64,000 nucleotides of DNA from IMG/VR virus record IMGVR_UViG_3300037067_004637. One strand, written 5' to 3'. The position numbers and the translations under genes were made by a program. The number at the start of each line of letters is the position of its first letter. Position 1 is the stretch's first letter. Of this stretch, positions 1 through 64,000 are shown in pieces. The notes under the pieces are model-generated. The model searched no databases, was not told the origin of the DNA, and was given only the letters and a program-made list of their open reading frames with translations. The DNA comes from an uncultured virus (IMG/VR IMGVR_UViG_3300037067_004637). Taxonomy: Duplodnaviria > Heunggongvirae > Uroviricota > Caudoviricetes.

Positions 1-304
1 AAGCTACATTTTCATTATAATTTCTAATATTAATATCTGCACCATTTTGAATTAATAATTCAGCTATTTTTTTATCACCGTTAACTGATGTATACATTAA
101 AGCTGTCCACCCATGTTTATCTACAATATTAATATCAACTCCCAAATCTATTGCTTTTTTAACACCTTTTAAAAAATTATTTTCAGTAGATTTAAATAAT
201 AATTCATTTGGTGTTAAATGACCTAAATCTTTTAAAATTTCTTCATCCGATTTAGGTTTCATTTTATCTCTTAAAGATTCGTTATATGATTTAAGATATT
301 TCAT
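1..304 (-). CDS. Ankyrin-repeat protein with MKYLKSYNESLRDKMKPKS leader (partial, runs off window start)
   Basis: Manual translation from ATG at 304: MKYLKSYNESLRDKMKPKSDEEILKDLGHL...GVDINIVDKHGWTALMY...LLIQNGADINIR; paralogue of the 21032-23157 genes. Confidence 0.8.
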   Translation of the reverse strand, partial: MKYLKSYNESLRDKMKPKSDEEILKDLGHLTPNELLFKSTENNFLKGVKKAIDLGVDINIVDKHGWTALMYTSVNGDKKIAELLIQNGADINIRNYNENVA

Positions 305-564
305 TAATTTGAATGTTTGTTGTAATACTTATCCACTGTATAATTCCAAAAATTTCTTACAACTAATACACTTTCAAACATTAAAATCTGCATTTCTTGT
401 AAGTATATTAAAAATTGGTTAGTTATATCATTTCTAAATAATAATTCAGACATAGTTTTTTTAAATAAAGAATTTTCATAATCAAATCTATATTTAGCTA
501 TATCAGTATCATGTCTATGTTTCAAATCATATAATTCTTTTATATGTTTCTTTTCTTCTATCAT
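304..564 (-). CDS. Hypothetical protein, probably virion/baseplate-associated
   Basis: 86 aa ORF directly downstream of the baseplate wedge gene. Confidence 0.45.
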   Translation of the reverse strand: MIEEKKHIKELYDLKHRHDTDIAKYRFDYENSLFKKTMSELLFRNDITNQFLIYLQEMQILMFESVLVVRNFWNYTVDKYYNKHSN

Positions 565-570
565 TTATAA

Positions 571-2421
571 TTATTTTCTTTTTGTTATACCATTAAAAAT
601 AATATTGATTGGCCCTAAACCTTTTTCAGATGGTGTTTCATTATAATATACGCCATCTTTATTTGACCAACCACCTCTAATAATTGGCATTTCATTTTTA
701 TCAACAACTATATCTCCCATCAATGGATCAAGACCAATAGTTAAAGAAGAATCATAATTTTTTATTTCATACATAACTTCACTTTTAATTATAACAGGTT
801 TCTCTAATATTTTTGGAGCTTTACCTTTTGATGCTAAACCTTCTTTATGATATATTTCATTTGATTCTGATATAAAATTTAAATCTATCGAATCAATACT
901 ATTTGAATTTTTTAATGTTCTAATGATATCTGATTTAACAACTCTATCAAATCTTTGATTATTTATAAAATAATTAGAAACTGTTGTTATTATTTCTTGT
1001 CTTACATTATCTTCAATTGTATCATCAAATCTTCTAACATAAATATTCATAACAAATTTAGATATAATTGGTTGAACTATTTCAACATCACTTGTTATAA
1101 TTAATATTCCCATTTTTTTAAGATAATCATGAACTTTCTGTTTTTCATCGTCATCTAAATAAAAAGCATCTAATGGTATATTAAAATAATTTACATCTTT
1201 TGTAAAATATTTACTAATATCTGGAATTAAATATAAAAATATTTTATTATCATTTGTTATATTTAATTCTGATAAATATTCTATTTTATTTAACATATCT
1301 TGTTTTGTTATATCATTTAAAACATTATCATTTACATTTTTTATTAAACTATCTATAATTTTATTTTTATTATATGCATCATAATCATTTAATAAATTAT
1401 ATGCAAAAACTTGTGAAAAAATATTTAATCTTTTTAAATGATATACAAATTGATCTGGTGTTGCTAAAACAAAATTTCTTGATACATAAGGTAATATATT
1501 TTTTGTAAATATTGCTGTTTCTCCATCAGATGAAAACGAAATATCTTTTTCTATTAATACATCAAAATAATCTTCAACAGTTATTATATCACCATTACTT
1601 GATACTATATTATCAACAAATTTAAAATCATTTACATTTCTATTAATAATATCACCTATTGTACCATCTGTAACTAAATATCTAACAATTATTTTAGAAC
1701 CCACATCTGGAATAAAACCATAATTGTTTGTTCCAAAATATACATCTAAACCACCATTAATACCAGTTCTTGTGTAACATTGATATGAATTTGGCAATAA
1801 ATCAAATAAACTATCTTTTAATTCTACTTGAAGTCCATTATATGTAATAAAAACATTAAAATTATCAATTAATATGTTATTTGTAACATTAACACTAAAA
1901 GATTGTGATTCTAAACCATTACCAGTAAATGTTTGTGTTTCAAACTTACCTTGTAACACATTTAAATATATTTCTTTAGTATTTGAAAAATTATAATTAC
2001 TAAATTCTTCATTTGTAATAATAGTGTAAAATAAACCATTTGTTTTATTTTTTAAAGTTGTGTTATTTGTTATTACTATTGTATTAGTTCCAATATCATC
2101 TGTTAAATTAACGCCTTCTTTTAATTTTAATTTTATTACACCACTTGCTGATATAGCTCTTGTTGCATTATGTCCACTAATTCTCGCTATTGATCTAATA
2201 GCTTTTTCATTATAAGTATTGTTAATATCTATTTGCAATAAAGAATTTTTTAAATAAATAATTGTATGTTGAAAATATTCTTTTAAATTATTAACAATCA
2301 TACCATGTGGTGAAGCAGATGTGAAATTAATATCACTTTTATTATAAACACCACTTAACCAACTTTTTATTTGTTTATCTAATTTATCATATTGTAACTC
2401 TATGAATTTAAAAAAAGCCAT
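571..2421 (-). CDS. Baseplate wedge subunit (T4 gp6-like)
   Basis: 616 aa; IARISGHNATRAISASG, vLQG, VYFG..NYG.IP, I.VRYLVTDG..G and GET...KNILPYVSRNFVLATPDQF follow the gp6/baseplate J motif layout. Confidence 0.8.
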   Translation of the reverse strand: MAFFKFIELQYDKLDKQIKSWLSGVYNKSDINFTSASPHGMIVNNLKEYFQHTIIYLKNSLLQIDINNTYNEKAIRSIARISGHNATRAISASGVIKLKLKEGVNLTDDIGTNTIVITNNTTLKNKTNGLFYTIITNEEFSNYNFSNTKEIYLNVLQGKFETQTFTGNGLESQSFSVNVTNNILIDNFNVFITYNGLQVELKDSLFDLLPNSYQCYTRTGINGGLDVYFGTNNYGFIPDVGSKIIVRYLVTDGTIGDIINRNVNDFKFVDNIVSSNGDIITVEDYFDVLIEKDISFSSDGETAIFTKNILPYVSRNFVLATPDQFVYHLKRLNIFSQVFAYNLLNDYDAYNKNKIIDSLIKNVNDNVLNDITKQDMLNKIEYLSELNITNDNKIFLYLIPDISKYFTKDVNYFNIPLDAFYLDDDEKQKVHDYLKKMGILIITSDVEIVQPIISKFVMNIYVRRFDDTIEDNVRQEIITTVSNYFINNQRFDRVVKSDIIRTLKNSNSIDSIDLNFISESNEIYHKEGLASKGKAPKILEKPVIIKSEVMYEIKNYDSSLTIGLDPLMGDIVVDKNEMPIIRGGWSNKDGVYYNETPSEKGLGPINIIFNGITKRK

Positions 2422-2455
2422 TTATTTTTCTTTTTATTTTTATATATTAAATAGT

Positions 2456-3106
2456 TTAAATATTTTCTTTTATAAATATACCAATTTCACGAATTAACAT
2501 ATTTAAATTATCTATTTCAACCTCTTTTTCTTTATTATTAACTTTAAATGTCATTTTATAATTATTTGAATTTTCTTTAACTATAACTAAATATATTTCA
2601 TATTTATCGCTTACATTTATAACAAAATTAAAAAACAAATTTTTACAAGGCATTATTGTTATTTTTGGTTCATATTTAAAACCGAAAACACTTTTATCAG
2701 TTATATTATTATCAGATAACCATTTATTTACTAAAGTAGATGGTGATTTCATAAAATCTGATAATGTTTTAATATTTTCTCCAAATAATTTATTATTAAA
2801 AACTTTTTTAATTTTATTTTCAAATTCTTTTATATCTTCAAAATCTATTCTTTTGTATTCACAGTTTATATCATATAAATAAACAAAATTATTTTTTGTT
2901 AAATATATTTTATCTTTATCAGTAATAAAAATAATTTTAGAATATATTAAATTAATATTATCATAAAAAATATTATGAAAAAATATTATAAGTTTTAAAT
3001 CATCAGAATTTTCTATTTTTTCATATACAGAATCAATAGAAGTTAATTTTGATTCATCAAAAATCTTTTTTATTGATTCATTTATTTCTTCAACTGTTAT
3101 TTTCAT
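2456..3106 (-). CDS. Hypothetical protein in structural operon
   Basis: 216 aa ORF co-oriented between two virion genes. Confidence 0.55.
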   Translation of the reverse strand: MKITVEEINESIKKIFDESKLTSIDSVYEKIENSDDLKLIIFFHNIFYDNINLIYSKIIFITDKDKIYLTKNNFVYLYDINCEYKRIDFEDIKEFENKIKKVFNNKLFGENIKTLSDFMKSPSTLVNKWLSDNNITDKSVFGFKYEPKITIMPCKNLFFNFVINVSDKYEIYLVIVKENSNNYKMTFKVNNKEKEVEIDNLNMLIREIGIFIKENI

Positions 3107-3110
3107 TATC

Positions 3111-5738
3111 TTATATGAATGTTTTTTCTATTAAATATCTGTCAGATATTGAAGATGTATCTATACCTGTTGTATCATCTGGTTTAGTTATCCTTAAAAT
3201 TTTAATTTTCATACCTTTATAAAAACTAATAATAGGTACACCAGCTAAAGTTAAACCTTGTGTATTTAAATCAATAACAATATATGGTTGTTTTGATTCT
3301 TGAATTTTATACAATCCAGTATAATCTACAACTGTTTCACCACTAAAGAAAAATAAATTATTAATATAAACATATTCGTTTAAATTAAACACATTATTTG
3401 ATGTTGTAAATAATGCTGTATATTCATTTGTTGCACCAGTTGAAGTAACAGAATCTACATATTGAGTTATATTTGTATTACAATAATGTGTTCTGTTATA
3501 TGTCATCTCTTGTGTTGTTGAATCATAAAATGATAAATCTATTGGTAAATCAATATCAGTTATTAAATTTGTTTCAACTGCACCACTACCATTATCATAT
3601 TGAATATTAATATTTAATACTTTACTATAAAATGCATTATTTGGTTGAATAATTATATCAAATTCTTGTTTATATTTTAAATCATTATTTAAAACTATTG
3701 ATAATGGATAATCTACACCATTCAAATCATCATTAATAATATTTAATAATTTTTTATTATAATCTGGAACAACTACAACTAAACTATTAGATATTGTACT
3801 ACCAGTATTAGAAATATTAAATGAATAAATTTCTGATGATTTTACATTTTGTAAATCTTTATACTCTAAATCTACAACATTTATTTTTAATGTTGGGTAT
3901 ATACCAGTATAATCAACTTCTATTTCAGTAGTATCAGAATTTACTAATTGATTAGTTTGATACATTTTTAATAATTCTTCCATATTAAGCATTCTACCTT
4001 TTAAATAATCAATATCAGTCTGTGAATATACCAAACTTCTAATATCATTTAAATCATTATTTATTCTAATAAATTCATCACAAATATTAATAAAATTTTC
4101 TTGTAATTTTCCAAGTGTACTTAAAACATTATTATATAAATCAAAACCAAACATATTATGAACCGCAGTTGGATCAAAATCTGGTGTTATCATATCATTA
4201 TCTATATCATAATTTAAATTTAAATCAAAAATATATGAAACACCATCTTGAACACCATTAGTTACATATTTTTTATATGGTGTTATTAATGTATTTTCTA
4301 CATCACTTGAATCATTATCATTTTCTGGATTATTTAAAAATTCTATACCATATAAATTGGTTGTGATATTACCTTGACCATCATCTATTTCATAATACCA
4401 TAATATAGCATTAAATTCAAAATCTGCAGGTGGATTACCATCAATAGGCATGGCATTAAATTCATCAAAATTCTTAGAAACATAATTTGGTAAATTCATC
4501 TTTAAATAATGATTTGTCTTAAAATCTAAATTTAAACCATCAATTTTTGAACCATCAAAATCATCTAATTTTTCAAAATAATCATTTGAACTTAAACCAA
4601 CATTGTTTGTTAATTTAACACCATAATAATCTCCATTTAATCTTAATTTATCACCATTTGATGTTACATATGTTTTATCTGATGTATCAAACTGACCATA
4701 ATACGACCCAGGATATTCCGAAGGTGTTGTTCTAATTGGTGAATTTAAATTCTCTGCACCCAATATTTCAGATTGTATATCATAAACATAAAGTGGGAAT
4801 TCTAAAAGTGGTTTATAATTAGTATCTTCATTTATTTCCCATAATATTGTGGGTGTTTTACCAGCTTGATGTGGGATAAATGCTGTTATCTCTGAAAAAT
4901 TACTTTTAGGTGTTTGAACTTTAGACATAGCATTTATCTCACCAATATATTGAATCTTTTTAGTATAATTTAAATAACAAACTAAGTTTGATGGTGGTGT
5001 ATAATTAGTTGTAGAAGAAACATCAATTACTAATGTTGTACCACCAGTTGATATTAATATTGAATCAATTGTGTATAAGTTAGTAACACCAGTTGAAATT
5101 TGACCACCAGTATCACCAGATAAAATTATTTTATCACCTGTTCTAAATTTACAAAATTCATTTATAGTTAATTTTGTTTGTGTATTATCAATATCATCTG
5201 ATCCAAAACTTTGTATCGTATAATTAACTACTTCTCTTTCTTTCCATAAATATTTTCTAAAATAATCAGAATGTGCAACCGTATCTTCATAAGGATTATT
5301 AAAATCTGATAAATTTTTATCCCAATCCACTTTGTGTACGGCTGGTTCAAAATCTAAAACATTAAGTTTTCTAAGCCATTTCCAAAATATTTTTTCTATT
5401 GTTGTTTTTGTTTCTCCAACATTATAAAAATCAGTATTAGAATTTATTTTTGCTTGTCTTATATTAACATCATGATTTGCAACATAATTTCTTAATGATT
5501 CTATTAATTGTTCAGAATATTTTGTTGGATTATTTGGATCAACTGAATAAAAAGATTCCCTAAAATCTAATACATTATTCACTAAATCTTGTTTTGGTAA
5601 ATTTAATAGTACAAATTTTGTAAAATTCATTTTATAATCATCATTCTGAAATGCTAAAGTTATATCTTCCGATGCACTTGGAAATGCATAAAAACTTGTA
5701 CCATTTGATTTCATTCTTTTGTATAATGGAGTAGCCAT
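3111..5738 (-). CDS. Large virion structural protein (tail/baseplate-associated)
   Basis: 875 aa, MATPL start, D/N/T/G-rich composition typical of virion proteins; upstream of baseplate wedge gene. Confidence 0.6.
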   Translation of the reverse strand: MATPLYKRMKSNGTSFYAFPSASEDITLAFQNDDYKMNFTKFVLLNLPKQDLVNNVLDFRESFYSVDPNNPTKYSEQLIESLRNYVANHDVNIRQAKINSNTDFYNVGETKTTIEKIFWKWLRKLNVLDFEPAVHKVDWDKNLSDFNNPYEDTVAHSDYFRKYLWKEREVVNYTIQSFGSDDIDNTQTKLTINEFCKFRTGDKIILSGDTGGQISTGVTNLYTIDSILISTGGTTLVIDVSSTTNYTPPSNLVCYLNYTKKIQYIGEINAMSKVQTPKSNFSEITAFIPHQAGKTPTILWEINEDTNYKPLLEFPLYVYDIQSEILGAENLNSPIRTTPSEYPGSYYGQFDTSDKTYVTSNGDKLRLNGDYYGVKLTNNVGLSSNDYFEKLDDFDGSKIDGLNLDFKTNHYLKMNLPNYVSKNFDEFNAMPIDGNPPADFEFNAILWYYEIDDGQGNITTNLYGIEFLNNPENDNDSSDVENTLITPYKKYVTNGVQDGVSYIFDLNLNYDIDNDMITPDFDPTAVHNMFGFDLYNNVLSTLGKLQENFINICDEFIRINNDLNDIRSLVYSQTDIDYLKGRMLNMEELLKMYQTNQLVNSDTTEIEVDYTGIYPTLKINVVDLEYKDLQNVKSSEIYSFNISNTGSTISNSLVVVVPDYNKKLLNIINDDLNGVDYPLSIVLNNDLKYKQEFDIIIQPNNAFYSKVLNINIQYDNGSGAVETNLITDIDLPIDLSFYDSTTQEMTYNRTHYCNTNITQYVDSVTSTGATNEYTALFTTSNNVFNLNEYVYINNLFFFSGETVVDYTGLYKIQESKQPYIVIDLNTQGLTLAGVPIISFYKGMKIKILRITKPDDTTGIDTSSISDRYLIEKTFI

Positions 5739-5803
5739 ATATTATTGTAATTTAATTTTTATTTATATATAAATTTTTATAAGTCATAGGATGTAAAAAT
5801 AAA

Positions 5804-5834
5804 AAAGGTGTCTAAAAATTATTTAGACACCTTT
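5804..5834. terminator. Intrinsic terminator hairpin
   Basis: aaaggtgtctaaa-aatta-tttagacaccttt inverted repeat with A-tract on the left (U-tract on minus strand). Confidence 0.7.
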
Positions 5835-5870
5835 ATATATTAAAATATAAATATTTAATTTTAATGTTAA

Positions 5871-6125
5871 CTATCCTTTTCTTAAAAAATTTGCCATATC
5901 TAAAACTGTTTCTCCATTAAATATCTTAGAATAAATTACTAATGTATTATTAGATACATCTATTTCTAAAAAACAAATAACATTTCTTTCATCTTTTAAA
6001 AAATATTCTTTTAAATCTATTAATATATTTTTAATATTTTGATATTCTAAAATAAATTCAAAACCATTTATAGTAAAAAAATATATTAAAAATTCATAAT
6101 TATCTTTAGTTAAAAGTATATTCAT
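5871..6125 (-). CDS. Hypothetical protein
   Basis: 84 aa ORF. Confidence 0.45.
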   Translation of the reverse strand: MNILLTKDNYEFLIYFFTINGFEFILEYQNIKNILIDLKEYFLKDERNVICFLEIDVSNNTLVIYSKIFNGETVLDMANFLRKG

Positions 6126-6131
6126 ATCTTA

Positions 6132-6629
6132 TTAATCATTTAAAAAAATATCTTCAATTTTTTTCTGCCTTACTGATTTATTATTTATTGTTTGTAATAT
6201 AGCTTTAATTATAATTATTGTTTCATTTTTTAAATCCTTTTTTTTATTTAAAATTTTATTATAAATTTCAATATTTTTATTTTTCATTTTAATAAATATT
6301 TTTAATGATTTTTTACTTTGTAAATATTTATTAATATAAACATCAGGTATATCTACTTTTTTTGCACATTTCATAATATATCTTGACAAAAAACCTTTTT
6401 TGCTTGTATTTGGTAAATTAAAAAACATTTTCTCATCTTTTTCATCCAACGGCATTAAATATAATAATTCTGCTAATAAATTTGTATAAAAATTAGAATA
6501 AAATTTAATTATTCTTTCATTTTGCCTAATTGATTTCAATTTGCTAATTTCATCATCATTATTTGAATAATGAGCAAAAAAATTATTTATATTATTTTTC
6601 ATAGTATTAAATATCAAATATTTTTTCAA
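6132..6629 (-). CDS. Hypothetical protein, paralogue of 6607-7128, C-terminal RxxK tag
   Basis: Shares K.G[FY]L.RY[IL].K.AK.V.[IV]P.V.I with its neighbour; ends VRQKKIEDIFLND. Confidence 0.6.
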   Translation of the reverse strand: MKKYLIFNTMKNNINNFFAHYSNNDDEISKLKSIRQNERIIKFYSNFYTNLLAELLYLMPLDEKDEKMFFNLPNTSKKGFLSRYIMKCAKKVDIPDVYINKYLQSKKSLKIFIKMKNKNIEIYNKILNKKKDLKNETIIIIKAILQTINNKSVRQKKIEDIFLND

Positions 6630-7128
6630 TTTTCATCTTTCTTTCATTTGTTTCACTAATTATAGAAAAAATTACACCAAAAACTAATTTCATGTTATGA
6701 ATAAAAATAATTTTATTTTCATAATTTGATGAATAATTTTCATACATTTTTTTAATATTTGAAAAATTATCATTCTGAAAATCTTTTATTATATCATCAT
6801 TAAAATTTTGATATGTTACGAATTTCTTTCTTCTTTTTGTATTACTATCAAAGCAATTTCTAATTAATACTTCTGGAACTTTAACAATTTTTGCAATTTT
6901 CAACAAATATCTAAATAAATATCCAGCTTTATCTTTATCTTTTAATTTTTTAAAAAGTTTATCTTGTTTATCACTAAAAGGAAAATAACAAAACAAAAGA
7001 GCATAATTATTTTTTATACTAAAATCTAACTTTAAATTTAATGAATCAATATAATCTAAATTATGATTATAAATAGCATAAGAAAATTCATTATTATCAA
7101 ATTTTAAAAGATTTTTTTCGTTTTTCAT
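6607..7128 (-). CDS. Hypothetical protein, paralogue of 6132-6629, C-terminal RxxK tag
   Basis: Shared central motif; ends ERKMKIEKIFDI. Confidence 0.6.
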   Translation of the reverse strand: MKNEKNLLKFDNNEFSYAIYNHNLDYIDSLNLKLDFSIKNNYALLFCYFPFSDKQDKLFKKLKDKDKAGYLFRYLLKIAKIVKVPEVLIRNCFDSNTKRRKKFVTYQNFNDDIIKDFQNDNFSNIKKMYENYSSNYENKIIFIHNMKLVFGVIFSIISETNERKMKIEKIFDI

Positions 7129-7146
7129 TTTTTCAATTTTTTAAAA

Positions 7147-7253
7147 GAATTTGAGATGGTTAGGTATTAAACCCTTGTGTATGAAATCCTTTTTATGTGA
7201 CTGATCAGCACCATTTTTATTTATTATATTTAAGATTCAACCATCTCAAATTC
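7147..7253 (-). repeat. 15-bp perfect inverted repeat enclosing 77 nt (leader RNA or small ncRNA)
   Basis: gaatttgagatggtt (7147-7161) / aaccatctcaaattc (7239-7253); TATTTTTG box just upstream on minus strand (7275-7282). Confidence 0.6.
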
Positions 7254-7297
7254 AAAATTTGTAATTTAATTATACAAAAATAATAATAATATTTTTA

Positions 7298-7657
7298 TTA
7301 TCCAATTTTTTTGTTTCTTTTTTTATTACTATTAACTTTTTTACTATTTTCTGTTGGTGGTGTTGGTAATTCGTTTTTTAAATTATCATTTCTTCTAAAT
7401 AATATAGATTCATCAGAAGCTATAAAAGCTATAAATTCAACACCTCTACCATCTTTTGGTTGATTTTGTAAAGCATCTACTAAAGAATCATTTTTAAAAA
7501 CAATTGGGAAACAATCACCAGCAAACTCAGCAATACCATGTGTACGAGAATATTCATCTTCTAAATATTTACCCATACATTTTCCACATTTGCAGGTTTT
7601 TAATTCATAAGTTAAATTAAAAACAGTAGAACATTCTGGACATAATAGAAGTTTCAC
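7298..7657 (-). CDS. Zinc-ribbon hypothetical protein
   Basis: CPEC...CKCGKC. Confidence 0.6.
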   Translation of the reverse strand: MKLLLCPECSTVFNLTYELKTCKCGKCMGKYLEDEYSRTHGIAEFAGDCFPIVFKNDSLVDALQNQPKDGRGVEFIAFIASDESILFRRNDNLKNELPTPPTENSKKVNSNKKRNKKIG

Positions 7658-7732
7658 TTTTTGTAGTATTTTTTATTATATATTAATTTTATAAATAATA
7701 AAATATTTAAAATGATGATTTTATAAAATAAA

Positions 7733-7754
7733 AAGGAGATTATTTAATCTCCTT
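7733..7754. terminator. Intrinsic terminator hairpin
   Basis: aaggagatt-attt-aatctcctt downstream of 7780-8466. Confidence 0.55.
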
Positions 7755-7779
7755 CCTCTATCAATATTTATTTATGTGA

Positions 7780-8466
7780 TTAATAACCCCAACTTGAATA
7801 AACACCTTTTTCACCTTGTGTATATAAATTAATTCCACCATGTTTACTTGATATATAAGGTTCTTTATTCCATGTACTCACTACTAAAGGTTTATGTTGT
7901 TCTTCTCCAACGAATTTATCTTTTATTGGTCTTACGTTGGCACTAGCATGTCCTTGTGTGTTTGGTACTTGTTCTTGTGCAATAGGAGTAATCCAAACTG
8001 ATTTATCACTCACTTTTGTGACTTGAAAAAAATCAATGTTGGTCTGTTCGTATCCCCAACTATCATATAAAATATCCCCAACTTTAAATGGATTTACCAT
8101 TGTTTTTCTAAATTCTTGTTTTTGTTCTTTTTCTTCTTCTTTTCTTTTTAAAAATGATAATTTATTATTAATAAAATATTTTAATGATTCAATCAACCTT
8201 TCAGGTTTACCATATCTATAATTTTGTTCAACTTTATATTGAGAATATTTTCCTTTTGGTGTTAATTTTAAAATACCCATAGTCATTTTTTCCATATCTA
8301 TTGATATCAAATAATTCATAAATTTAAATTCATATACACCATCTTCAACCATTTTCACAGCTTCTTCTGCATCTTTTACTTCTGGTAAGGTTTCTCTATC
8401 TTTATAAATTGTAAATAGATTTTCATTTAAGGATGAAAATTCGGAAAATTTATTTATTAAGTTCAT
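7780..8466 (-). CDS. Hypothetical phage protein with CTS-like leader
   Basis: Starts MNLINKFSEFSSLNE; C-terminal FKVGDILYDSWGYEQTNIDFFQV domain; TAATATATA upstream. Confidence 0.65.
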   Translation of the reverse strand: MNLINKFSEFSSLNENLFTIYKDRETLPEVKDAEEAVKMVEDGVYEFKFMNYLISIDMEKMTMGILKLTPKGKYSQYKVEQNYRYGKPERLIESLKYFINNKLSFLKRKEEEKEQKQEFRKTMVNPFKVGDILYDSWGYEQTNIDFFQVTKVSDKSVWITPIAQEQVPNTQGHASANVRPIKDKFVGEEQHKPLVVSTWNKEPYISSKHGGINLYTQGEKGVYSSWGY

Positions 8467-8569
8467 TATTATATTTTTTATTTTTTATTATATATTAAAA
8501 ATTTAAATGATTATTTTATATTGAAACTCATATAAAATTATATATACATTAAAATATAATGTATAAATA

Positions 8570-9601
8570 ATGAAAAAATTGACACATGATGAATTTGTAG
8601 AAAAAGCTAATATAGTTCATAATAATAAATATGTATATGTAGATAATTATGTTAAAAGTAAACAATATATTAATATAAAATGTCCTATACATGGTATATT
8701 TAAACAAAAACCTAACGATCATTTATCAGGTTATGGTTGTAAAGAATGTGGGAAAATAAAAACAAAAGAAACTTTTTTAAAAAAATATGGTGTTGAAAAT
8801 CCTATGCAAAATGTTGAAATAAAAGAAAAAACCAAAAAAACAAATTTAGAAAAATATGGTTGTGAAAATCCTTCACAAAATGAACAAGTTAAAGAAAAAA
8901 CGAAAAAGACAAATTTAAAAAAATATGGTGTTGAATATCCTATACAATGTGATGAAATAAAAGAAAAAATGAAAAAAACAATTTTTGAAAAATATGGTGT
9001 AGAATATACATTTCAAAATAAAGAAATAAAAGAAAAATTCAAAAAAACAATTTTTGAAAAATATGGCGTTGAATATCCTATACAATGTGATGAAATAAAA
9101 GAAAAAATGAAAAAAACAATTTTTGAAAAATATGGAGTTAAACATCCATTACAAAATGATGAAGTAAAAGAAAAAATGAAAAAAACAAATTTAAAAAAAT
9201 ATGGTGTTTCATGTGCTATGCAAAATAAAAAAATAAATGATATTATAAGGAAAAAATTAGAAGAAAAATGTATTTGGACAATTAAAGAAAAATTACCAGA
9301 ATTTGAAAAATATAGAATTTATATTAAAAATTTAACTAAAAGAAATAAAAAAGAATTATTTAATAATTGGGATGGATATGATTATTATGATGGTGAATAT
9401 ATTAAAGAAAACTTAAATTTAAAAAGTGGTGATAAAAATTATCCAACAATTGATCATAAAATATCAGTTTTTTATGGTTTTCATAATAATATACCACCAG
9501 AAAATATATCAGACATAAACAATCTTGTTATAACTAAAAAAAGTTTAAATTCTTCAAAAAAGAATAAAGATTTCAATTTATTTATAGAATCATTAAAATA
9601 A
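8570..9601 (+). CDS. Putative homing endonuclease: N-terminal Zn-finger, KKYGVE repeats, C-terminal HNH-like domain
   Basis: CPIHG...H..G.GCKEC; about seven 23-aa K(K/E)T...KYG.E repeats; PTIDHKIS...NL..T...N..K. Confidence 0.7.
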   Translation: MKKLTHDEFVEKANIVHNNKYVYVDNYVKSKQYINIKCPIHGIFKQKPNDHLSGYGCKECGKIKTKETFLKKYGVENPMQNVEIKEKTKKTNLEKYGCENPSQNEQVKEKTKKTNLKKYGVEYPIQCDEIKEKMKKTIFEKYGVEYTFQNKEIKEKFKKTIFEKYGVEYPIQCDEIKEKMKKTIFEKYGVKHPLQNDEVKEKMKKTNLKKYGVSCAMQNKKINDIIRKKLEEKCIWTIKEKLPEFEKYRIYIKNLTKRNKKELFNNWDGYDYYDGEYIKENLNLKSGDKNYPTIDHKISVFYGFHNNIPPENISDINNLVITKKSLNSSKKNKDFNLFIESLK

Positions 9602-9611
9602 AAAATGGAGA

Positions 9612-10253
9612 TTAAAAATCTCCATTTGCATAATGACATACTATATATTGTGGCATTTTTTCTAATTTTTTAAACTGCATACCTTTTGATGTTATATCCA
9701 AAATATACAACCAATCATGACCATATCCGTTTTTCCATCTTGGTTTCTGATTTAATTCTTTATATTTCTCACTATAAAAATTTCTATGTGCAATAGAACT
9801 TGTTCCAATGCTTCCATATCTTGGTTCAACTATACGAGTAAAGAACTTATTAAACTCTTTATTTAACACCATTAAATCATTATAATACACCCAATCTACA
9901 TCATCAGTGAATTGTTCTACTATTGTTTGAATATGTGTTTTTCCTATTACATCATCGGAATCGAGATATAAACAAATATCACCTGTTGCTTTTTGTAAAG
10001 CAATATCTCTGGTTAATGCACCATAAAGTGGTTGTTTTGGTATAGGTAAAAGATGTATATTTGAATCATTAGAAAAATTTTCTAAATATAAACGATTTGT
10101 TATTTCACAACCATCACTAACTATTAATAATTCAGTATCGGTATATGTTTGTTTTTTGAAACTATTTACAGCACGAATGAATTTTTTATCACGATTGGAA
10201 GCTGCACCTGGATAGGGTGCAAGAAAAGATGCCATTATTACAGATACTTTCAT
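9612..10253 (-). CDS. Glycosyltransferase family 2
   Basis: MKVSVIM, Q.Y...ELLIVSDG, R..AL..ATGD...YLDSDD (DxD), GHDW. Confidence 0.85.
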   Translation of the reverse strand: MKVSVIMASFLAPYPGAASNRDKKFIRAVNSFKKQTYTDTELLIVSDGCEITNRLYLENFSNDSNIHLLPIPKQPLYGALTRDIALQKATGDICLYLDSDDVIGKTHIQTIVEQFTDDVDWVYYNDLMVLNKEFNKFFTRIVEPRYGSIGTSSIAHRNFYSEKYKELNQKPRWKNGYGHDWLYILDITSKGMQFKKLEKMPQYIVCHYANGDF

Positions 10254-10434
10254 AAAAATATTAATTATTTTTTATTTATTTTTATATATTTAAAAAAAGC
10301 GGTTTTGTTTGAAAAATTTTTAAGGTAATTAAAATCACCAAATAAAGTAATTTAAATCATCATATAAATTAAACACTATATTATAATAATTAGTATTTTT
10401 GATTATATTTTTAATATATAAAAGAAAATATATT

Positions 10435-10800
10435 ATGGAAAAATTCGAAATATATAGAATATTGCATGTGGAAGATGATCAAAATTTTATTGATTTGGTT
10501 AGAATCATGCTTAATAATAAGTTATATGAATTGGATGTAGCTCATGATGGTTCTGAAGCTGTGACAAAAGCTTTCAGGAATAAATATGATTTAATCATAA
10601 TGGATATTATGATGCCTGTCATGGATGGAAAAATAGCATCAAAAACAATAAAAAGTATGTCACCTAATGTACCTATACTCGCTTTAACAGCTTATGATAA
10701 TGTTGATTTAAATGAAGATAAACAATTTGATTATTTATTAAGGAAACCAATAACCAAAAAAATATTAAGAGATAAAATATCTGAAATTTTAGATAAATAA
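10435..10800 (+). CDS. Stand-alone response regulator receiver (CheY-like)
   Basis: ILHVEDD, DLIIMDIMMPVMDG (phospho-Asp), ILALTA, LRKP; ATG at 10435 preferred over the upstream TTG. Confidence 0.9.
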   Translation: MEKFEIYRILHVEDDQNFIDLVRIMLNNKLYELDVAHDGSEAVTKAFRNKYDLIIMDIMMPVMDGKIASKTIKSMSPNVPILALTAYDNVDLNEDKQFDYLLRKPITKKILRDKISEILDK

Positions 10801-10828
10801 AAAAGGAACTTAAATAAGTTCCTTTTTG
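10801..10828. terminator. Bidirectional intrinsic terminator
   Basis: aaaaggaactta-aa-taagttccttttt between convergent genes. Confidence 0.75.
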
Positions 10829-10831
10829 TTT

Positions 10832-11125
10832 TTAAATACCATCTGTTGGATCAGTACCCAAAAAACTAATAAGACGATATGTAGTGTTAGACCAAACCAT
10901 CTTACCTTCAGAAATATCATCCATAAAAGTTCTTAATTCCTTTCTGGTTACAAGAATTGTTTCTTGTTCTGGATCATCCTCATATAAATCTTTACATAGT
11001 TCACAAAATTCACCAATAGATGGTGTACAATTACAAACACCTGTTGATTGATTCATTAAAAAATTTTCTTTTTCTTTTAATGACATCAGATGCCAATTTT
11101 CTGGTTGTTTCTTTCTTTTTGCCAT
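10832..11125 (-). CDS. Small Cys-containing hypothetical protein
   Basis: MAKRKKQ start; CNC...CELC; TACTTTTG box at 11147-11154. Confidence 0.55.
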   Translation of the reverse strand: MAKRKKQPENWHLMSLKEKENFLMNQSTGVCNCTPSIGEFCELCKDLYEDDPEQETILVTRKELRTFMDDISEGKMVWSNTTYRLISFLGTDPTDGI

Positions 11126-11206
11126 AATTATTATATTTTTATTATACAAAAGTAAAATATTTTTTCATAATAAAAAATAAATATATAAAATAAATTAAAA
11201 TATATC

Positions 11207-11662
11207 ATGAAACACATTGTAACTTACAAAATGTTTGAAAATAATAATATAACTTATTATCATGGATCATATGATTTATTAGAAGATGGTACAATATTAA
11301 AAGCTCACGATAAATCATACACAAGACAAAATGATAATTCTTATTTAGAAAAGATTATGGAAAAATACAGACCAGAAGATAAGATAAGTAGATATGATGC
11401 TATATTTTTAAGTGATGATATTGATTCAATAGATGCTGCAGGTGGTTCATTAGATTATGTTTATTCAGTTGAACCTATTGGAGAAATTCAAAAATCAGAT
11501 TTAGCTTGGTATACAGAAATACAAATGACTGATGATGAAAATCTCCAAAAAGAATATGCAGAAAATTATTGGAATGGTGTACCTTTTTATGATAAAGATA
11601 TTAGATGTTGGGAATATAGAGTTAAATCAGCAAGAATAATTGAATTAGAAGAAGAAAATTAA
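11207..11662 (+). CDS. ADP-ribosyltransferase-like protein (Arr-like) with CTS-like leader
   Basis: YYHGS..L..G..L, IFLS and YVYSVEPIG resemble Arr rifampin ADP-ribosyltransferase motifs; leader MKHIVTYKMFE. Confidence 0.6.
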   Translation: MKHIVTYKMFENNNITYYHGSYDLLEDGTILKAHDKSYTRQNDNSYLEKIMEKYRPEDKISRYDAIFLSDDIDSIDAAGGSLDYVYSVEPIGEIQKSDLAWYTEIQMTDDENLQKEYAENYWNGVPFYDKDIRCWEYRVKSARIIELEEEN

Positions 11663-13190
11663 TCTTCATTTTTTTCTTTAACTTCATTTTGTAATACAAT
11701 CAATAATTTACTTATTCTTTCTAATTTAGAAATATCAGCACCAACTAAATTATTAACTTGTGAAGTTAAATAATCTATATACTGAATAACATCATTTAAT
11801 TTAGTTTTTAATAGAACATTTTCTTTAATAATCAAATCCATTTGATTTTTTAAATTATTAAATTCTTCTACTGATATGTATTCAGATTTGATTATTCTTC
11901 TATTTTTAAATCGTTTCCAAAACATTGTTTTAATTTTTTAAGTCTTTCTTGTTTATTTAAATCACGTAAAAATTTTTCTATACCGTAGTATTTTGATGGA
12001 TGATCATATGAATTAATAGATTTTATAGTTACAAATGAATTATTATTAATTTGATTTATTCTATAAACATTTTTATTTTTCATCTTCAAAAATTTTTTTA
12101 ATTTTTTTAGTTCTTTCTTTTCTTATTTTTTCTTCTTTTGAAACGTGAGATTCAGATACATGTGATGTTAAATATTCAACATAATCTTTTGGTTTTTCAA
12201 GTTGTTCTGCTATATATTCATAATATTCAATATTAATATTCATTTTTCAAAAATTTTTTTAATTTTTTCAGTTCTTTCTTGTCTTATTTTTTCTTCTTTT
12301 GTTGAAAGATTTTCAGATACGTATTTAGCTAAATATTCAGCATAAGAATAATTAACCATTATATTTCCTTTTTTAATATTCATATTTTTAAATCATCTCC
12401 AAAAACACTCTTTTAATTTTTTAAGTCTTTTTATTTTTTTAAGATTTTCAATTTTTATTAAACCAGGTTCTAATAAGATATAAAATTCTATATAAGAAAG
12501 ATATTTATTATTTTTATTAGATAAATATTCTCTATAAATATCTACATCTAAATCACTTTCAAATATAATATTTTTTACTAAATCTTTACTCATTTTTTAT
12601 ATTAAATATTTGTTTGATCTTTTTTGTCTTTCTTCTCTTATTTGATCTTCTTTTGTTTTTAAAAACCTATTAATAACATAAATTTATAGACTTAGCAGAT
12701 AAATTTGAAAAAAATATATCACTCATTATCAAAAATTTTTTTAATTTTTTTCTTTCTATCTTCTCTTATTTGTTCTTCTTTTGTTTTAATATTAATATTT
12801 TGAGATAAATATTCTAATTGTTTTTTATAATATTCAATTTTTATATTAATATAATCTTCTGAATAATCAGAATAATCTTTTTTATTATCCAAATATTCTT
12901 TTTTTTCACTTAAAGAAGAATCTTTAATAATATATTTAATATAATCTTCAAATTTCATTTTTTAAAAATAATAATTTTTATTCTTCTTTATCAAAAATTT
13001 CATTTAATTTATTTATTTTTATTGTTTTTGATTTTCTAACTTCTTCATACAAAAGATTCATTTTCTTTGCTATATCTTCTACATAATTAACTAAATCATA
13101 ATAATCTATTTTAGATACATAATGTGTATTAACATATTCATAAGCATCTTCTGTTGGTAAATAATCTAAATTATTATTATCTTCATTCAT
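11659..13190 (-). CDS. Cluster of about 8 overlapping small coiled-coil ORFs (11659-11925, 11892-12089, 12073-12243, 12240-12383, 12393-12593, 12719-12958, 12978-13190, plus a remnant near 12600-12700)
   Basis: Shared Y.EYL[AS] and KTKEE[KQ]IR.[ED]R.KK[IL]KKIF motifs; 12073-12243 and 12240-12383 were translated by hand (below the ORF-track cutoff). Confidence 0.6.
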
Positions 13191-13244
13191 ACTATTAAAT
13201 ATTTATTTTTAATTATTATTTATATTAAAAATTTATATAAAAGT

Positions 13245-14066
13245 TTAAATATATTTATAATTAATAAATTTTATATTATTTGAATTAACTCTCCATCTAA
13301 TAGTTGTTATAGGTAAATTAAGTTTTTTAGAGGCATCACCTAATGAAACATATTTTATATTATCAATTAAAATTGGTATATTTTGTTTACCAAAATATTT
13401 ACCTTTTCTTGCTTTGCTTCTTTGTAATTTATATTTTTTAGTATGATGTTTACCATAAAATGGGTTTTTACTACCAGTTCTACTGGAAGCGCATTTTGAT
13501 AATTTTTCTTTCATATTTTTAGCTTTTTCTGTTCCAAAAAGTTCTTCAAATGTTTTATCTTTTCTATAACTATTATTATTTCTATAATAGTTTTTTAATT
13601 TTTTCCTAATTTTATTTTTTGTTTTTTCTGAATATTTATTTCCGAAATTTGGATTTTTTTCACCTTTCACTGATAAACTTTTAATTAATTTTTGTTCATC
13701 TGACATGTTTTCATATCTTTCTTTTACAGATTTAGTTATTTTTTTAATTATTTCTTCTCTTTTAGGGTTATTAGTTATATTATCACCACCTTTAGCTTGT
13801 TTAGCTATATTATATTTAGGTGATAATGTGTTTAAATAAAATTGTTCTTTTATTAATAAATCTTCTTGATTACATTTTTCAATTATTTCTACAATAAAAA
13901 TATCTTTTCCATATTTATTATACACTCTTTGTAAATGAATATTATTATGTTTATTATTTAGTAAATCATTAAAATGTCTTTTTATTCTTTTATCTATATT
14001 TTTAGATGAACCAATATAAAAATCATTTGTTTTTTTATTTATTATTTTATAAATACCCGAAAACAT
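13245..14066 (-). CDS. Free-standing GIY-YIG homing endonuclease (Seg-like) with NUMOD3 motifs
   Basis: SGIYKI...FYIGSS...R...H...EQ.Y...YN; GEKNPNFG and GSKNPFYGKHHT. Confidence 0.9.
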   Translation of the reverse strand: MFSGIYKIINKKTNDFYIGSSKNIDKRIKRHFNDLLNNKHNNIHLQRVYNKYGKDIFIVEIIEKCNQEDLLIKEQFYLNTLSPKYNIAKQAKGGDNITNNPKREEIIKKITKSVKERYENMSDEQKLIKSLSVKGEKNPNFGNKYSEKTKNKIRKKLKNYYRNNNSYRKDKTFEELFGTEKAKNMKEKLSKCASSRTGSKNPFYGKHHTKKYKLQRSKARKGKYFGKQNIPILIDNIKYVSLGDASKKLNLPITTIRWRVNSNNIKFINYKYI

Positions 14067-14131
14067 AAAACTCCAATTTTTATTTTTATATATTTAAAAA
14101 TTGGAGTTCTAAAAAATTTTATATCAGATTA

Positions 14132-15097
14132 TTATACAGCAATAGGTACATTTTTCCAATTTGGATAAGGATTGTAATCTACAATTTCAAAATCTTCAAA
14201 TTTAAAATCATATATATCAGTAACTTTTCTTTTAAATTTTAATTTTGGTAATTGTCTTGGTTCTCTGGTTAATATCTCATTAATATATGGTTCATGATTA
14301 ACATATAAATGAACATCACCCATAAAAGTTGTCACTTCAACAGCAACATGATTTGTAACTTCAGCTAACATATGAGCAAGAAATGAATAAGATGCAAAAT
14401 TAAAAGGATTACCTAAAAAGTAGTCATTCGATCTCTGACTATATGCTAATGAAAGTTTTCTTTTTGGAAAATTATAATATTTCATTGCATCATCAACACT
14501 CATACCAGTGATATCTAAACTATAAAGTTTAACATGATCATTAAATAAATTAATTCTTTCTAATCTATCCAAAGGATCACTATATACTTGGAAACCGTAA
14601 TGGCATGGTGGCAAATTCATCTCATCAAGTTGTGCTGGATTCCAAGCCATTACAATCATTCTTCTATCTTCTGGATTATTTTTTAATTTATTAATTAACT
14701 GGTCAATTTGGTTAATATGACTTTTTGTTATAGTACCATCTTCATGTTCAGTGAATTTTTCCCAACGAGTCCATTGATAGCCATATATCTTATTTAAATC
14801 ACCATTAGGTGAACACCATTCATCCCAAATTGTAACACCGTTATCATTTAAATATTTCACATTAGTCATAGATAAATCTTTATATCTATCATCTCTCATA
14901 TGATTACCTAAAAACCATAATAACTCATAAATAACAGATTTTGTATGTATTCGTTTTGTGGTTAACATCGGAAATCCTTTTGTTAAATCAAACTTTAATG
15001 TTTCACCAAAAATAGCTTTAGTTTCTATACCAGTTCTATTTTGTTTTAAAGTGCCAGTTTCCCAAATTTTCTTCATTAAATCTAAATATACTTTCAT
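14132..15097 (-). CDS. thyA: Thymidylate synthase
   Basis: RTG, ELLWFL, IWDEW, YG.QW, RR..V.AWNP, LPPCH, QRS.D..LG.PFN, GDVHLY.NH, C-terminal IAV. Confidence 0.97.
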   Translation of the reverse strand: MKVYLDLMKKIWETGTLKQNRTGIETKAIFGETLKFDLTKGFPMLTTKRIHTKSVIYELLWFLGNHMRDDRYKDLSMTNVKYLNDNGVTIWDEWCSPNGDLNKIYGYQWTRWEKFTEHEDGTITKSHINQIDQLINKLKNNPEDRRMIVMAWNPAQLDEMNLPPCHYGFQVYSDPLDRLERINLFNDHVKLYSLDITGMSVDDAMKYYNFPKRKLSLAYSQRSNDYFLGNPFNFASYSFLAHMLAEVTNHVAVEVTTFMGDVHLYVNHEPYINEILTREPRQLPKLKFKRKVTDIYDFKFEDFEIVDYNPYPNWKNVPIAV

Positions 15098-15114
15098 TTT
15101 TTAATTATTATTTT

Positions 15115-15393
15115 TTATTTCATTATTTCTTTAAAAAATTTTTTAATTGAATATTCTTTTGTCCAAGAAATATATTCTTTATAATATATTATAAATTGAT
15201 ATCCATTACATTTTGATAAAAAATATTTTCCTGTTTTTGTTTTTCCATTTTCAATTTCACTATATTCTCTCAATATTAATTCATTAATAGGTAATTTAAA
15301 ATCCATTTTAATTTTACATAAATGCTGAAAATATTTTAATTTAAAACCTTTTATAATTTTTAAATCTTTTTCTGTATAATATTCATCATCCAT
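15115..15393 (-). CDS. Hypothetical protein
   Basis: 92 aa ORF. Confidence 0.45.
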   Translation of the reverse strand: MDDEYYTEKDLKIIKGFKLKYFQHLCKIKMDFKLPINELILREYSEIENGKTKTGKYFLSKCNGYQFIIYYKEYISWTKEYSIKKFFKEIMK

Positions 15394-15403
15394 AAAAAAT
15401 ATT

Positions 15404-15787
15404 TTATTTAATATTTTCTAATTTTATTCTTCTTAATATTTTATTTACATCAATGTTTTTAAAATTATAACATTTAAATGTATCACCAATAGATAGTATA
15501 TTATTCAAAAAAACATCACCTTTAATATAATAATCACCAAAATGTTCACAAGTACAATTATTATAATTATCACCTATATGTAGTTTAGGTATATCACATA
15601 TTGTAACACCAGATATAAATAATTTTCCTTCTATTATAAGATTACCATTTATTTTATCTAAATCAATATTTTTTGATATATTTGATACTTCATAAACAGA
15701 TTTTTTTGTACAATAAATATCATCACTTATATAAACATTTTTAGATATATAAAGAGTATCTTTTTTAAAAAAATATATTTCTGACAT
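15404..15787 (-). CDS. Hypothetical protein with C-terminal RxxK tag
   Basis: Ends LRRIKLENIK. Confidence 0.5.
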   Translation of the reverse strand: MSEIYFFKKDTLYISKNVYISDDIYCTKKSVYEVSNISKNIDLDKINGNLIIEGKLFISGVTICDIPKLHIGDNYNNCTCEHFGDYYIKGDVFLNNILSIGDTFKCYNFKNIDVNKILRRIKLENIK

Positions 15788-15791
15788 TATT

Positions 15792-16367
15792 TTAATAATT
15801 TAAAACAAAATATTGATAAGGTGATTTTTCGCCTATTTCTGCAATATTATAAGACACATTGTTTGTAAAAATTTGAATTCCAGCCATATCAATATTATTT
15901 TTTCTACCAATAATAATTTCATTTTTTAAATTATTATCAACAAAAATATTTTCAATAATTAAATTATAATTAAAATTTTCTAAAACATTTTTAATATCTG
16001 AATTCATTAATATAAATGTTGGATTTCCCATCCTACCTTCTGTTGATATTATATTACTACTTACATTAATTAATAAATGTAATTTTTTAATAGATTTTTC
16101 ATCATTTATATTAAAAACAAATTTAGGTTTAAACAAATGATCATATACACTATAAACTTTTTGATTATTTCTAATAATATCTAATGTTTTAGAATATATA
16201 TCTTCCCATGATATAAATTCTTCATTTAAATTATATGTTTTTGAAAGAAAATCTGGATACATAATATTATTATCATAATCTGTTATAAAATCTATTGAAT
16301 TAACTTGAACTTGATCATTTTTTGTTTCTATGATGTTAAAAATCTGACTTAATGTTTCTTTTTCCAT
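15792..16367 (-). CDS. Truncated major-capsid-protein-like paralogue (gp23 C-terminal region)
   Basis: SNIISTEGRMGNPTFILMN and IFVDNNLKNEIIIGRKNNIDMAGI resemble the T4 gp23 segments A..IA..T.RG.GNFII.S and VYID....D...VGYKG....DAGI. Confidence 0.5.
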   Translation of the reverse strand: MEKETLSQIFNIIETKNDQVQVNSIDFITDYDNNIMYPDFLSKTYNLNEEFISWEDIYSKTLDIIRNNQKVYSVYDHLFKPKFVFNINDEKSIKKLHLLINVSSNIISTEGRMGNPTFILMNSDIKNVLENFNYNLIIENIFVDNNLKNEIIIGRKNNIDMAGIQIFTNNVSYNIAEIGEKSPYQYFVLNY

Positions 16368-16379
16368 AATTTTAATTTT

Positions 16380-18713
16380 TTATTTTATTATAGATTTATA
16401 AAAATCTATTCTTTTCTTATTTACTACATCAATACTATAATTATCACGAACATATTCATATAAATTTTCACCATAATCTTTAATAGCATTTGGATTATCA
16501 ACAAACCATTTCATTTTATTATACCAACCCATTTTATCATCTTCATTTATAAGAAAACCTTTTGGTTTATTATCATTTTTTCCTTCGATATCATCTATGG
16601 TATATGGACCAAAATTACTTGCAATAATTGGACAATGATGAGCACCAGCTTCGACAACTTTTAATTGTGAATTATGATTAATTATGCCATTAGCATTATA
16701 ACTATGAACATCTTCTATTTCTATATCATAAACATCATTTTTTAGAAATTGTATTTTATCAACATAATCATACATATTTTGTTTATGTTCATTATTACTA
16801 TGTTTATTTTCTGTCAATTTTTGCAACTTTTCAGTTTTTTTTCTTGAAATAAAACCTATTTCTTTATGAAAAATTTCTGAACCTATTCTTCTTAAATCTA
16901 AAGAATAATAATATCTTCTATAATGTTTGTTAAACTTATAATAAATTGTGCTTTGTATGTTAAATGGTAATAATAATATCTGTACTTGTTCTACTAATTT
17001 TAAATCTTTACTTGTAAAAGTAACACAAGAATTTTCACCAACAGTAGCATCAGCTTCAAATAATCCTTTTAAAAATTCTTTAATTACATTTTTTGGTGAT
17101 TTTAATATAACATCTGGAATTCTAAATACTTTACCTTTATTATTAATCCAATTATATTTTTTTGCAATATTTACAAAAGTTTTTGAAGTTAACTTAACAT
17201 CTACACCAAAACCATATTTAACTAAAGAAGTTTTACACCTCTTATCTGCTATTTTTCTGCATTTATTTGGTTTTAAACCAATAGATTCAAATAAAGAAAA
17301 AACATCATCTACAACATCATCATCTCTAATATCACAAGATATAGAAACATTACCGATTTCTCCCATATGACCATCACCTAATAAATATCCTAATAATCTA
17401 CCCCATCTTTCATTTATTTCTATTTTTGGTAACATTGTTTCATCGGATTTTTCTAATTTTTCTTCATTATTTTTTGTAAGCAACATTGGATATGTTATAG
17501 TTTGATAATCATTTTGATTTATGTCTGGTGTTGTCAATTGAATCTTATCACCAATTTTTAAATCTTTTAAATAAACCCATTCATTATCAATTAAAATTCT
17601 ATGAGTTAAAGTTCCCTCTATATTATAACCATCTTTTGTTGTTATTTTAATTGTGTCTTCATTTTCATATTTAAAATAATTTATAATATTATAATATTTA
17701 TTATAAATTTTTACTTTAGCATTTATTTTATTATTAACAATATCTTCTATTTTAATAAATCCTTTATTTGTAGATATTAATGAATCACCTGTAATACATT
17801 TAACTTGATTAAACAATAAACCACTTTTCAATGGTGCTAATGCAACATCACATTCATTATATTGAGTTCCATACAGTAATATTGGCTTGGTAAAACGCCT
17901 CTGGTAGAATTCGTTTATAAATTTAGGATTAATACCATAGGTATCTTTTCCACCATCTTCATATTTCTGTAACCATTGACGATAATCATTATTAGTGATA
18001 TATTTATAATTATTAGTAAAAATATCTTCAAAAAATGTCCAAGGACTGTTTCTCCAATCAGATTTAGCAACACCTTCATTAGTTTTCATTCTTAAATCAA
18101 AACCACAAAGATATAATTGTGCTTTTTGTAAAAAATCTTTATCAAAAGAACCAAAAGATTCTTTTAAAAGTCTTAAATCTGGCATATGTGATATACCACC
18201 ACCCCACAAAAATCTTATCTTATCAGATTTTACTTTTTTATCAAGCCACTGGTGTTCCTTTAAATTAACTGCATTCGGTAGTACAATAACATTTTCATTA
18301 ACTTCTTTAATATCTTTTTCAAAAATTGGTGATGTTGTTGTTATGTAATCAGCTTTTTTTAATTCATCAACAGTTTGTGTAGCACCATTATTATGTTTCC
18401 AATTTCTATAATTTAGATGTGAATCATTTAATCTCCAATGGTCATCTATATCATAAACTCTTTTTATATTATATTTTTTAATAATAGAATCAAAAATATT
18501 TTCAGATTTTTCATCTTTAAAAGCTATTTTTTTATTATAAACTACTATTTGAAAATTTCTAAGATATTCTTCATGTAGAATTGGTAATGTGTGGTCAAAC
18601 ATAGAACGTAATTCAATATGAATATCAGGATCGTTTATTGCAATATGAGAATTAAGAATTCTCCAGTAACCCACGCCATCATTGTCGATATTTAACACTA
18701 AAATATTTATCAT
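16380..18713 (-). CDS. GT-B glycosyltransferase containing an intein
   Basis: GVGYWRI, YDIDD.W, W.GG.SH..DL, DVALAPL, K|SQLKVVEAG motif split by the intein. Confidence 0.85.
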   Translation of the reverse strand: MINILVLNIDNDGVGYWRILNSHIAINDPDIHIELRSMFDHTLPILHEEYLRNFQIVVYNKKIAFKDEKSENIFDSIIKKYNIKRVYDIDDHWRLNDSHLNYRNWKHNNGATQTVDELKKADYITTTSPIFEKDIKEVNENVIVLPNAVNLKEHQWLDKKVKSDKIRFLWGGGISHMPDLRLLKESFGSFDKDFLQKAQLYLCGFDLRMKTNEGVAKSDWRNSPWTFFEDIFTNNYKYITNNDYRQWLQKYEDGGKDTYGINPKFINEFYQRRFTKPILLYGTQYNECDVALAPLKSGLLFNQVKCITGDSLISTNKGFIKIEDIVNNKINAKVKIYNKYYNIINYFKYENEDTIKITTKDGYNIEGTLTHRILIDNEWVYLKDLKIGDKIQLTTPDINQNDYQTITYPMLLTKNNEEKLEKSDETMLPKIEINERWGRLLGYLLGDGHMGEIGNVSISCDIRDDDVVDDVFSLFESIGLKPNKCRKIADKRCKTSLVKYGFGVDVKLTSKTFVNIAKKYNWINNKGKVFRIPDVILKSPKNVIKEFLKGLFEADATVGENSCVTFTSKDLKLVEQVQILLLPFNIQSTIYYKFNKHYRRYYYSLDLRRIGSEIFHKEIGFISRKKTEKLQKLTENKHSNNEHKQNMYDYVDKIQFLKNDVYDIEIEDVHSYNANGIINHNSQLKVVEAGAHHCPIIASNFGPYTIDDIEGKNDNKPKGFLINEDDKMGWYNKMKWFVDNPNAIKDYGENLYEYVRDNYSIDVVNKKRIDFYKSIIK
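16671..17798 (-). mobile_element. Intein (376 aa) with LAGLIDADG homing endonuclease
   Basis: Begins CITGDSLI, block B T.THR, LLGYLLGDG and FLKGLFEADA, ends VYDIEIEDVHSYNANGIINHN followed by Ser+1. Confidence 0.93.
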
Positions 18714-18770
18714 AGATAGAACTTATTTTTTGTAATATATAATTAAAAAGAAAAAAAGTTTAATAAATAT

Positions 18771-19649
18771 ATGATTATAACAAAAAATATTGTTATAAAT
18801 ATTTCAAAAACAGTTCAGATAACATATTATTATAAAAAATATAAAATATTATTAAATATTGGTGATAATTTTGTTATACCAATTAGTAAGATTCCATTAA
18901 ATTCTCATATTAAAATAAAAGTATTATGTGATATATGTGGGAAAGAGCATGAAATTAAATATCAAACATATAATCATAATACTAAAAATAAAACAGAAAA
19001 ATATTATTGTAGTAATGTTGAATGCATGAAAATAAAAAGAACAATTTCCATTAATAAAAAATATGGTATTGATAATATTTTTCAAAATGAAAATATAAAA
19101 AATAAAATAAAACAATCCAATTTAGAGAAATATGGTGTTGATAATCCACAAAAAAATAAAGAAATAAAAATTAAAAGTGAGAATACTAATTTAATTAAAT
19201 ATGGTTATAAAAATGTTTTTCAAAATGAAAATATAAAAGAAAAAAGTAGAAAAACTAACTTGAAAAAATATGGTGTTGATTATGCAATTCAAAATAAAGA
19301 AATTTTTAATAAAATTACTATTAGTTCATTTATACGTAAAAAATATAAAGATACTAATATACATTATCAAGGAAGTTATGAATTAGATTTTTTAGAAAAA
19401 TATTATGATAAATTTGATATAGAAAATGGTAAAACGTTTAAATATTTTTTAAATAATAAAAAGCATATTTATTATAGTGATTTTTATATACCATCTTTAA
19501 ATTTAGTTATTGAAATTAAAAGTAACTATATTTATGAATTGCATAAAGAAAAAGTTATAGAAAAAGAAAGAACTGTTAAATTAGAAAAATATAATTATAT
19601 TTTAATCCTTAATAAAGATTATTCTGAATTTAATAAAAAATATTTTTAA
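18771..19649 (+). CDS. Putative homing endonuclease: Zn-finger, KYG repeats, C-terminal PD-(D/E)xK domain
   Basis: CDICG; K..N..KYGV repeats; GSYELDF...YYSDFYIP..NLVIEIKS. Confidence 0.7.
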   Translation: MIITKNIVINISKTVQITYYYKKYKILLNIGDNFVIPISKIPLNSHIKIKVLCDICGKEHEIKYQTYNHNTKNKTEKYYCSNVECMKIKRTISINKKYGIDNIFQNENIKNKIKQSNLEKYGVDNPQKNKEIKIKSENTNLIKYGYKNVFQNENIKEKSRKTNLKKYGVDYAIQNKEIFNKITISSFIRKKYKDTNIHYQGSYELDFLEKYYDKFDIENGKTFKYFLNNKKHIYYSDFYIPSLNLVIEIKSNYIYELHKEKVIEKERTVKLEKYNYILILNKDYSEFNKKYF

Positions 19650-19720
19650 TTTTTTTTATTTATTAAATATTTATATATTTGTATGTATTTTAATTAATAA
19701 CCTTTAATAATTTTAAAAAA

Positions 19721-20020
19721 ATGAAAACTAATATTTTTATTCTGACAATTTTATCAGTATTATTTACTGTATTTTTTTCTTGTGAATATGAATCAAATAT
19801 GGAAATTCCTATGTTTGAACAAATTGTTGTAGATTCTTCATGGTATATACCAGATGATGGTGAATACACCTTTATTATAAATATTAAAGAAAAAATCATT
19901 GATACTGTTGATATAAATCATAATCCTCATACTTATATTTTAAACTTTAAATATTTACCACAAGAAAAAGCAACAATTAAGCAGAGGATTGACACTTTAT
20001 ATAAAGAAATTATTTATTAA
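19721..20020 (+). CDS. Small lipoprotein
   Basis: Hydrophobic signal then lipobox FFSC; TATATTTG box at 19674-19681. Confidence 0.65.
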   Translation: MKTNIFILTILSVLFTVFFSCEYESNMEIPMFEQIVVDSSWYIPDDGEYTFIINIKEKIIDTVDINHNPHTYILNFKYLPQEKATIKQRIDTLYKEIIY

Positions 20021-20034
20021 TATTTTTATAATAA

Positions 20035-20310
20035 ATGACAGAAAGAGAATTAAAAATATGGGATTCAGATTTTTTTGATACTGTTTATTATAATTTATCG
20101 GATTATATCAGATCAAAAAGTTATAAAAGTTCAGGTTCACCTACCATAAGAGGTTGGCATGTTCATCCTATGTTTAGAAAACAAGACGTTGAAACTATAT
20201 TATCATTAGATGATATAGTTATAGACCGTAATCTTTCTTTTAAAGAAAACTATAAAAACAACAAAAAGATTTTCTTTAAATGGATAAAAGAAAATATTAA
20301 TTTTGATTAA
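20035..20310 (+). CDS. Hypothetical protein
   Basis: 91 aa ORF. Confidence 0.5.
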   Translation: MTERELKIWDSDFFDTVYYNLSDYIRSKSYKSSGSPTIRGWHVHPMFRKQDVETILSLDDIVIDRNLSFKENYKNNKKIFFKWIKENINFD

Positions 20311-20460
20311 CAATGATGATATGATAGTTAATGTAAAATGTTATGAAGATGGAACATTGGATTTAAGAGGTAAAAAAGAAGAATATCGTATTTTAATTCC
20401 TGATAAGTTAATATAAATATATTTTATGTTTTTTTTTAATATATACATTAAAAATAATAT

Positions 20461-21021
20461 ATGAAGATGAAACATATAAAATATATGAAAGAATTAAATA
20501 AATCACAAGAAAACTTAAATATATCTGATGTTAATGAAAGTTTAGATGAAGATCAATCACAAATAGTAAATATGAAAACCCTATTAATACAAGCGTTAGA
20601 TGATGCTTTTGTTGTTTTAGAAAAACAAGTACCAAATACAAAAAAGAAAATGGAATTCATGAGTATTTTAGATATTAAACCATCTGAAATATCATCACTT
20701 ATGAAAGAAAACGATATACCAGATGATGCTTATTTTACTGGTAGAGATAATGGTGATGATGGTTGGGATGATATTCTTTTAGCTTGGGATGTAGATATAC
20801 CTACAACTGAAAAAGATAAAATATTATATAAAAGAAAAACATTTTCAACTATTGCTTTTAGAAAAGTGTATGAATTATTAACCACAAGTGGATATAAACG
20901 TGTTGGATTTAGTACTGGATTATTAAAACAATTTGATGATACAACAGTCTATGATATGTATATGAATAAAGATTTTGATAGACTTGTAAAATATTATTCA
21001 TTACCTTTTGTAAAAATATAA
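20461..21021 (+). CDS. Hypothetical protein with CTS-like leader
   Basis: MKHIKYMKELNKSQENLNISDVNES; TAATATATA upstream. Confidence 0.6.
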   Translation: MKMKHIKYMKELNKSQENLNISDVNESLDEDQSQIVNMKTLLIQALDDAFVVLEKQVPNTKKKMEFMSILDIKPSEISSLMKENDIPDDAYFTGRDNGDDGWDDILLAWDVDIPTTEKDKILYKRKTFSTIAFRKVYELLTTSGYKRVGFSTGLLKQFDDTTVYDMYMNKDFDRLVKYYSLPFVKI

Positions 21022-21031
21022 TAATTAACTA

Positions 21032-22054
21032 TTAATATTTTGATTTTCTAATCATATATGGTGGTATATTACCTTTCACTCTAAAACCATGTCCATATAA
21101 AGCACTATCAGCTAATGTATCATTAACAGTTTTACCAGCGAATAATCTTTGATTTCTAAGTTGATCTTTATCTGGTAAAAGATAATAAGCTGGAACAACT
21201 ACTTCATAAACAACAATATCATCTTTTGGATAAGCCATTTTACCAAAAGTTTTTGCCATATCAGGGAATATAGATAAATAAACAAAACCTGTTTGAGATT
21301 GCATAGATTTCTTAGTACTTTGTTTGGTTGTTAATAAACCTTCTTTTTCTATATTTAATTCAGCAGAAGTTCCATGATATAATTTTATAGGTCTTAACAT
21401 TCTATAAGAATATTTATCTCTTAATGGTCTTAATAATTCTGTAAATTCTTTTAATTTTTTTGGTGTTGGGTCAGAATAAAAAAATTCTGGATATTCCTTT
21501 AGTAAATCAACAGGATTACTCATATCAACATTTACATTTGATTCGATAAATTTACCTTCATTTATAGATGTTTTATTTTTCTCATAATTATCTAAAATAA
21601 AATCTTTCATTTTATCGTTAGTAATATAATCAAAAATATTTTGTTCACTATCGTATAAATTTATATATGGATCAGCACCATATTTTAATAAAAGTTCTAC
21701 TGATGAAAATTGTTCTTCAAAACTATCTGATCTATAAATAATCATAAATAAAGGTGTTTCTCCATGTAAATTTTGACAATTAACATTTGCACCATTTTCC
21801 AATAAAAATTTTATTATATCAAAATAATTTTTCCAGCAAGCTATTAATAATGGCGTATTAGTATATTTATTAACACAATTAACATCAGCACCTCTTTCTA
21901 AAGATTTTTGAACACCTTTTAAAAAATTATGTTCTGTACTTTTTATAAGCATTTCATCTGGTGATAAATTACCCAAATCTTTTAAAATTTCTTTATCAGA
22001 TTTAGGTTTCATTTTATCTCTTAGAGATTCATTATATGTTTTTAAGTATTTCAT
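21032..22054 (-). CDS. Ankyrin repeats fused to an ADP-ribosyltransferase-like domain
   Basis: GADVN..N....TPL repeats; INE linker; LYHGTS....I..EGL, VYLS, A..F, V.YEV. Confidence 0.75.
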   Translation of the reverse strand: MKYLKTYNESLRDKMKPKSDKEILKDLGNLSPDEMLIKSTEHNFLKGVQKSLERGADVNCVNKYTNTPLLIACWKNYFDIIKFLLENGANVNCQNLHGETPLFMIIYRSDSFEEQFSSVELLLKYGADPYINLYDSEQNIFDYITNDKMKDFILDNYEKNKTSINEGKFIESNVNVDMSNPVDLLKEYPEFFYSDPTPKKLKEFTELLRPLRDKYSYRMLRPIKLYHGTSAELNIEKEGLLTTKQSTKKSMQSQTGFVYLSIFPDMAKTFGKMAYPKDDIVVYEVVVPAYYLLPDKDQLRNQRLFAGKTVNDTLADSALYGHGFRVKGNIPPYMIRKSKY

Positions 22055-22533
22055 TCTGTTGCACCATATTTTTTAAGTAGTTTGATTATTTCTTTATCTT
22101 TATAAAAATATTCAGAAGCATACATTAAAGCAGTATAACCTCTATCATCTTTAATGTTAGTATCAGCACCATTTTTCAATAATATTTCAACTATATCTTT
22201 ATATTCACATCTTGTAGCAAATAATAAAGGTGTATTACCATCAGCACCATATTTAACATTAATATCAGCACCATTTTCAATTAAAAATTCAACTATATCT
22301 TTATGACCTTTCATTGTAGCAAATAGTAAAGGTGTCCAACCATATTTATATTTATAATTAATATCAGCACCTAATTTTAATACTTTTTCAACTCCTTTTA
22401 TATAATTATTTTCGATAGATATAAATAATAATTCTTCTGGTGATAAATCATCTAATTCTCTTAAAATTTCTTCATCAGATTTAGGTTTCATTTTATCTCT
22501 TAGAGATTCGTTATATGTTTTTAAGTATTTCAT
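22051..22533 (-). CDS. Ankyrin-repeat protein
   Basis: GWTPLLFA, GNTPLLFA, GYTALMYA; shared leader MKYLKTYNESLRDKMKPKS. Confidence 0.9.
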   Translation of the reverse strand: MKYLKTYNESLRDKMKPKSDEEILRELDDLSPEELLFISIENNYIKGVEKVLKLGADINYKYKYGWTPLLFATMKGHKDIVEFLIENGADINVKYGADGNTPLLFATRCEYKDIVEILLKNGADTNIKDDRGYTALMYASEYFYKDKEIIKLLKKYGATE

Positions 22534-22536
22534 AAT

Positions 22537-23157
22537 TTACATTGTAACAATACTTTTTATATTAAATTTTCTTTTAAAATTTTTATTCATTGCACATTTA
22601 ATTAATTGATCTATTTCTATTAAATATAATTCAAATTTTTGAAATTCAGGCCACACATTATTATCTACTAATAATACATCATCTTGATATAAAAATATAA
22701 TATCAAATTTTTTAATATTAGTATCTTTAATATTTTTTGTAACCATAAAATTATTATCATATTTTTCAATTAAATTATTAAAAATTTCATTTAAAAATAT
22801 ATCATAATCTTTATTTTCATTTTGATGTAAATCTAATTCATATTTTTCAATTATATACACAAACTCTTTATAATATAAATTTTTCAAATTTTCATTATAA
22901 ATTAAATATTTTAATTCTTCTTTATTATAACAATTAAAAATATAATTGTATATTAAATTAAAATTAAATTCACTTTTATTAGAAAGATTAATATTTTTAT
23001 CAAGTATCATTTTAACACCTTTAAAATAATTATATTTTAAAGATTTACTTAATATTTCTAAATCAGATAAATTTTCTAAAGAATTTAATATATCTTCATC
23101 AGATTTAGGTTTCATTTTATCTCTCAGAGATTCATTATACGATTTAATATATTTCAT
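22537..23157 (-). CDS. Hypothetical protein with MKYIKSYNESLRDKMKPKS leader
   Basis: Same ~50-aa N-terminus as the ankyrin paralogues, unrelated C-terminus. Confidence 0.65.
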   Translation of the reverse strand: MKYIKSYNESLRDKMKPKSDEDILNSLENLSDLEILSKSLKYNYFKGVKMILDKNINLSNKSEFNFNLIYNYIFNCYNKEELKYLIYNENLKNLYYKEFVYIIEKYELDLHQNENKDYDIFLNEIFNNLIEKYDNNFMVTKNIKDTNIKKFDIIFLYQDDVLLVDNNVWPEFQKFELYLIEIDQLIKCAMNKNFKRKFNIKSIVTM

Positions 23158-23205
23158 AAAAAATATAAACTTTAATATTTTTTTATTATATATAAAAATA
23201 AAAAT

Positions 23206-23496
23206 ATGATTACAAAAAATTTAAAGTCATATAAATGTATATGTTGTGGTTTTGAAATAAAACCAGTACAACCAGAATTATTTGATAAAATGAATTCTGA
23301 AATTAATCATTGGATGTGGGATGGTGGTGTAGTCACAAGAATTAATATGCCATATGGTAGTTCATTAGATGGTGATTCATATTTTATAGCTATATGTGAC
23401 AATTGTGTGGAGAAACTACACAAAGAAGGAAAAGCTTTATACATAGAAGATTATATTTCAAATAAAATATTTAAAGAAAATTATGAAAAAGAATAA
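23206..23496 (+). CDS. Zinc-binding hypothetical protein
   Basis: CICC...YGSSLDGD...ICDNC. Confidence 0.6.
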   Translation: MITKNLKSYKCICCGFEIKPVQPELFDKMNSEINHWMWDGGVVTRINMPYGSSLDGDSYFIAICDNCVEKLHKEGKALYIEDYISNKIFKENYEKE

Positions 23497-23872
23497 TAAA
23501 GTTGATCCAAAATATATTGATATACCTAATATATGTTTTTCTCTCACTAAACCAGATGATGAAAGAGAAGAAAAATTTCAAAAACAAAGATTAGAAAGAG
23601 GATTTGATGATTCTGAAACATGGAGTTTAAGAGATACCATCGCTAATTTTATATTACCGAGATTGAAAGTTTTTTTAAATTTATCATATGGTGAAAATGG
23701 TGTTTTAGTAGATGAAAACGATGAAATGAAAATTGCAATAAATAAAATGATTAGATCATTTGAACTTGTTTCAAGAGATAATGGTTCATTTATATTAACA
23801 AAAGAAGAAAAAATAGAATATGAAGAAGGTATGAAAATGTTTAAAGATTATTTTTTAGGTTTGTGGTGGTGA
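23483..23872 (+). CDS. Conserved phage hypothetical protein
   Basis: RGFDDSETWSL..TIA.FILPRL...EG...F..YF..LW. Confidence 0.6.
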   Translation: MKKNNKVDPKYIDIPNICFSLTKPDDEREEKFQKQRLERGFDDSETWSLRDTIANFILPRLKVFLNLSYGENGVLVDENDEMKIAINKMIRSFELVSRDNGSFILTKEEKIEYEEGMKMFKDYFLGLWW

Positions 23873-23902
23873 AAATATCTTCATTTGATTGATCTTTTAT
23901 AA

Positions 23903-24646
23903 TTAAAATGGTAAATCTTCATCATAATTATTATTCTTAATAATATCAAATTTTTGAATAAAATTTTTCTTTATTTTATAATCATTTAATTGTAGATTCT
24001 CAGTAAATATATCATCTATTTTTTTCAATCTTTGTTTTGATAAATTATTTTGGTTTACAATCTCATCCCAATCACGATCTATCATTTTATATTTTCTTAT
24101 TTCAATTCTTTTTCTATTATACATACTATTTTCATCCAATACTAAAAATTTTTTCTGCATACAATGTCTAACAGAACCTGAAATAGCTTCATAAAGATTT
24201 TCACCATCCCAAAAAGTACCACAACAACTTAAATCAACATTTTCTAACAAATTAAAAAAACAGGTTATTAAAGAATATTCATTATATGAATTATTATATG
24301 GTAAAATTTTACCAATACGTGGTCTTATAAATTGAACTTTTTTAAAGTTTGAGTTAATATATGTTATAGGTATTTGTATGACTGAAATTTCAGTATATAA
24401 TCTAAAAGTTTCTAGACTATATAATTCAATTTGTTTATAACCATGTTTTTCTAATACTGCCATAGCAGTTACCATACTAACTGGTAAAGTTAGTATATCT
24501 ATATCATTAATAGGTTGATCTGCTATAATATCTCTTATTGCACCACCAAATATTGTAATATAATCACTATTTTTAAATAATTCATTACTATTGAATTCTA
24601 AATACTCATCAAGAGATTTCTTGATTTTTATTTCTAAATCTGTCAT
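23903..24646 (-). CDS. Nucleotidyltransferase (poly(A) polymerase/CCA head-like)
   Basis: IFGGAIRD...INDIDIL; near-terminal RLKKIDDIF; ends YDEDLPF. Confidence 0.75.
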   Translation of the reverse strand: MTDLEIKIKKSLDEYLEFNSNELFKNSDYITIFGGAIRDIIADQPINDIDILTLPVSMVTAMAVLEKHGYKQIELYSLETFRLYTEISVIQIPITYINSNFKKVQFIRPRIGKILPYNNSYNEYSLITCFFNLLENVDLSCCGTFWDGENLYEAISGSVRHCMQKKFLVLDENSMYNRKRIEIRKYKMIDRDWDEIVNQNNLSKQRLKKIDDIFTENLQLNDYKIKKNFIQKFDIIKNNNYDEDLPF

Positions 24647-24714
24647 TAAAATAATAATTTAAAAGTGTGTTAAATGTTTTTCAAATATAATAAAATATTT
24701 TTAATTATCAAATT

Positions 24715-24924
24715 TTAATCTTTAATAAATAAATTATTTATATCAAATATTTCAAAAATATCATTATTTTGGTCTAATCTGATAAAAACATCAAACCCAT
24801 TTTGTTTTAGTCTATCAGATAAAATATTATCAACAATAATATTATTAATATTAAACTCGTTTTGTTTTTCAATAACACTTAACATATGATTATCAAATTT
24901 GTTAAGTTTTTTTACAGCTTTCAT
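24715..24924 (-). CDS. Small protein with CTS-like leader
   Basis: ATG at 24924 gives MKAVKKLNKFDN; the GTG start in the ORF track lies inside the omega-RNA-like element. Confidence 0.5.
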   Translation of the reverse strand: MKAVKKLNKFDNHMLSVIEKQNEFNINNIIVDNILSDRLKQNGFDVFIRLDQNNDIFEIFDINNLFIKD

Positions 24925-24947
24925 CAAAGCTTTTTTATCTAAATCTA

Positions 24948-25062
24948 ATGAACTACCACTAAAATAAATATTTAGCGATTTCACGTTTCACAGACTTCTC
25001 CAACGAGAACGCCTCACCATGTTTTTGTTTTAAGTCCGATATTCAGTTCCTGAACCAGACTA
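24948..25062 (-). mobile_element. IS200/IS605 right end / omega-RNA-like remnant without tnpB
   Basis: Minus strand tctggttcaggaactgaatatcggacttaaaacaaaaacatggtgaggcgttctcgttggagaagtctgtgaaacgtgaaatcgctaaatatttattttagtggtagttcat; subterminal hairpin, GGTAGTTCA end, GAACT/AGTTC pseudoknot potential; translates as a TnpB-tail-like SGSGTE/SDLKQKHGEA. Confidence 0.6.
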
Positions 25063-25223
25063 TTTTTTATTACTTTTTTGATTTTACATGTTTTAAGATT
25101 TTAAAACACAACCAAATATATCAAAGAACCTTTTTATAAATTTATATATTAAATATTTTGGGTCTAAAAATAGTATTTTTTAATATTTTTTATTATATTT
25201 AAATAAAATTTTGAAATTTGTTA

Positions 25224-25637
25224 TCATTTCTCTATTTCTTTTTCTATTATTTCAACTATATAATTTATAGCTTTTTTAGTACCATCTATAATAATATCAT
25301 ATAAAGAAAATATTACGTTAGCTTTTGGTATTATATCAAAATAATTTTCATCATTTAGTAATTCATCAATATCATTTTGATATTTTAAATAAAAATTAAA
25401 AATATCAGAATTTTCAATAAACCCTTCTAATTTTAAATTATCTATTTCTTTTTCTCTTATATCTTTTAAAACTTTTTTTAAACTATCTATATTTTCTTTT
25501 TCATTTTCTGGTAAATTTTGTTCTATAACTAAAATAACACCACGTTTTAAAGAATTATAAGTATTAGATAATTTATCTTTTACTTTATCATCTAAACTTT
25601 CGTTTAATTTATATGCGTTGAATTTTATAATTTCCAT
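25224..25637 (-). CDS. Hypothetical protein with CTS-like leader
   Basis: Likely start MEIIKFNAYKLNES, immediately after the stop of 25640-27313. Confidence 0.6.
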   Translation of the reverse strand: MEIIKFNAYKLNESLDDKVKDKLSNTYNSLKRGVILVIEQNLPENEKENIDSLKKVLKDIREKEIDNLKLEGFIENSDIFNFYLKYQNDIDELLNDENYFDIIPKANVIFSLYDIIIDGTKKAINYIVEIIEKEIEK

Positions 25638-25639
25638 AA

Positions 25640-27313
25640 TTAATCCCCTATTTTTCCACCAAAACAATTTATATTTTTAACTATACCATTATGAAATTCT
25701 CCATTATACCAATTACCATTTACATAATATCCATTATAAAATCTTCCATCATTCCAATTTGGTAATGTAATTTCAGAACCAAAAAAACCACCATAAAATT
25801 CACCATTATTCCAAATACCATCATTAAATTTACCACCAAACCATTTACCATTATTAAAAGTACCTTCATGCCAAATTGTATAATTATGATTTTTTGAAAC
25901 TATAACATTTCCATTATCATCCGTATATAATCCAGAATAAAATTCTCCATTATTAAAAGAACCTGAATACCAATTACAAATATTATAATCATAATTATAT
26001 TTTGGATATTGATAATATACTTTTATTTGTACACCACTTATTAAAGCTTTAATATTGTTAAATTCTTTATGTAAAGAAACTCTTAAATTAATACAAAATT
26101 CATCACTATTTATATCCTCTAATAACCAATTTTTACCCCATAAATTTAAATCACCACCATATGTATAATTCCATGTATATGTTGTTCCTGTTTCAACATT
26201 TGAATATGTTGCTTTATTTTCATAAATATCATCTACTATTGGATTTTCTGCTAATGATACTAAAACATCACTAACAGTATCTCCACTATTTGTTCCAATA
26301 ACATCTTTATATAAAGATAATCTAACTTCAAAACCACTTATTTCAGAACCACTTGGTATATTAAAATTAAAACCATATAATGTTAAAACTTTAGATGATG
26401 TTAATAAATTATCTACATTATTAAATTCAGTATCTACAACATCACTTAATGGATTTTGTAATTTGTTTAAAATATTAGTTTCATTCCACGTTAAACCACT
26501 ACCAGATTGAATATATAATGTTGGGTTGCTCCAATCTGTTATACCAGAAACCATATTTTCATTTATATATTTAGGTGTTCTATCAATAGTACATCCAAAT
26601 CTACTTTTAACATTAACATCAAATTGCGTAAATGTTCCACCATACCAATCACCTTTAAGAAAATCTCCACCTAAAAACACACCATTATACCAACTATGAC
26701 CATTAAATTGACCATTATAAAATTTTCCATTAAACCATTGAATATTATCCATATATCCAGAATACCAATTACCATCATACCATATAGAATTATAAAAAAT
26801 ACCATCATAAAAATTCCCATTTTTCCAAATAGAAGTTTTCATAACATTATTTGTTATATCATTAGATGCTAAAGGGTTTTCTGGATCATAAGCAGCATTA
26901 TAATTTTCCCAATATATTTCTTTTGTCCCAAAAACACCACCATAGAAATTACCATTTTCCCATTCTATTTTTTGTATAATTGAATTATTATTATTTTTAT
27001 TTATAATAATTAATTTACCATTTATGATATCGTATTTATTAAGTTTATAACTATAAAAATTCCCATTTTTCCATATACCATCAATCCATGTTCCTGAATA
27101 CCATGTTCCATCATACCACTCACCATCTATCCATTTACCTGAATACCAAACTAAACCATATTCATCTTCACCTAATATAGCATCTTCAAATACTGCATTA
27201 AATATCCAATTATATCTAATTTTTAATTTATCAATAGATAAACCATCAACAAACGTCATATTTACTTGATTAAAATCAACATTTTGTAAAGCCAATGCTA
27301 TATTAATTGCCAT
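25640..27313 (-). CDS. W/F-x-x-G pentapeptide-repeat virion protein with inserted beta-sandwich domain
   Basis: Many W.[NDS]G.[WF] repeats at both ends; central GFNFNIPSGSEISG domain; follows the tail fibre gene. Confidence 0.6.
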   Translation of the reverse strand: MAINIALALQNVDFNQVNMTFVDGLSIDKLKIRYNWIFNAVFEDAILGEDEYGLVWYSGKWIDGEWYDGTWYSGTWIDGIWKNGNFYSYKLNKYDIINGKLIIINKNNNNSIIQKIEWENGNFYGGVFGTKEIYWENYNAAYDPENPLASNDITNNVMKTSIWKNGNFYDGIFYNSIWYDGNWYSGYMDNIQWFNGKFYNGQFNGHSWYNGVFLGGDFLKGDWYGGTFTQFDVNVKSRFGCTIDRTPKYINENMVSGITDWSNPTLYIQSGSGLTWNETNILNKLQNPLSDVVDTEFNNVDNLLTSSKVLTLYGFNFNIPSGSEISGFEVRLSLYKDVIGTNSGDTVSDVLVSLAENPIVDDIYENKATYSNVETGTTYTWNYTYGGDLNLWGKNWLLEDINSDEFCINLRVSLHKEFNNIKALISGVQIKVYYQYPKYNYDYNICNWYSGSFNNGEFYSGLYTDDNGNVIVSKNHNYTIWHEGTFNNGKWFGGKFNDGIWNNGEFYGGFFGSEITLPNWNDGRFYNGYYVNGNWYNGEFHNGIVKNINCFGGKIGD

Positions 27314-27315
27314 AT

Positions 27316-29391
27316 TTATTTAATTAAATTTTTTAAATCATCTACTTCTTTTTGTAAATTTTCAACTATTTTATGTTCTTCTTTTAAAGCTTCAATTAAA
27401 ATAGCAACTACGTTATCATAATTTACCCCTTTTATTTCAGAATCATCTTTTGTTTTAGGTACAAGTTCTGGATATATAGTTTCTACTTCTTGGGCTATTA
27501 AACCAACTTTTCTTTCTTTGTTTTCATCAGATTTCCAATTAAAATAAACACCTCTTAAATTTAAAACTTTATCTAAAGAATTATCAAGAGTTATAATATT
27601 TTCTTTTAATCTTATATCAGAAGAAGCTACCCAATCTGTACCATAAGAAGAACCATTAACTCTAAAAATATATCCACTTTGTTCAGTTTCAGTTCCAATT
27701 AAAACAGTACCAGCATTTCCACTTGCATATTGTAAAATAACATTACCAGCATTTGTTGTTGAAGAACCATTTCCACCATTTATATAAACATCTCCACCAA
27801 TACTTGATGTATTAGCTGCAACACCACCTAATAAATATAAATTACCACCTTTAGCACTCGATGATGATGTAGATTGAGCTTGTACAGTTAAATCATAACC
27901 ATCTGAAACTGCTGCACTAGATATCACAATTGTTCTATTTGAACCAGAAGATAATGTTATATTACCACTAATTGTCATATTATTATTAAATAATGATGTG
28001 TTACCAACAATTAAAGTACCGTAAGCTGTTGAACCGTTACTACACAAATAAACGTTACCAACTGTTCCAGTAGTTCCACCATAAATATAAACGTTTCCAC
28101 TTGTGCCACTACCAAGAGCACCTGTTCCAGCGTTACCACCTCTTAACGTCAAGTGTCCACCGTCACCACCAGTACCACTACCACCAGCTTGTGAACCACC
28201 AGTACCACCTACAACTGTGGTAGCTCCACCTGCACCACCAACACCGTCACCACTTCCTATAGAACCACCTTGACCACCTACAACGTTAGTAGTACCACCT
28301 ACACCACCAGTACCAGAACCAACTGTTATACCGTATCCAGCACCAGCAAGTAAATAAACACTACCACCTGTTATGCTACCTATATATTGTGAATCTTGAC
28401 CACTAAAATATGTTGTAGTTGTTGCTGCTGTTGTTGCTGGTTCTCTACTATAAACTCTATTTCCTGAACCACCTAAACGTATATTACCATTCACTGATAA
28501 AGTAGTACCATCAAATTGTAAATTAGCTTCACCATTCAAACCAGTTGCTGTTCCATCAGATGTTATTATTCTATTGTCGCCATAATACGATATTGTTGCA
28601 CCACTTGGTATAGTTTGTGAAGATATATAACCGTTATTATCTATCACTAACATTTGTGAACCAGAACCACCCAATTCCGTTATAACTAAATTAGGTACAT
28701 AAACAGTATTTGCACTTATTGCTGTAATACCATTACATGCTATAACAGCAACATTTGTTAATCCAGATTCAACAATATTATTTATACCACCAATTATAGC
28801 AGACCTTACCGATTTTATAATACCCCTATCACCACCTAATATAACAGAATTAACACTTGTCCCACTAATATTATTATCTACACCACCTAAAATCGCACTA
28901 TTATCACTTAATATATCACTTTCTAATGAGTAAGTGGCTGAATGATTAAAACTACCATTTCCACTAGCTTTAACTAAATATGATGCAATACCAAAACCAC
29001 CAGCTAAACTATAATCACCACCAGCATATGTATATGTACCAAAAGCTCTTGATGATAAACCTGCTGATGTTGTCCACATACCACCAGAATATGAATAATC
29101 ACCTTCTGCTTTTGTATAAAAACCAGCAGATTGTACATAATTACCAAAAGGCCAAACTAAATAACCATTTGCTAAATATCTTTCACCATATGATAAACCA
29201 GATAACGAACCAATAACAACAGAATCACCAATAACATCACCACTTAATGATGTTTGTATAGTTTCTACTGTATTATTTGATTTTTTTATTTTTATTTTAT
29301 TTCCATCTTCACTGTCAATACCAAGTAAAAGATATCCTTTATCTGGTGGTAATAATTGACTGAATTTTGTTTCTTTAATTTTGATAGCCAT
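27316..29391 (-). CDS. Tail fibre/spike with Gly-rich shaft and C-terminal intramolecular chaperone (peptidase S74)
   Basis: SAILGG..N repeats, Gly-rich GG.GG, SDIRLKENI...LRGV.F.WK...GLIAQEVE..PELV...LIEALKE coiled coil. Confidence 0.88.
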   Translation of the reverse strand: MAIKIKETKFSQLLPPDKGYLLLGIDSEDGNKIKIKKSNNTVETIQTSLSGDVIGDSVVIGSLSGLSYGERYLANGYLVWPFGNYVQSAGFYTKAEGDYSYSGGMWTTSAGLSSRAFGTYTYAGGDYSLAGGFGIASYLVKASGNGSFNHSATYSLESDILSDNSAILGGVDNNISGTSVNSVILGGDRGIIKSVRSAIIGGINNIVESGLTNVAVIACNGITAISANTVYVPNLVITELGGSGSQMLVIDNNGYISSQTIPSGATISYYGDNRIITSDGTATGLNGEANLQFDGTTLSVNGNIRLGGSGNRVYSREPATTAATTTTYFSGQDSQYIGSITGGSVYLLAGAGYGITVGSGTGGVGGTTNVVGGQGGSIGSGDGVGGAGGATTVVGGTGGSQAGGSGTGGDGGHLTLRGGNAGTGALGSGTSGNVYIYGGTTGTVGNVYLCSNGSTAYGTLIVGNTSLFNNNMTISGNITLSSGSNRTIVISSAAVSDGYDLTVQAQSTSSSSAKGGNLYLLGGVAANTSSIGGDVYINGGNGSSTTNAGNVILQYASGNAGTVLIGTETEQSGYIFRVNGSSYGTDWVASSDIRLKENIITLDNSLDKVLNLRGVYFNWKSDENKERKVGLIAQEVETIYPELVPKTKDDSEIKGVNYDNVVAILIEALKEEHKIVENLQKEVDDLKNLIK

Positions 29392-29500
29392 CGAATTTAT
29401 TGTTTTTTATTATATATTAATTTTAATTGATTTAATTTTGTAAATAAAAAAAATTTTATTATATTTGTTTTTTATTTTTAAACCTTAAAAAGCTAACATT

Positions 29501-30250
29501 ATGAAAATTAATAAGTTAACTTTAAAATTTTTTACAAAAAAGAATTTTTTAATTACTTTTTTAATCACTTTTTTATCATCTTTTTCATTTTCTCAAAACA
29601 TTAATAATGAAAATGAAAACATTATTGATACAACTAACATAATAAAAAATGTAAATTGTGTTATAAAAATAGAACTTGATTCAATTTATGAAAGTTATAC
29701 AGAAAAAATGGGATTATCTTTAAAACATTTCACTGAAGCTTTATCTTTAATTGAATCAAATAATAGTTATTTAAGTAGAAGAAGTTATGTTAATTCAAGT
29801 GGTATTAGAGTATATTCTCAATATTGGGGTAAATATCAATTAGGTACATCTGTTAGAAAAACTATTGGAATAAGTCACATATCTTGGACTACTTTTAAAA
29901 ATAATCCTGAATTACAAGATGCTGCTATGAATTTATTAATAGCAAGAGTTAAATCAAAATTAGAAAATCATATAGTAAAAAGTGGTGATACTATTAATAT
30001 ATTTAAAAAATATTCTGGTAAAGTTATAGCACATCATTATATAACAGAAAGTGGTTTAATAGGTATGGCTCATAATTGTGGTATTGGTGGTGTTACTTCA
30101 TTTTTAGCTTCAAATGGTAAAATTAAACCTAAAGATGGTATGAACACATCCGCATTATCTTATTTATCTTTAGCTAATTATAATATTAATATAACAGTTG
30201 AAGAAGCAGAAGAAAATTTAAAGAAAATTTTAGCTGAATTAAAAAAATAA
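29501..30250 (+). CDS. Secreted lysozyme-like/transglycosylase protein
   Basis: Signal-like N-terminus; IES.N.Y, GKYQLG, PELQD, ITESGL...AH..G.GGV. Confidence 0.7.
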   Translation: MKINKLTLKFFTKKNFLITFLITFLSSFSFSQNINNENENIIDTTNIIKNVNCVIKIELDSIYESYTEKMGLSLKHFTEALSLIESNNSYLSRRSYVNSSGIRVYSQYWGKYQLGTSVRKTIGISHISWTTFKNNPELQDAAMNLLIARVKSKLENHIVKSGDTINIFKKYSGKVIAHHYITESGLIGMAHNCGIGGVTSFLASNGKIKPKDGMNTSALSYLSLANYNINITVEEAEENLKKILAELKK

Positions 30251-30498
30251 TGAACCTTTTTGAAATTAAAAAAAGAATAGAACCATTGGGGTTTAAATAT
30301 GAACTTGGTAGTTCTTTTGTTTTTATACATAAAGATTTTAAAATGATATTATATCATCTTAATTTTAAAATAGAATTATGGAAAACAATAGAAGTTGGAC
30401 ATTTAAGAAAAATTTACTTTGGTTATTCTTTTGAAGATTGTTTAATTTTAATTCAAAAAGAAATTAAGATTTTAAAATTAAAAAATATTAATGAATAA
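30250..30498 (+). CDS. Hypothetical protein, C-terminal tag variant
   Basis: Ends EIKILKLKNINE. Confidence 0.5.
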   Translation: MNLFEIKKRIEPLGFKYELGSSFVFIHKDFKMILYHLNFKIELWKTIEVGHLRKIYFGYSFEDCLILIQKEIKILKLKNINE

Positions 30499-30763
30499 AG
30501 AGGATTTTATAGATTTTTTATTAAAAAATAATTTTATAAAACAAAATTCTAATATGATATTTTTAGGTCATATTGGTGAATATTTAATATCTGCTGATTT
30601 TTATGTATATGTTAAAAATACTGTTAACATAAGAACAAAAATTTTTAATTTTAAAACAAATACAATTGATATTGTAGATATTAATAATAAAAGTTATGAT
30701 TTTGCAAAGAATTATATAAACAAGTTAAGTAGAAAAACAAAGATTTCTAAAATATTCAAATAA
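30491..30763 (+). CDS. Hypothetical protein, C-terminal RxxK tag
   Basis: Ends SRKTKISKIFK. Confidence 0.5.
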   Translation: MNKEDFIDFLLKNNFIKQNSNMIFLGHIGEYLISADFYVYVKNTVNIRTKIFNFKTNTIDIVDINNKSYDFAKNYINKLSRKTKISKIFK

Positions 30764-30813
30764 ATAATATTGGCATATATTTTGTTTATTATATAAAAAA
30801 TAAATAAAATATC

Positions 30814-31857
30814 ATGAAAAAAACAATTTTATCAATTATCATATGTTTAGTTTCATTTACTGCTTACAATCAAACAGCAGATGATACTAAATATGTAAAA
30901 TCAGACTATGAAAAATACATAGATGAAAAAGAAAAATCTATATATGATAATAAAGAAACAATATCATATAAAGAAGAAAAATCAGAAGAATTTGATGATT
31001 TATATTACTCACCAAACAAAGATAAACAATTCCAAAAAGATACAATTAAAAAAGTTGAAAGAGAAGTTAATAATGTAATTCAAGTAAACATTATAAACGA
31101 ATATGATTATTATGATTTATATTATTATAATAGAATAAATAGATTTTACAATTTACATTATTATTCTTATTATACACCTTTTTATTATTCAACTTTTTAC
31201 TATTCACCTTACTATTATTCATATTATTACACACCATATTTTGGTTATGTAAATTATTATTCATATTCTCCATATTGGTATCATCACAATTATAATCATC
31301 TTTGGAATTCACATTCAAATTATTATAATTATAATAATTTTTATAGTAAAAATGATTATTATGGTGCAAGAAGAAGTGTTAATAATAACACACTAAGACC
31401 TAACAATTATACACATTCAAGAACATATATAAATAGACAAATACCACCACAAACACAAACTCACACACAATCTACAACAAGAAAATCTCCAACAGAAAGA
31501 AGAGAACCTTATAATAATAGTACTTATAGATATAACACTACAAGACCATCAACATATAATAGACCAACAACAACACAAAATAGAACTGCAACACAAACAT
31601 CAAATTATGATAGACCTATTTACACAAGACCAACAAGTACACAACAAAGAAGTGGAACAAGATATAATAGACCATCAACACCACAACAGAATTATAATAG
31701 ACCTACTTCTACACCAACATATAATAGAACAACCACACCATCTTATTCAAATAGTGGTTCATCAAGAAGTAGTTCTTCATATTCAAGTGGAAGTTCATCA
31801 AGAAGTTCTGGAAGTTCCTCTGGTAGTTCATCACATTCAAGTGGTGGAAGAAGATAA
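30814..31857 (+). CDS. Secreted Tyr-rich protein with Ser/Arg/Gly low-complexity tail (Bacteroidota-like)
   Basis: Signal peptide, DDLYYSP, Tyr-rich block, YNRP repeats, SSGGRR end. Confidence 0.7.
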   Translation: MKKTILSIIICLVSFTAYNQTADDTKYVKSDYEKYIDEKEKSIYDNKETISYKEEKSEEFDDLYYSPNKDKQFQKDTIKKVEREVNNVIQVNIINEYDYYDLYYYNRINRFYNLHYYSYYTPFYYSTFYYSPYYYSYYYTPYFGYVNYYSYSPYWYHHNYNHLWNSHSNYYNYNNFYSKNDYYGARRSVNNNTLRPNNYTHSRTYINRQIPPQTQTHTQSTTRKSPTERREPYNNSTYRYNTTRPSTYNRPTTTQNRTATQTSNYDRPIYTRPTSTQQRSGTRYNRPSTPQQNYNRPTSTPTYNRTTTPSYSNSGSSRSSSSYSSGSSSRSSGSSSGSSSHSSGGRR

Positions 31858-31864
31858 TAAAATA

Positions 31865-31898
31865 AAAAATCCGCAATTTAATTTTTGCGGATTTTTTT
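31865..31898. terminator. Bidirectional intrinsic terminator
   Basis: aaaaatccgcaa...ttgcggattttttt between convergent genes. Confidence 0.8.
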
Positions 31899-31912
31899 AT
31901 GAATTACTTACA

Positions 31913-32278
31913 TTAGTATAATTGATTGATATAGTCATAAACAACATCTTTCTTACTTATACCATTTAATTTAAAACCACCATTTTCAAAAGATAATCCT
32001 TTTTCACTTTTTATAAATTTTATATATTTATCAATTCGATTATTTAATTTAATATCGGTTTTATTTTCATATTCATCCATTTTTTGTGAAACCATTGCTG
32101 TAAAAATAATATTTTCTATTATACTAAAAATTTCGTCTATATCATCTTCATTTGAAAATGAATATGTATCTTTTAAATCATCCAAACCACCATACCCATT
32201 TAAACTTCTTCTGAATTTTGTTAAAATTTCATCATCATAAATTTCTGAATATGTTTCGAATAATTTAATATATTTCAT
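31913..32278 (-). CDS. Hypothetical protein with CTS-like leader
   Basis: MKYIKLFETYSE; TAATATATA at 32295-32303. Confidence 0.6.
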   Translation of the reverse strand: MKYIKLFETYSEIYDDEILTKFRRSLNGYGGLDDLKDTYSFSNEDDIDEIFSIIENIIFTAMVSQKMDEYENKTDIKLNNRIDKYIKFIKSEKGLSFENGGFKLNGISKKDVVYDYINQLY

Positions 32279-32300
32279 AATAATATTTTTATTTTATATA

Positions 32301-32765
32301 TTAAATATTTTTAATTGAAAATTTTTCATAACCTAAATCTTTTAAAATAATTTCATAATTTTTTATTAAATAATTATTATAGGTAAATAAAAATTTATTA
32401 ACTTCATCAGGAAAATATGTAATTATTTGCCTGAACCACCTAACTGCACCATTATTCAAATTATTATTATAACAATATAAATATTTTTCTATTAATACAT
32501 TCAAATTATAATAAATATGCCTTGTGCTATTTTTATATATCTCTTTCTGCTCAATTATATTATTAGGATGAACAATTTTATATTCATCTACATGAACTGA
32601 ATTTTGTGTATTATTTTCAATAAATTCATTTTTGTATAATATTGAATTAGATTTATTGATGAATTCTTTTTTCAATTCCATTATTTTTTTATCAAATTCA
32701 ATTTGTAAATTTGATAATTTTTGAAAATATTCTTCTTCCATTTTTAATAAATGTTCTCTAATCAT
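32301..32765 (-). CDS. Hypothetical protein
   Basis: 154 aa ORF. Confidence 0.5.
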   Translation of the reverse strand: MIREHLLKMEEEYFQKLSNLQIEFDKKIMELKKEFINKSNSILYKNEFIENNTQNSVHVDEYKIVHPNNIIEQKEIYKNSTRHIYYNLNVLIEKYLYCYNNNLNNGAVRWFRQIITYFPDEVNKFLFTYNNYLIKNYEIILKDLGYEKFSIKNI

Positions 32766-32776
32766 AAATATTTAAA

Positions 32777-34708
32777 TTATTTTAAAAAATCTTTTAATTT
32801 TTCATCATATGAATAAATGATTTTATCATTCGTCATTTTTAATTCTATATTATTTTCTAAACAAATATTATAGAAATCATTTATAGTTATAATGTTATTA
32901 TTATCAACAGTAAATTGAATTAATTTTTTAAATATATTAAGATTTTTATTTAAAATATCTCTTGTTCTTTTCTTTTCATCAACTAAAAGATTTTCAATTA
33001 TAGAGTTTGTTTTATCTAAATCGTAATTGGCATCATATTCACTCATTGTATTTTCTTTAGCTATTCTTGATATACTACCATCCATACCATACCTTCTAAC
33101 ATAATTTGCAAATAAATCAGTAGCTACTGTTAAATCATGTGCTGAACCTGTTGCTCTATAATTTTCACCAAAAACAATTTCTTCTGCAACTAATCCAGCT
33201 AAATAAACACAAGCCTTATCTTTTATAAATATTTTATTATCAACTGTGTTATGACTTATCATAAATCCAGATGCATAAATTGATGAACTATTAATATTGA
33301 TTTGTTTTGGAACTGTTTTAAATAAAATACTATAAACTAAAGAATGACCTAATTCATGAACAATTAAAAGCATTTTTTCATCAATAGATTTTTCTTTTTT
33401 AATAGTATCTAAATCTAAATGAACAAATTTTTCAAAATTTTTATTATTTATTATAGTAAATAATTTATTATTTTCAAAGTCTATTATTAATTTATTTACG
33501 TTATTTTCAAAAGATAAAAATAAAAAATGTGGTAAATTACTACCTAAAATATTAAAAACTGTTGATACAACTGGTCTAACACCTTGTGTTGGAAATACAC
33601 CATTTCTATATATAACATCATAAACATTTTGTGTTAATTCTATATCAACATTATGTTCTTTCTTTATTCTATTTAATAATTCTGAACAATATTTTTTAAT
33701 TATTATATAATAACTTTTTTTATCTAAACAGGGATATATAATATGATTATTTCCAAATCTTGCTATCTGTTCAGGTTTGAATTTTTTAGATAAAGCTGCT
33801 TTTATATTAATAACATTAATTCTTTTTGATTGTTCATGATAAATGTCAGCATCTTTATCAGCATCTTCTATTTCATCTGACATATAAAAAGCTTCATCTA
33901 AATTACCAGATATAAATATTAAAAGTTTTTCATAAGATTTTCCTTCATTAACATTATCACACTTTAAACTATTTTCTAAAATATTTATCCTATCTTCAAT
34001 AGGCATCTTCATTATATTTTCAACTGGTTCAGTAAGCCCCAATAATTTTTTAAATTTATTTGCAGTCCAGTAAGATGTTTTATATAATAAATCAATTTTA
34101 TTATTTTCTGATGATTGTTCTGATGATTTTTCTGTTTTTTCATCAGAATCTTCTTCTTTTGACTTTTCTTTATTCGTTTTTAATTGTTCTTGATAATATT
34201 TTTCCTCTAACATAGCTTCTAATATTTCTACTCTTCTTTTTGAATCATTTTTAAATTTACCATCAGAAAGAAGCATCCAAATATCATTAAAATTTTTATT
34301 TTCTATCATTTTACCTTCTTCATCTTTTGTACGATATCTTTGTATTTCATCTAACAATAAAATAGATGGTACTGTTGATTCTATACCACTATTTTCTAAA
34401 TAATCTTGAATATCTTTTGAATAATAATCAGCTTTCATATCCATCTGTATTTCTACAAATTTATCTGTAAAGTTTAATAATTTTACTAAAGTTCTAACTA
34501 AATCAGTTTTACCAACACCAGTTATACCCCACAATGATATAATGAGAGGTCTATATTGAATTTCTGGTGCTAAATACCAAAGTTTAATATTATCAATTAT
34601 TTTATCTATAACATCATCAATACCAATAAACTTTTCTTTTAAAGCTGTTTTAATATCTTCTAATTTTTGTCTTTTAATATTGATATTTTCAAAATATTCT
34701 TTAGTCAT
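32777..34708 (-). CDS. Soluble AAA+ ATPase fused to an M41 (FtsH-like) zinc protease
   Basis: Walker A GITGVGKT, Walker B LLLDE, F.PEQIARFG, HELGH, LAG.VAEE, TG...DL; no transmembrane segment. Confidence 0.85.
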   Translation of the reverse strand: MTKEYFENINIKRQKLEDIKTALKEKFIGIDDVIDKIIDNIKLWYLAPEIQYRPLIISLWGITGVGKTDLVRTLVKLLNFTDKFVEIQMDMKADYYSKDIQDYLENSGIESTVPSILLLDEIQRYRTKDEEGKMIENKNFNDIWMLLSDGKFKNDSKRRVEILEAMLEEKYYQEQLKTNKEKSKEEDSDEKTEKSSEQSSENNKIDLLYKTSYWTANKFKKLLGLTEPVENIMKMPIEDRINILENSLKCDNVNEGKSYEKLLIFISGNLDEAFYMSDEIEDADKDADIYHEQSKRINVINIKAALSKKFKPEQIARFGNNHIIYPCLDKKSYYIIIKKYCSELLNRIKKEHNVDIELTQNVYDVIYRNGVFPTQGVRPVVSTVFNILGSNLPHFLFLSFENNVNKLIIDFENNKLFTIINNKNFEKFVHLDLDTIKKEKSIDEKMLLIVHELGHSLVYSILFKTVPKQININSSSIYASGFMISHNTVDNKIFIKDKACVYLAGLVAEEIVFGENYRATGSAHDLTVATDLFANYVRRYGMDGSISRIAKENTMSEYDANYDLDKTNSIIENLLVDEKKRTRDILNKNLNIFKKLIQFTVDNNNIITINDFYNICLENNIELKMTNDKIIYSYDEKLKDFLK

Positions 34709-34811
34709 AATGTTATGATTTATTTTTTAATGAAAAATGCCTATAATTTATAGGCACTTTTCAAATGTTTGTTTATTATTTTTTACTTTAATAATGTTAA
34801 TATTTAGAACT

Positions 34812-35345
34812 TTATTTAATATTATATTGTTTATAAACAGTATTTTCTGGAACTATAATAGTGTAATCACTATGAAAGTGATCCCAATCATCCACCACTT
34901 TTTTCTTTCTACTAAATCCCCAATCTGTATGAAATGAATCTCTAACATATCTGTGATAATAATTTTCAATACATGGTTTTTTATCATTAGTTTCTAATAC
35001 GTAGACTTCATATGAATGTAATATTAAAATTTTTACACCTCTTTTAAACTTTCCTTGTACTACATAATAATTTTCATAATTAGAAGAAAAACTTCCTGTT
35101 CCAAGAATGAAAGAACCATTAACAGAATTTTCATAATCATTAAAAACAGATTGTATAGGTAAATCTTTATATTCCTTAATAGTGTGATCTTCACAATCAT
35201 TCCAATAAATAACAGCAGAAATAGCAAAAAATAGTATAGTCATAGTAATAATTGAACCGAATATATCTTCAAATTTCACTTTTATTAGTATTTCAAACGC
35301 TACTATAACAACCATTATTGCAATAAAAAGGTAAAGTAAATACAT
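34812..35345 (-). CDS. Membrane protein
   Basis: Two N-terminal hydrophobic helices; G.F.LG.G motif. Confidence 0.65.
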   Translation of the reverse strand: MYLLYLFIAIMVVIVAFEILIKVKFEDIFGSIITMTILFFAISAVIYWNDCEDHTIKEYKDLPIQSVFNDYENSVNGSFILGTGSFSSNYENYYVVQGKFKRGVKILILHSYEVYVLETNDKKPCIENYYHRYVRDSFHTDWGFSRKKKVVDDWDHFHSDYTIIVPENTVYKQYNIK

Positions 35346-35406
35346 ATGTTTTTGTTTTTAAATTATTAATTAAATATAATATTATTTATTGTAATCAACA
35401 ATAAAA

Positions 35407-35553
35407 TTATTTATTTTTTTGACGTTCTTTTTCTGGTATAGTTGTTTCAATTATATAATAAACTCCACCACATTTGTCACATTTTTTACAACCTTGTGCC
35501 AATTTAGAACTATCAGTCAATTCTGTTTTACAACTTGGACAATATTTTACCAT
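35407..35553 (-). CDS. Small zinc-ribbon protein (48 aa)
   Basis: Manual translation MVKYCPSCKTELTDSSKLAQGCKKCDKCGGVYY... Confidence 0.55.
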   Translation of the reverse strand: MVKYCPSCKTELTDSSKLAQGCKKCDKCGGVYYIIETTIPEKERQKNK

Positions 35554-35619
35554 AATAAAAAATATTTATAATTATTATATTATAAAGATAATATTATTTA
35601 TTATAATAAACAAAAACAT

Positions 35620-36210
35620 TCATTTTTTCAATTTTAAATCTTCAACAACTTTCTTTATAAATTCATCTAAATTTTCAATAGGTGGAACATTATCATAAAC
35701 ATAATCAAAACCTTGATAATCATCTAAATCAACTTCAGATTGATGTGAACCACTTCTAATATCAACTTCTCTGATTTTTTTAGGATCACCATTTAATCTA
35801 ATTAAAATACCACCTTTATCTTTTATAATTTTTGCTTCATTCTTAAAACGGACATCTGTTACAATCCAAAAATCTGTTTCTTCTTTATAAGTACCAAATA
35901 ATGACAAAACCCAAGCATCAGGATGTACATTATTTCTTATAGCCTCAGTACCTAATCTTTGTTGCATTTCGCCAATAGTCATACCCCACTCAGGTAAATA
36001 TTTCATTTTTCCATCTCTTGATAAAGCATCTTTTAATGGAACACCAGTTAAAACACTAACAATCTTTTTAAGATTATAACCAAATTTTTTATTTTTAAAT
36101 GTAATTCCATATTCTTTTTTTACATATTTAATAAAACGATTAGCAAATGTATCTTTCCCACTACCGATCTTACCACTCACTGCTATCAAATTAATTTGTT
36201 TATTTTCCAT
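35620..36210 (-). CDS. Deoxynucleoside monophosphate kinase (T4 gp1-like)
   Basis: SGKIGSGKDT, Q.LGTE.IR, W, VTDVRFKNEA..IK..GG.LIR, H.SE..LD. Confidence 0.88.
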   Translation of the reverse strand: MENKQINLIAVSGKIGSGKDTFANRFIKYVKKEYGITFKNKKFGYNLKKIVSVLTGVPLKDALSRDGKMKYLPEWGMTIGEMQQRLGTEAIRNNVHPDAWVLSLFGTYKEETDFWIVTDVRFKNEAKIIKDKGGILIRLNGDPKKIREVDIRSGSHQSEVDLDDYQGFDYVYDNVPPIENLDEFIKKVVEDLKLKK

Positions 36211-36212
36211 TT

Positions 36213-36383
36213 TTAATTTTCATTATTTTTTTCATCTTTTAAAATTCTATTAATTTTCTTTTTTCTTTCTTCTCTTTTTTGCTTTTTATTAAAAGATATC
36301 ATCATAGGAGTTTTTTCAAAATCTTCAAACACTTTTAATATATCATAAAAAGGATGATTAATATTATATTGTAATGATTTCAT
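36213..36383 (-). CDS. Small protein with C-terminal RxxK tag (56 aa)
   Basis: Manual translation ending KREERKKKINRILKDEKNNEN. Confidence 0.5.
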   Translation of the reverse strand: MKSLQYNINHPFYDILKVFEDFEKTPMMISFNKKQKREERKKKINRILKDEKNNEN

Positions 36384-36555
36384 TTATTTTTCTAAGTCTA
36401 CTAATTTTTTTATCTATTTCATAGATTTCTTTATAAGTATCAAAAATTTTAAAATTTGGTTTAGATGAAAATCCATAATAAGAATTAACTAAAATCTTTA
36501 ATTGTTTTCTTTTAAATAAAAGATTTTGTATTTTATTTTGAACATCATTATCCAT
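36364..36555 (-). CDS. Small protein resembling a family B polymerase motif-B helix, with RxxK tag
   Basis: KQLKILVNSYYG; ends SRLRKINEIITI. Confidence 0.5.
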   Translation of the reverse strand: MDNDVQNKIQNLLFKRKQLKILVNSYYGFSSKPNFKIFDTYKEIYEIDKKISRLRKINEIITI

Positions 36556-36808
36556 TGAAACCAGTTAATCTTGTGTAATCATTTTGTTTAACAATATATT
36601 TGGATTTATATTTAATCCAATTCTTACCATCTTCAAATTCCCAATGTACACCACCACCTGATACAATTTTACCAATTATATTATCAAATATAACATAATG
36701 GTTAATACCAGTTATTTCTGATGCTTCCATAATTGAATTAAATCTTACAGATTTATCAGCAAAATGTCCTATTACTGGTAATGCGAATCTTTTTTGCACT
36801 TTTTTCAT
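36548..36808 (-). CDS. NUMOD1-like HTH protein
   Basis: FNSIMEASEITGI...I...I.GK..S.GG..W. Confidence 0.6.
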   Translation of the reverse strand: MKKVQKRFALPVIGHFADKSVRFNSIMEASEITGINHYVIFDNIIGKIVSGGGVHWEFEDGKNWIKYKSKYIVKQNDYTRLTGFNG

Positions 36809-36850
36809 AGTTTTATTTATTTTTTAAATGAATAATCGAATAAACATTTT

Positions 36851-37330
36851 TTAATTATATGATAATTTTTTTAATTTTAAATTTTTTATAATATATCTTT
36901 GTGTATCTTTTTTTGGTATATCAATAAAATCCTCAATATATGAACCAACTTGATTCATTTCATGATTACATGTAACTGTTACTGTATTGTTTGTATATTT
37001 ATTTAAAATTTTTTTATCTATTACTATAAATTCAGTAAAATCATTTTTCCAAACAACATAAAAATCAGCTTTAGTATTTTTCTTTCTAATTGGAATATGT
37101 ATAGTATTATAATATTTTACTATTTTATCAAAACATTCTCTAACTTCATTTTCAACCAATATAATTTTATTTCCTTTCTTAAATTTAACATCACATTCTT
37201 TATATAATTCTACATTTAAATCACTATATAATTTATAACCACTTATATTTTCAATCAAATCAACTAAAACTTTTTTAGCTGTTCCATCAAACTTTTTATA
37301 TGCTTCTTTATTAAATGGTCTTTTATTCAT
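36851..37330 (-). CDS. Putative PD-(D/E)xK-fold protein
   Basis: CDV...ILVENEVR, IHIP.RK. Confidence 0.4.
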   Translation of the reverse strand: MNKRPFNKEAYKKFDGTAKKVLVDLIENISGYKLYSDLNVELYKECDVKFKKGNKIILVENEVRECFDKIVKYYNTIHIPIRKKNTKADFYVVWKNDFTEFIVIDKKILNKYTNNTVTVTCNHEMNQVGSYIEDFIDIPKKDTQRYIIKNLKLKKLSYN

Positions 37331-37331
37331 T

Positions 37332-37820
37332 TTATTCTTTTACATTTCTATACATAGACAAGCTAATATTACTATATCCAAAAATATTAGTAACTTCACG
37401 TGTAAACCAACTTAAAGGTTTATAGTTATTAACATCATCTTCATTTGATTTATATTCAACAATTATCAAATTGTTTATATTTTCGTAAACATTTAATAAT
37501 AATTTTTCAGTTTCATCTAAAAAATATTGTTTAATTTCTAAAATTTTAGGATTTGATAAGTGGTTAATAACCTCTGCTGCATCATCATCTAACTGAATAA
37601 TAATTTTATTTCTTTTAATAAGACCGTAATCACGAATATTTAAATAAAAATAACTATCCATAATACTTTCGCATTCTATTTCTAATGAATCAGTATGTTT
37701 ACTTAAATATGATAATTTTATGGTTCTTGATTTAAAATTTGATAAATCAATACCAGCAGGTATTCTTTCAACAAAAAATCTTCTCTTATATTCTATTTCA
37801 AAATTTTTTAACTTTTCCAT
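37332..37820 (-). CDS. CYTH/TTM-like protein (divergent)
   Basis: EIEYKRRFFV, IVEY, P.SWF.REVT...YSN..L. Confidence 0.7.
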   Translation of the reverse strand: MEKLKNFEIEYKRRFFVERIPAGIDLSNFKSRTIKLSYLSKHTDSLEIECESIMDSYFYLNIRDYGLIKRNKIIIQLDDDAAEVINHLSNPKILEIKQYFLDETEKLLLNVYENINNLIIVEYKSNEDDVNNYKPLSWFTREVTNIFGYSNISLSMYRNVKE

Positions 37821-37822
37821 TT

Positions 37823-38062
37823 TTATTTTAATATTTTTTCAAGTTTTTTTATTCTATTTCGTGTTGATTTATTACAAAAAGGACAATCTATTAATAATTC
37901 TCTCATTGTGTATATCTCACATTCTAAATCTCCATCATATTTTTGTGATATATTACCATTTCTTTTAGTTAATATTTTTAATGTGTTATATAAATATATT
38001 TGTCCTTCACAACAAAATTTCCCATTTTCACAATCACGAAAAACATCTCTGTTTCTTCTCAT
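37823..38062 (-). CDS. Cys-rich small protein, C-terminal RxxK tag
   Basis: C...FCCEG...CPFC; ends NRIKKLEKILK. Confidence 0.55.
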   Translation of the reverse strand: MRRNRDVFRDCENGKFCCEGQIYLYNTLKILTKRNGNISQKYDGDLECEIYTMRELLIDCPFCNKSTRNRIKKLEKILK

Positions 38063-38766
38063 AATCTACATTTTAAACAATGTCTTACATATGTTAAAAG
38101 AACACCCAACATATTAGAACCTTGACCATTACATATACCCCAAAAAGTATCACCCCAAACATTACCTTCTATTAATTCACTATCACCAGTTTCTAATAAT
38201 TTACTTCTCAATGGTTCTTCACTAAATTTTAAGAAAAGTAAATCTTTCATTATAATAATTTTTTTACTTTCCCAATCTTCTCTTATTTTTATATTTTTAA
38301 TATATTCTTTAGCTTCACCTGCAGTTGTCATTAATGATATTTTTTCTCTTATATCATCTTTTAATGTTTTTTGTGCTTGATATGCATGTTCAACAGATGG
38401 GTATTCAATACCATTATAAATAATATTAACTGAATGAAAATTAGATAAAAAACTATATTCACCTCTGAATGATGTTATTTGTTTAGGTGATTTACCAATT
38501 TTTTCTCTCTTTAAAAAATTAAAATATTCAGAATCTGACATTTTAGATATATTAATTTTACTTTGATAATAATCTATTACACACATCGGAATATATTTTT
38601 GTTTATATCCACAAACTCTACAAACTAAAATTACTTCACCATTTTCTTCTCTTGGCACTAATGTAGGTTCATGTGTCGAATCATCACCACATGTTAAAGG
38701 GTGAACATTAGAATCATTTTGATATAATTCTATTGCTTTTATTAATTCTTCATTACTCATTTTCAC
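38059..38766 (-). CDS. NADAR (YbiA-like) protein with N-terminal Zn-finger-like domain
   Basis: FLSNF, Y.SVEHAYQAQK, KF....R.KLL.TG..ELIEGN.WGD.FWG, G.N.LG.LL; N-terminal HPLTC...C..C.Y.Q. Confidence 0.9.
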   Translation of the reverse strand: MKMSNEELIKAIELYQNDSNVHPLTCGDDSTHEPTLVPREENGEVILVCRVCGYKQKYIPMCVIDYYQSKINISKMSDSEYFNFLKREKIGKSPKQITSFRGEYSFLSNFHSVNIIYNGIEYPSVEHAYQAQKTLKDDIREKISLMTTAGEAKEYIKNIKIREDWESKKIIIMKDLLFLKFSEEPLRSKLLETGDSELIEGNVWGDTFWGICNGQGSNMLGVLLTYVRHCLKCRL

Positions 38767-38899
38767 AATTATATTTTATAAATATAGTATTTTTTTCTGA
38801 AAATGTTTATTTTTTATTAAAAAAGAAAAACCTTACATGAATTATAAGGTTTTATACTTATTTTTAATATTATTCATTTGCTGTATAAAAAATTGGATG

Positions 38900-39571
38900 T
38901 TATATAAGTTTTAATTTTAATAGTTTAAAATCTTGTTCCATCCACATTAAAGATTCAAAATTACAGAATATTTCAGTATCATCCCATGCTAATATATTAT
39001 TACCATCACGCCCAATCAACCCATGTCTTTTTATTAATCTTTCTTCTAATATTTTCCGAAAAGTATTTTTATCAAAATCTTCAATTATAGTTAATTTAAC
39101 GTTAGATAATAAACAAAATTGTTTAAATGATACAGCTTCTTGAACATTTAACACATTTTTCACAAATTGACAAGTAATATTTATATAATTTAATGTTCCA
39201 TATATTTTATCTTCTGGTTTTATATTATGACAACTATTTATTTGTTTATAATATATATCTTGTTCTTCATTTATATAATTTAATATTTTTGCCATAGGTT
39301 CTATAAGTAATATTTCGGCACGTCTTTCTTTTTTAAAATATGTTTTTGCAGTAAAATAAAGAGTAATTATAGCACATATATATACCAATAAGGTTAACCA
39401 AGGTATAACAATTGATTTTAAATATTCAGGATACATATTAAAACATATAAATGTTCCAATAATAAAAAATATAAAAATTAAATATAAATATTTCTTTTGT
39501 GTTAAAAAAAATTTTATTTGTTTCCAATAAATAATTAAAACAATAGATGTCATTATTAATAGTATTATCAT
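38900..39571 (-). CDS. Membrane protein
   Basis: Three N-terminal hydrophobic helices. Confidence 0.6.
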   Translation of the reverse strand: MIILLIMTSIVLIIYWKQIKFFLTQKKYLYLIFIFFIIGTFICFNMYPEYLKSIVIPWLTLLVYICAIITLYFTAKTYFKKERRAEILLIEPMAKILNYINEEQDIYYKQINSCHNIKPEDKIYGTLNYINITCQFVKNVLNVQEAVSFKQFCLLSNVKLTIIEDFDKNTFRKILEERLIKRHGLIGRDGNNILAWDDTEIFCNFESLMWMEQDFKLLKLKLI

Positions 39572-39618
39572 AAGTATAAATTTATAGTTTTTTAAAAATA
39601 AAAAAATTAAAATTTATT

Positions 39619-40185
39619 TTACAATTTATTTTTTAATTCGTTTGAATTTTTTTCTTTAATTTCTATTTGTTGATCAATAATTTTCTTTGCATATTCATTT
39701 GTCATAATTTTAATTCGTACTATATAAACTCTTTCTTTTGATAAGGGTAAAATTCCATTATTTTCAAGATAAATAGTTCTCTCATTATTTTGAAATATAA
39801 ATAAAATTTTTCTTTCTGAGAAAACTGCTGAATTATAGAAATCATTTTTATATAAAAGGGTAAAATTAGCATCAATAAACGTATCAAAAATATATTCAGA
39901 TAATATTTTAAATTTATCATCATTTAAATATTCTGGTATCCAAACAGTGGATTTATCACACCGACTCAACCCCAACACTACTAATTTATTATTTCCATCA
40001 TATGTACTAATCAAAGGATTAACAAAAAATGAATAATCTCCAAAATGAAGTGAATCAGAAAATTTTGATAATACTCTAACATCTTTTTTCGTCATATCAA
40101 AATAAATATTATCAAATGCTTTAATTTGAGCATTTATATTAAATCCAAACAAAACAACAATTATTAAAAATATAATTTTTTTCAT
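39619..40185 (-). CDS. Secreted protein
   Basis: MKKIIFLIIVVLFGFNINAQ, a signal peptide ending A-Q as typical of Bacteroidota. Confidence 0.65.
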   Translation of the reverse strand: MKKIIFLIIVVLFGFNINAQIKAFDNIYFDMTKKDVRVLSKFSDSLHFGDYSFFVNPLISTYDGNNKLVVLGLSRCDKSTVWIPEYLNDDKFKILSEYIFDTFIDANFTLLYKNDFYNSAVFSERKILFIFQNNERTIYLENNGILPLSKERVYIVRIKIMTNEYAKKIIDQQIEIKEKNSNELKNKL

Positions 40186-40243
40186 TTTTTGAGTTTTTAA
40201 AAAGTTTATAAAAAAATTTTTTAATAAATATAATATTTTTTAT

Positions 40244-40945
40244 TTAAAATATCAATTTAACAGTAATATTTTTTGGTGAAATATTATCCATAGTATAAAA
40301 ACCATTTTCTGATAAATTTAAATCTTTATATAAATTTATATTTAATTCATCAATATTTATTTCTAATATTACTATTTTTTCATTAATGTTTTCTGATTTT
40401 AAATAATTTCCAAATTTTAAAACTAATTCATAATTATCAGAAAAATATATTCTATCTGGATGTTTTGATAATTTATTATAAGATTTAGGTATTAAACCAT
40501 ATTGTAAAATTCTTTTAACATTCTTATTTAATGTAGCATGATATAATACTTTTGGTAATGGTATTATTTTGATATCATATTTTGGTTCTAAAAACAAAAC
40601 AATTGGTTGACTGTTATTATTAAAATCTGTAATCCATTCATCACCATTTAATGTAATTTTTGATATAAAATAACCCAAATTATTAATTAATGGTATATAA
40701 TTATCTAATGTTTTAAATCTACCTTCTAAATAAATTTCACCATCTTCTTCAACATTTCCATTTAATTCTGGAAATCTTTTTAATAATATTTTTAATGATA
40801 ATGAACTTGGTTGTGTTTTAATTAAACCTTCTACAATATTTTGAGATTTAAATTCAGTATAAATTTTAATATCATCACCCATATCTAAATTAGATATATT
40901 TTCAATATATTGTTTATACTCTAATATAAAGTTTAATTTCCTCAT
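40244..40945 (-). CDS. ADP-ribosyltransferase/Tpt1-KptA-like protein, paralogue of 60827-61519
   Basis: EGLIKT...LYHAT...I...GL.PK...HPDRIYF...LY.D.N...GFYT.DNISPKNI. Confidence 0.65.
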   Translation of the reverse strand: MRKLNFILEYKQYIENISNLDMGDDIKIYTEFKSQNIVEGLIKTQPSSLSLKILLKRFPELNGNVEEDGEIYLEGRFKTLDNYIPLINNLGYFISKITLNGDEWITDFNNNSQPIVLFLEPKYDIKIIPLPKVLYHATLNKNVKRILQYGLIPKSYNKLSKHPDRIYFSDNYELVLKFGNYLKSENINEKIVILEINIDELNINLYKDLNLSENGFYTMDNISPKNITVKLIF

Positions 40946-40987
40946 AATTATATTTATATTATAATAAATTATAAAAGTTTACAAAAT

Positions 40988-41022
40988 AAAAAACCCCACC
41001 CGAAAATACTCGGAGTGGGGTT
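40988..41022 (-). terminator. Intrinsic terminator ending ncRNA-1
   Basis: Minus strand aaccccactccgag-tatt-ttcgggtggggtttttt. Confidence 0.8.
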
Positions 41023-41465
41023 CGAACAGTTCAACATTTCTTTTTAAGATCAACCTATAGTCTTTAAACTATCGTTCAGATACCTAATATTGAAAATTAA
41101 CTTGATATCATCCATACTCACTATTTGGAGAAATTAGACTTACCATTGCTGGATTACATCTAATCTTTAGATAATACTGTCTTTTCAAAGGCCAAACCAC
41201 CTTATAGATATAGCTTCTTTAACGGAAAGCTGAGTGACTTTTCTCATTATCTTATTGACCAACTGTTCAAGGAACTTTATTATCTATTTCATCTATTTGA
41301 CAGAGAAGATTTCTCTTCGCTGCTTGGGAGTTTATGGCTACCCATTATCTATATTTATCTATATTATTCTCTTAAATTATTATATCTATAAAACTTACAT
41401 GGGTCGATCTCTTGCTTTCATATTTTTTGGTTTTTTAAATGTTTAATAAATTTTAATTCTATTAA
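40990..41465 (-). ncRNA. Candidate structured ncRNA-1 (about 400-470 nt), family unassigned
   Basis: No credible long ORF, higher GC than flanks, TAAATTTG box at 41473-41480, long-range pair ttgaacagtt/aactgttcga, several local hairpins, terminator. Confidence 0.6.
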
Positions 41466-41524
41466 TGTGATACAAATTTACAATCTTTTTCTGAGATAAA
41501 AAAATATTTCAAAGTTTTTTTTTA

Positions 41525-41790
41525 AAAAAAATAGTGAAAGATACAAATGGATCAGATTTGCTTATTTCCTTCCACTACTTCTGGTTGTTTCTGGCAACCT
41601 TTAGTCTTTAAGCTTTAATCTCTTGTATTACTCCATCAAACTCGTCAGTTTTTGGTACAATTGGCTGTGTAGGAAATATCTACACGCTAAGACTTTTCTA
41701 AACTGTTTCTATCTTAGCTTTAAAAACAGCCCACTACTTTAACTCAGTAGCCCCTTTATCTCTATTAAAAATTTCAATGTACTTAAATTA
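41525..41790 (-). ncRNA. Candidate structured ncRNA-2 (about 250 nt), family unassigned
   Basis: TATCTTTG box at 41796-41803; stems gctaaga/tcttagc, gtgtag/ctacac, ggttg/caacc, gctact/agtagt; ends at a U-tract. Confidence 0.6.
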
Positions 41791-41807
41791 CTCTGCAAAG
41801 ATAATAT

Positions 41808-42191
41808 TTATATTTGAAAATAAAAAATTTTATTTAACTTTTTTCTCCTTACATTTTTTTTTAAATTTTCAAAATATTTATTAATTGATTCAATATCATC
41901 ACTTATTCTAATATAATCACCATAATATTTATGTTCCCAATAAATAGAACCATCATATTTTTCATTATATAAAAATTTATGGTCAATTCCCATTTTTCTA
42001 TTCCAAGTTTGACCATCATTCAACATGAAAATAATTTTTTCATCATTTTTTAATTCTGAAACAATATCTTTTAAACTACATCCTTCTTTATTTATAGGAA
42101 TATTTAATTTATTCATAGCGTTATAATCAAAACCATAATTAAAATTTAATCCAAGACTTTTAATTTCATTTATTGCTTTTTCTGTGTTCAT
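41808..42191 (-). CDS. Hypothetical protein, C-terminal RxxK tag
   Basis: Ends VRRKKLNKIFYFQI. Confidence 0.55.
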   Translation of the reverse strand: MNTEKAINEIKSLGLNFNYGFDYNAMNKLNIPINKEGCSLKDIVSELKNDEKIIFMLNDGQTWNRKMGIDHKFLYNEKYDGSIYWEHKYYGDYIRISDDIESINKYFENLKKNVRRKKLNKIFYFQI

Positions 42192-42208
42192 GATATTTAT
42201 TTTTTTAA

Positions 42209-42499
42209 TTATTTTAATTCTTTACTAAATGTTTCTAAGAATATTCTTTCTATCTCAGGTACAGGATTTTCTTTATTTAAAATACCATCATTCATAGTCC
42301 AACCACAAACTTCAATATAATATTCAATAAACCCAAACATTTTATTTTCTTTTTCATCAAAACTCTTCCATACAATTGTATGTAATTCTGGAAAATTGGT
42401 TTCTTCTCTAATATATTTTTTTTCGTTATATTCAACATCAAAACGACAATATACTTTATCATTGAATATTATAGGTGTTGTATTTTCAATTATTTTCAT
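42209..42499 (-). CDS. Hypothetical protein
   Basis: 96 aa ORF. Confidence 0.5.
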   Translation of the reverse strand: MKIIENTTPIIFNDKVYCRFDVEYNEKKYIREETNFPELHTIVWKSFDEKENKMFGFIEYYIEVCGWTMNDGILNKENPVPEIERIFLETFSKELK

Positions 42500-42514
42500 A
42501 ATATTTATTTTTTT

Positions 42515-45500
42515 TTAATTATTCAAATATAATTTTTTATATTCTCTTTTTAAAACAGACAAATCTTCTTTCCACATCTCTTTATTAGTCTTAACTTCAA
42601 TATCTTTATATTCTTGTTGTTTTTCAACTAATTTATTTTTAAATTCTTCTATTTTTTCTTTAGTTAAAGAATATATGGACATATTTAAAAGGTAATCATA
42701 ACTATCATCAATCTTGATTAATTTATATTCTTCAATATTCTTTATAATCATATCCTTGCTTCTGTTACTTACAACAATTTTATTTAAAACAACTAAACCT
42801 AAAAATTTAATTCTATTTTCTAATATATCTATTTCTCTACGTATCTTATTCAAAAGATATTGTTTTCTTTTATCATAATAATTTATTCTAATATCATAAA
42901 AATAATCAATAATCTGATAAATATCATCATATGATATAATAATACCATTCATATCAAATAATTTCATATTTGAATTATTAATATTTGTTGTTAAACTAAA
43001 AGTATTTATTATATCATCATCTGTCATAGAACTTAATGTTATTCTTGATAATTTAATTATAATTTTTACATCTTTATCAGTACTATGCTTAATATAATCA
43101 ATAATAATCTTATTTTCTATTAATTTATCTAAAATATTGTAATATTTATCATACCACATACCTATTGGTAATTCTGTTATTGTTATTTTGTCAACATCAC
43201 TTCTTTCAAATTTACCATAAGTAACATATTTGTTACCATCTAAAACAATTTTACCTTTAAATCCTTTATAATATGGTTCAATATTTTTTCTGGATTGAAC
43301 ACCATTCATCTTTTTTTCAATATATTCTATAATATCTTCTATATTATATTGTGGTACAGTTGTACTCCATCCAGTACCGATTCCTTCTGTTCCATTCACC
43401 AAAATCATAGGTATAATTGGTATATAAACTTTAGGTTCTATCTGTTTACCATCATCTGTATTATATTCTAAAATTGGATTATCATCATCATTAAAAATAA
43501 ATTTAGTTATAGGTTGTAATTTTGTGAAAATATATCTTGATGATGAAGCATCTTTACCACCAAAAGCTCTTGTTCCAAACTCACCAGAAGGTGTTAAAAG
43601 ATTAATATTATTTGATCCAATAAAATCTTGTGCCATACCTATAATAGCTTGTTCCATACTTGCTGGCCCATGATGATACGATGTTAATGATGTGATTGCA
43701 CCACTTACATTACTTACTTTTTCTTCATTTTTATAATTAAATTTAGTTAAAGCATATAATATTTTTCTTTGTGATGGTTTGAATCCATCAATAACATTCG
43801 GAATAGAACGGATGTTATCACCCATGCTAAATTCTATCAACTCATCATTTATGAAACTATCATAATAAGTTTTAGTTGAAAATTTATCTATTTCATTTGT
43901 TGGGTTATATTTAAGTAACCAATTTTTTCTATCTTCAGCACGTTTATCATTAAAAACCATATCAATTAAATCTTCTGTTAATTGTGGTTCTCTATAATTA
44001 AAACGAATAAGATGTTTACTTATATCTTTAAATATCATTTTTGTTTCAGGTGGCTCTATCGTGCCGAGTCCTTTATAATATTTACAAAAATAATTATTTA
44101 TATCAACTTGTTCTTTCCACTTTTTATAATCATTTAATTTATAAAAATATTTTACAATATTACCTTTTGATGCTCTTAATATAGGTGTAATAAATTCATA
44201 AATAAAATCTAATTGTAATAATTCAGGCCAAAATGTATCAAATAAATTAATAACCAATCCTTTAATATGTGAACCATCATTATCTTGGTCACTCATTATA
44301 ACTAATTTACCATAACGAAGCGAAGATATATCAGTATATTTTTTACCAAATTCAAGACCTAAAGCTGAAATAATATTTTTTATTTCAACATTCTCATGAA
44401 TCTTTTTTAAAGCTGTACCTCTAACATTTAAAGGTTTTCCTCTTAATGGAAAAGCACCATAATAATCTCTACCAACCACAGAAAATCCTCTAAGACATGT
44501 ACTTAAAGCACTATCACCTTCTGTAAGAAACAATGAACATTTATGACTTTCATGTGTACCAGCTTTATTAGCATCATCCAATTTAGCTATTCTCACTCTT
44601 GAATTATTACCATTCTTAACAGCTTTTTTCAAAGCTAATTGTTCTTTTAAATCAATATAATCTAAAATTTCTTGTGTTATATCTGATTTAGATATTTTCT
44701 TAATAAAATTATCAGAAACTTCGCAATCTTTTGAAAAACCAGTAGCTCTTGATGATAAAACTTCTTTTGTTTGTGCTGTAAATTCTGGATTAACTATTTT
44801 ACTATTAACAAACAAAAATATTTTTGATTTTATATCATTAGGGTTAATGTTATATTTATTACCTTTTGTTAAAATAGTTTTTAATTTTCCAGTTATATTA
44901 TTAATTATAGTATTAACATGACTACCACCTTCGATAGTTGCTATACCATTAACCATAGAAACTTGTTCAAATCTTTCAAAATCACTTTTAACAACAGCTA
45001 TTTCAAATTTATCATTTAATTTTTCATAAAATATTTCATGATTATCATTTAAATATAATTTAATATAATCTTTGAATGATTTAATAGGTATTAAAGTTCC
45101 ATTATAATAAACTTTTATATTTGGATTATAAGCAGCAATATCAATAACTCTTTTTATAAGAACAGATTTTAAATCATCAGTTAAATTACTTAAACCAAAT
45201 CTTTCATAATCAGGTAAAAATGTTATCTTAGTAAAATTCTTTGAAGATGATTTAATTTTAGGTTTAGGTAATTTACCTTTTTTATCTGTTGAAAGATTAT
45301 CAGTGAAAATTTGTTTAAAGTAATTTTTTCCATCTGCAGTTTCAACTAAAAACTTAGTACTGAATATGTTACAAAGTTTTCCACCCAAACCATTGCGACC
45401 CCCAACTATTCTTTCATCTGTATCATTATAATTTTCACCAGTAAGTAAATGACCAAAAATTAATTCGGGTACATAAACTTTTTCATCTTTATGTATAACA

Positions 45501-45823
45501 ACTGGAATACCATCGCCATCATTCCAAACAGAAATTTCATCACCATTAATTTCAACTTTAATAGACTTTACTTTACCTGTTCTAATACTATGGTCAGATG
45601 CATTAACTAAAATTTCATCAAATATTTTAACAAAACCAGCATTATATTCAATAGTTTTCTTAATAATTTTAATATCATTTAAATTATTAATATCATTAAC
45701 AGTAAAAATATCTTTTGTTTCTGTTTTTATATTACCTATATAAGTATCAGGGCGAGTGAGGATATGTTCTCTGTGTGATAATTTCTTATATTGCTCTTCA
45801 ATTTTAATTTTCGTCTTAGTCAT
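42515..45823 (-). CDS. Single-polypeptide type IIA DNA topoisomerase
   Basis: EHIL.RPDTYIG, DEILVNA.D, GGRNG.G.K, LTEGDSA, PLRGK.LN, DQD.DGSHIKG, DGFKPSQRK, YHHG, catalytic SSRY. Confidence 0.97.
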   Translation of the reverse strand: MTKTKIKIEEQYKKLSHREHILTRPDTYIGNIKTETKDIFTVNDINNLNDIKIIKKTIEYNAGFVKIFDEILVNASDHSIRTGKVKSIKVEINGDEISVWNDGDGIPVVIHKDEKVYVPELIFGHLLTGENYNDTDERIVGGRNGLGGKLCNIFSTKFLVETADGKNYFKQIFTDNLSTDKKGKLPKPKIKSSSKNFTKITFLPDYERFGLSNLTDDLKSVLIKRVIDIAAYNPNIKVYYNGTLIPIKSFKDYIKLYLNDNHEIFYEKLNDKFEIAVVKSDFERFEQVSMVNGIATIEGGSHVNTIINNITGKLKTILTKGNKYNINPNDIKSKIFLFVNSKIVNPEFTAQTKEVLSSRATGFSKDCEVSDNFIKKISKSDITQEILDYIDLKEQLALKKAVKNGNNSRVRIAKLDDANKAGTHESHKCSLFLTEGDSALSTCLRGFSVVGRDYYGAFPLRGKPLNVRGTALKKIHENVEIKNIISALGLEFGKKYTDISSLRYGKLVIMSDQDNDGSHIKGLVINLFDTFWPELLQLDFIYEFITPILRASKGNIVKYFYKLNDYKKWKEQVDINNYFCKYYKGLGTIEPPETKMIFKDISKHLIRFNYREPQLTEDLIDMVFNDKRAEDRKNWLLKYNPTNEIDKFSTKTYYDSFINDELIEFSMGDNIRSIPNVIDGFKPSQRKILYALTKFNYKNEEKVSNVSGAITSLTSYHHGPASMEQAIIGMAQDFIGSNNINLLTPSGEFGTRAFGGKDASSSRYIFTKLQPITKFIFNDDDNPILEYNTDDGKQIEPKVYIPIIPMILVNGTEGIGTGWSTTVPQYNIEDIIEYIEKKMNGVQSRKNIEPYYKGFKGKIVLDGNKYVTYGKFERSDVDKITITELPIGMWYDKYYNILDKLIENKIIIDYIKHSTDKDVKIIIKLSRITLSSMTDDDIINTFSLTTNINNSNMKLFDMNGIIISYDDIYQIIDYFYDIRINYYDKRKQYLLNKIRREIDILENRIKFLGLVVLNKIVVSNRSKDMIIKNIEEYKLIKIDDSYDYLLNMSIYSLTKEKIEEFKNKLVEKQQEYKDIEVKTNKEMWKEDLSVLKREYKKLYLNN

Positions 45824-45882
45824 AAAATATTTTTGTTTTTGCTCACTATATATTCAAAATAAATAGGTTTGTTTATAAAAAA

Positions 45883-46122
45883 TTAAATATCATTTTCAAA
45901 AATTTTATTTAATTTATTTTTTCTATATTCATTTAAAGAAACAAATCTATATGCAAAATAATATATATCATTTTCTTTTTTTATTTTAATAAAAAATTCG
46001 TTATCTTCAATTCTTGTATCACTTACAATATATTTTTTTCCAATTTTAATATCTAAAATTGAATTTTCTAAAAAATTATTAACACAAACAACTGTTTCTC
46101 CAATTCTAAATTTATTATTCAT
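45883..46122 (-). CDS. KOW/SH3-like mini-protein family member
   Basis: KFRIGETVVC...RFVSLNEYRKNKLNKIF, same family as 52172-55276. Confidence 0.65.
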   Translation of the reverse strand: MNNKFRIGETVVCVNNFLENSILDIKIGKKYIVSDTRIEDNEFFIKIKKENDIYYFAYRFVSLNEYRKNKLNKIFENDI

Positions 46123-46161
46123 TAAATATTTTATTTAATTCTTGTTTTCAGAAATATATAA

Positions 46162-47199
46162 TTAATCATTTGAATCATCAAGAATATCATTGATTTTTTT
46201 CTTTCTATTATAGGTCAATATACGTTTTTTTAAATGAATAAAATCTTTTCTATATTCTTCATTTTTTATATCTTTTTCATCCATTTGTAAAATAATATCT
46301 TTTATTTTATCAATTTTCTCAATACTTATATCTTTATTAATCATCATTTTTATTTAATTATATCTATTATTTTACACTTTCTAATAATATTATTAAGAAT
46401 ATTTAATTCCATTTTTTCAACATTACTTATTTTTTCTTTCGATTTTAATTCTTTAATTCTATTATTATAATATTCAATATGATTAATTACGTGGTCTTCA
46501 TACATACTAATAGTTAATTTATCTATTTTGAAATTATCTTCTTTATTCATTTTCTATATTTAATTTATCAAGTTTAATCTCTCTTAATTTAGATATATTT
46601 CCGCTATAATTTAAAACTTTAACATCATTATCCCATTTTTCAATTAAAAGAGGATAAAAATTATTTTCTATAATATCTATATTAAATATACTGTTACATT
46701 TAGAAATTATTTTATATTTTTCATTAAAAAATATTTTATCATAATTATCATCTGTTGCTATATCATATTTCACTTGTGCATAATCTTTTTTATTGTGGAG
46801 AATCATATTTCTATAACTAACTCTATATAATATATTATTTTCAAAATATGGATTAAATATAATATAATCCGATGAAAAGCAATATCTGATATTAATTAAA
46901 TGTTTTTGCTGTGTGATATTAGGTAATATATTTTTTAAAAAATTTAAAACATTTATTTTTTTAACACCATTTATTTTAATATAAACAAAATCATCATCTT
47001 TTATATTATCAAAATATATTATATCTTTATTGAAATTATAATCACTTAGTATATCAATTAAATCTTTATATTTTATACACTCATATGATTTCATTTTATA
47101 ACTTCTTATTATTATATCAAGAGCTTCATGACTTCTTTTAATATGAAATGGTGTATAAATAACAAAACTTAATATTATATTATTATGTGATAATATCAT
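46162..47199 (-). CDS. Three hypothetical ORFs (46162-46347, 46350-46550, 46543-47199), each with a C-terminal RxxK tag
   Basis: End NRKKKINDIL, IRKCKIIDII and LREIKLDKL. Confidence 0.5.
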
Positions 47200-47204
47200 T
47201 CTTT

Positions 47205-48040
47205 TTAATTAATTTTTAAAAGTTTATATTTTCTGGTTTCTTTTTTCATTTGTTTTTCGTAAAATTTTCTAATTATATTACTATTATTAAATATATTATC
47301 TAAATTTTTTTCAACTCTTTTATCTTTTAAAAAAATTTTTGCTAATTCAAAATATCTATTTTTAATACAATCTTGTATGATTGATATACAATCTTCTTCA
47401 AATAATTCATCTAAAAAATCTCCTTCTAATATTAAATCAATAAAATCTTTTTTATTATGTGTTGTAATTAAATATAATAGGTGTCTTATATAAAATAAAC
47501 TATAATCTTGTTTTTTTAATTGATTAAAATTGTTTTTAAATAAAACAAAATCCCCTATTTCAACACACGTACATAAATTTCCAAATATTTGATTAGCTGT
47601 TGACATTTTTAAAGTTTAAAAATTTTATTTATCTTTTTTTCTCTTATTTCTTTTAAAAAATGTTTTTTATAATATGATTTTAATCTCTCAATATTTAAAT
47701 GATTAAAATTATTTAAGTTTTTTTCAAATCTATTATCTATTACTAACAATGATAGTATATCAACTCTTTTACTATTTTTTAAAAATTCTATAATAGTATC
47801 AACGCAAATTAATAAATAATCAACATCTTTAAAATATATATTCGATATTTCATTATTTAATAGATATTTCATCATATCTAATCTTTCAAAAAGTATAATA
47901 TTATTAACTAATAACGAAATATCACTATTTAATAAATTAGATTTATTACTTTTTAATTCTAAAATATTATATTCAAATTCAGGAATATCATTTGATACTA
48001 TAGAATCAACAGCTTTAACAATTAAATAATCTTTTTCCAT
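47205..48040 (-). CDS. Two helical-repeat (degenerate ankyrin-like) paralogues, 47205-47606 and 47609-48040
   Basis: Shared D.R.EKNL.N; end TRKYKLLKIN and IREKKINKIFKL. Confidence 0.55.
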
Positions 48041-48085
48041 ATAAATATTAAACAGTAAATATAATAAAAATTTTTAATATAAAAA

Positions 48086-49747
48086 TTATATTTTTAATAT
48101 TTTTATTGCATTAGTAAAATATCTCGGTAAAAATTTACCATTATAATTCATTATATCTGTTAAGCTTGAATCTAAAATAAAAGTATCTGCATGGTCATTT
48201 TCTGATCTCACACTTCTACCATAACTTTGAATCAAATCAACAATAGTTTTCCACGAATACCAATCTTTATGAGTTTCTTGTCTTCTCTTAATTTTCTTTG
48301 ATTGTATATTAGGATATGGCATTTTTAATATTATCTGAAATCTACTCAAATCATCTTTTAAGTCTACACCAGACATCATACTTGGTGATATCAATATAGT
48401 AGGTTCATCTGAATTTAAATGTTTTTCAAATTTTTCATTTCTATCACTTGTTTCATGAAAAATTAATCTATCACTATATTTTGTGTTTTTAAAATCTCTT
48501 TGTAACCAAGTTGCTATTTCATAATTAAATGTATGAATAATACCTTTTTTATCACTATACTTATCAAAAATCTTTTTTAAATATTCAACTTGTCTTTGGT
48601 ATGTATCAGTTTTTTCTTTATATGTCATCTTACCAGTTTTAATATAATAAATCATTCTATTTTTAACTGGAAAAGGTGATGGTATTTCATGGTATGTTGT
48701 TAAATTTTCTTCTAAACCATTTATCTGACTAAATAATTTATTATTTAAAATAGTAGCTGACATAAATATAACATGGTCATAAGATTCCATAATATATTTT
48801 GGAATATAATCATTAGCCCAAACTGGTTGTATAGTTAATACTCTTAATTCTTCTTTACTTCTTTTATCTATTCTATGATTAACTTCAAGAATCCAATTAC
48901 TTTCATTTGATGCATATTCTTTTAAAAATATTTCTATTGAATTAATTTTACTTTCACATTCTCTAAGTTGTCTTGTATACTTAATCATAGAATCTTTTGT
49001 TGTCTTTATAGTAAATTCATCAGTTTTTTCTATGATGTTTTTTAAATAATTATATTGTTTTTTTAAAGATGTTAAAAATTCATCTTTCATATCTACTATA
49101 AAATCATCTAAATCATTTATTTTAGAAATCATATTTCTAAAAACAGTCAATTCATTATTATCAAAACCACATTTAATAAAAGAATTTATACTCAATTCAG
49201 TTGTTAAATAATCACAAAAAACACTTTCAAAATCATGCGCCTCATCTACTATTAAAACATTAGACTTTCTTGATGTTTTCAAACCAGTTGCGTATATATT
49301 TGCGATATCAAACATATGAAAATTAGTCATTGATACTCTACTATTTATATAATTATTAAGAGCTCTCAAATATGGACAATCATCACATTTATGTTTTTTT
49401 AAATTACATAATTCCATACCTTCTTCACAATTAGTATTATAAGTATAACATTTATAATTTGCTCTACCTTCTAAATTTCTAATATATGGGAATTCATTAA
49501 TATATTGTTTTTGTAATAATTTTGAATTTGTTAAAATATCAAATTTTGCTTCTGAATTTATAAAATTTAAATACCAGTTTATGAACATAACAGATAAATA
49601 ACTCTTACCAACACCTGTTGGTAAATTTAAAAGCATATATTTTTTTCCACTTCGTATAGAATCTTGTAAAAATTTAATACCAGTTATTTGTTGTTCTCTT
49701 GGTGTTAAATTTAAATCGTAATAAATATTTAATTTTTCAGGCTTCAT
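48086..49747 (-). CDS. DinG/Rad3-like SF2 helicase with putative Fe-S cluster
   Basis: Q motif PREQQ, PTGVGKS, LQKQY, GRANY.C plus Cys cluster, DEAH, MSAT, GVDL, K.PYP, Q.YGRSVRS..D. Confidence 0.92.
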   Translation of the reverse strand: MKPEKLNIYYDLNLTPREQQITGIKFLQDSIRSGKKYMLLNLPTGVGKSYLSVMFINWYLNFINSEAKFDILTNSKLLQKQYINEFPYIRNLEGRANYKCYTYNTNCEEGMELCNLKKHKCDDCPYLRALNNYINSRVSMTNFHMFDIANIYATGLKTSRKSNVLIVDEAHDFESVFCDYLTTELSINSFIKCGFDNNELTVFRNMISKINDLDDFIVDMKDEFLTSLKKQYNYLKNIIEKTDEFTIKTTKDSMIKYTRQLRECESKINSIEIFLKEYASNESNWILEVNHRIDKRSKEELRVLTIQPVWANDYIPKYIMESYDHVIFMSATILNNKLFSQINGLEENLTTYHEIPSPFPVKNRMIYYIKTGKMTYKEKTDTYQRQVEYLKKIFDKYSDKKGIIHTFNYEIATWLQRDFKNTKYSDRLIFHETSDRNEKFEKHLNSDEPTILISPSMMSGVDLKDDLSRFQIILKMPYPNIQSKKIKRRQETHKDWYSWKTIVDLIQSYGRSVRSENDHADTFILDSSLTDIMNYNGKFLPRYFTNAIKILKI

Positions 49748-49807
49748 TAAAAAGATAAAATTTTAGTCTTATATTCAAAACCACCAATAAAGTTTTCTTT
49801 TTATTTT

Positions 49808-49816
49808 TAATATATA
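49808..49816 (+). promoter_or_regulatory. Putative phage late promoter TAATATATA (representative site)
   Basis: Recurs mostly 10-40 nt upstream of starts: 2441, 8489, 29411, 32295, 62016 (-) and 10412, 20437, 54616, 62071 (+); also at 25143 (-) ahead of the omega-RNA-like element. Confidence 0.55.
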
Positions 49817-49832
49817 AAATAAAAAATATTTT

Positions 49833-51008
49833 ATGTTGATTAAGAAAATATCTGAATATGATTTTGATAAAATCAATGAAGTTTTAATACATCCAGATTT
49901 TTCTACTGTTACAGAAGATGGTAATTATATTATTATAGCTTTACAAAAATATGTTTATTTTTGTGAATATGATAATGATGAAATTATGCAAAAAATTGCA
50001 AAAATCATTAATGATACATTAAACGTTAAATTTAAATTAGATGTAGATGGTAGTTTTTTAGATATTTTACAAGAAATTAAAGATTATTTACCTAACTGTT
50101 TAGTTTTTGAATATGATATGAATAATTCTGATACATTAAAAATTAATATTGATAATGAGTTTAATCAAGATGTAAATTCATCTAAATATTTTATAGATGT
50201 TCTTAAATTTTTAAAACAAGTTTTAAATGTAAATTTATTAATTTCAGTTGAAGCTATAAATAATATTACAAATTATGAATTAGATATGTTAGAAAATCAT
50301 TATTCAATTGATATCTTAATTGAAAATTGGGAAAAAGATATTAAATATAGAAAATTAACTAATTATGTATATCATGGAACATCTATGGAATATCTTGAAA
50401 ATATTTTAAAAATTGGTTTAAGACCTAATTTTTCACCTTCAAATTTTAAATTTACACAACATAAAAATAGAATTTTTTTAACAAGTGATAAAACAAGTGC
50501 TATGTACTATGCTAATAATACGGCTACCATGACAAAAACACCACCAATTATATTAGAAATAGAAACATCAGGTATAGACCAAGCAAAAATTGATTTTGAT
50601 TTTGATTTCTATATTAATTATATTGATGCCAAACATAATTTTTTCAAAGATGATAAAACTAATTATAATCCAAAAACATTAGCACATCTAAAAAATAAAT
50701 ATATAGGTTCAACTTATAGAAAATTTAGTTACATGGGTTCTATAAATCCAAAATATATAGAGAAAATATATTATAATTTTGATCAAAATACTTATGATTT
50801 TTATAATGTAATAGATAAAGAAAATTTTAAAGATTTTTTAAATATGTATAATGATTTAATTGATAATGGTGTTGAATTAACACATTTAAATTATAAATTT
50901 GATAAAGTATATTATAATGATTTATTACATAATAATGAATTAGAAGAAGTACAAGAAAATAAAAAAATTTTATTATTTGAAGATTATGCAAAAAAGTGGA
51001 ATAAATAG
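49833..51008 (+). CDS. Protein with C-terminal ADP-ribosyltransferase-like domain and CTS-like leader
   Basis: VYHGTS...L.NIL..GLRP, IFLTS, A..YA, ILEI, Y.G.I.PKYI; leader MLIKKISEY...INE. Confidence 0.65.
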   Translation: MLIKKISEYDFDKINEVLIHPDFSTVTEDGNYIIIALQKYVYFCEYDNDEIMQKIAKIINDTLNVKFKLDVDGSFLDILQEIKDYLPNCLVFEYDMNNSDTLKINIDNEFNQDVNSSKYFIDVLKFLKQVLNVNLLISVEAINNITNYELDMLENHYSIDILIENWEKDIKYRKLTNYVYHGTSMEYLENILKIGLRPNFSPSNFKFTQHKNRIFLTSDKTSAMYYANNTATMTKTPPIILEIETSGIDQAKIDFDFDFYINYIDAKHNFFKDDKTNYNPKTLAHLKNKYIGSTYRKFSYMGSINPKYIEKIYYNFDQNTYDFYNVIDKENFKDFLNMYNDLIDNGVELTHLNYKFDKVYYNDLLHNNELEEVQENKKILLFEDYAKKWNK

Positions 51009-52029
51009 TGAATTTGTAAATAAAATATCTATACTTGATCCGATATTAGCATATTATTTTAATGGTGTCCAAAATGCTATGAAAATAATATTGATAAATG
51101 AACCTTACAATATACCAGAAAATATTATAGAAGATTTTATAAATCTATTTTTTATTAATAAATATAGAGATGGTTTAGGTATTAAAAATATAGTGGCAGA
51201 TTCATTTCAAAAAGAAGATGATTATGAAACTTGTGCTAAAAATTTATTAGATAGATATTATAAAAAATTTTATGTTAATTTTTATTCTAATGTAAACTCA
51301 AAATTACCAAGAGAAATAGCTGTGGAAAATAATAAGTCTAAATATATTCAATTCTTAAACGAAAATAAAATTGAACATGATGGTGAAAACGGTTTTATAT
51401 TATTCATGAAAATTCTTGATAAATTAAATATAAAATTTATTATTCCAAAAAATAAAAGATATTTAAATACTGGAACATATAATTTATTTTTTTATACATC
51501 CATTATACCACATTATATGTTATTAATAGATGAATTAGAATTAAGAAAATCTTTAACAACAACTCATAATATTTTCTTATCTGTTCAAAATACTTCAGAA
51601 TTATCAATATATTTCTCTATAAGAAATTATTCTTTAGAGTATGGATTTTATGATATGGATAATAATAAAATATTTACTTCTGGTTCATTTAAAACAAACT
51701 CATCTTTCATTAAAAAATTAGCCGATTTTAATTCAACAGTAAATATTTTCTCTCTAATAAATTCTTTAAATTTAAGCAATCTTAATTTTTTAAGTAAAAT
51801 AAGAAATATATTTAAAGATTTTTTAAAAGATAAACCAATTATTATATTAAATGATAAAATATTATACAAATCTTTTAATATTTCAGATTTTAAAAATCCT
51901 AATACTACTTACGAACAATTCTTAACCTATTTTGGAAATTGGATTCTAAAGAAAAATCTCAATAGTAAAGTAAATTATTCAGTCGAATTAGATAACCAAA
52001 TAGTAAAATTTTATATTAAAATTAAATAA
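50977..52029 (+). CDS. Hypothetical protein (start uncertain)
   Basis: 350 aa ORF. Confidence 0.5.
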   Translation: MKIMQKSGINSEFVNKISILDPILAYYFNGVQNAMKIILINEPYNIPENIIEDFINLFFINKYRDGLGIKNIVADSFQKEDDYETCAKNLLDRYYKKFYVNFYSNVNSKLPREIAVENNKSKYIQFLNENKIEHDGENGFILFMKILDKLNIKFIIPKNKRYLNTGTYNLFFYTSIIPHYMLLIDELELRKSLTTTHNIFLSVQNTSELSIYFSIRNYSLEYGFYDMDNNKIFTSGSFKTNSSFIKKLADFNSTVNIFSLINSLNLSNLNFLSKIRNIFKDFLKDKPIIILNDKILYKSFNISDFKNPNTTYEQFLTYFGNWILKKNLNSKVNYSVELDNQIVKFYIKIK

Positions 52030-52147
52030 CAATATTTATATATTTACATATATAAATTTTTCAAACTATTAAAAAAGGTCCAGAATAGTGATATATTATA
52101 TAATAATATTTATATAAATTTTTTTTATTTTTTATTATTTTTTTTCT

Positions 52148-52155
52148 TATATTTG
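52148..52155 (+). promoter_or_regulatory. Bacteroidota primary-sigma -7 box TAnnTTTG (representative site)
   Basis: Also at 19674 and 29460 (+), and 7275, 11147, 24682, 41473 and 41796 (-), each just upstream of a transcription unit. Confidence 0.65.
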
Positions 52156-52599
52156 TTTTTTTTATTATATTATGAGTAAATTAAAAATAGGAGATAAAGT
52201 AATTTGTATGAATAGTTCATATTCTTCATTTATAACTATTAATAAAATTTATATTATAATAGGTTTAAATTATGATAATAATTATATATCAATTAAAAAT
52301 GATTATAATAATAATGTTATATGTAAATCATCAAAATTTATATCTTTAAAAGAATTTAGAAAATTAAAGTTAAATAATAATCTTAAAAATGAGTAAATTT
52401 AAAATAGGAGATAATGTTGTTTGTATAGATAATAGTAATGATATGTTTATAAAAAAATATGAAATTTATACTGTTACAGACATTAATAATGTAAATGTAA
52501 ATTTTATTGAAATTGATAATTATAAAAAATGTCATTATTTTTTCGATAGATTTATTTCATTAAAAGAATATAGAAAACAAAAAATAAATGATATATTTA

Positions 52600-52770
52600 A
52601 TGAAAAAGGGTGATATTGTAATTTGTATTGATAATGGTGGTTTAAATTTATCATTAGGAAAAAATATAAAATTGAAGCGATTAATATATCAAAGGAATTT
52701 TATTATATAAATGGAAATTATTATAGTATAGAAAGATTTATATCATTGAAAGAAGCAAAAAAATATATGA
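52600..52770 (+). pseudogene. Frameshifted KOW-family paralogue
   Basis: MKKGDIVICIDNGGLNLSLG, then a shift at the A6 tract near 52659-52664; the -1 frame continues KYKIEAINISKEFYYINGNYYSIERFISLKEA. Confidence 0.6.
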
Positions 52771-52802
52771 AGAAAAAATATATGAAGAAAAAATATATGA
52801 AG
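52758..52802 (+). repeat. 15-bp tandem repeat x3
   Basis: aaaaaatatatgaag three times (KKYMK). Confidence 0.9.
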
Positions 52803-53442
52803 AAATTTAAAAAAGGAGATAAAATTTATTGTATAGAAGGTAATGACATTAGACCTATACACCCTAAGATAATTACTCATAAAATATATACTTTTATTGA
52901 ATATTTTAGTACAAGTTCAAATTTAATAAAAATTGAAGAATGTGATGAAATAGTAAATTTAAATCGTTTTATATCATTGAAAGAAGCAAGAAAATTGAAA
53001 ATACAAAAAATAAATGAAGAAATTTAAAGTTGGTGATAAAGTAGTTTGTATTAATAATTATGATAATTATTTTTTAAAATTAAATAATATTTATACTATT
53101 ATTAGTAATGATAATGGTATTATGGTTGATACTCATGATAAAATTTATTGTTGGCCTAATAGATTTATACTATTAAAAGAATATAGAAAGCAAAAATTAG
53201 ATAAAATATTTGAAAATGAAAAAATTTAAATTTAATGATAAAGTAGTTTGTATTTTAGAAAATTGTGAAAATTTAACAAAATATAAAATTTATATTGTAG
53301 AATCTGGAAATATTTTTGATAATTTTATAAATATTAGAAATGATATTAATAGTTTATATAAAATTAATGAGAAATTTTTTATATCTTTGAATGAATTTAG
53401 AAAATTTAAATTAAACAAAATTAAAAAAAAATATATAAATTT

Positions 53443-53901
53443 ATGGTTGAAATTTTAAAAATAGAAAAACAAGATATACCAGAAATTTTAGATTTAGCTG
53501 ATGATATATTTAAAGGTCAGTTGGAAGATAATAAATCATATATAATGAGTGCAACTAACTGGAATATTTCTGTTAAATTAGTAAAAGACGATGAAATAAT
53601 AGGATTTTATTTATTTAATAATGTTAATATCATTAAAGATTTACCTAAAAAATATGAAAATTTATTTAATCATAAATTTGGAATAGAAGTCGTAGCATTA
53701 GGTATAAAACCAGAATATAGAGGTAATAAATATGGTCAAATGTTAATTGATTATCCAGTAAAAACTTTTAGTAATTATTTTGATTATTATTGGGGATGGG
53801 TGTTACATACCTTAAATAATTTAAAATATTGGAATAAAAGAACAAATATTATTAGATATTCTAAAGATGAAAGTATAATTTTTTATTTTTTTAATAAATA
53901 A
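53443..53901 (+). CDS. GNAT acetyltransferase
   Basis: IIGFYL, ALGIKPEYRGNKYGQMLI (motif A), N...W. Confidence 0.75.
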   Translation: MVEILKIEKQDIPEILDLADDIFKGQLEDNKSYIMSATNWNISVKLVKDDEIIGFYLFNNVNIIKDLPKKYENLFNHKFGIEVVALGIKPEYRGNKYGQMLIDYPVKTFSNYFDYYWGWVLHTLNNLKYWNKRTNIIRYSKDESIIFYFFNK

Positions 53902-54632
53902 ATGAATAATTTTAAAATTGGTGATAAAGTAGTATTTATTAATAATAATGCAACATTAATAAATTTAATATCTATTACTATTGATTTTAATCTAATATTA
54001 GGTAAAACTTACACCGTTACAGATATATTATTTAATAAAATTGATGTTAATAATAGAAGGTATTTTATTTATTCAGAAAGATTTATTTTATTATCAGAAT
54101 ATAGAAAAAGAAAATTAAATAAAATATTTTAAAATGAGTAAATTTAAAGTTGGTGATAAAATTGTTTGTGTTAATAATTTAAGTTTTGAATGTTTTAATT
54201 TAGAATTTATGTTAGAATTATATAATATTTATACTGTTTCATCTATTTTAAAACCTAATTTTTTATTAATTGAAGAAACAAATATTATTTTTAAAGATGA
54301 TAGATTTATATCTTTAAAAGAATTCAGAAAACAAAAATTAAATAAAATATTTGAAAATGAGTAAATTTAAAATAGGTGATAAAATTGTTTGTTTTAATGA
54401 TTCTTTTGGTACATCTAAGAATCAATATTTAGAAAAATATAAAATATATACCGTTAATAAAATTCAACTTAAATTATTATGTGTAGAAGAAATAAAAAAT
54501 GAATATTTTTCTGAAAAAAGATTTATAAGTTTAAAAGATTATAGACTTAGAAAAATAAAAAATATTTTAAAATAATTTTAAAAATTATATATTTGTAAAA
54601 ACTTTAGTAATTTTTTAATATATAATATTAAT

Positions 54633-55037
54633 ATGGAAACTAGATTCATAAAATATATTGACTATAAATATTCTAATAAAATTTTAGAATTTTATAATGA
54701 ACCATTATCTGAACAAGAATTAATAGAAATGGCTAACGCTAGTTATAAAGTAACTGGAATTCCTAATGTTGTATTATGGATAGGCCCAAATCCAAATTCT
54801 CATGGTATGAGAATAAAAGTTAGTAATATTCCAAATAAATTTGATGGTGGTGATTGTTTTACATTAACTATTCCAGATTTTAAAATTGTCGGTGTTATAA
54901 ATAAAAAATTTATAACTAATATTATTCTTAATAAAATAAAAGAATTTGTTGAATTAAATATGGAAAATATAGTTAAATATTCTAATTATGAAATTGAAAC
55001 ATACGATTTTATTAATAATTTGAAAAAAGTTAAATAA
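54633..55037 (+). CDS. Hypothetical protein with leader ending LIE-MA
   Basis: LIEMAN...TG...V.WIG...HG.RIKV; TAATATATA upstream. Confidence 0.6.
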   Translation: METRFIKYIDYKYSNKILEFYNEPLSEQELIEMANASYKVTGIPNVVLWIGPNPNSHGMRIKVSNIPNKFDGGDCFTLTIPDFKIVGVINKKFITNIILNKIKEFVELNMENIVKYSNYEIETYDFINNLKKVK

Positions 55038-55318
55038 AATATTTGAAAATGAAGAAATTTAAAGTTGGTGATAAAGTAGTTTGTATTGATAATTCTTATG
55101 GTGGAAAACCTTATGAACCATATACTGAAAAATATAAAGTATATACTATAAGTAAAGTATCAGTATATTCATATATATTAATGTTAGAAGAAATACCTGA
55201 ACGATTTATTTCAGTAAAAAGATTTATAAGTTTAAAAGAATTTAGACTTAGAAAAATAAATAAATTTTTTAAATAATATTTTTTGCTTAATAATTTGAAA
55301 AAAGTTAAATAATATTTT

Positions 55319-55486
55319 TTATTTTAAATTACATTCTGAATATAATTTTGATAACCATTTGTTTCTAACACATGAAACATAAGCACCTTTACTTTTTAAT
55401 CTGAAATCTTTTATATTAGTATATTTTAATGCTTCTTCTTTACATTTTTCATAAGTCCAATAATTAGCAGGTTTTCTTTTTTTCAT
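55319..55486 (-). CDS. Single-module mini-protein resembling homing-endonuclease DNA-binding repeats (55 aa)
   Basis: Manual translation MKKRKPANYWTYEKCKEEALKYTNIKDFRLKSKGAYVSCVRNKWL... Confidence 0.5.
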   Translation of the reverse strand: MKKRKPANYWTYEKCKEEALKYTNIKDFRLKSKGAYVSCVRNKWLSKLYSECNLK

Positions 55487-55584
55487 AAAAATATTTTAAA
55501 TTTTTAATATATAAGTAATATATTCTAATTTGATACCTATATAAAATTATATATAAAGAAAATTAAAAAAAGTTTAAATATACT

Positions 55585-58500
55585 ATGAGTACAACAAATC
55601 AAAAAAATTCATTTGTTTCAATAGCTGAACAAGTTGCATTATTAAGTAAGAATTCAATCGAAACTTTATCAAAACTCAATGATATAGTTTCTTCACAAGC
55701 TTCAGCAGTCAGTATCAAATATATAGATGAGAATGGTGTTGAATCATTCTATTCATTACCAACAACTGGATATTTAAAAAAGGAAATAGACCTTGCTAAT
55801 ACTAATATTAAAAGATTATCAACTTTTCAAGATAAAAGTACTTATATTATTGATGGTGAATCAACTAAAAAATTATATCAAATAGATTTAAATAGAGAAC
55901 CTGAACAAATAGGTACTATTAATAATGTATCTCAATTTATTCCTGTTAATAACTGGTTTTTTGAAAGTCTTTCATCACCATTATTAACTGTTGAATTAGA
56001 TTTAACAGATTTGATAGAGGATGATGTTACCAAAATTCTTTCAAGAAGGTATGTAGTTAATTTTACAAGAGATTCAGAAGGTAATTTAACACAAAAAGGT
56101 TTAGACTCATTAAATGATTTCAAATCTAAATTCTTAAATAGAAATGATGTTGATATTAATGAATTTGTTTCTTGGATGAATAATTCAACAAACACTGGTG
56201 TTGTAGGTAATAATAATCCAGAAGCACAAGTTTATGACGAACAAATTTTTACTTTTGAATATAATCAATTAGCAGATTATGGTGTTTTTTCAGTTTTAAA
56301 ACAAGAGGTGGACTCATTGAATAAAAAATTGTGGTATCATGTTAACACTATAACATATTTTGATAATACAGGAAAATCAAAAACATTAAGTGTTGGAGAT
56401 CAATTAATATTAAATAAAACTAATTCAACGACAAGATATGTTATACATGAAGTTAACACATCTGCTTCAAATTATAGATTATTACTTGAAAGAGTTGAAG
56501 GTTATGATCCTGTTCCAACTTCTATAAATGCTTTAAAATATTATAGTGGTGTCAAATTAGATAAAAAAGTAAAAATATCTATTGGTTTTGATGAATATAA
56601 TGTTGTATTTTTAAAATCTATAAATGGTTCTAACAATATAATAAGTACGTTATGGAGCAAAGGTCTTACTTTCTATTCTAATGATTTAAAATTAGCATCT
56701 GATTCAACAGTGAATTTATCTACCTATTATTTAGATGCTGTTTTTGATTATGGTGCTTTATTAAAAGATTTAATAAAAAAGAATATTCCAAGTGATGTTG
56801 GTTTAACTCCAAATGTACCAGTTTTAGATTCTGATAATTTTAAGGTAGTCCAAATCAATAAGCATATAACTGATACATCAGATACACAAAAACTGAGAGA
56901 TTTACATTCACAAAAAAATTCTGTTAAAACACAAGTAGATCAATTAAATGAATCTATATCATTAAAACAAAAAGAATTACAAAGAAAACAATATAAAACT
57001 GTAGCTGAAAGGTCACAAGCTGAAAATGAATTAACAAAATTAAATGCTCAGTTGGATAATGCTTCTAAACTTTTAAATTCTATTACAACACAGATTACAA
57101 GTTCTAATATTGATACAACAGCTTCACCAAAATATGCTATTAGAGGTTTTTGGGAATTTCCAGAATCAAGAAAAGTAGATGGTTATAGAGATCAAGAAGT
57201 TGTTCAATTTAAAATACAATATAGATATAGTAGTAAAAGTGGTACTGAAAACACAACAGAAGGATATCAATTAAAATCAACTAATAGTAATACTACACAA
57301 ACTGCTTATTATTCAAATTGGGTTCAGGTTTTATCTGATGCAAGACAACGTTATTATGATGAAACAACACAAGAATGGTTATGGAAAATTGAAGATGTTA
57401 GTGATGCAGACACACCTAATATTAATCAATTAAATATATCTATTACTAAAGGTGAAAAAGTTGAAATTAGAGTTAAATCTATTTCAGAAGTTGGTTGGCC
57501 TACATCAAATATAGAAAGTGAATGGTCAGATACTTTAACTGTCGAATTTCCAGATGAACTTGGTTCTATATTAGATAGTAATGACTTTATATTACAAGAA
57601 GCTACTAATGATTCTTTGAAAATTGAATTTGAAGGTACTCTTGATTCAAAAGGTTATACACAACACGTTTCAGAATCTTTTACAGCTAACCAAACATATT
57701 TTGCTCATAAAGATACAAGTATACAAACAAGTTTTGTTGATGAAAACTTAAATTCTTTATCATTATATGATTATCTGAAAAAAATTACTGATAAAATTAA
57801 TTCATTAGAAGAAATTGTAGCTAAAGCAAATGGTATATTACAGGTTTTGGTTTATAATAATGATGATTATGTAGAAGTTAGTAATGGTGCAACTATACAA
57901 TATAGTTTAAATATTGAAAGTTATGCTACACCATCAGGTACAAGCAGATCATATTTGAATAATATTTATTTAATCGGTGACTATTTCATTAAAATAAATA
58001 ATTTAGCTACTAATAATAGTTTAGGTTTATTATCTGATAGATTATATCAATCTGGTGGTACAAATAGTTTTCGTATGACAGATAACCTACCACCTATTGT
58101 TGATAATAATAATAATTGTATAAAACAAAAAGATAATCAGTATATTTGGGTTTCAGATTTTGATAATAACACAAATATATATGATAATACTGGTATACCA
58201 CTTAATGGTAATGGCGATACTGTTATTGCTAGTGCTTTAAGTGGTGATACAAAAAATGTTGGTTTACCTGATGGATATCTTGGTGGTACTGGTTCATTAA
58301 ATAGTTATTTTAATTTAATAGATAATGTTAATTGGAAAAGTTTTTCATCATTATCTTTTTTATCTACTGTTCATTTGAGTATATCAGATATTAATAGCTT
58401 AGTTGAATCAGGTCAAGAAAAAATAAAGTACATATTACCAAATCAAAATATAACACTACCTATAAATATATATAGTAAGCTTGTTGGTAATGATTTTGAT

Positions 58501-58638
58501 GTTGTTACATATACTAGTTCTTCCACAATAAGAACACACACCAAAAAATTAAAGATTTTCATTGAAACTAATAATTTGAATAGACCATTTGAATTTTGTC
58601 TTGTTTTTAATATATCAAATATTAAGAAAGTTAATTAA
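55585..58638 (+). CDS. Large virion structural protein with central coiled coil
   Basis: 1017 aa, S/T/N-rich; FN3-like VEIRVKSISEVGWP....SEWS segment. Confidence 0.6.
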   Translation: MSTTNQKNSFVSIAEQVALLSKNSIETLSKLNDIVSSQASAVSIKYIDENGVESFYSLPTTGYLKKEIDLANTNIKRLSTFQDKSTYIIDGESTKKLYQIDLNREPEQIGTINNVSQFIPVNNWFFESLSSPLLTVELDLTDLIEDDVTKILSRRYVVNFTRDSEGNLTQKGLDSLNDFKSKFLNRNDVDINEFVSWMNNSTNTGVVGNNNPEAQVYDEQIFTFEYNQLADYGVFSVLKQEVDSLNKKLWYHVNTITYFDNTGKSKTLSVGDQLILNKTNSTTRYVIHEVNTSASNYRLLLERVEGYDPVPTSINALKYYSGVKLDKKVKISIGFDEYNVVFLKSINGSNNIISTLWSKGLTFYSNDLKLASDSTVNLSTYYLDAVFDYGALLKDLIKKNIPSDVGLTPNVPVLDSDNFKVVQINKHITDTSDTQKLRDLHSQKNSVKTQVDQLNESISLKQKELQRKQYKTVAERSQAENELTKLNAQLDNASKLLNSITTQITSSNIDTTASPKYAIRGFWEFPESRKVDGYRDQEVVQFKIQYRYSSKSGTENTTEGYQLKSTNSNTTQTAYYSNWVQVLSDARQRYYDETTQEWLWKIEDVSDADTPNINQLNISITKGEKVEIRVKSISEVGWPTSNIESEWSDTLTVEFPDELGSILDSNDFILQEATNDSLKIEFEGTLDSKGYTQHVSESFTANQTYFAHKDTSIQTSFVDENLNSLSLYDYLKKITDKINSLEEIVAKANGILQVLVYNNDDYVEVSNGATIQYSLNIESYATPSGTSRSYLNNIYLIGDYFIKINNLATNNSLGLLSDRLYQSGGTNSFRMTDNLPPIVDNNNNCIKQKDNQYIWVSDFDNNTNIYDNTGIPLNGNGDTVIASALSGDTKNVGLPDGYLGGTGSLNSYFNLIDNVNWKSFSSLSFLSTVHLSISDINSLVESGQEKIKYILPNQNITLPINIYSKLVGNDFDVVTYTSSSTIRTHTKKLKIFIETNNLNRPFEFCLVFNISNIKKVN

Positions 58639-58741
58639 TTTTTAATATAAATCATTAATTTTTAATATTTTTCATAAAAAATTTTTTTTATTGGTGTAAC
58701 TTTTGTAACTTTGTTCCGTTAAACCAATAAAAAACAATAAT

Positions 58742-60187
58742 ATGAAAACATTAAAAAATTATTTTCTGATCGCACTTGTGGCTTTTTCAGTAGTTTTCAC
58801 TTCATGTGAAAAAGATGAATCTACTCCTGATACACCTGTTAACCCACCTGTTGTTGTTGATCCTGTTGATCCTGTTGGTAATCTTCGTACTTATGTAAAT
58901 GAATTCACTTTTGATAGTGTTAAGAAGATGGTTCTGTTCCCTGTTGATGAATATGAGGTAGATAGTATCTATCTTATTCAGAGTGATAATGATACCATTT
59001 TCGTGAAACCTTTAGCTACTACTCAAAAGATTACCTTGAAAAGTGGTTCAAATCTTTGGAAGTTCACTGAAATTACCAATGTAGAAAAGATGTCAACTCA
59101 GTTGAAGTCTACAAGTTCAACAGATGATACTTATGTTATGAGTGGTGATTTCATTACCGCTACAAATGATGAAGTTTCTACTGTTTCTGTAAAGGTTAAT
59201 AGTAATGGAACTTCAACTGTTGAAAGTTTTGATGGTGTTCAGTTGGATGAATATATGAATGGTAATTATGTAATGAGTCCTGATAATAAGGTTAATTATA
59301 CCGAAGATTTTAGGGTAAAATCTGTTACTTTCACAACTAATCCTAATTCATTCAGTAGTGGTGTTGTAAATTTGAATAAAGCAGAATTTGAAAGTCTTAT
59401 TATTGCTAATAATGTTGCAATTAATAATACTCATCATACTGAAATAATGAATTCATCAAATATAAGTGAATTACAATCAACAAGATTTTTTCATAATAGT
59501 GTTGGTGCTGTTTATGCAATAGTAGCATTTAAAAATCCAACTGATGGATATAAGGAGGTTTTTTTCATGATACAGATTAATATTTCAGGTTCTAATGTAA
59601 CTCCTGTATTCTTACACACAGTTCTGAATTATGCTGATTATTTCGCACATTCTAATCTTCAGCCTGAAAATATTAATAATACTGAATTTGTTAATTCAAA
59701 TCTTGTGATGGGTTATAATTATGAAGGTAGTTTAACAGAAACAACCCCAGGATATAGATTTTACCCGAATTTTGTAACCTATAATAAGGCTAATAATACA
59801 ATTAATATTATAAGATTTCATATTGATCAAAGTTCAAAATATGAACCTAACAGATTGAAGATTGAAAAGTATATGGTATTTGGAAATTATATGTATGTTT
59901 TTATTCATTCTGAATTTCCTACTGATGCTGTATATTTTACTGATAGAATTCTGAAAATTGAACTGAGTTCATTAACAAATGACAATCTTTTGATTGAATT
60001 TGATCTTTATCAAAATAATAATTGGAAACTCTTTGATGGAACTGTATCATCAATCACAACTTCACCCGATAAGAGTTATGTTATTATGAACACATCTGAT
60101 GGTTATAAGAAGTTGACTCAGAGTGGTGAACTTACCAACTATGTTGTAACTGATGTTGTTGATATTAATGGTGCTGTCACTTTCTAA
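58742..60187 (+). CDS. Surface lipoprotein (Bacteroidota type)
   Basis: Lipobox VFTS-C followed by EKDE; Pro/Val/Asp linker; LKS motifs; own terminator. Confidence 0.8.
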   Translation: MKTLKNYFLIALVAFSVVFTSCEKDESTPDTPVNPPVVVDPVDPVGNLRTYVNEFTFDSVKKMVLFPVDEYEVDSIYLIQSDNDTIFVKPLATTQKITLKSGSNLWKFTEITNVEKMSTQLKSTSSTDDTYVMSGDFITATNDEVSTVSVKVNSNGTSTVESFDGVQLDEYMNGNYVMSPDNKVNYTEDFRVKSVTFTTNPNSFSSGVVNLNKAEFESLIIANNVAINNTHHTEIMNSSNISELQSTRFFHNSVGAVYAIVAFKNPTDGYKEVFFMIQINISGSNVTPVFLHTVLNYADYFAHSNLQPENINNTEFVNSNLVMGYNYEGSLTETTPGYRFYPNFVTYNKANNTINIIRFHIDQSSKYEPNRLKIEKYMVFGNYMYVFIHSEFPTDAVYFTDRILKIELSSLTNDNLLIEFDLYQNNNWKLFDGTVSSITTSPDKSYVIMNTSDGYKKLTQSGELTNYVVTDVVDINGAVTF

Positions 60188-60207
60188 TAATTAATAAACT
60201 AAATAAT

Positions 60208-60238
60208 AAAACCCACTCCAAAAAAGTGGGTTTTTTTT
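60208..60238 (+). terminator. Intrinsic terminator
   Basis: aaaacccact-ccaaaaa-agtgggtttttttt. Confidence 0.8.
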
Positions 60239-60325
60239 GTTTAATTAAAATAAAATATTATATTTATGTTCTTATAATAAACAAAACATCATATTTTATA
60301 TATAATAATAAATTAAAAATATATT

Positions 60326-60817
60326 ATGAAACATCTAAAATATCACGATGATATTATGATTGAAAAATTAGTATCATATTTAGATAGTGATATAAAAATA
60401 TCATTCATAGATAATCATATCAATACTGATATGTTGATTGAAATGGTATCTATTAATGGTAATGAAATACCTTATGATGTTTGCGTTTTTGGTGGTAATA
60501 GTTATGGTGGTGGTAGAAATGAACATGGTGAACCACATTTTCATTTTTCAGATAATATTAATAATTATCAAAAATTTAAATTAAGTATAATAATTCCAAA
60601 ACTTACAGAATGGAATAATATAAAAGATTTAAAAATTATAGAAAAAGATAGTTCTCAAAAAGATTGGTTAGGATTAAGAAAAGAAAAAAAACTTCTAATT
60701 GAATGGTTGGATAAATCAAATTATTTAGTTCCTTCATTAACAAATTATCAATTAATAAAAGTACAATGGAATATTTTAAATAAAGATAATAAAAATGTTC
60801 GAAAGATATTAGATTGA
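60326..60817 (+). CDS. DUF4160-like protein with CTS-like leader
   Basis: NEHGEPHFH motif; leader MKHLKYHDD...LIEM. Confidence 0.55.
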   Translation: MKHLKYHDDIMIEKLVSYLDSDIKISFIDNHINTDMLIEMVSINGNEIPYDVCVFGGNSYGGGRNEHGEPHFHFSDNINNYQKFKLSIIIPKLTEWNNIKDLKIIEKDSSQKDWLGLRKEKKLLIEWLDKSNYLVPSLTNYQLIKVQWNILNKDNKNVRKILD

Positions 60818-60826
60818 TAATTATAT

Positions 60827-61519
60827 ATGAAAAATATAATAAAAACATACGAAGAATATACACAATTAATAGAAGAAGGATTAATAAAAACTTTTGATAT
60901 TGATAATGCTTTGTCTATAATTGATACTAATATGAATTCGTGGACAAAAGATTATAATATAGATAAATTAGATAATTCTAAATTTAAAATATTTTTTACT
61001 AATAGTTTTGGTATATTTGAAGTAGTATCACAATTAATTAATAATTTAGGATATTATTGTTCATATATGATATTAAAATATAATAATAGTTATGTATATA
61101 GAGGTAAATTTGATTATGATTTATTATCAAAAAATGAAACTGATGTAGAATCATTTGATTTAACTTTTGAATCAAAATTTGATGAAAAAATAAGTTATAC
61201 ACCAGAATTTCTCTATCATATTTGCAAAAAACAAAATATTGAAAACATAAAAAGAATTGGATTAGTTTTAAAAAGTAAAGGTAGAATAACGTATCATCCA
61301 GATAGAATATATTTTTGCGTTGATTTGGATGATATTGAAATTATTCATAAAAACTTCAAAAAGAATGATATGTTTAATAATCAAAAAAATATTTATTATT
61401 GTTTGAAAATAAAAAATGATAATTATACATTATATAATGATCCTAATTTTTGGAATAAAGGGTGTTATACTTATGATAATATTAATCCGAAAAATATAAT
61501 AGAATATAATAAAATATAA
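60827..61519 (+). CDS. ADP-ribosyltransferase/Tpt1-KptA-like protein, paralogue of 40244-40945
   Basis: MKNIIKTYEEY...EEGLIKT; LYH...I...GL..K...HPDRIYF...LY.DPN...G.YT.DNI.PKNI. Confidence 0.65.
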   Translation: MKNIIKTYEEYTQLIEEGLIKTFDIDNALSIIDTNMNSWTKDYNIDKLDNSKFKIFFTNSFGIFEVVSQLINNLGYYCSYMILKYNNSYVYRGKFDYDLLSKNETDVESFDLTFESKFDEKISYTPEFLYHICKKQNIENIKRIGLVLKSKGRITYHPDRIYFCVDLDDIEIIHKNFKKNDMFNNQKNIYYCLKIKNDNYTLYNDPNFWNKGCYTYDNINPKNIIEYNKI

Positions 61520-61520
61520 T

Positions 61521-61991
61521 TTAAGCTGTTGAAGACAAACCAACAGTTAAATTTGATACACCACCTGAACCATTACAATAATATAATGTTATAGTACCAG
61601 AATCAGAAGTAGAACCAATTCTTACAATATATATTGAACCATTTCCACCAAAATTACCATTTCCTAATGAAGCATTAGCCGAAAAATTAGCTAATAAAAA
61701 ATTAGAACTTCCTGTTTTACTATAATACCAACCAGTATTTGTTGTTATTGTTATGATTTTAGTGGAGTAATCATTATGAGGCCAATATAAAGATGTTGGT
61801 GTTCTTGAAAAACTTGCAGATAAACCAGAAAAAGATGAAAATTGTTTAGGATTAGTTGTATCATTAATAGTATTAGCAAGTTGATTTAAACTAATATTAA
61901 CAACTGGCCCAATAGTACCCCACAAATTATATATAATAGAACCACTTAATGATGAAGTTCCTACTCTAATATTACTTGTACTTATAGCCAT
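61521..61991 (-). CDS. Small Ser/Thr/Gly-rich virion protein
   Basis: MAIS start, beta-rich composition, TAATATATA upstream. Confidence 0.5.
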   Translation of the reverse strand: MAISTSNIRVGTSSLSGSIIYNLWGTIGPVVNISLNQLANTINDTTNPKQFSSFSGLSASFSRTPTSLYWPHNDYSTKIITITTNTGWYYSKTGSSNFLLANFSANASLGNGNFGGNGSIYIVRIGSTSDSGTITLYYCNGSGGVSNLTVGLSSTA

Positions 61992-62111
61992 ATAAAAATA
62001 GTAATGTTTTTTAAATATATATTAAAAAATAAAATAATCTTTTTGTTTTTTAAATCTGTCTATAAAAATTTAATATATAATAAAAAGTATATAAAATAAT
62101 TTTTTTAATCA

Positions 62112-64000
62112 ATGATAAATAAAAGTTTTCAAATTTTAAGAACTAATCCATTATTAACAACAAATTATAAGATAGTAATTTCATCTGATTATAAACTATA
62201 TCTTGAAAGTTTTGATAGTAACAAACAGTTAAGTGATACTAAATATAAACATGTTATAGTAAATAAAGATGATTTATTAGAAAATATAATTTATAAATTT
62301 TACGATAAATTACCAGTAAACATAGCATATGATGTTAAGTATGATAGTGATAATAATATAATGTATTCAAATTTTGATAATCAATTTGATGATATTTATT
62401 ATTCAGGTGCTAAGAATGTTGAAGATCAATGGTATAATGAAGAATTTGAATATTTTGCTCCTTTGTATATAAGACCAGATAATATACCATCTAATTTTGT
62501 AATATTAAGAGTTGATGAACCAGCTATTTATAAATTAAGAGGTGAAAAATATAAAATAGAAAATTTAAATAAAGAAAATTTCAGAAGTGAATTAATAGAT
62601 AAATGGAAATGTGTAAATGTTTTTAATTTAACAAAAACATCTGATTTAGGTGTATTTTTAACAAATAATTATGTAGAAAATTTAAGATTTCCAAAAAAAG
62701 TGTTTGATTTAGATATCAAGAAATATAATTTTTCAAGATGGTATGGTATGGATTATAATAGTGGAGTTTACACAGAAAAATCTTTATTACTTGATGATAA
62801 ATTATATTATGAAAATCCTGATTTCAATTTAGAAAGTTATATTTCAACTGGATATAGGGATAATAAACTTATATTTCCAAGCATTTTAAATTTAAAATTT
62901 TTATTTGATGATATACCTGCAACAGCAGATGTTATAAACAAATGGTCGTTAAATAGATATTATGGTTTTTATACAGAAAGTTTAGAAAGTGTTAATAATT
63001 TAACAACATATGTAACACCAACATTAAAGAATAATATTAAATTAATAAATAATATTTTTATTAAAGTTGGAACATCAAGTGAAAATATAAATCCTTTTGT
63101 TGAAAATTGGAATACTAATAATGTATATTTTATTTATGTTGATAATAATTTATATAAGGTTGAAAGATATTCAGAAAATAATAATTATGTATATAAAGTT
63201 ATAAGTGATAAAAAATTAGATAATATATTTGATGTAAGTTCTGTTTATGATAATACAGTAACAATAGTTTATGATGATGTTAATAAAAGAAATAATATTG
63301 TTAGTAAAAATAATAATCTTTTAATTGATGAATTTGTTGATAAATCTGGTATTACTGATAGTATGTATGCTGATTTATATTTAATAAAAATTAATGGAAA
63401 TTATCATGTTATTAAAAATGATAAAACAACAGTAACAGATGAATATGGTAATATAGTACAATATATTAATAATTATTATATTCAAACAGATTATGCTATA
63501 AATTCCAATAATGAAATACTTGAATATTGGATAGGTGGAAAAACGTCTGAATATTATAAAAAATATGAAGTTTATAATAAAAATGATAAAAATAAATTAC
63601 CTTTAATTTATACTATTTATAGAATAAAATTCTCTGACATAAAAGATTTTGATTTTGATAGAGTTAATACACATTTTTCAGATTTTGAATATGAAACATC
63701 AGAATTTAAAAATACAGAAGAAATTAAATTATATGCTACAGAATATAGAGATATAAGCATACCAAAAAGTTATAAAATAAATGAAAAAGGTGAAGATGGT
63801 CAATATAAAGTAAAGAATGTTTCATCTGAATATATTTCAACTGATGAACTTTTTGAAATAAAAGATAATGATTTGTCTGATATTTGGCGAAAAAATCAAT
63901 CTATTTGTAAATGGGGATATCAAAATTCTATAAGTCATAATGATTATCCATATAAATTAAATAATAGTTTAAAAACTGGAAATGTTTATAATAAAACAAC
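62112..64000 (+). CDS. Large virion protein (partial, runs off window end)
   Basis: ATG 62112: MINKSFQILRTNPLLTTNYKIV...; absent from the ORF track, consistent with no stop before the window end; TAATATATA at 62071. Confidence 0.7.
   Translation, partial: MINKSFQILRTNPLLTTNYKIVISSDYKLYLESFDSNKQLSDTKYKHVIVNKDDLLENIIYKFYDKLPVNIAYDVKYDSDNNIMYSNFDNQFDDIYYSGAKNVEDQWYNEEFEYFAPLYIRPDNIPSNFVILRVDEPAIYKLRGEKYKIENLNKENFRSELIDKWKCVNVFNLTKTSDLGVFLTNNYVENLRFPKKVFDLDIKKYNFSRWYGMDYNSGVYTEKSLLLDDKLYYENPDFNLESYISTGYRDNKLIFPSILNLKFLFDDIPATADVINKWSLNRYYGFYTESLESVNNLTTYVTPTLKNNIKLINNIFIKVGTSSENINPFVENWNTNNVYFIYVDNNLYKVERYSENNNYVYKVISDKKLDNIFDVSSVYDNTVTIVYDDVNKRNNIVSKNNNLLIDEFVDKSGITDSMYADLYLIKINGNYHVIKNDKTTVTDEYGNIVQYINNYYIQTDYAINSNNEILEYWIGGKTSEYYKKYEVYNKNDKNKLPLIYTIYRIKFSDIKDFDFDRVNTHFSDFEYETSEFKNTEEIKLYATEYRDISIPKSYKINEKGEDGQYKVKNVSSEYISTDELFEIKDNDLSDIWRKNQSICKWGYQNSISHNDYPYKLNNSLKTGNVYNKT

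What the first reader, a model, noticed from the sequence alone, without database searches (positions are those of the whole stretch)
6132..55276. About 30 unrelated proteins share a C-terminal R-x-x-K-[LI]-x-x-[IL] tag: a possible phage-wide addressing or degron system
Seen: proteins with unrelated bodies end in the same basic amphipathic motif, e.g. VRQKKIEDIF (6132), ERKMKIEKIF (6607), ERTKKIKKIF (12073), DRKKKIKKIF (12719), LRRIKLENI (15404), SRKTKISKIF (30491), ERKKKINRIL (36213), SRLRKINEII (36364), NRIKKLEKIL (37823), VRRKKLNKIF (41808), NRKKKINDIL (46162), LREIKLDKL (46543), IREKKINKIF (47609) and all KOW-like paralogues. It is absent from core enzymes, virion proteins and the N-leader proteins. 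Several tagged clusters follow host-type TAnnTTTG promoters. Inference: a portable docking helix that sends many accessory proteins to one partner or place (a hub protein, membrane, nucleoid or phage compartment) or to a protease such as the soluble AAA+/M41 enzyme at 32777. I know of no described function for it.
Basis: partly seen in the sequence, partly recalled or inferred. Interest (0 to 1): 0.85.

Follow-up and report, generated by a model that had tools for sequence, protein, structure and literature searches.

The report
Shared C-terminal address tag, huge phage
About a quarter of the genes on this piece of an uncultured huge phage encode small, otherwise unrelated proteins that all end in the same short helix, which looks like an address label read by one still unknown partner.

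Summary
In my ORF call, 24 of 95 window ORFs carry R-x-x-K-[IL]-x-x-[ILF] within 12 residues of the stop, against 3 internal matches; shuffling each last 20 residues gives 0.83 (max 4). Synonymous codons inside the motif follow genome usage, so selection acts on the peptide. The tag is clade-wide: 163 of 1154 and 104 of 986 ORFs in two 640-676 kb IMG/VR relatives, and 112 of 971 in published LR745206.1. The bodies are almost all orphans: 289 tagged proteins fall into 178 BLAST clusters. Orthologues keep the tag while the bodies diverge.

The conserved residues (R1, K4, h5, h8, h9) lie on one helix face. Arg is strongly preferred over Lys. Position 2 is Lys here but Asp in LR745206. This argues for a specific protein reader rather than charge-driven membrane or nucleic-acid binding.

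The window's AAA+/M41 protease has no homologue in the tag-rich relatives, so it is not the general reader. The DNA polymerase tail lacks the tag. LR756501.1 instead uses a different tag, DPYGEExW.

Earlier notes of this scan describe the same kind of tag on other DNA. My four literature searches found no paper describing it.

The parts
6132..6629 (-). tagged ORF, 165 aa; tag RQKKIEDIF + LND at nt 6144-6170
   Evidence: PSSM 20.1; no Pfam/PHROG family
6607..7128 (-). tagged ORF, 173 aa (paralogue of the previous one); tag RKMKIEKIF + DI at nt 6616-6642
   Evidence: PSSM 22.5
11892..12089 (-). near-tag ORF, 65 aa; RLKKLKQCF + GNDLKIEE (position 8 is Cys, so outside the strict pattern)
   Evidence: PSSM 11.0
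12073..12243 (-). tagged ORF, 56 aa; RTKKIKKIF + EDEK at nt 12088-12114
12393..12593 (-). near-tag ORF, 66 aa; RLKKLKECF + WR
   Evidence: PSSM 12.7
12719..12958 (-). tagged ORF, 79 aa; RKKKIKKIF + DNE at nt 12731-12757
15404..15787 (-). tagged ORF, 127 aa; RRIKLENIK at the very end, nt 15407-15433
30491..30763 (+). tagged ORF, 90 aa; RKTKISKIF + K at nt 30731-30757
   Evidence: weak wHTH hint only
36213..36383 (-). tagged ORF, 56 aa; RKKKINRIL + KDEKNNEN at nt 36240-36266
36364..36555 (-). tagged ORF, 63 aa; RLRKINEII + TI at nt 36373-36399
37823..38062 (-). tagged ORF, 79 aa; RIKKLEKIL + K at nt 37829-37855
41808..42191 (-). tagged ORF, 127 aa; RRKKLNKIF + YFQI at nt 41823-41849
45883..46122 (-). 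tagged ORF, 79 aa, SH3-like family; RKNKLNKIF + ENDI at nt 45898-45924
46162..46347 (-). tagged ORF, 61 aa; RKKKINDIL + DDSND at nt 46180-46206
46350..46550 (-). tagged ORF, 66 aa; RKCKIIDII + K at nt 46356-46382
   Evidence: PSSM 7.3
46543..47199 (-). tagged ORF, 218 aa; REIKLDKLN + IENE at nt 46558-46584; tagged orthologue in G001, truncated untagged homologue in G002
47205..47606 (-). tagged ORF, 133 aa; RKYKLLKIN at the very end, nt 47208-47234
47609..48040 (-). tagged ORF, 143 aa; REKKINKIF + KL at nt 47618-47644
52172..52396 (+). near-tag ORF, 74 aa, SH3-like family; RKLKLNNNL + KNE (position 8 is Asn)
   Evidence: PSSM 7.5
52389..52613 (+). tagged ORF, 74 aa, SH3-like family; RKQKINDIF + NEKG at nt 52572-52598
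52746..53027 (+). tagged ORF, 93 aa, SH3-like family; RKLKIQKIN + EEI at nt 52989-53015
53014..53229 (+). tagged ORF, 71 aa, SH3-like family; RKQKLDKIF + ENEKI at nt 53185-53211
53210..53458 (+). tagged ORF, 82 aa, SH3-like family; RKFKLNKIK + 10-residue tail at nt 53399-53425
53902..54132 (+). tagged ORF, 76 aa, SH3-like family; RKRKLNKIF at the very end, nt 54103-54129
54134..54364 (+). tagged ORF, 76 aa, SH3-like family, folded here; RKQKLNKIF + ENE at nt 54326-54352
   Evidence: AF2 mean pLDDT 85.2: beta-barrel, then helix 61-74, which holds the tag (R65, K68); weak SH3 matches
54351..54575 (+). tagged ORF, 74 aa, SH3-like family; RLRKIKNIL + K at nt 54543-54569
55043..55276 (+). tagged ORF, 77 aa, SH3-like family; RLRKINKFF + K at nt 55244-55270
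   Evidence: Pfam Peptidase_M41 48 bits and AAA 29 bits; no homologue in G001, G002 or G003

Best explanation
The motif is a portable C-terminal docking helix, in effect an address tag. It is about two and a half helical turns, R-x-x-K-[I/L]-x-x-[I/L]-[F/L], followed by 0-11 variable residues that are often acidic. It is appended to many unrelated, small, fast-evolving accessory proteins of a clade of huge T4-like phages of Bacteroidota. One face of the helix (Arg1, Lys4, h5, h8, h9) is read by one common protein partner, which is not yet identified, so that all tagged proteins are brought to the same partner or place.

Shown: positional enrichment, peptide-level selection, portability onto unrelated bodies and onto a known domain (Acb3), retention in orthologues, a helical state in one model, and a one-sided conservation pattern.

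Inferred: that the helix docks on a protein, and that there is a single reader. What binding achieves (localisation, loading or turnover) is open.
For: (1) Enrichment. The window has 24 of 95 ORFs tagged against 0.83 in shuffles. G002 has 104 of 986 against 4.2, G001 has 163 of 1154 against 4.8, and LR745206.1 has 112 of 971 with 35 internal matches.

(2) Peptide level. Synonymous codons at Ile and Leu positions follow genome usage, and I and L interchange through first-base changes.

(3) Portability. 289 tagged proteins from the window, G001 and G002 fall into 178 BLAST clusters once tags are removed. G002's 103 fall into 99 families and G001's 162 into 149. 100 of 102 G002 tagged proteins scanned, and 98 of the 100 longest of G001's 163, have no Pfam family above cut-off. 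The exceptions include Acb3 CBASS-inhibitor homologues. In the 240-aa G002 protein the Pfam match covers residues 37-222 and the tag lies beyond it.

(4) Retention. 111 homologue pairs are tagged-tagged and 24 are tagged-'untagged'. About half of the 24 are near-motif variants that just miss the pattern, and most of the others are truncated homologues or short local matches. In 85 G002-G001 orthologue pairs, tag identity is 0.80 against 0.57 for the body, and the free positions score 0.55-0.79. 29 of 31 further metagenomic members of the SH3-like family end in the motif. In a tandem fusion only the last copy keeps it.

(5) Specific reader. Under a relaxed pattern, position 1 is R 91 to K 21 in G002, although K is 3.5 times commoner than R and internal matches give K 296 to R 66. 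In LR745206 it is R 154 to K 24. AGA to AAA is a single change favoured by the AT bias, so Arg is being held by selection. Position 2 is K here but D/E/N in LR745206.

(6) Geometry (inference). On a helical wheel positions 1, 4, 5, 8 and 9 fall within a 140-degree arc, with Arg1 in the middle of the hydrophobic face, and positions 2, 3, 6 and 7 lie outside that arc.

(7) Structure. The AF2 model of window 54134-54361 has the tag in a terminal helix (residues 61-74) appended to an SH3-like barrel.
Against: No partner was found. All phage-encoded candidates I looked at (DnaJ, a MoxR-like AAA plus a VWA protein, a classic AAA of 392 aa, gp32) also have homologues in LR756501.1, which lacks this tag. 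In the only model, the helix has pLDDT of about 92 over residues 61-70. It may therefore pack on its own domain rather than being free; I could not inspect contacts. A common origin of the tags, spread by duplication and recombination, is not excluded, although it would not explain their retention. R1 and K4 identities are forced by the pattern used to pick the pairs. My ORF calls are mechanical and include some spurious ORFs.
Confidence: 0.55

Rival explanations
1. Virion-loading signal. The partner is the prohead scaffold or capsid interior, and the tagged proteins are packed into the head and injected. This would work like the T4 capsid targeting sequence or encapsulin cargo-loading peptides. 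It is a special case of docking.
For: The phage is T4-like. The window has a baseplate wedge and a tail fibre, and G002 has a gp20 portal, a gp23 capsid protein and a T4-type terminase. The review PMC3012670 (passages read) says T-even internal proteins are a diverse set of defence proteins sharing only a conserved CTS. Anti-defence Acb3 homologues carry the tag.
Against: 104-163 different tagged proteins per genome is far more than known internal proteins. A separate N-terminal leader, MK[YH][LI]K.[FY], which resembles a CTS (resemblance recalled), exists on 5, 33 and 23 ORFs in the window, G001 and G002. It almost never co-occurs with the tag: 1 observed against 7.9 expected, p=0.003. Transcription units with tagged genes are enriched for the host-type TAnnTTTG motif and not for TATAAATA, which occurs at 3/60 and 4/73 against 31/377 and 23/328. 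No protease-site motif flanks the tag.
Confidence: 0.13
2. Degron. The tag is recognised by an AAA+ unfoldase or protease, host ClpXP, Lon or FtsH or a phage enzyme, so that accessory proteins are removed on schedule. This is also a special case of docking.
For: The window encodes a soluble AAA+/M41 protein. G002 encodes a classic-clade AAA of 392 aa whose next, overlapping gene is tagged. A basic C-terminal ClpX signal (the MuA type) is recalled from the literature and was not checked here.
Against: The M41 enzyme is absent from G001, G002 and G003. The motif is not at the extreme C-terminus, since 0-11 variable, mostly acidic or polar residues follow it. The AAA-392 family is widespread in phages, and LR756501 has a homologue.
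Confidence: 0.1
3. Sliding-clamp (gp45-like) binding tail. The tag would be a PIP-like motif that tethers accessory proteins to clamps on phage DNA.
For: It is C-terminal with h-x-x-h-h spacing followed by an acidic residue, as in the polymerase tails. G002's polymerase ends ...FSSIFDF. T4 gp43 ends SLDFLFG and gp55 ends SLDFLYEAND.
Against: The polymerase tail lacks Arg1 and Lys4, the two most conserved tag residues. No clamp gene was found with PF09116, PF02916 or phmmer using T4 gp45. The 5'-3' exonuclease has no tag.
Confidence: 0.06
4. Membrane-targeting amphipathic helix of the MinD or FtsA type, or general nucleic-acid binding by a basic tail.
For: In the window the tag is strongly basic and amphipathic, with K at positions 2, 4 and 7.
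Against: Arg is preferred over Lys about 4 to 1 against a 1 to 3.5 background. Position 2 is acidic in LR745206 and position 7 is mostly Glu in G001 and G002, so net charge is not conserved. Arg1 sits in the middle of the hydrophobic face (inference).
Confidence: 0.06
5. Self- or cross-association helix that makes tagged proteins oligomerise or co-assemble with each other.
For: A basic N-terminal half and an acidic tail could pair antiparallel (inference only).
Against: Many tags have no acidic tail: 8 of 24 in the window end at the motif or have a single residue after it. Conserved like charges on the binding face are unusual for self-association.
Confidence: 0.04
6. No function: a by-product of Lys/Ile-rich composition, of the next gene's initiation region, or of a DNA or RNA signal at gene ends.
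For: The genome is 21% GC. Tags are about twice as frequent when a gene follows closely.
Against: Shuffles give 0.83 against 24 observed. Synonymous codons are free. The tag is present without a downstream neighbour. It is kept in orthologues and in genomes of 21-29% GC, and absent from LR756501 (2 against 2.6 expected).
Confidence: 0.01

Closest known systems
Capsid targeting sequence (CTS) of T-even phage internal proteins (IPI-III, Alt)
   Same: A short peptide is the only thing shared by diverse, fast-evolving, partly anti-defence proteins of a T4-type phage, and it addresses them to one place (PMC3012670, passages read).
   Different: The CTS is N-terminal, is removed by the prohead protease, and sits on a handful of proteins (recalled). 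This tag is C-terminal, has no sequence likeness to the CTS, sits on 100-160 proteins per genome, and coexists with, and avoids, a separate N-terminal leader.
Encapsulin cargo-loading peptides and bacterial-microcompartment encapsulation peptides
   Same: Short terminal peptides or amphipathic helices on unrelated cargo proteins that dock on one shell protein (recalled, not read here).
   Different: There is no encapsulin or BMC context. The consensus is different, and the number and nature of the cargoes are different. The destination here is unknown.
PIP-box and T4 gp45-binding tails (gp43, gp55, gp33)
   Same: C-terminal, with h-x-x-h-h spacing and an acidic residue after it. One hub binds many partners.
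   Different: The phage's own polymerase tail (GFFSSIFDF) lacks the invariant Arg and Lys. No clamp was identified.
SspB XB peptide and p97 VIM/VBM motifs (short basic helical peptides that dock on the N-domain of an AAA+ machine)
   Same: A short basic and hydrophobic terminal peptide read by one domain of an unfoldase (recalled; the XB analogy is also made in earlier scan notes e1-6032191 and e1-5754086).
   Different: No binding was shown here. The candidate AAA proteins are not specific to tag-bearing phages.

Membership tests
T4 capsid targeting sequence (CTS) | Located at the N-terminus of the precursor | tested here: not met
   The tag lies within 12 residues of the stop in 24 of 24 window cases, and only 3 internal matches exist.
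T4 capsid targeting sequence (CTS) | Followed by a prohead-protease cleavage site ((L/I)-x-E, recalled) and removed on maturation | tested here: inconclusive
   Position 7 is Glu in 42 of 104 (G002) and 69 of 163 (G001) tags but in only 1 of 24 in the window. No conserved site precedes the tag. Processing cannot be seen from sequence.
T4 capsid targeting sequence (CTS) | Carried by proteins found in the virion | not testable with these tools
   No proteome exists for this uncultured phage.
Encapsulin cargo-loading peptide | C-terminal short peptide on cargo encoded next to an encapsulin shell gene | tested here: not met
   The C-terminal position is met, but tagged genes are scattered over the whole 640 kb genome. 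The only HK97-type protein seen is the phage gp23 homologue.
BMC encapsulation peptide | Amphipathic terminal helix on enzymes of a shell-encoding locus | not tested
   Only G002 proteins of 250 aa or more, and 101 proteins of 185-249 aa, were scanned. Small BMC shell proteins would have been missed.
PIP-box / gp45-binding tail | Shared by the replicative polymerase of the same phage | tested here: not met
   The C-terminal piece of G002's DNA polymerase ends ...KELGFFSSIFDF, without Arg1 or Lys4.
PIP-box / gp45-binding tail | A sliding clamp encoded by the phage | tested here: inconclusive
   PF09116, PF02916 and phmmer with T4 gp45 found nothing significant in G001, G002, G003 or LR756501. 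A clamp loader is present, so a divergent clamp probably exists.
C-terminal degron (ssrA-like, or ClpX C-motif 2, recalled) | Signal at the extreme C-terminus with a free carboxylate | tested here: not met
   0-11 variable residues follow position 9. The commonest tail lengths are 1-4.
MinD/FtsA-type membrane-targeting sequence | Generic basic amphipathic helix in which K and R are interchangeable and net positive charge is kept | tested here: not met
   R 91 to K 21 at position 1 against a K:R background of 3.5. Position 2 is mostly D/E/N in LR745206.

The most novel reading that the evidence does not exclude
Huge phages of this group run proteome-scale, lineage-specific protein-addressing codes. 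More than 10% of the proteome carries a terminal peptide that a dedicated phage- or host-encoded receptor uses to gather accessory proteins into one compartment, assembly or export/injection route in the infected cell. Tag and reader co-evolve: R-x-x-K-h-x-x-h-h here, DPYGEExW in LR756501.1, and a separate N-terminal MKYLK.FE leader. This would be a sorting system analogous to organelle targeting signals, and none has been described in bacteriophages.
Probability: 0.3. Interest if true: 0.9.

Novelty: new variant of a known kind. Interest (0 to 1): 0.75.

Why it matters
If one receptor reads this tag, it gives a single experimental handle on 100-160 otherwise uninterpretable orphan proteins per genome, in the largest known phages. 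A tag-affinity reagent or a receptor knock-out would show where the 'dark' accessory proteome goes and when. It would also show that phages can use proteome-wide sorting signals. So far this is known only on a small scale, from the T4 capsid targeting sequence. The tag itself could serve as a portable delivery label. The sharp preference for Arg1 and Lys4, and the different tag in a sister lineage, make the question directly testable with peptides and mutants.

Tried and rejected
Searches and scans that led nowhere:
- No whole genome is held for the window.
- A 60-base stretch of the window has no exact match in IMG/VR.
These were mostly chance hits in non-coding frames, with only 15 in an open frame close to a stop, so it says nothing about the tag's range.

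Candidate readers:
- Sliding clamp. It was not found.
- A 245-aa protein near the clamp loader, taken as a possible clamp. It has no PDB relatives and only 6 homologues without Pfam, and its consensus looks more like a nucleotidyltransferase, so I dropped it.
The pair is present in G001 and G002 but also in tag-less LR756501. The AAA hit is below Pfam's cut-off and has no PDB relatives.

Phyletic profiling. 29 untagged G002 proteins have homologues in G001 and LR745206 but not in LR756501. One of them is a 373-aa protein directly after an AAA gene and a tagged gene. AF2 (pLDDT 79.9) shows an all-helical protein with long coiled coils and a small C-terminal winged-helix-like domain. Nothing marks it as a peptide reader.

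Structure co-prediction. Two copies of the SH3-like tagged protein gave 'no answer' (score 0.01, mark 0.42), which is no evidence either way.

Promoter counts per gene were uninformative. Only the per-transcription-unit counts showed a weak trend.

Literature. Four full-text searches found no paper describing such a tag: 'huge phages / C-terminal motif / Bacteroidetes'; 'phage / shared C-terminal / unrelated proteins / targeting signal'; 'jumbo phage / C-terminal / amphipathic helix / early proteins / conserved motif'; and 'DPYGEE'. The one promising hit, PMC7550191 (passages read), concerns the RLY/KLY tail of ribosomal protein bS21 and is unrelated.

Full report
**What the window is.** The window is 21% GC and encodes a T4-type phage gene set. 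It has a fused topoisomerase II, thymidylate synthase, dNMP kinase, a helicase, a baseplate wedge protein, a tail fibre with an S74 chaperone domain, GIY-YIG and DUF7487 homing endonucleases, an intein-bearing gene, ankyrin-repeat proteins and a soluble AAA+/M41 protein. Topoisomerase II is most similar to huge uncultured phages:
- 67, 57 and 59% identity to IMG/VR contigs of 676, 640 and 422 kb (handles G001, G002, G003);
- 53% identity to the 735-kb LR756501.1.

G002 has direct terminal repeats and is rated 100% complete. It encodes a PorP/SprF type IX secretion protein, which fits a Bacteroidota host. The window's own contig is not in IMG/VR. The protein collection records a 128-kb contig for one of its proteins.

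**The observation.** I called ORFs mechanically (at least 40 aa, longest first), which gave 95 ORFs.
- R..K[LI]..[IL] occurs 23 times within 12 residues of the stop and 3 times at 17,428 internal positions. Allowing F at position 8 gives 24 ORFs.
- Shuffling each ORF's last 20 residues gives 0.83 +/- 0.91, with a maximum of 4 in 300 shuffles.
- A PSSM trained only on G001 and G002 tags finds 33 of 95 window ORFs above the 99.9th percentile of internal scores. Of these, 27 score 7 or more and 6 are weak. Only 18 of 17,333 internal positions pass the threshold.
- None of the 17 proteins with a Pfam score above the curated cut-off is tagged.

**Peptide or DNA signal.** The codons inside the motif follow genome usage. 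Position 8 is ATT 12, ATA 9, ATC 1, against a genome ratio of 49:48:3. Position 5 mixes TTA 7, CTT 3, ATA 7, ATT 6 and ATC 1. The I/L exchange needs first-base changes, and the x positions vary freely. Among ORFs of at most 260 aa, the tag also occurs on genes without an adjacent downstream gene (7 of 40 in the window, 38 of 413 in G002, 46 of 413 in G001). That is about half the rate of genes with a close neighbour. So neither composition nor overlap with initiation regions explains it.

**Range.**

| Genome | Tagged ORFs | All ORFs | Internal matches |
|---|---|---|---|
| G002 (whole) | 104 | 986 | 32 |
| G001 (whole) | 163 | 1154 | 32 |
| LR745206.1 (published) | 112 | 971 | 35 |
| LR756501.1 | 2 (2.6 expected) | 1051 | 16 |

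A degenerate DNA pattern gives 45, 28 and 14 hits in G001, G002 and G003. It gives 14 in LR745206, 1 in LR756501, and 3-5 in LR756502, LR756504 and Lak-B5, with controls of 0-4.

**What is tagged.**
- With tags removed, 289 tagged proteins form 178 BLAST clusters. G002's 103 fall into 99 families and G001's 162 into 149.
- 100 of 102 tagged G002 proteins scanned, and 98 of the 100 longest of G001's 163, have no Pfam family above cut-off. The exceptions are a D12 methyltransferase, Acb3 CBASS-inhibitor homologues in both genomes, and an ankyrin protein. In the 240-aa Acb3 homologue the Pfam match covers residues 37-222 and the tag follows it, so the tag is an appendage to a known domain.
- Tagged proteins are small (median 79-114 aa).
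- They evolve faster than size-matched untagged ones. Median G002-G001 orthologue identity is 60% against 75%.

**Retention.**
- 91 of 104 G002 tagged ORFs have a G001 reciprocal best hit. In 85 pairs where both are tagged, tag identity is 0.80 against 0.57 for the body. R1 and K4 are fixed by the selection pattern, and the free positions score 0.55-0.79.
- Of 135 homologue pairs, 111 are tagged-tagged. About half of the 24 others are near-variants such as K-M, K-Y or longer tails, and most of the rest are truncated homologues or short local matches.
- In the SH3-like family, R65 and K68 are two of only four invariant columns.
- 29 of 31 further metagenomic members end in the motif. In a tandem fusion only the last copy has it.

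**What kind of reader.**
- Under a relaxed pattern, Arg beats Lys at position 1 by 91 to 21 in G002 and by 154 to 24 in LR745206. Lys is 3.5 and 2.4 times commoner overall in those genomes, and internal matches in G002 give K 296 to R 66.
- AGA to AAA is one transition favoured by the AT bias, so Arg is being held by selection (inference).
- Position 2 is Lys in the window, G001 and G002 but mostly Asp, Glu or Asn in LR745206. Position 7 is Lys in the window but mostly Glu in G001 and G002. Net charge is therefore not what is conserved.
- On a helical wheel, positions 1, 4, 5, 8 and 9 span 140 degrees with Arg in the middle, and the free positions lie outside that arc (inference).
- AF2 puts the tag of window 54134-54361 in a terminal helix (residues 61-74) after a five-stranded SH3-like barrel, with mean pLDDT 85.
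- Together this points to one helix face docking on a specific protein site. It argues against charge-driven membrane or nucleic-acid binding.

**Who reads it.** This is not resolved.
- The window's AAA+/M41 protein has no homologue in G001, G002 or G003, so it cannot be the general reader.
- G002's polymerase ends ...GFFSSIFDF. This resembles the T4 gp43 and gp55 tails (SLDFLFG, SLDFLYEAND) and lacks Arg1 and Lys4. No clamp gene was detected.
- G002 encodes DnaJ, a MoxR-like AAA next to a VWA/DUF2201 protein, a classic AAA of 392 aa whose overlapping downstream gene is tagged, and gp32. All of these also have homologues in tag-less LR756501. The AAA family is common in phages.
- 29 untagged proteins follow the tag's phyletic pattern. 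One, next to that AAA, is a helical coiled-coil protein with a small winged-helix-like end.
- The single complex job, two copies of the SH3-like protein, gave no verdict.

**Timing.** Transcription units with tagged genes have TAnnTTTG within 70 nt upstream about twice as often as other units. The counts are 17/60 vs 62/377 (p=0.03) and 25/73 vs 53/328 (p=0.0009). T4-type TATAAATA is not enriched: 3/60 and 4/73 vs 31/377 and 23/328. This is a weak hint of early expression. It rests on consensus matches in AT-rich DNA.

**Two related signals.**
- LR756501.1 has a different tag, DPYGEExW, with 100 instances in 86 ORFs. Of these, 39 are C-terminal, 17 follow a short N-terminal MIKKFKIFE-type leader, and 44 are internal, often several per protein. 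Its synonymous codons vary but are skewed against genome usage: CCT 66% against 34%, and TAC 73% against 36%.
- The window clade has an N-terminal leader, MK[YH][LI]K.[FY], on 5, 33 and 23 ORFs. In the window it is on the ankyrin proteins at 21032-23157. It almost never co-occurs with the C-tag: 1 observed against 7.9 expected, p=0.003.
- Alternative, lineage-specific terminal labels fit an addressing system.

**Comparison and novelty.** The closest concept is the T-even capsid targeting sequence, where diverse defence proteins share only a targeting peptide (PMC3012670, passages read). The defining features of the CTS (N-terminal position, cleavage, virion residence) are not met or not testable here, and the same holds for the other families I considered. 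Four full-text searches found no description of this tag. Earlier notes of this scan describe the same or similar tags on other DNA. I re-tested the motif, its presence in the ~635-kb relative, and the MoxR lead myself.

**Verdict.** This is a real, strongly selected, portable C-terminal docking tag on more than 10% of the proteome of a huge-phage clade. Its reader and purpose are unknown.

Noticed in passing
LR756501.1 (loci L201-L237), e.g. record 499642-503452 and 552409-555773: The 735-kb relative lacks the window's tag but has another one, DPYGEExW. It has 100 instances in 86 ORFs: 39 C-terminal (usually after [KR]-[IV]-[FV]-[ST]-x-x), 17 just after an N-terminal MIKKFKIFE-type leader, and 44 internal, up to four per protein. 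Codons vary but are skewed against genome usage.
   Followed up: partly
window 21032-22054, 22051-22533, 22537-23157, 31913-32278 (all -): An N-terminal leader, MKY[LI]K.[YF]NE..., sits on three adjacent proteins (two with ankyrin repeats; the third, 22537-23157, has no family hit) and on a fourth ORF. The same leader is on 33 ORFs in G001 and 23 in G002, and almost never on C-tagged proteins (1 against 7.9 expected, p=0.003). It may be the counterpart of the T4 capsid targeting sequence; that resemblance is recalled, not tested.
   Followed up: partly
window, position 2 of the tags: Lys at tag position 2 uses AAG in 5 of 14 cases, against 8% AAG genome-wide. This would break up runs of 11 or more A in AGA-AAA-AAA-AAA. 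It may reflect avoidance of slippery poly-A tracts.
   Followed up: no
window 32777-34708 (-): A soluble FtsH-like protein (AAA, a ClpB-D2-small-like domain and an M41 peptidase) with no membrane-anchor domain among its Pfam matches and no homologue in G001, G002 or G003. There is only a marginal hit in LR756501.
   Followed up: partly
window 16380-18713 (-): A 777-aa ORF with an intein (Intein_splicing plus LAGLIDADG_3) inserted in a protein whose N-terminal part matches a phage glycosyltransferase family. Inteins also sit in G002's ribonucleotide reductase and DNA polymerase.
   Followed up: no
window 38059-38766, 40244-40945, 49833-51008, 60827-61519, 21032-22054: A possible ADP-ribosylation toolkit: a NADAR domain (82 bits), a weak PARP-like match, a weak RNA 2'-phosphotransferase-like match on 40244-40945 (60827-61519 had no family hit and only shares a similar C-terminal sequence), and a weak Arr-like match on an ankyrin protein. 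G002 has an ART-PolyVal protein.
   Followed up: no
window 52172-55276 (+) and 45883-46122 (-): A tandem array of ten small SH3-like paralogues (N-terminus M-x-K-F-K-[IV]-G-D-K-V-V-C), all ending in the tag or a near-tag. The array is interrupted by a GNAT-like ORF (53443-53901) and a 134-aa ORF (54633-55037).
   Followed up: yes
G002: L019:4686-8099 (-), plus at least nine ORFs with TnpB-type domains in G002: A 1138-aa protein with RuvC_III and HNH_4 domains (Cas9-like), and many IS605 OrfB/TnpB genes in the 640-kb relative.
   Followed up: no
G002 368607-371783 (L023:8607-11780, +); LR745206 563415-565953: A conserved gene row: a classic-clade AAA (392 aa), then a variable middle gene (tagged, 286 aa in G002), then a 373-aa helical coiled-coil protein with a winged-helix-like end. 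The last gene is present in the three tag-bearing genomes and not found in LR756501.
   Followed up: partly
window 10399-10800 (+); G002 L005:66-2390 and L018:9386-11653: A stand-alone response-regulator receiver protein in the window, and two PAS/HisKA/HATPase/receiver hybrid histidine kinases in G002. Two-component signalling parts encoded by a phage.
   Followed up: no

What the first reader, a model, noticed from the sequence alone, without database searches (positions are those of the whole stretch)
40990..41790. Two tandem, separately promoted structured ncRNAs sharing a 20-nt motif
Seen: about 850 nt with no credible CDS in an otherwise tightly packed genome, visibly richer in GC. Each half has its own TAnnTTTG box on the minus strand (41796-41803 and 41473-41480) and ends at a U-tract or terminator. 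They share caacct[a/t]tagtctttaa[a/g]ct (41051-41070 and 41595-41614, 18/20 identical; RNA sense AG[U/C]UUAAAGACUA[U/A]AGGUUG) in their 3' parts, and both contain GAAAAGUC. RNA-1 has a 10-bp long-range closing stem (ttgaacagtt/aactgttcga) around nested hairpins. RNA-2 has a multibranch junction. I could not match them to tRNA, tmRNA, RNase P, SRP or intron consensus. Inference: paralogous phage ncRNAs of an unassigned class, e.g. protein-binding decoys, anti-defence RNAs or ribozymes.
Basis: partly seen in the sequence, partly recalled or inferred. Interest (0 to 1): 0.8.

Follow-up and report, generated by a model that had tools for sequence, protein, structure and literature searches.

The report
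Orphan GC-rich non-coding stretch, megaphage
An 862-base gene-free, GC-enriched stretch in a very AT-rich giant-phage genome probably makes one or two non-coding RNAs of no known family, but nothing yet shows that they are expressed, conserved or related to each other.

Summary
The sequence features are mostly real. Window 40946-41807 has no credible ORF under three genetic codes. At GC 0.29 it is the only GC-enriched gap among the 7 internal gaps of 270 nt or more (others 0.16-0.19). It ends in a strong minus-strand intrinsic terminator. It matches no Rfam family, tRNA or tmRNA. The 18/20 shared motif and the shared AGAAAAGUC are present.

Support for the specific reading is thin:
- The two halves are not alignable beyond the 20-mer (local score reached by 3 of 300 shuffles; global by 47 of 300).
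- The motif sits in different predicted structural contexts in the two halves.
- TAnnTTTG boxes are not enriched in non-coding DNA.
- Fold z-scores of the cores (-2.2, -2.1) are ordinary for this genome.

No homologue turned up in the collections searched, so covariation could not be tested. No run listed was an RNA run.

Relatives carry other RNA genes in the same neighbourhood: an intron-like tRNA, an HDV-like ribozyme, tRNA clusters and a tmRNA. The gene directly downstream has a Tpt1/KptA-like fold.

Verdict: a plausible lineage-specific ncRNA locus. Paralogy, separate promoters and function are unproven.

The parts
40946..41807 (-). ORF-free, GC-enriched gap (862 nt) between a 127-aa ORF and a Tpt1/KptA-like gene
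   Evidence: no ORF under three codes; GC 0.29 against 0.16-0.19 in the other gaps; 13 proteins scanned against PHROGs: 8 six-frame pieces of the gap and 5 flanking ORFs; best match of a gap piece E 0.0053
41796..41803 (-). TATCTTTG, candidate Bacteroidota-type -7 box upstream of RNA-2
   Evidence: Its context resembles boxes 29-61 nt upstream of six genes, but the motif is not enriched in non-coding DNA
41583..41755 (-). RNA-2 core: two hairpins, a three-way junction closed by pairing of the two shared motifs, and a GGUUG/CAACC hairpin
   Evidence: MFE -40.1 kcal/mol, z -2.10, 7 of 200 shuffles as good; junction helix p 0.56-0.80
41691..41699 (-). AGAAAAGUC copy in RNA-2
41595..41614 (-). shared 20-mer, RNA-2 copy
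41523..41582 (-). long AU-rich hairpin followed by U8; possible weak terminator of RNA-2
   Evidence: MFE; not called by the terminator scan
41473..41480 (-). TAAATTTG, weaker candidate -7 box upstream of RNA-1
41282..41389 (-). cluster of five AUAGAU(A) repeats flanking two GC-rich hairpins in the 5' part of RNA-1
   Evidence: 5 copies in 150 nt; at most 3 in any 150-nt window lying wholly outside this locus; 114 copies in the window on both strands
41023..41415 (-). RNA-1 core, closed in the MFE by a 10-bp long-range helix (41402-41411 with 41046-41055)
   Evidence: z -2.16, 3 of 100 shuffles as good; plus strand z -0.39; helix p 0.91-1.0
41236..41244 (-). AGAAAAGUC copy in RNA-1
41051..41070 (-). 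shared 20-mer, RNA-1 copy
40985..41023 (-). intrinsic terminator: GC-rich hairpin plus U tract
   Evidence: The same kind of signal lies after other genes of the window
40244..40945 (-). context: 233-aa protein with a Tpt1/KptA-like fold, directly downstream
   Evidence: PHROG 5470 E 3.5e-4; PF01885 E 0.037, below the cutoff; AlphaFold pLDDT 89.6; all 17 best listed PDB matches are Tpt1/KptA, E 1.4e-6 to 1.4e-4
41808..42191 (-). context: 127-aa ORF of unknown function upstream; no terminator follows it before the gap

Best explanation
The gap is transcribed from the minus strand and yields one or two stand-alone non-coding RNAs specific to this phage lineage. RNA-2 would be about 290 nt and RNA-1 about 400-480 nt. 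The second ends at the strong terminator at about 40990.

Shown:
- absence of coding capacity;
- GC enrichment unique among the gaps of the window;
- the terminator;
- minus-strand folds that are more stable than plus-strand folds;
- no membership of any described RNA family.

Inferred:
- The locus fills an RNA-gene slot. Relatives carry tRNA-like, ribozyme, tRNA or tmRNA genes in the same neighbourhood.
- The RNAs work through a protein partner. The shared 20-nt element would be the common recognition site.
- The most concrete candidate partner is the adjacent Tpt1/KptA-like enzyme, with the RNA as its substrate, decoy or scaffold. In the characterised family, members use NAD+ on RNA or DNA ends.

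Odds: I put about 0.45 on 'functional ncRNA(s)', and only about 0.1 on the specific link to the neighbouring enzyme.
For: - No ORF under code 11, TAG=Q or TGA=W.
- No meaningful protein-family similarity of the six-frame pieces of the gap, and none to the window's own proteins.
- GC 0.29 with peaks of 0.33-0.36. The other gaps have 0.16-0.19 and genes average 0.218. Long GC-rich intergenic regions in AT-rich genomes are an established predictor of structured ncRNAs (PMC8632094, abstract seen).
- Terminator at the 3' end. Comparable terminators follow other genes of the window. No terminator follows the upstream ORF, so the gap lies inside a transcription unit.
- Strand asymmetry of fold stability: minus strand z -2.16 and -2.10, plus strand z -0.39 and -1.64.
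- In near-identical strains from other samples, 2 of 9 variants fall in MFE-paired positions although 59% of positions are paired (binomial P 0.028). One of the two turns G-U into A-U.
- The 20-mer is improbable by chance: 3 of 300 shuffles reach the local score, and 0.01 copies are expected in the window.
- Neighbourhood: relatives L001-L003 carry a tRNA-like gene between topoisomerase II and NADAR. In L001 an HDV-like ribozyme follows it.
- 3 of 25 loci with the Tpt1-like gene hold tRNA clusters or a tmRNA within 4 kb.
- The neighbour has a Tpt1/KptA-like fold.
Against: - No homologue of the RNA region was found anywhere it was sought. There is therefore no covariation evidence.
- 0 of the 25 loci with the Tpt1-like gene have a GC-enriched ORF-free gap directly upstream. 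The association with that gene is not conserved.
- Local 150-nt z-scores in the middle of RNA-1 are about -0.5.
- Core z-scores near -2 are reached by 11% of background windows.
- The two halves are not demonstrably related beyond 20 nt.
- The motif has different predicted partners in the two halves.
- The promoter boxes are not statistically distinguishable from chance.
- The variant data come from contigs of depth 2-4 and may include errors.
- The Tpt1 catalytic Arg-His-Arg-Arg tetrad (a motif I recall, not from any call) was not checked in the neighbour.
Confidence: 0.45

Rival explanations
1. A long structured 3' UTR or intercistronic spacer of the topoisomerase operon. It is transcribed by read-through. 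Its hairpins serve only RNA stability, processing or termination, and no independent RNA product has a function of its own.
For: - No terminator follows the 127-aa ORF; the only strong one lies 820 nt further on.
- The promoter boxes are not significant.
- Fold z-scores are modest.
- The region is not conserved next to the same genes in relatives.
Against: - The other intergenic spacers of this genome have GC 0.16-0.19 and are shorter.
- Elsewhere in the window terminators sit directly after genes, so an 820-nt GC-enriched tail is atypical.
- The 20-mer repeat and the avoidance of paired positions by variants are unexplained.
Confidence: 0.2
2. A decaying remnant of an RNA-gene island (former tRNA, tmRNA or ribozyme genes) or of a mobile insertion. 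It is no longer functional.
For: - Relatives hold tRNA-like, ribozyme, tRNA and tmRNA genes in the corresponding neighbourhood.
- With thresholds lowered to 80%, ARAGORN draws a poor cloverleaf at 41659-41734.
- The window is rich in mobile elements: three homing endonuclease genes and an intein.
- There are no homologues.
Against: - The profile of the relatives' tRNA-like element finds nothing in the window.
- The lowered ARAGORN threshold is uninformative: at 85% it already gives 10 calls, mostly inside genes.
- The homing endonuclease genes here have GC 0.16-0.20, not 0.29.
- Near-identical copies persist across many samples and habitats with few changes.
Confidence: 0.15
3. A DNA-level element: a replication origin or a protein-binding regulatory region inside the replication module. 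The AUAGAU/ATCTAT repeats and the T8A9 tract would be the functional parts.
For: - Five ATCTAT repeats lie within 110 bp, the densest cluster in the window.
- A T8A9 tract is present.
- The neighbours are topoisomerase II and a helicase.
Against: - Origins are usually AT-rich, whereas this region is the GC-rich exception.
- The cumulative GC skew shows no turn here.
- The repeat enrichment is only marginal.
- The terminator and the strand asymmetry of folding point to RNA.
Confidence: 0.1
4. Missed protein coding: very small ORFs or an unusual decoding mode.
For: - Megaphage relatives are known to recode stop codons (recalled from the literature, not from a call).
- Short ORFs of 30-70 aa exist in the gap.
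Against: - Neither TAG=Q nor TGA=W opens a long frame.
- Neighbouring genes read well under code 11.
- The six-frame pieces of the gap match no family meaningfully.
- The longest ORF is on the strand opposite to all neighbouring genes and to the terminator.
Confidence: 0.05

Closest known systems
GOLLD and ROOL large non-coding RNAs of phages and prophages (Rfam RF01998, RF03087; what I say of their biology is recalled)
   Same: Long ORF-free RNA-like loci carried by phages, often beside tRNA genes, with unknown function.
   Different: No match to any Rfam model, these included, even at E up to 10. The units here are smaller. There is no covariation support and there are no relatives. Two terminator-separated units are possible.
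Orphan candidates from GC-rich intergenic regions of AT-rich genomes (GC-IGR approach; PMC8632094, abstract seen)
   Same: Detected by the same signature: an unusually long, unusually GC-rich gap in an AT-rich genome.
   Different: Those candidates become motifs only when homologues with covariation exist. None was found here.
tRNA-like gene with a 115-nt structured insertion, plus an HDV-like ribozyme, at the syntenic place in relatives L001-L003. Compare the theta ribozymes next to phage tRNAs (PMC10879173, listing and start of abstract seen)
   Same: Same neighbourhood between topoisomerase II and NADAR. Same GC-enriched ORF-free appearance, GC 0.30-0.31 in L001 and L003.
   Different: No sequence relation: the nhmmer profile finds nothing in the window. 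No tRNA features and no HDV-family match in the window.
Phage T4 stable RNA species 1 and 2 (rnaC, rnaD), small RNAs of unknown function in the T4 tRNA region (recalled, not tested)
   Same: Stable RNAs of unknown role in a T4-like replication and nucleotide-metabolism context. This phage has T4-like topoisomerase II and baseplate genes.
   Different: The sizes differ, and expression of the present RNAs is not shown.

Membership tests
tRNA | cloverleaf with T loop, anticodon loop and acceptor stem | tested here: not met
   ARAGORN finds 0 genes in the window, with or without introns. Rfam tRNA gives no hit at E up to 10. Only a poor cloverleaf appears at an 80% threshold, where false calls abound.
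tmRNA | tRNA-like domain plus tag reading frame | tested here: not met
   ARAGORN finds none. The Rfam tmRNA families give no hit. The same tools do detect a tmRNA in relative L168.
RNase P RNA | conserved regions CR-I to CR-V and the P4 long-range helix | tested here: not met
   No Rfam RNase P model matches at E up to 10. The likeness of GAAAAGUC to CR-I is recalled and was judged only by eye.
Group I intron | P3-P9 core with the guanosine site in P7, inserted in a host gene | tested here: not met
   RF00028 gives no hit. The flanks are two separate complete ORFs, and a terminator ends the region. By eye, the motif order (AGUC 5' of GACUA) is opposite to the R/S elements, which I recall rather than tested.
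HDV-like (theta) ribozyme | nested double pseudoknot P1-P4 with a catalytic C in J4/2 | tested here: inconclusive
   No HDV-family match in the window, although one is seen in relative L001 (32.2 bits, E 2.3e-4, below the gathering score of 44). My hand-threading of RNA-1 and RNA-2 onto the topology did not give a consistent fit. No pseudoknot-aware search was run.
Hammerhead ribozyme | CUGANGA and GAAA cores around three stems | tested here: not met
   CUGACGA is present in RNA-2, but I found by eye no GAAA closing a stem II. No Rfam hammerhead model matches.
GOLLD / ROOL | match to the family covariance model | tested here: not met
   No hit at gathering score, or at E up to 10.
Intrinsic (rho-independent) terminator | GC-rich hairpin followed directly by a U tract on the transcribed strand | tested here: met
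   Site at 41023-40985 on the minus strand. The end of RNA-2 (41582-41523) only partly fits: an AU-rich stem and U8, not called by the scan.
Bacteroidota-type promoter | TAnnTTTG -7 box (with a TTTG -33 box, recalled) at a fitting distance from a transcript start | tested here: inconclusive
   Both boxes are present. Six genes have such a box 29-61 nt upstream. But 26 of 130 boxes lie in the 16.4% that is non-coding, so there is no enrichment. No transcript starts are known.
Tpt1/KptA RNA 2'-phosphotransferase (the neighbouring 233-aa protein) | two-lobed fold with an NAD-binding ADP-ribosyltransferase lobe | tested here: met
   AlphaFold model with pLDDT 89.6. All 17 best listed PDB matches are Tpt1/KptA, E 1.4e-6 to 1.4e-4, with TM only 0.33-0.45. 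PHROG 5470 E 3.5e-4. Pfam PF01885 at 14.5 bits is below its cutoff of 26.
Tpt1/KptA RNA 2'-phosphotransferase (the neighbouring 233-aa protein) | catalytic Arg-His-Arg-Arg tetrad (recalled) | not tested
   The invariant columns of the 79-sequence alignment include H136 and R165 but no Arg-His pair. No residue-level superposition was done.

The most novel reading that the evidence does not exclude
The locus encodes a pair of lineage-specific structured RNAs that share a 20-nt recognition element. They would be the dedicated RNA partners (substrate, decoy or scaffold) of the adjacent phage Tpt1/KptA-like NAD+-dependent enzyme. That would be a phage RNA-end modification or RNA-tagging module with its own RNAs, sitting where related megaphages keep tRNA-like, ribozyme and tmRNA genes.
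Probability: 0.08. Interest if true: 0.75.

Novelty: new member of a known kind. Interest (0 to 1): 0.38.

Why it matters
- Giant phages of anaerobic habitats carry many RNA genes whose roles in taking over host translation and RNA metabolism are only beginning to be read.
- A terminator-bounded RNA locus with no family would add to the short list of large phage RNAs of unknown function, if it proves real.
- It sits beside an RNA-end-modifying enzyme, which gives a concrete biochemical hypothesis to test.
- If it proves to be a spacer or a relic, it shows that a GC-rich gap, a repeat and hairpins in a single sequence do not suffice to call paralogous ncRNAs.

Tried and rejected
HOMOLOGUE HUNTS, ALL EMPTY
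- blastn against 50,697 phage records: no match.
- The 20-mer in IMG/VR: 0 stretches.
1 of 118 had AAAAGTC upstream, and none resembled the RNAs.
- A two-motif pattern in IMG/VR: 25 stretches, 24 inside open frames. L136 is a coding region with a LysM-like peptide, judged by eye from the translation. L138 is non-coding but otherwise unlike the RNAs.
- blastn and pattern searches over whole relatives G001-G008 gave only short AT-rich or coding-repeat matches.
- Topoisomerase II as anchor in metagenome contigs: 2 short contigs, neither reaching the RNA side.
- The same anchor in genome contigs: none.
- The 20-mer in genome contigs: one hit, in a GC-rich Latescibacterota MAG, judged to be chance.
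- The 233-aa protein alone in IMG/VR: none. As an alignment: 25 loci, none with the RNA.

SEQUENCING RUNS
- No RNA holder was listed.
- The laid contigs of 4 runs were near-identical fragments and gave only 8 substitutions and 1 deletion in the gap. Parts of the gap had no cover in some runs.

IDEAS DROPPED
- Recoded gene.
- Pseudogene of a window protein or of a homing endonuclease.
- Homologue of the relatives' tRNA-like element.
- Tandem duplication of a 450-540-nt unit.
- Antisense action of the 20-mer on the translation starts of 63 window genes. The best duplex is about -9 kcal/mol, and 99 and 92 of 100 shuffled motifs pair at least as well.
- Hammerhead, HDV-like, RNase P and tmRNA readings, judged by eye and by Rfam.

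TECHNICAL
- The genome-wide z-score scan stopped at 12.5 kb for lack of time.
- The first stem-constraint script was off by one base. It was corrected.
- Earlier-findings look-ups for this genome and this sequence were empty.

Full report
WHAT THE WINDOW IS

The window has GC 0.217 and encodes phage proteins:
- a fused topoisomerase II, a helicase, a tail fibre and a baseplate wedge subunit;
- an intein-bearing gene, an FtsH-like protease and a NADAR protein.

The only relatives of its topoisomerase II in IMG/VR lie on contigs of 422, 640 and 676 kb, at 57-67% identity. The source is therefore a very AT-rich giant-phage lineage. No whole genome is held for it.

Words of a 2.4-kb stretch around the finding occur in 22 listed runs from 16 studies. 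The listed labels include groundwater, landfill, anaerobic digester, wastewater and manure metagenomes.

THE OBSERVATION

The gap 40946-41807 (862 nt) lies between a 127-aa ORF and a 233-aa ORF. Both are on the minus strand, like all their neighbours.
- It holds only ORFs of 30-70 aa.
- Reading TAG as Gln or TGA as Trp opens nothing longer than 91 aa.
- The six-frame pieces of the gap match no PHROG family meaningfully; the best is E 0.0053.
- No window protein, the three homing endonucleases included, matches the gap; all tblastn E-values I saw in the output, which was cut, exceed 0.07.
- Its GC is 0.29, with 200-nt peaks of 0.33 and 150-nt peaks of 0.35-0.36. The six other internal gaps of 270 nt or more have 0.16-0.19. 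Genes average 0.218, sd 0.042, and the homing endonuclease genes have 0.16-0.20.

This compositional exception is the strongest single argument for an RNA product. It is the signature used by the GC-rich intergenic region approach (PMC8632094, abstract seen).

- The 20-mer is present twice at 18/20.
- AGAAAAGUC is present twice.
- Both TAnnTTTG boxes are present.
- A GC-rich hairpin with a U tract closes the region at 41023-40985 on the minus strand.
- Hairpin-plus-U terminators also follow other genes of the window, so this signal is in use in this phage.

KNOWN FAMILIES

Nothing known matches.
- Rfam finds nothing in the window at gathering scores.
- It finds nothing in the whole window at E up to 0.05.
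- On 40900-41900 at E up to 10 it gives eight matches, all with E of 1 or more. Several of these (PyrR, NsiR1, RefA9) cover the terminator hairpin.
- ARAGORN finds no tRNA or tmRNA, with or without introns.
- Lowering its threshold to 80% draws one poor cloverleaf in RNA-2. At 85% the window already gives 10 calls, mostly inside genes.

Promoters. TAnnTTTG occurs 130 times in the window. 26 of these lie in the 16.4% that is non-coding, where about 21 are expected. The box before RNA-2 resembles those found 29-61 nt upstream of six genes. The one before RNA-1 resembles them less.

Paralogy.
- A local alignment of the halves scores 30, against 22.5 ± 2.6 for shuffles; 3 of 300 shuffles reach it.
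- A global alignment is reached by 47 of 300 shuffles, and a reversed-sequence control scores higher.
- The relation therefore rests on the 20-mer alone. The 9-mer is at chance level (E 2.3).
- In RNA-2 the two shared motifs pair with each other (p 0.56-0.80) and close a three-way junction, and GGUUG forms a local hairpin (p about 1).
- In RNA-1 the same GGUUG pairs with a segment 350 nt upstream (p 0.97-1.0), and I could find by eye only 4 complementary base pairs between the two motifs.

The closing stem. Forcing it costs 7.8 kcal/mol. It would cross the favoured long-range helix, so both could coexist only as a pseudoknot.

Fold stability.
- The full units give z -3.09 and -2.70, but these include the terminator hairpins.
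- The cores give -2.16 (3 of 100 shuffles as good) and -2.10 (7 of 200).
- In 334 background windows of 150 nt from the first 12.5 kb, 11% reach z of -2 or lower and 3.6% reach -3 or lower.
- Local windows in the middle of RNA-1 score about -0.5.
- In favour of an RNA on the minus strand, the plus-strand cores score only -0.39 and -1.64.

COMPARATIVE EVIDENCE

I could not obtain any. The searches and their blanks are listed under Tried and rejected. In short, no sequence like the region or its motifs was found in these collections:
- the phage records;
- IMG/VR;
- eight whole relatives' contigs;
- the species-representative genomes, which gave one chance hit.

Protein-anchored searches returned no contig that both is close enough and covers the region.

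Four runs laid on the stretch gave near-identical low-depth fragments.
- Of the 9 differences inside RNA-1, 2 fall in MFE-paired positions, although 59% of positions are paired (binomial P 0.028).
- One of those two turns G-U into A-U, and the other breaks a U-A pair.
- One loop change keeps a GNRA tetraloop, GCAA to GUAA.

This is a weak hint of constraint on stems from data that may contain errors. No run listed was an RNA run, so expression is untested.

THE NEIGHBOURHOOD

In relatives L001-L003 a GC-enriched ORF-free stretch of about 330-360 nt lies between topoisomerase II and, in L002, a NADAR gene 61% identical to the window's. It was measured as a gap of GC 0.30-0.31 in L001 and L003.
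- It holds a tRNA-like gene whose anticodon loop carries a conserved structured insertion of about 115 nt.
- Among the three copies, 12 of the 60 predicted pairs show compensatory changes.
- In L001 a sub-threshold HDV-like ribozyme follows directly (32.2 bits, E 2.3e-4, gathering score 44). This is the arrangement described for theta ribozymes beside phage tRNAs (PMC10879173, listing and start of abstract).
- A profile of this element finds nothing in the window. The window's RNAs are therefore positional counterparts at most, not homologues.

The 233-aa gene directly downstream of the terminator has 115 relatives in metagenomes.
- Its model is confident, with pLDDT 89.6.
- All 17 best listed PDB matches are Tpt1/KptA RNA 2'-phosphotransferases, E 1.4e-6 to 1.4e-4. 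The next is DarT1.
- The sequence-level matches are weak: PHROG E 3.5e-4 and Pfam below its cutoff.
- Of 25 IMG/VR loci with this gene, 3 have RNA genes within 4 kb: a 13-tRNA cluster, five tRNAs and a tmRNA.
- None of the 25 has a GC-enriched gap directly upstream.

INTERPRETATION

The most economical reading is that the gap is part of a minus-strand transcription unit and yields non-coding RNA. Whether that is two separately initiated RNAs, one processed precursor, or a structured tail of the upstream operon cannot be told from the sequence.

I put 0.45 on functional ncRNA(s). I favour a protein-partner mechanism in which the 20-mer is the shared recognition element. Two observations lead me there:
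- The motif is conserved in sequence but not in predicted pairing context.
- It has no antisense target among the translation starts of 63 window genes.

The adjacent Tpt1/KptA-like enzyme is the most concrete candidate partner. That link is inference from adjacency only, and I give it about 0.1.

The rivals are a functionless structured 3' UTR or spacer (0.2), a relic of an RNA-gene island or mobile insertion (0.15), a DNA-level element built on the five ATCTAT repeats and the T8A9 tract (0.1), and missed coding (0.05).

NOVELTY AND SCORE

No described family fits. The locus is at best a new, so far single-lineage member of the broad kind 'phage-encoded non-coding RNA gene'. Interest 0.38.

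Noticed in passing
L001:13372-13559, L002:~12172-12358, L003:~12469-12655: Relatives carry a tRNA-like gene with normal acceptor, D and T arms. Its anticodon loop holds a conserved structured insertion of about 115 nt. The aligned stretches are 88% identical on average, and 12 of 60 predicted pairs show compensatory changes among the three copies. ARAGORN calls it an intron-containing tRNA in 2 of 3 copies, with different anticodons. It is too small for a group I intron (recalled sizes), and its nature is unexplained.
   Followed up: partly
L001:13560-13627: An HDV-like ribozyme match (RF02682; 32.2 bits, E 2.3e-4, below the gathering score of 44) starts at the base after the 3' end of the tRNA-like gene. 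This resembles the theta ribozymes described beside phage tRNAs. L002 and L003 show nothing comparable at that place; I judged that by eye only.
   Followed up: partly
L003:12316-12348: A DUF805b RNA motif passes Rfam's gathering score (40.3 against 35.6 bits), just upstream of the tRNA-like gene.
   Followed up: no
window 40244-40945 (-) and 38059-38766 (-): A protein with a Tpt1/KptA-like fold and a NADAR-domain protein lie 1.5 kb apart. The pair suggests NAD/ADP-ribose chemistry on nucleic-acid ends. The Tpt1-like family has 115 metagenomic relatives, none of which carries a Pfam domain in the listing except one glycosyltransferase annotation.
   Followed up: partly
L167:5019-6873, L168:6394-6774, L169:7380-8622: In 3 of 25 IMG/VR loci, the Tpt1-like gene lies within 4 kb of RNA genes: a cluster of 13 ARAGORN tRNA calls (plus two more Rfam tRNA calls), a 379-nt tmRNA, and five tRNAs.
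   Followed up: no
window 8570-9601 (+), 13245-14066 (-), 18771-19649 (+), 16380-18713 (-): Three homing endonuclease genes, one directly downstream of thymidylate synthase (14132-15097). Also a gene interrupted by an intein with a LAGLIDADG domain. This stretch of the genome is rich in mobile elements.
   Followed up: no
window 41282-41389 (-): Five AUAGAU(A) repeats flank two GC-rich hairpins. This is the densest cluster of the hexamer in the window: 5 copies in 150 nt, against at most 3 in any 150-nt window lying wholly outside this locus.
   Followed up: partly
window 28000-28400 (inside 27316-29391, -): The highest GC in the window (up to 0.55) lies in the tail-fibre gene. It is explained by a Gly/Ser/Thr-rich repeat region in the translation.
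   Followed up: yes
L020, L021, L022, L030, L047, L050, L068 and about 15 further loci: Many unrelated IMG/VR contigs of GC about 0.44 share a conserved stretch containing AAAGACTAAAGGTTGGCA followed closely by ATG. It is probably the conserved upstream region of one phage gene family. It is unrelated to this finding.
   Followed up: no
window 32777-34708 (-): A phage-encoded FtsH-like protein: an AAA domain plus the Peptidase_M41 domain (E 1.8e-12).
   Followed up: no
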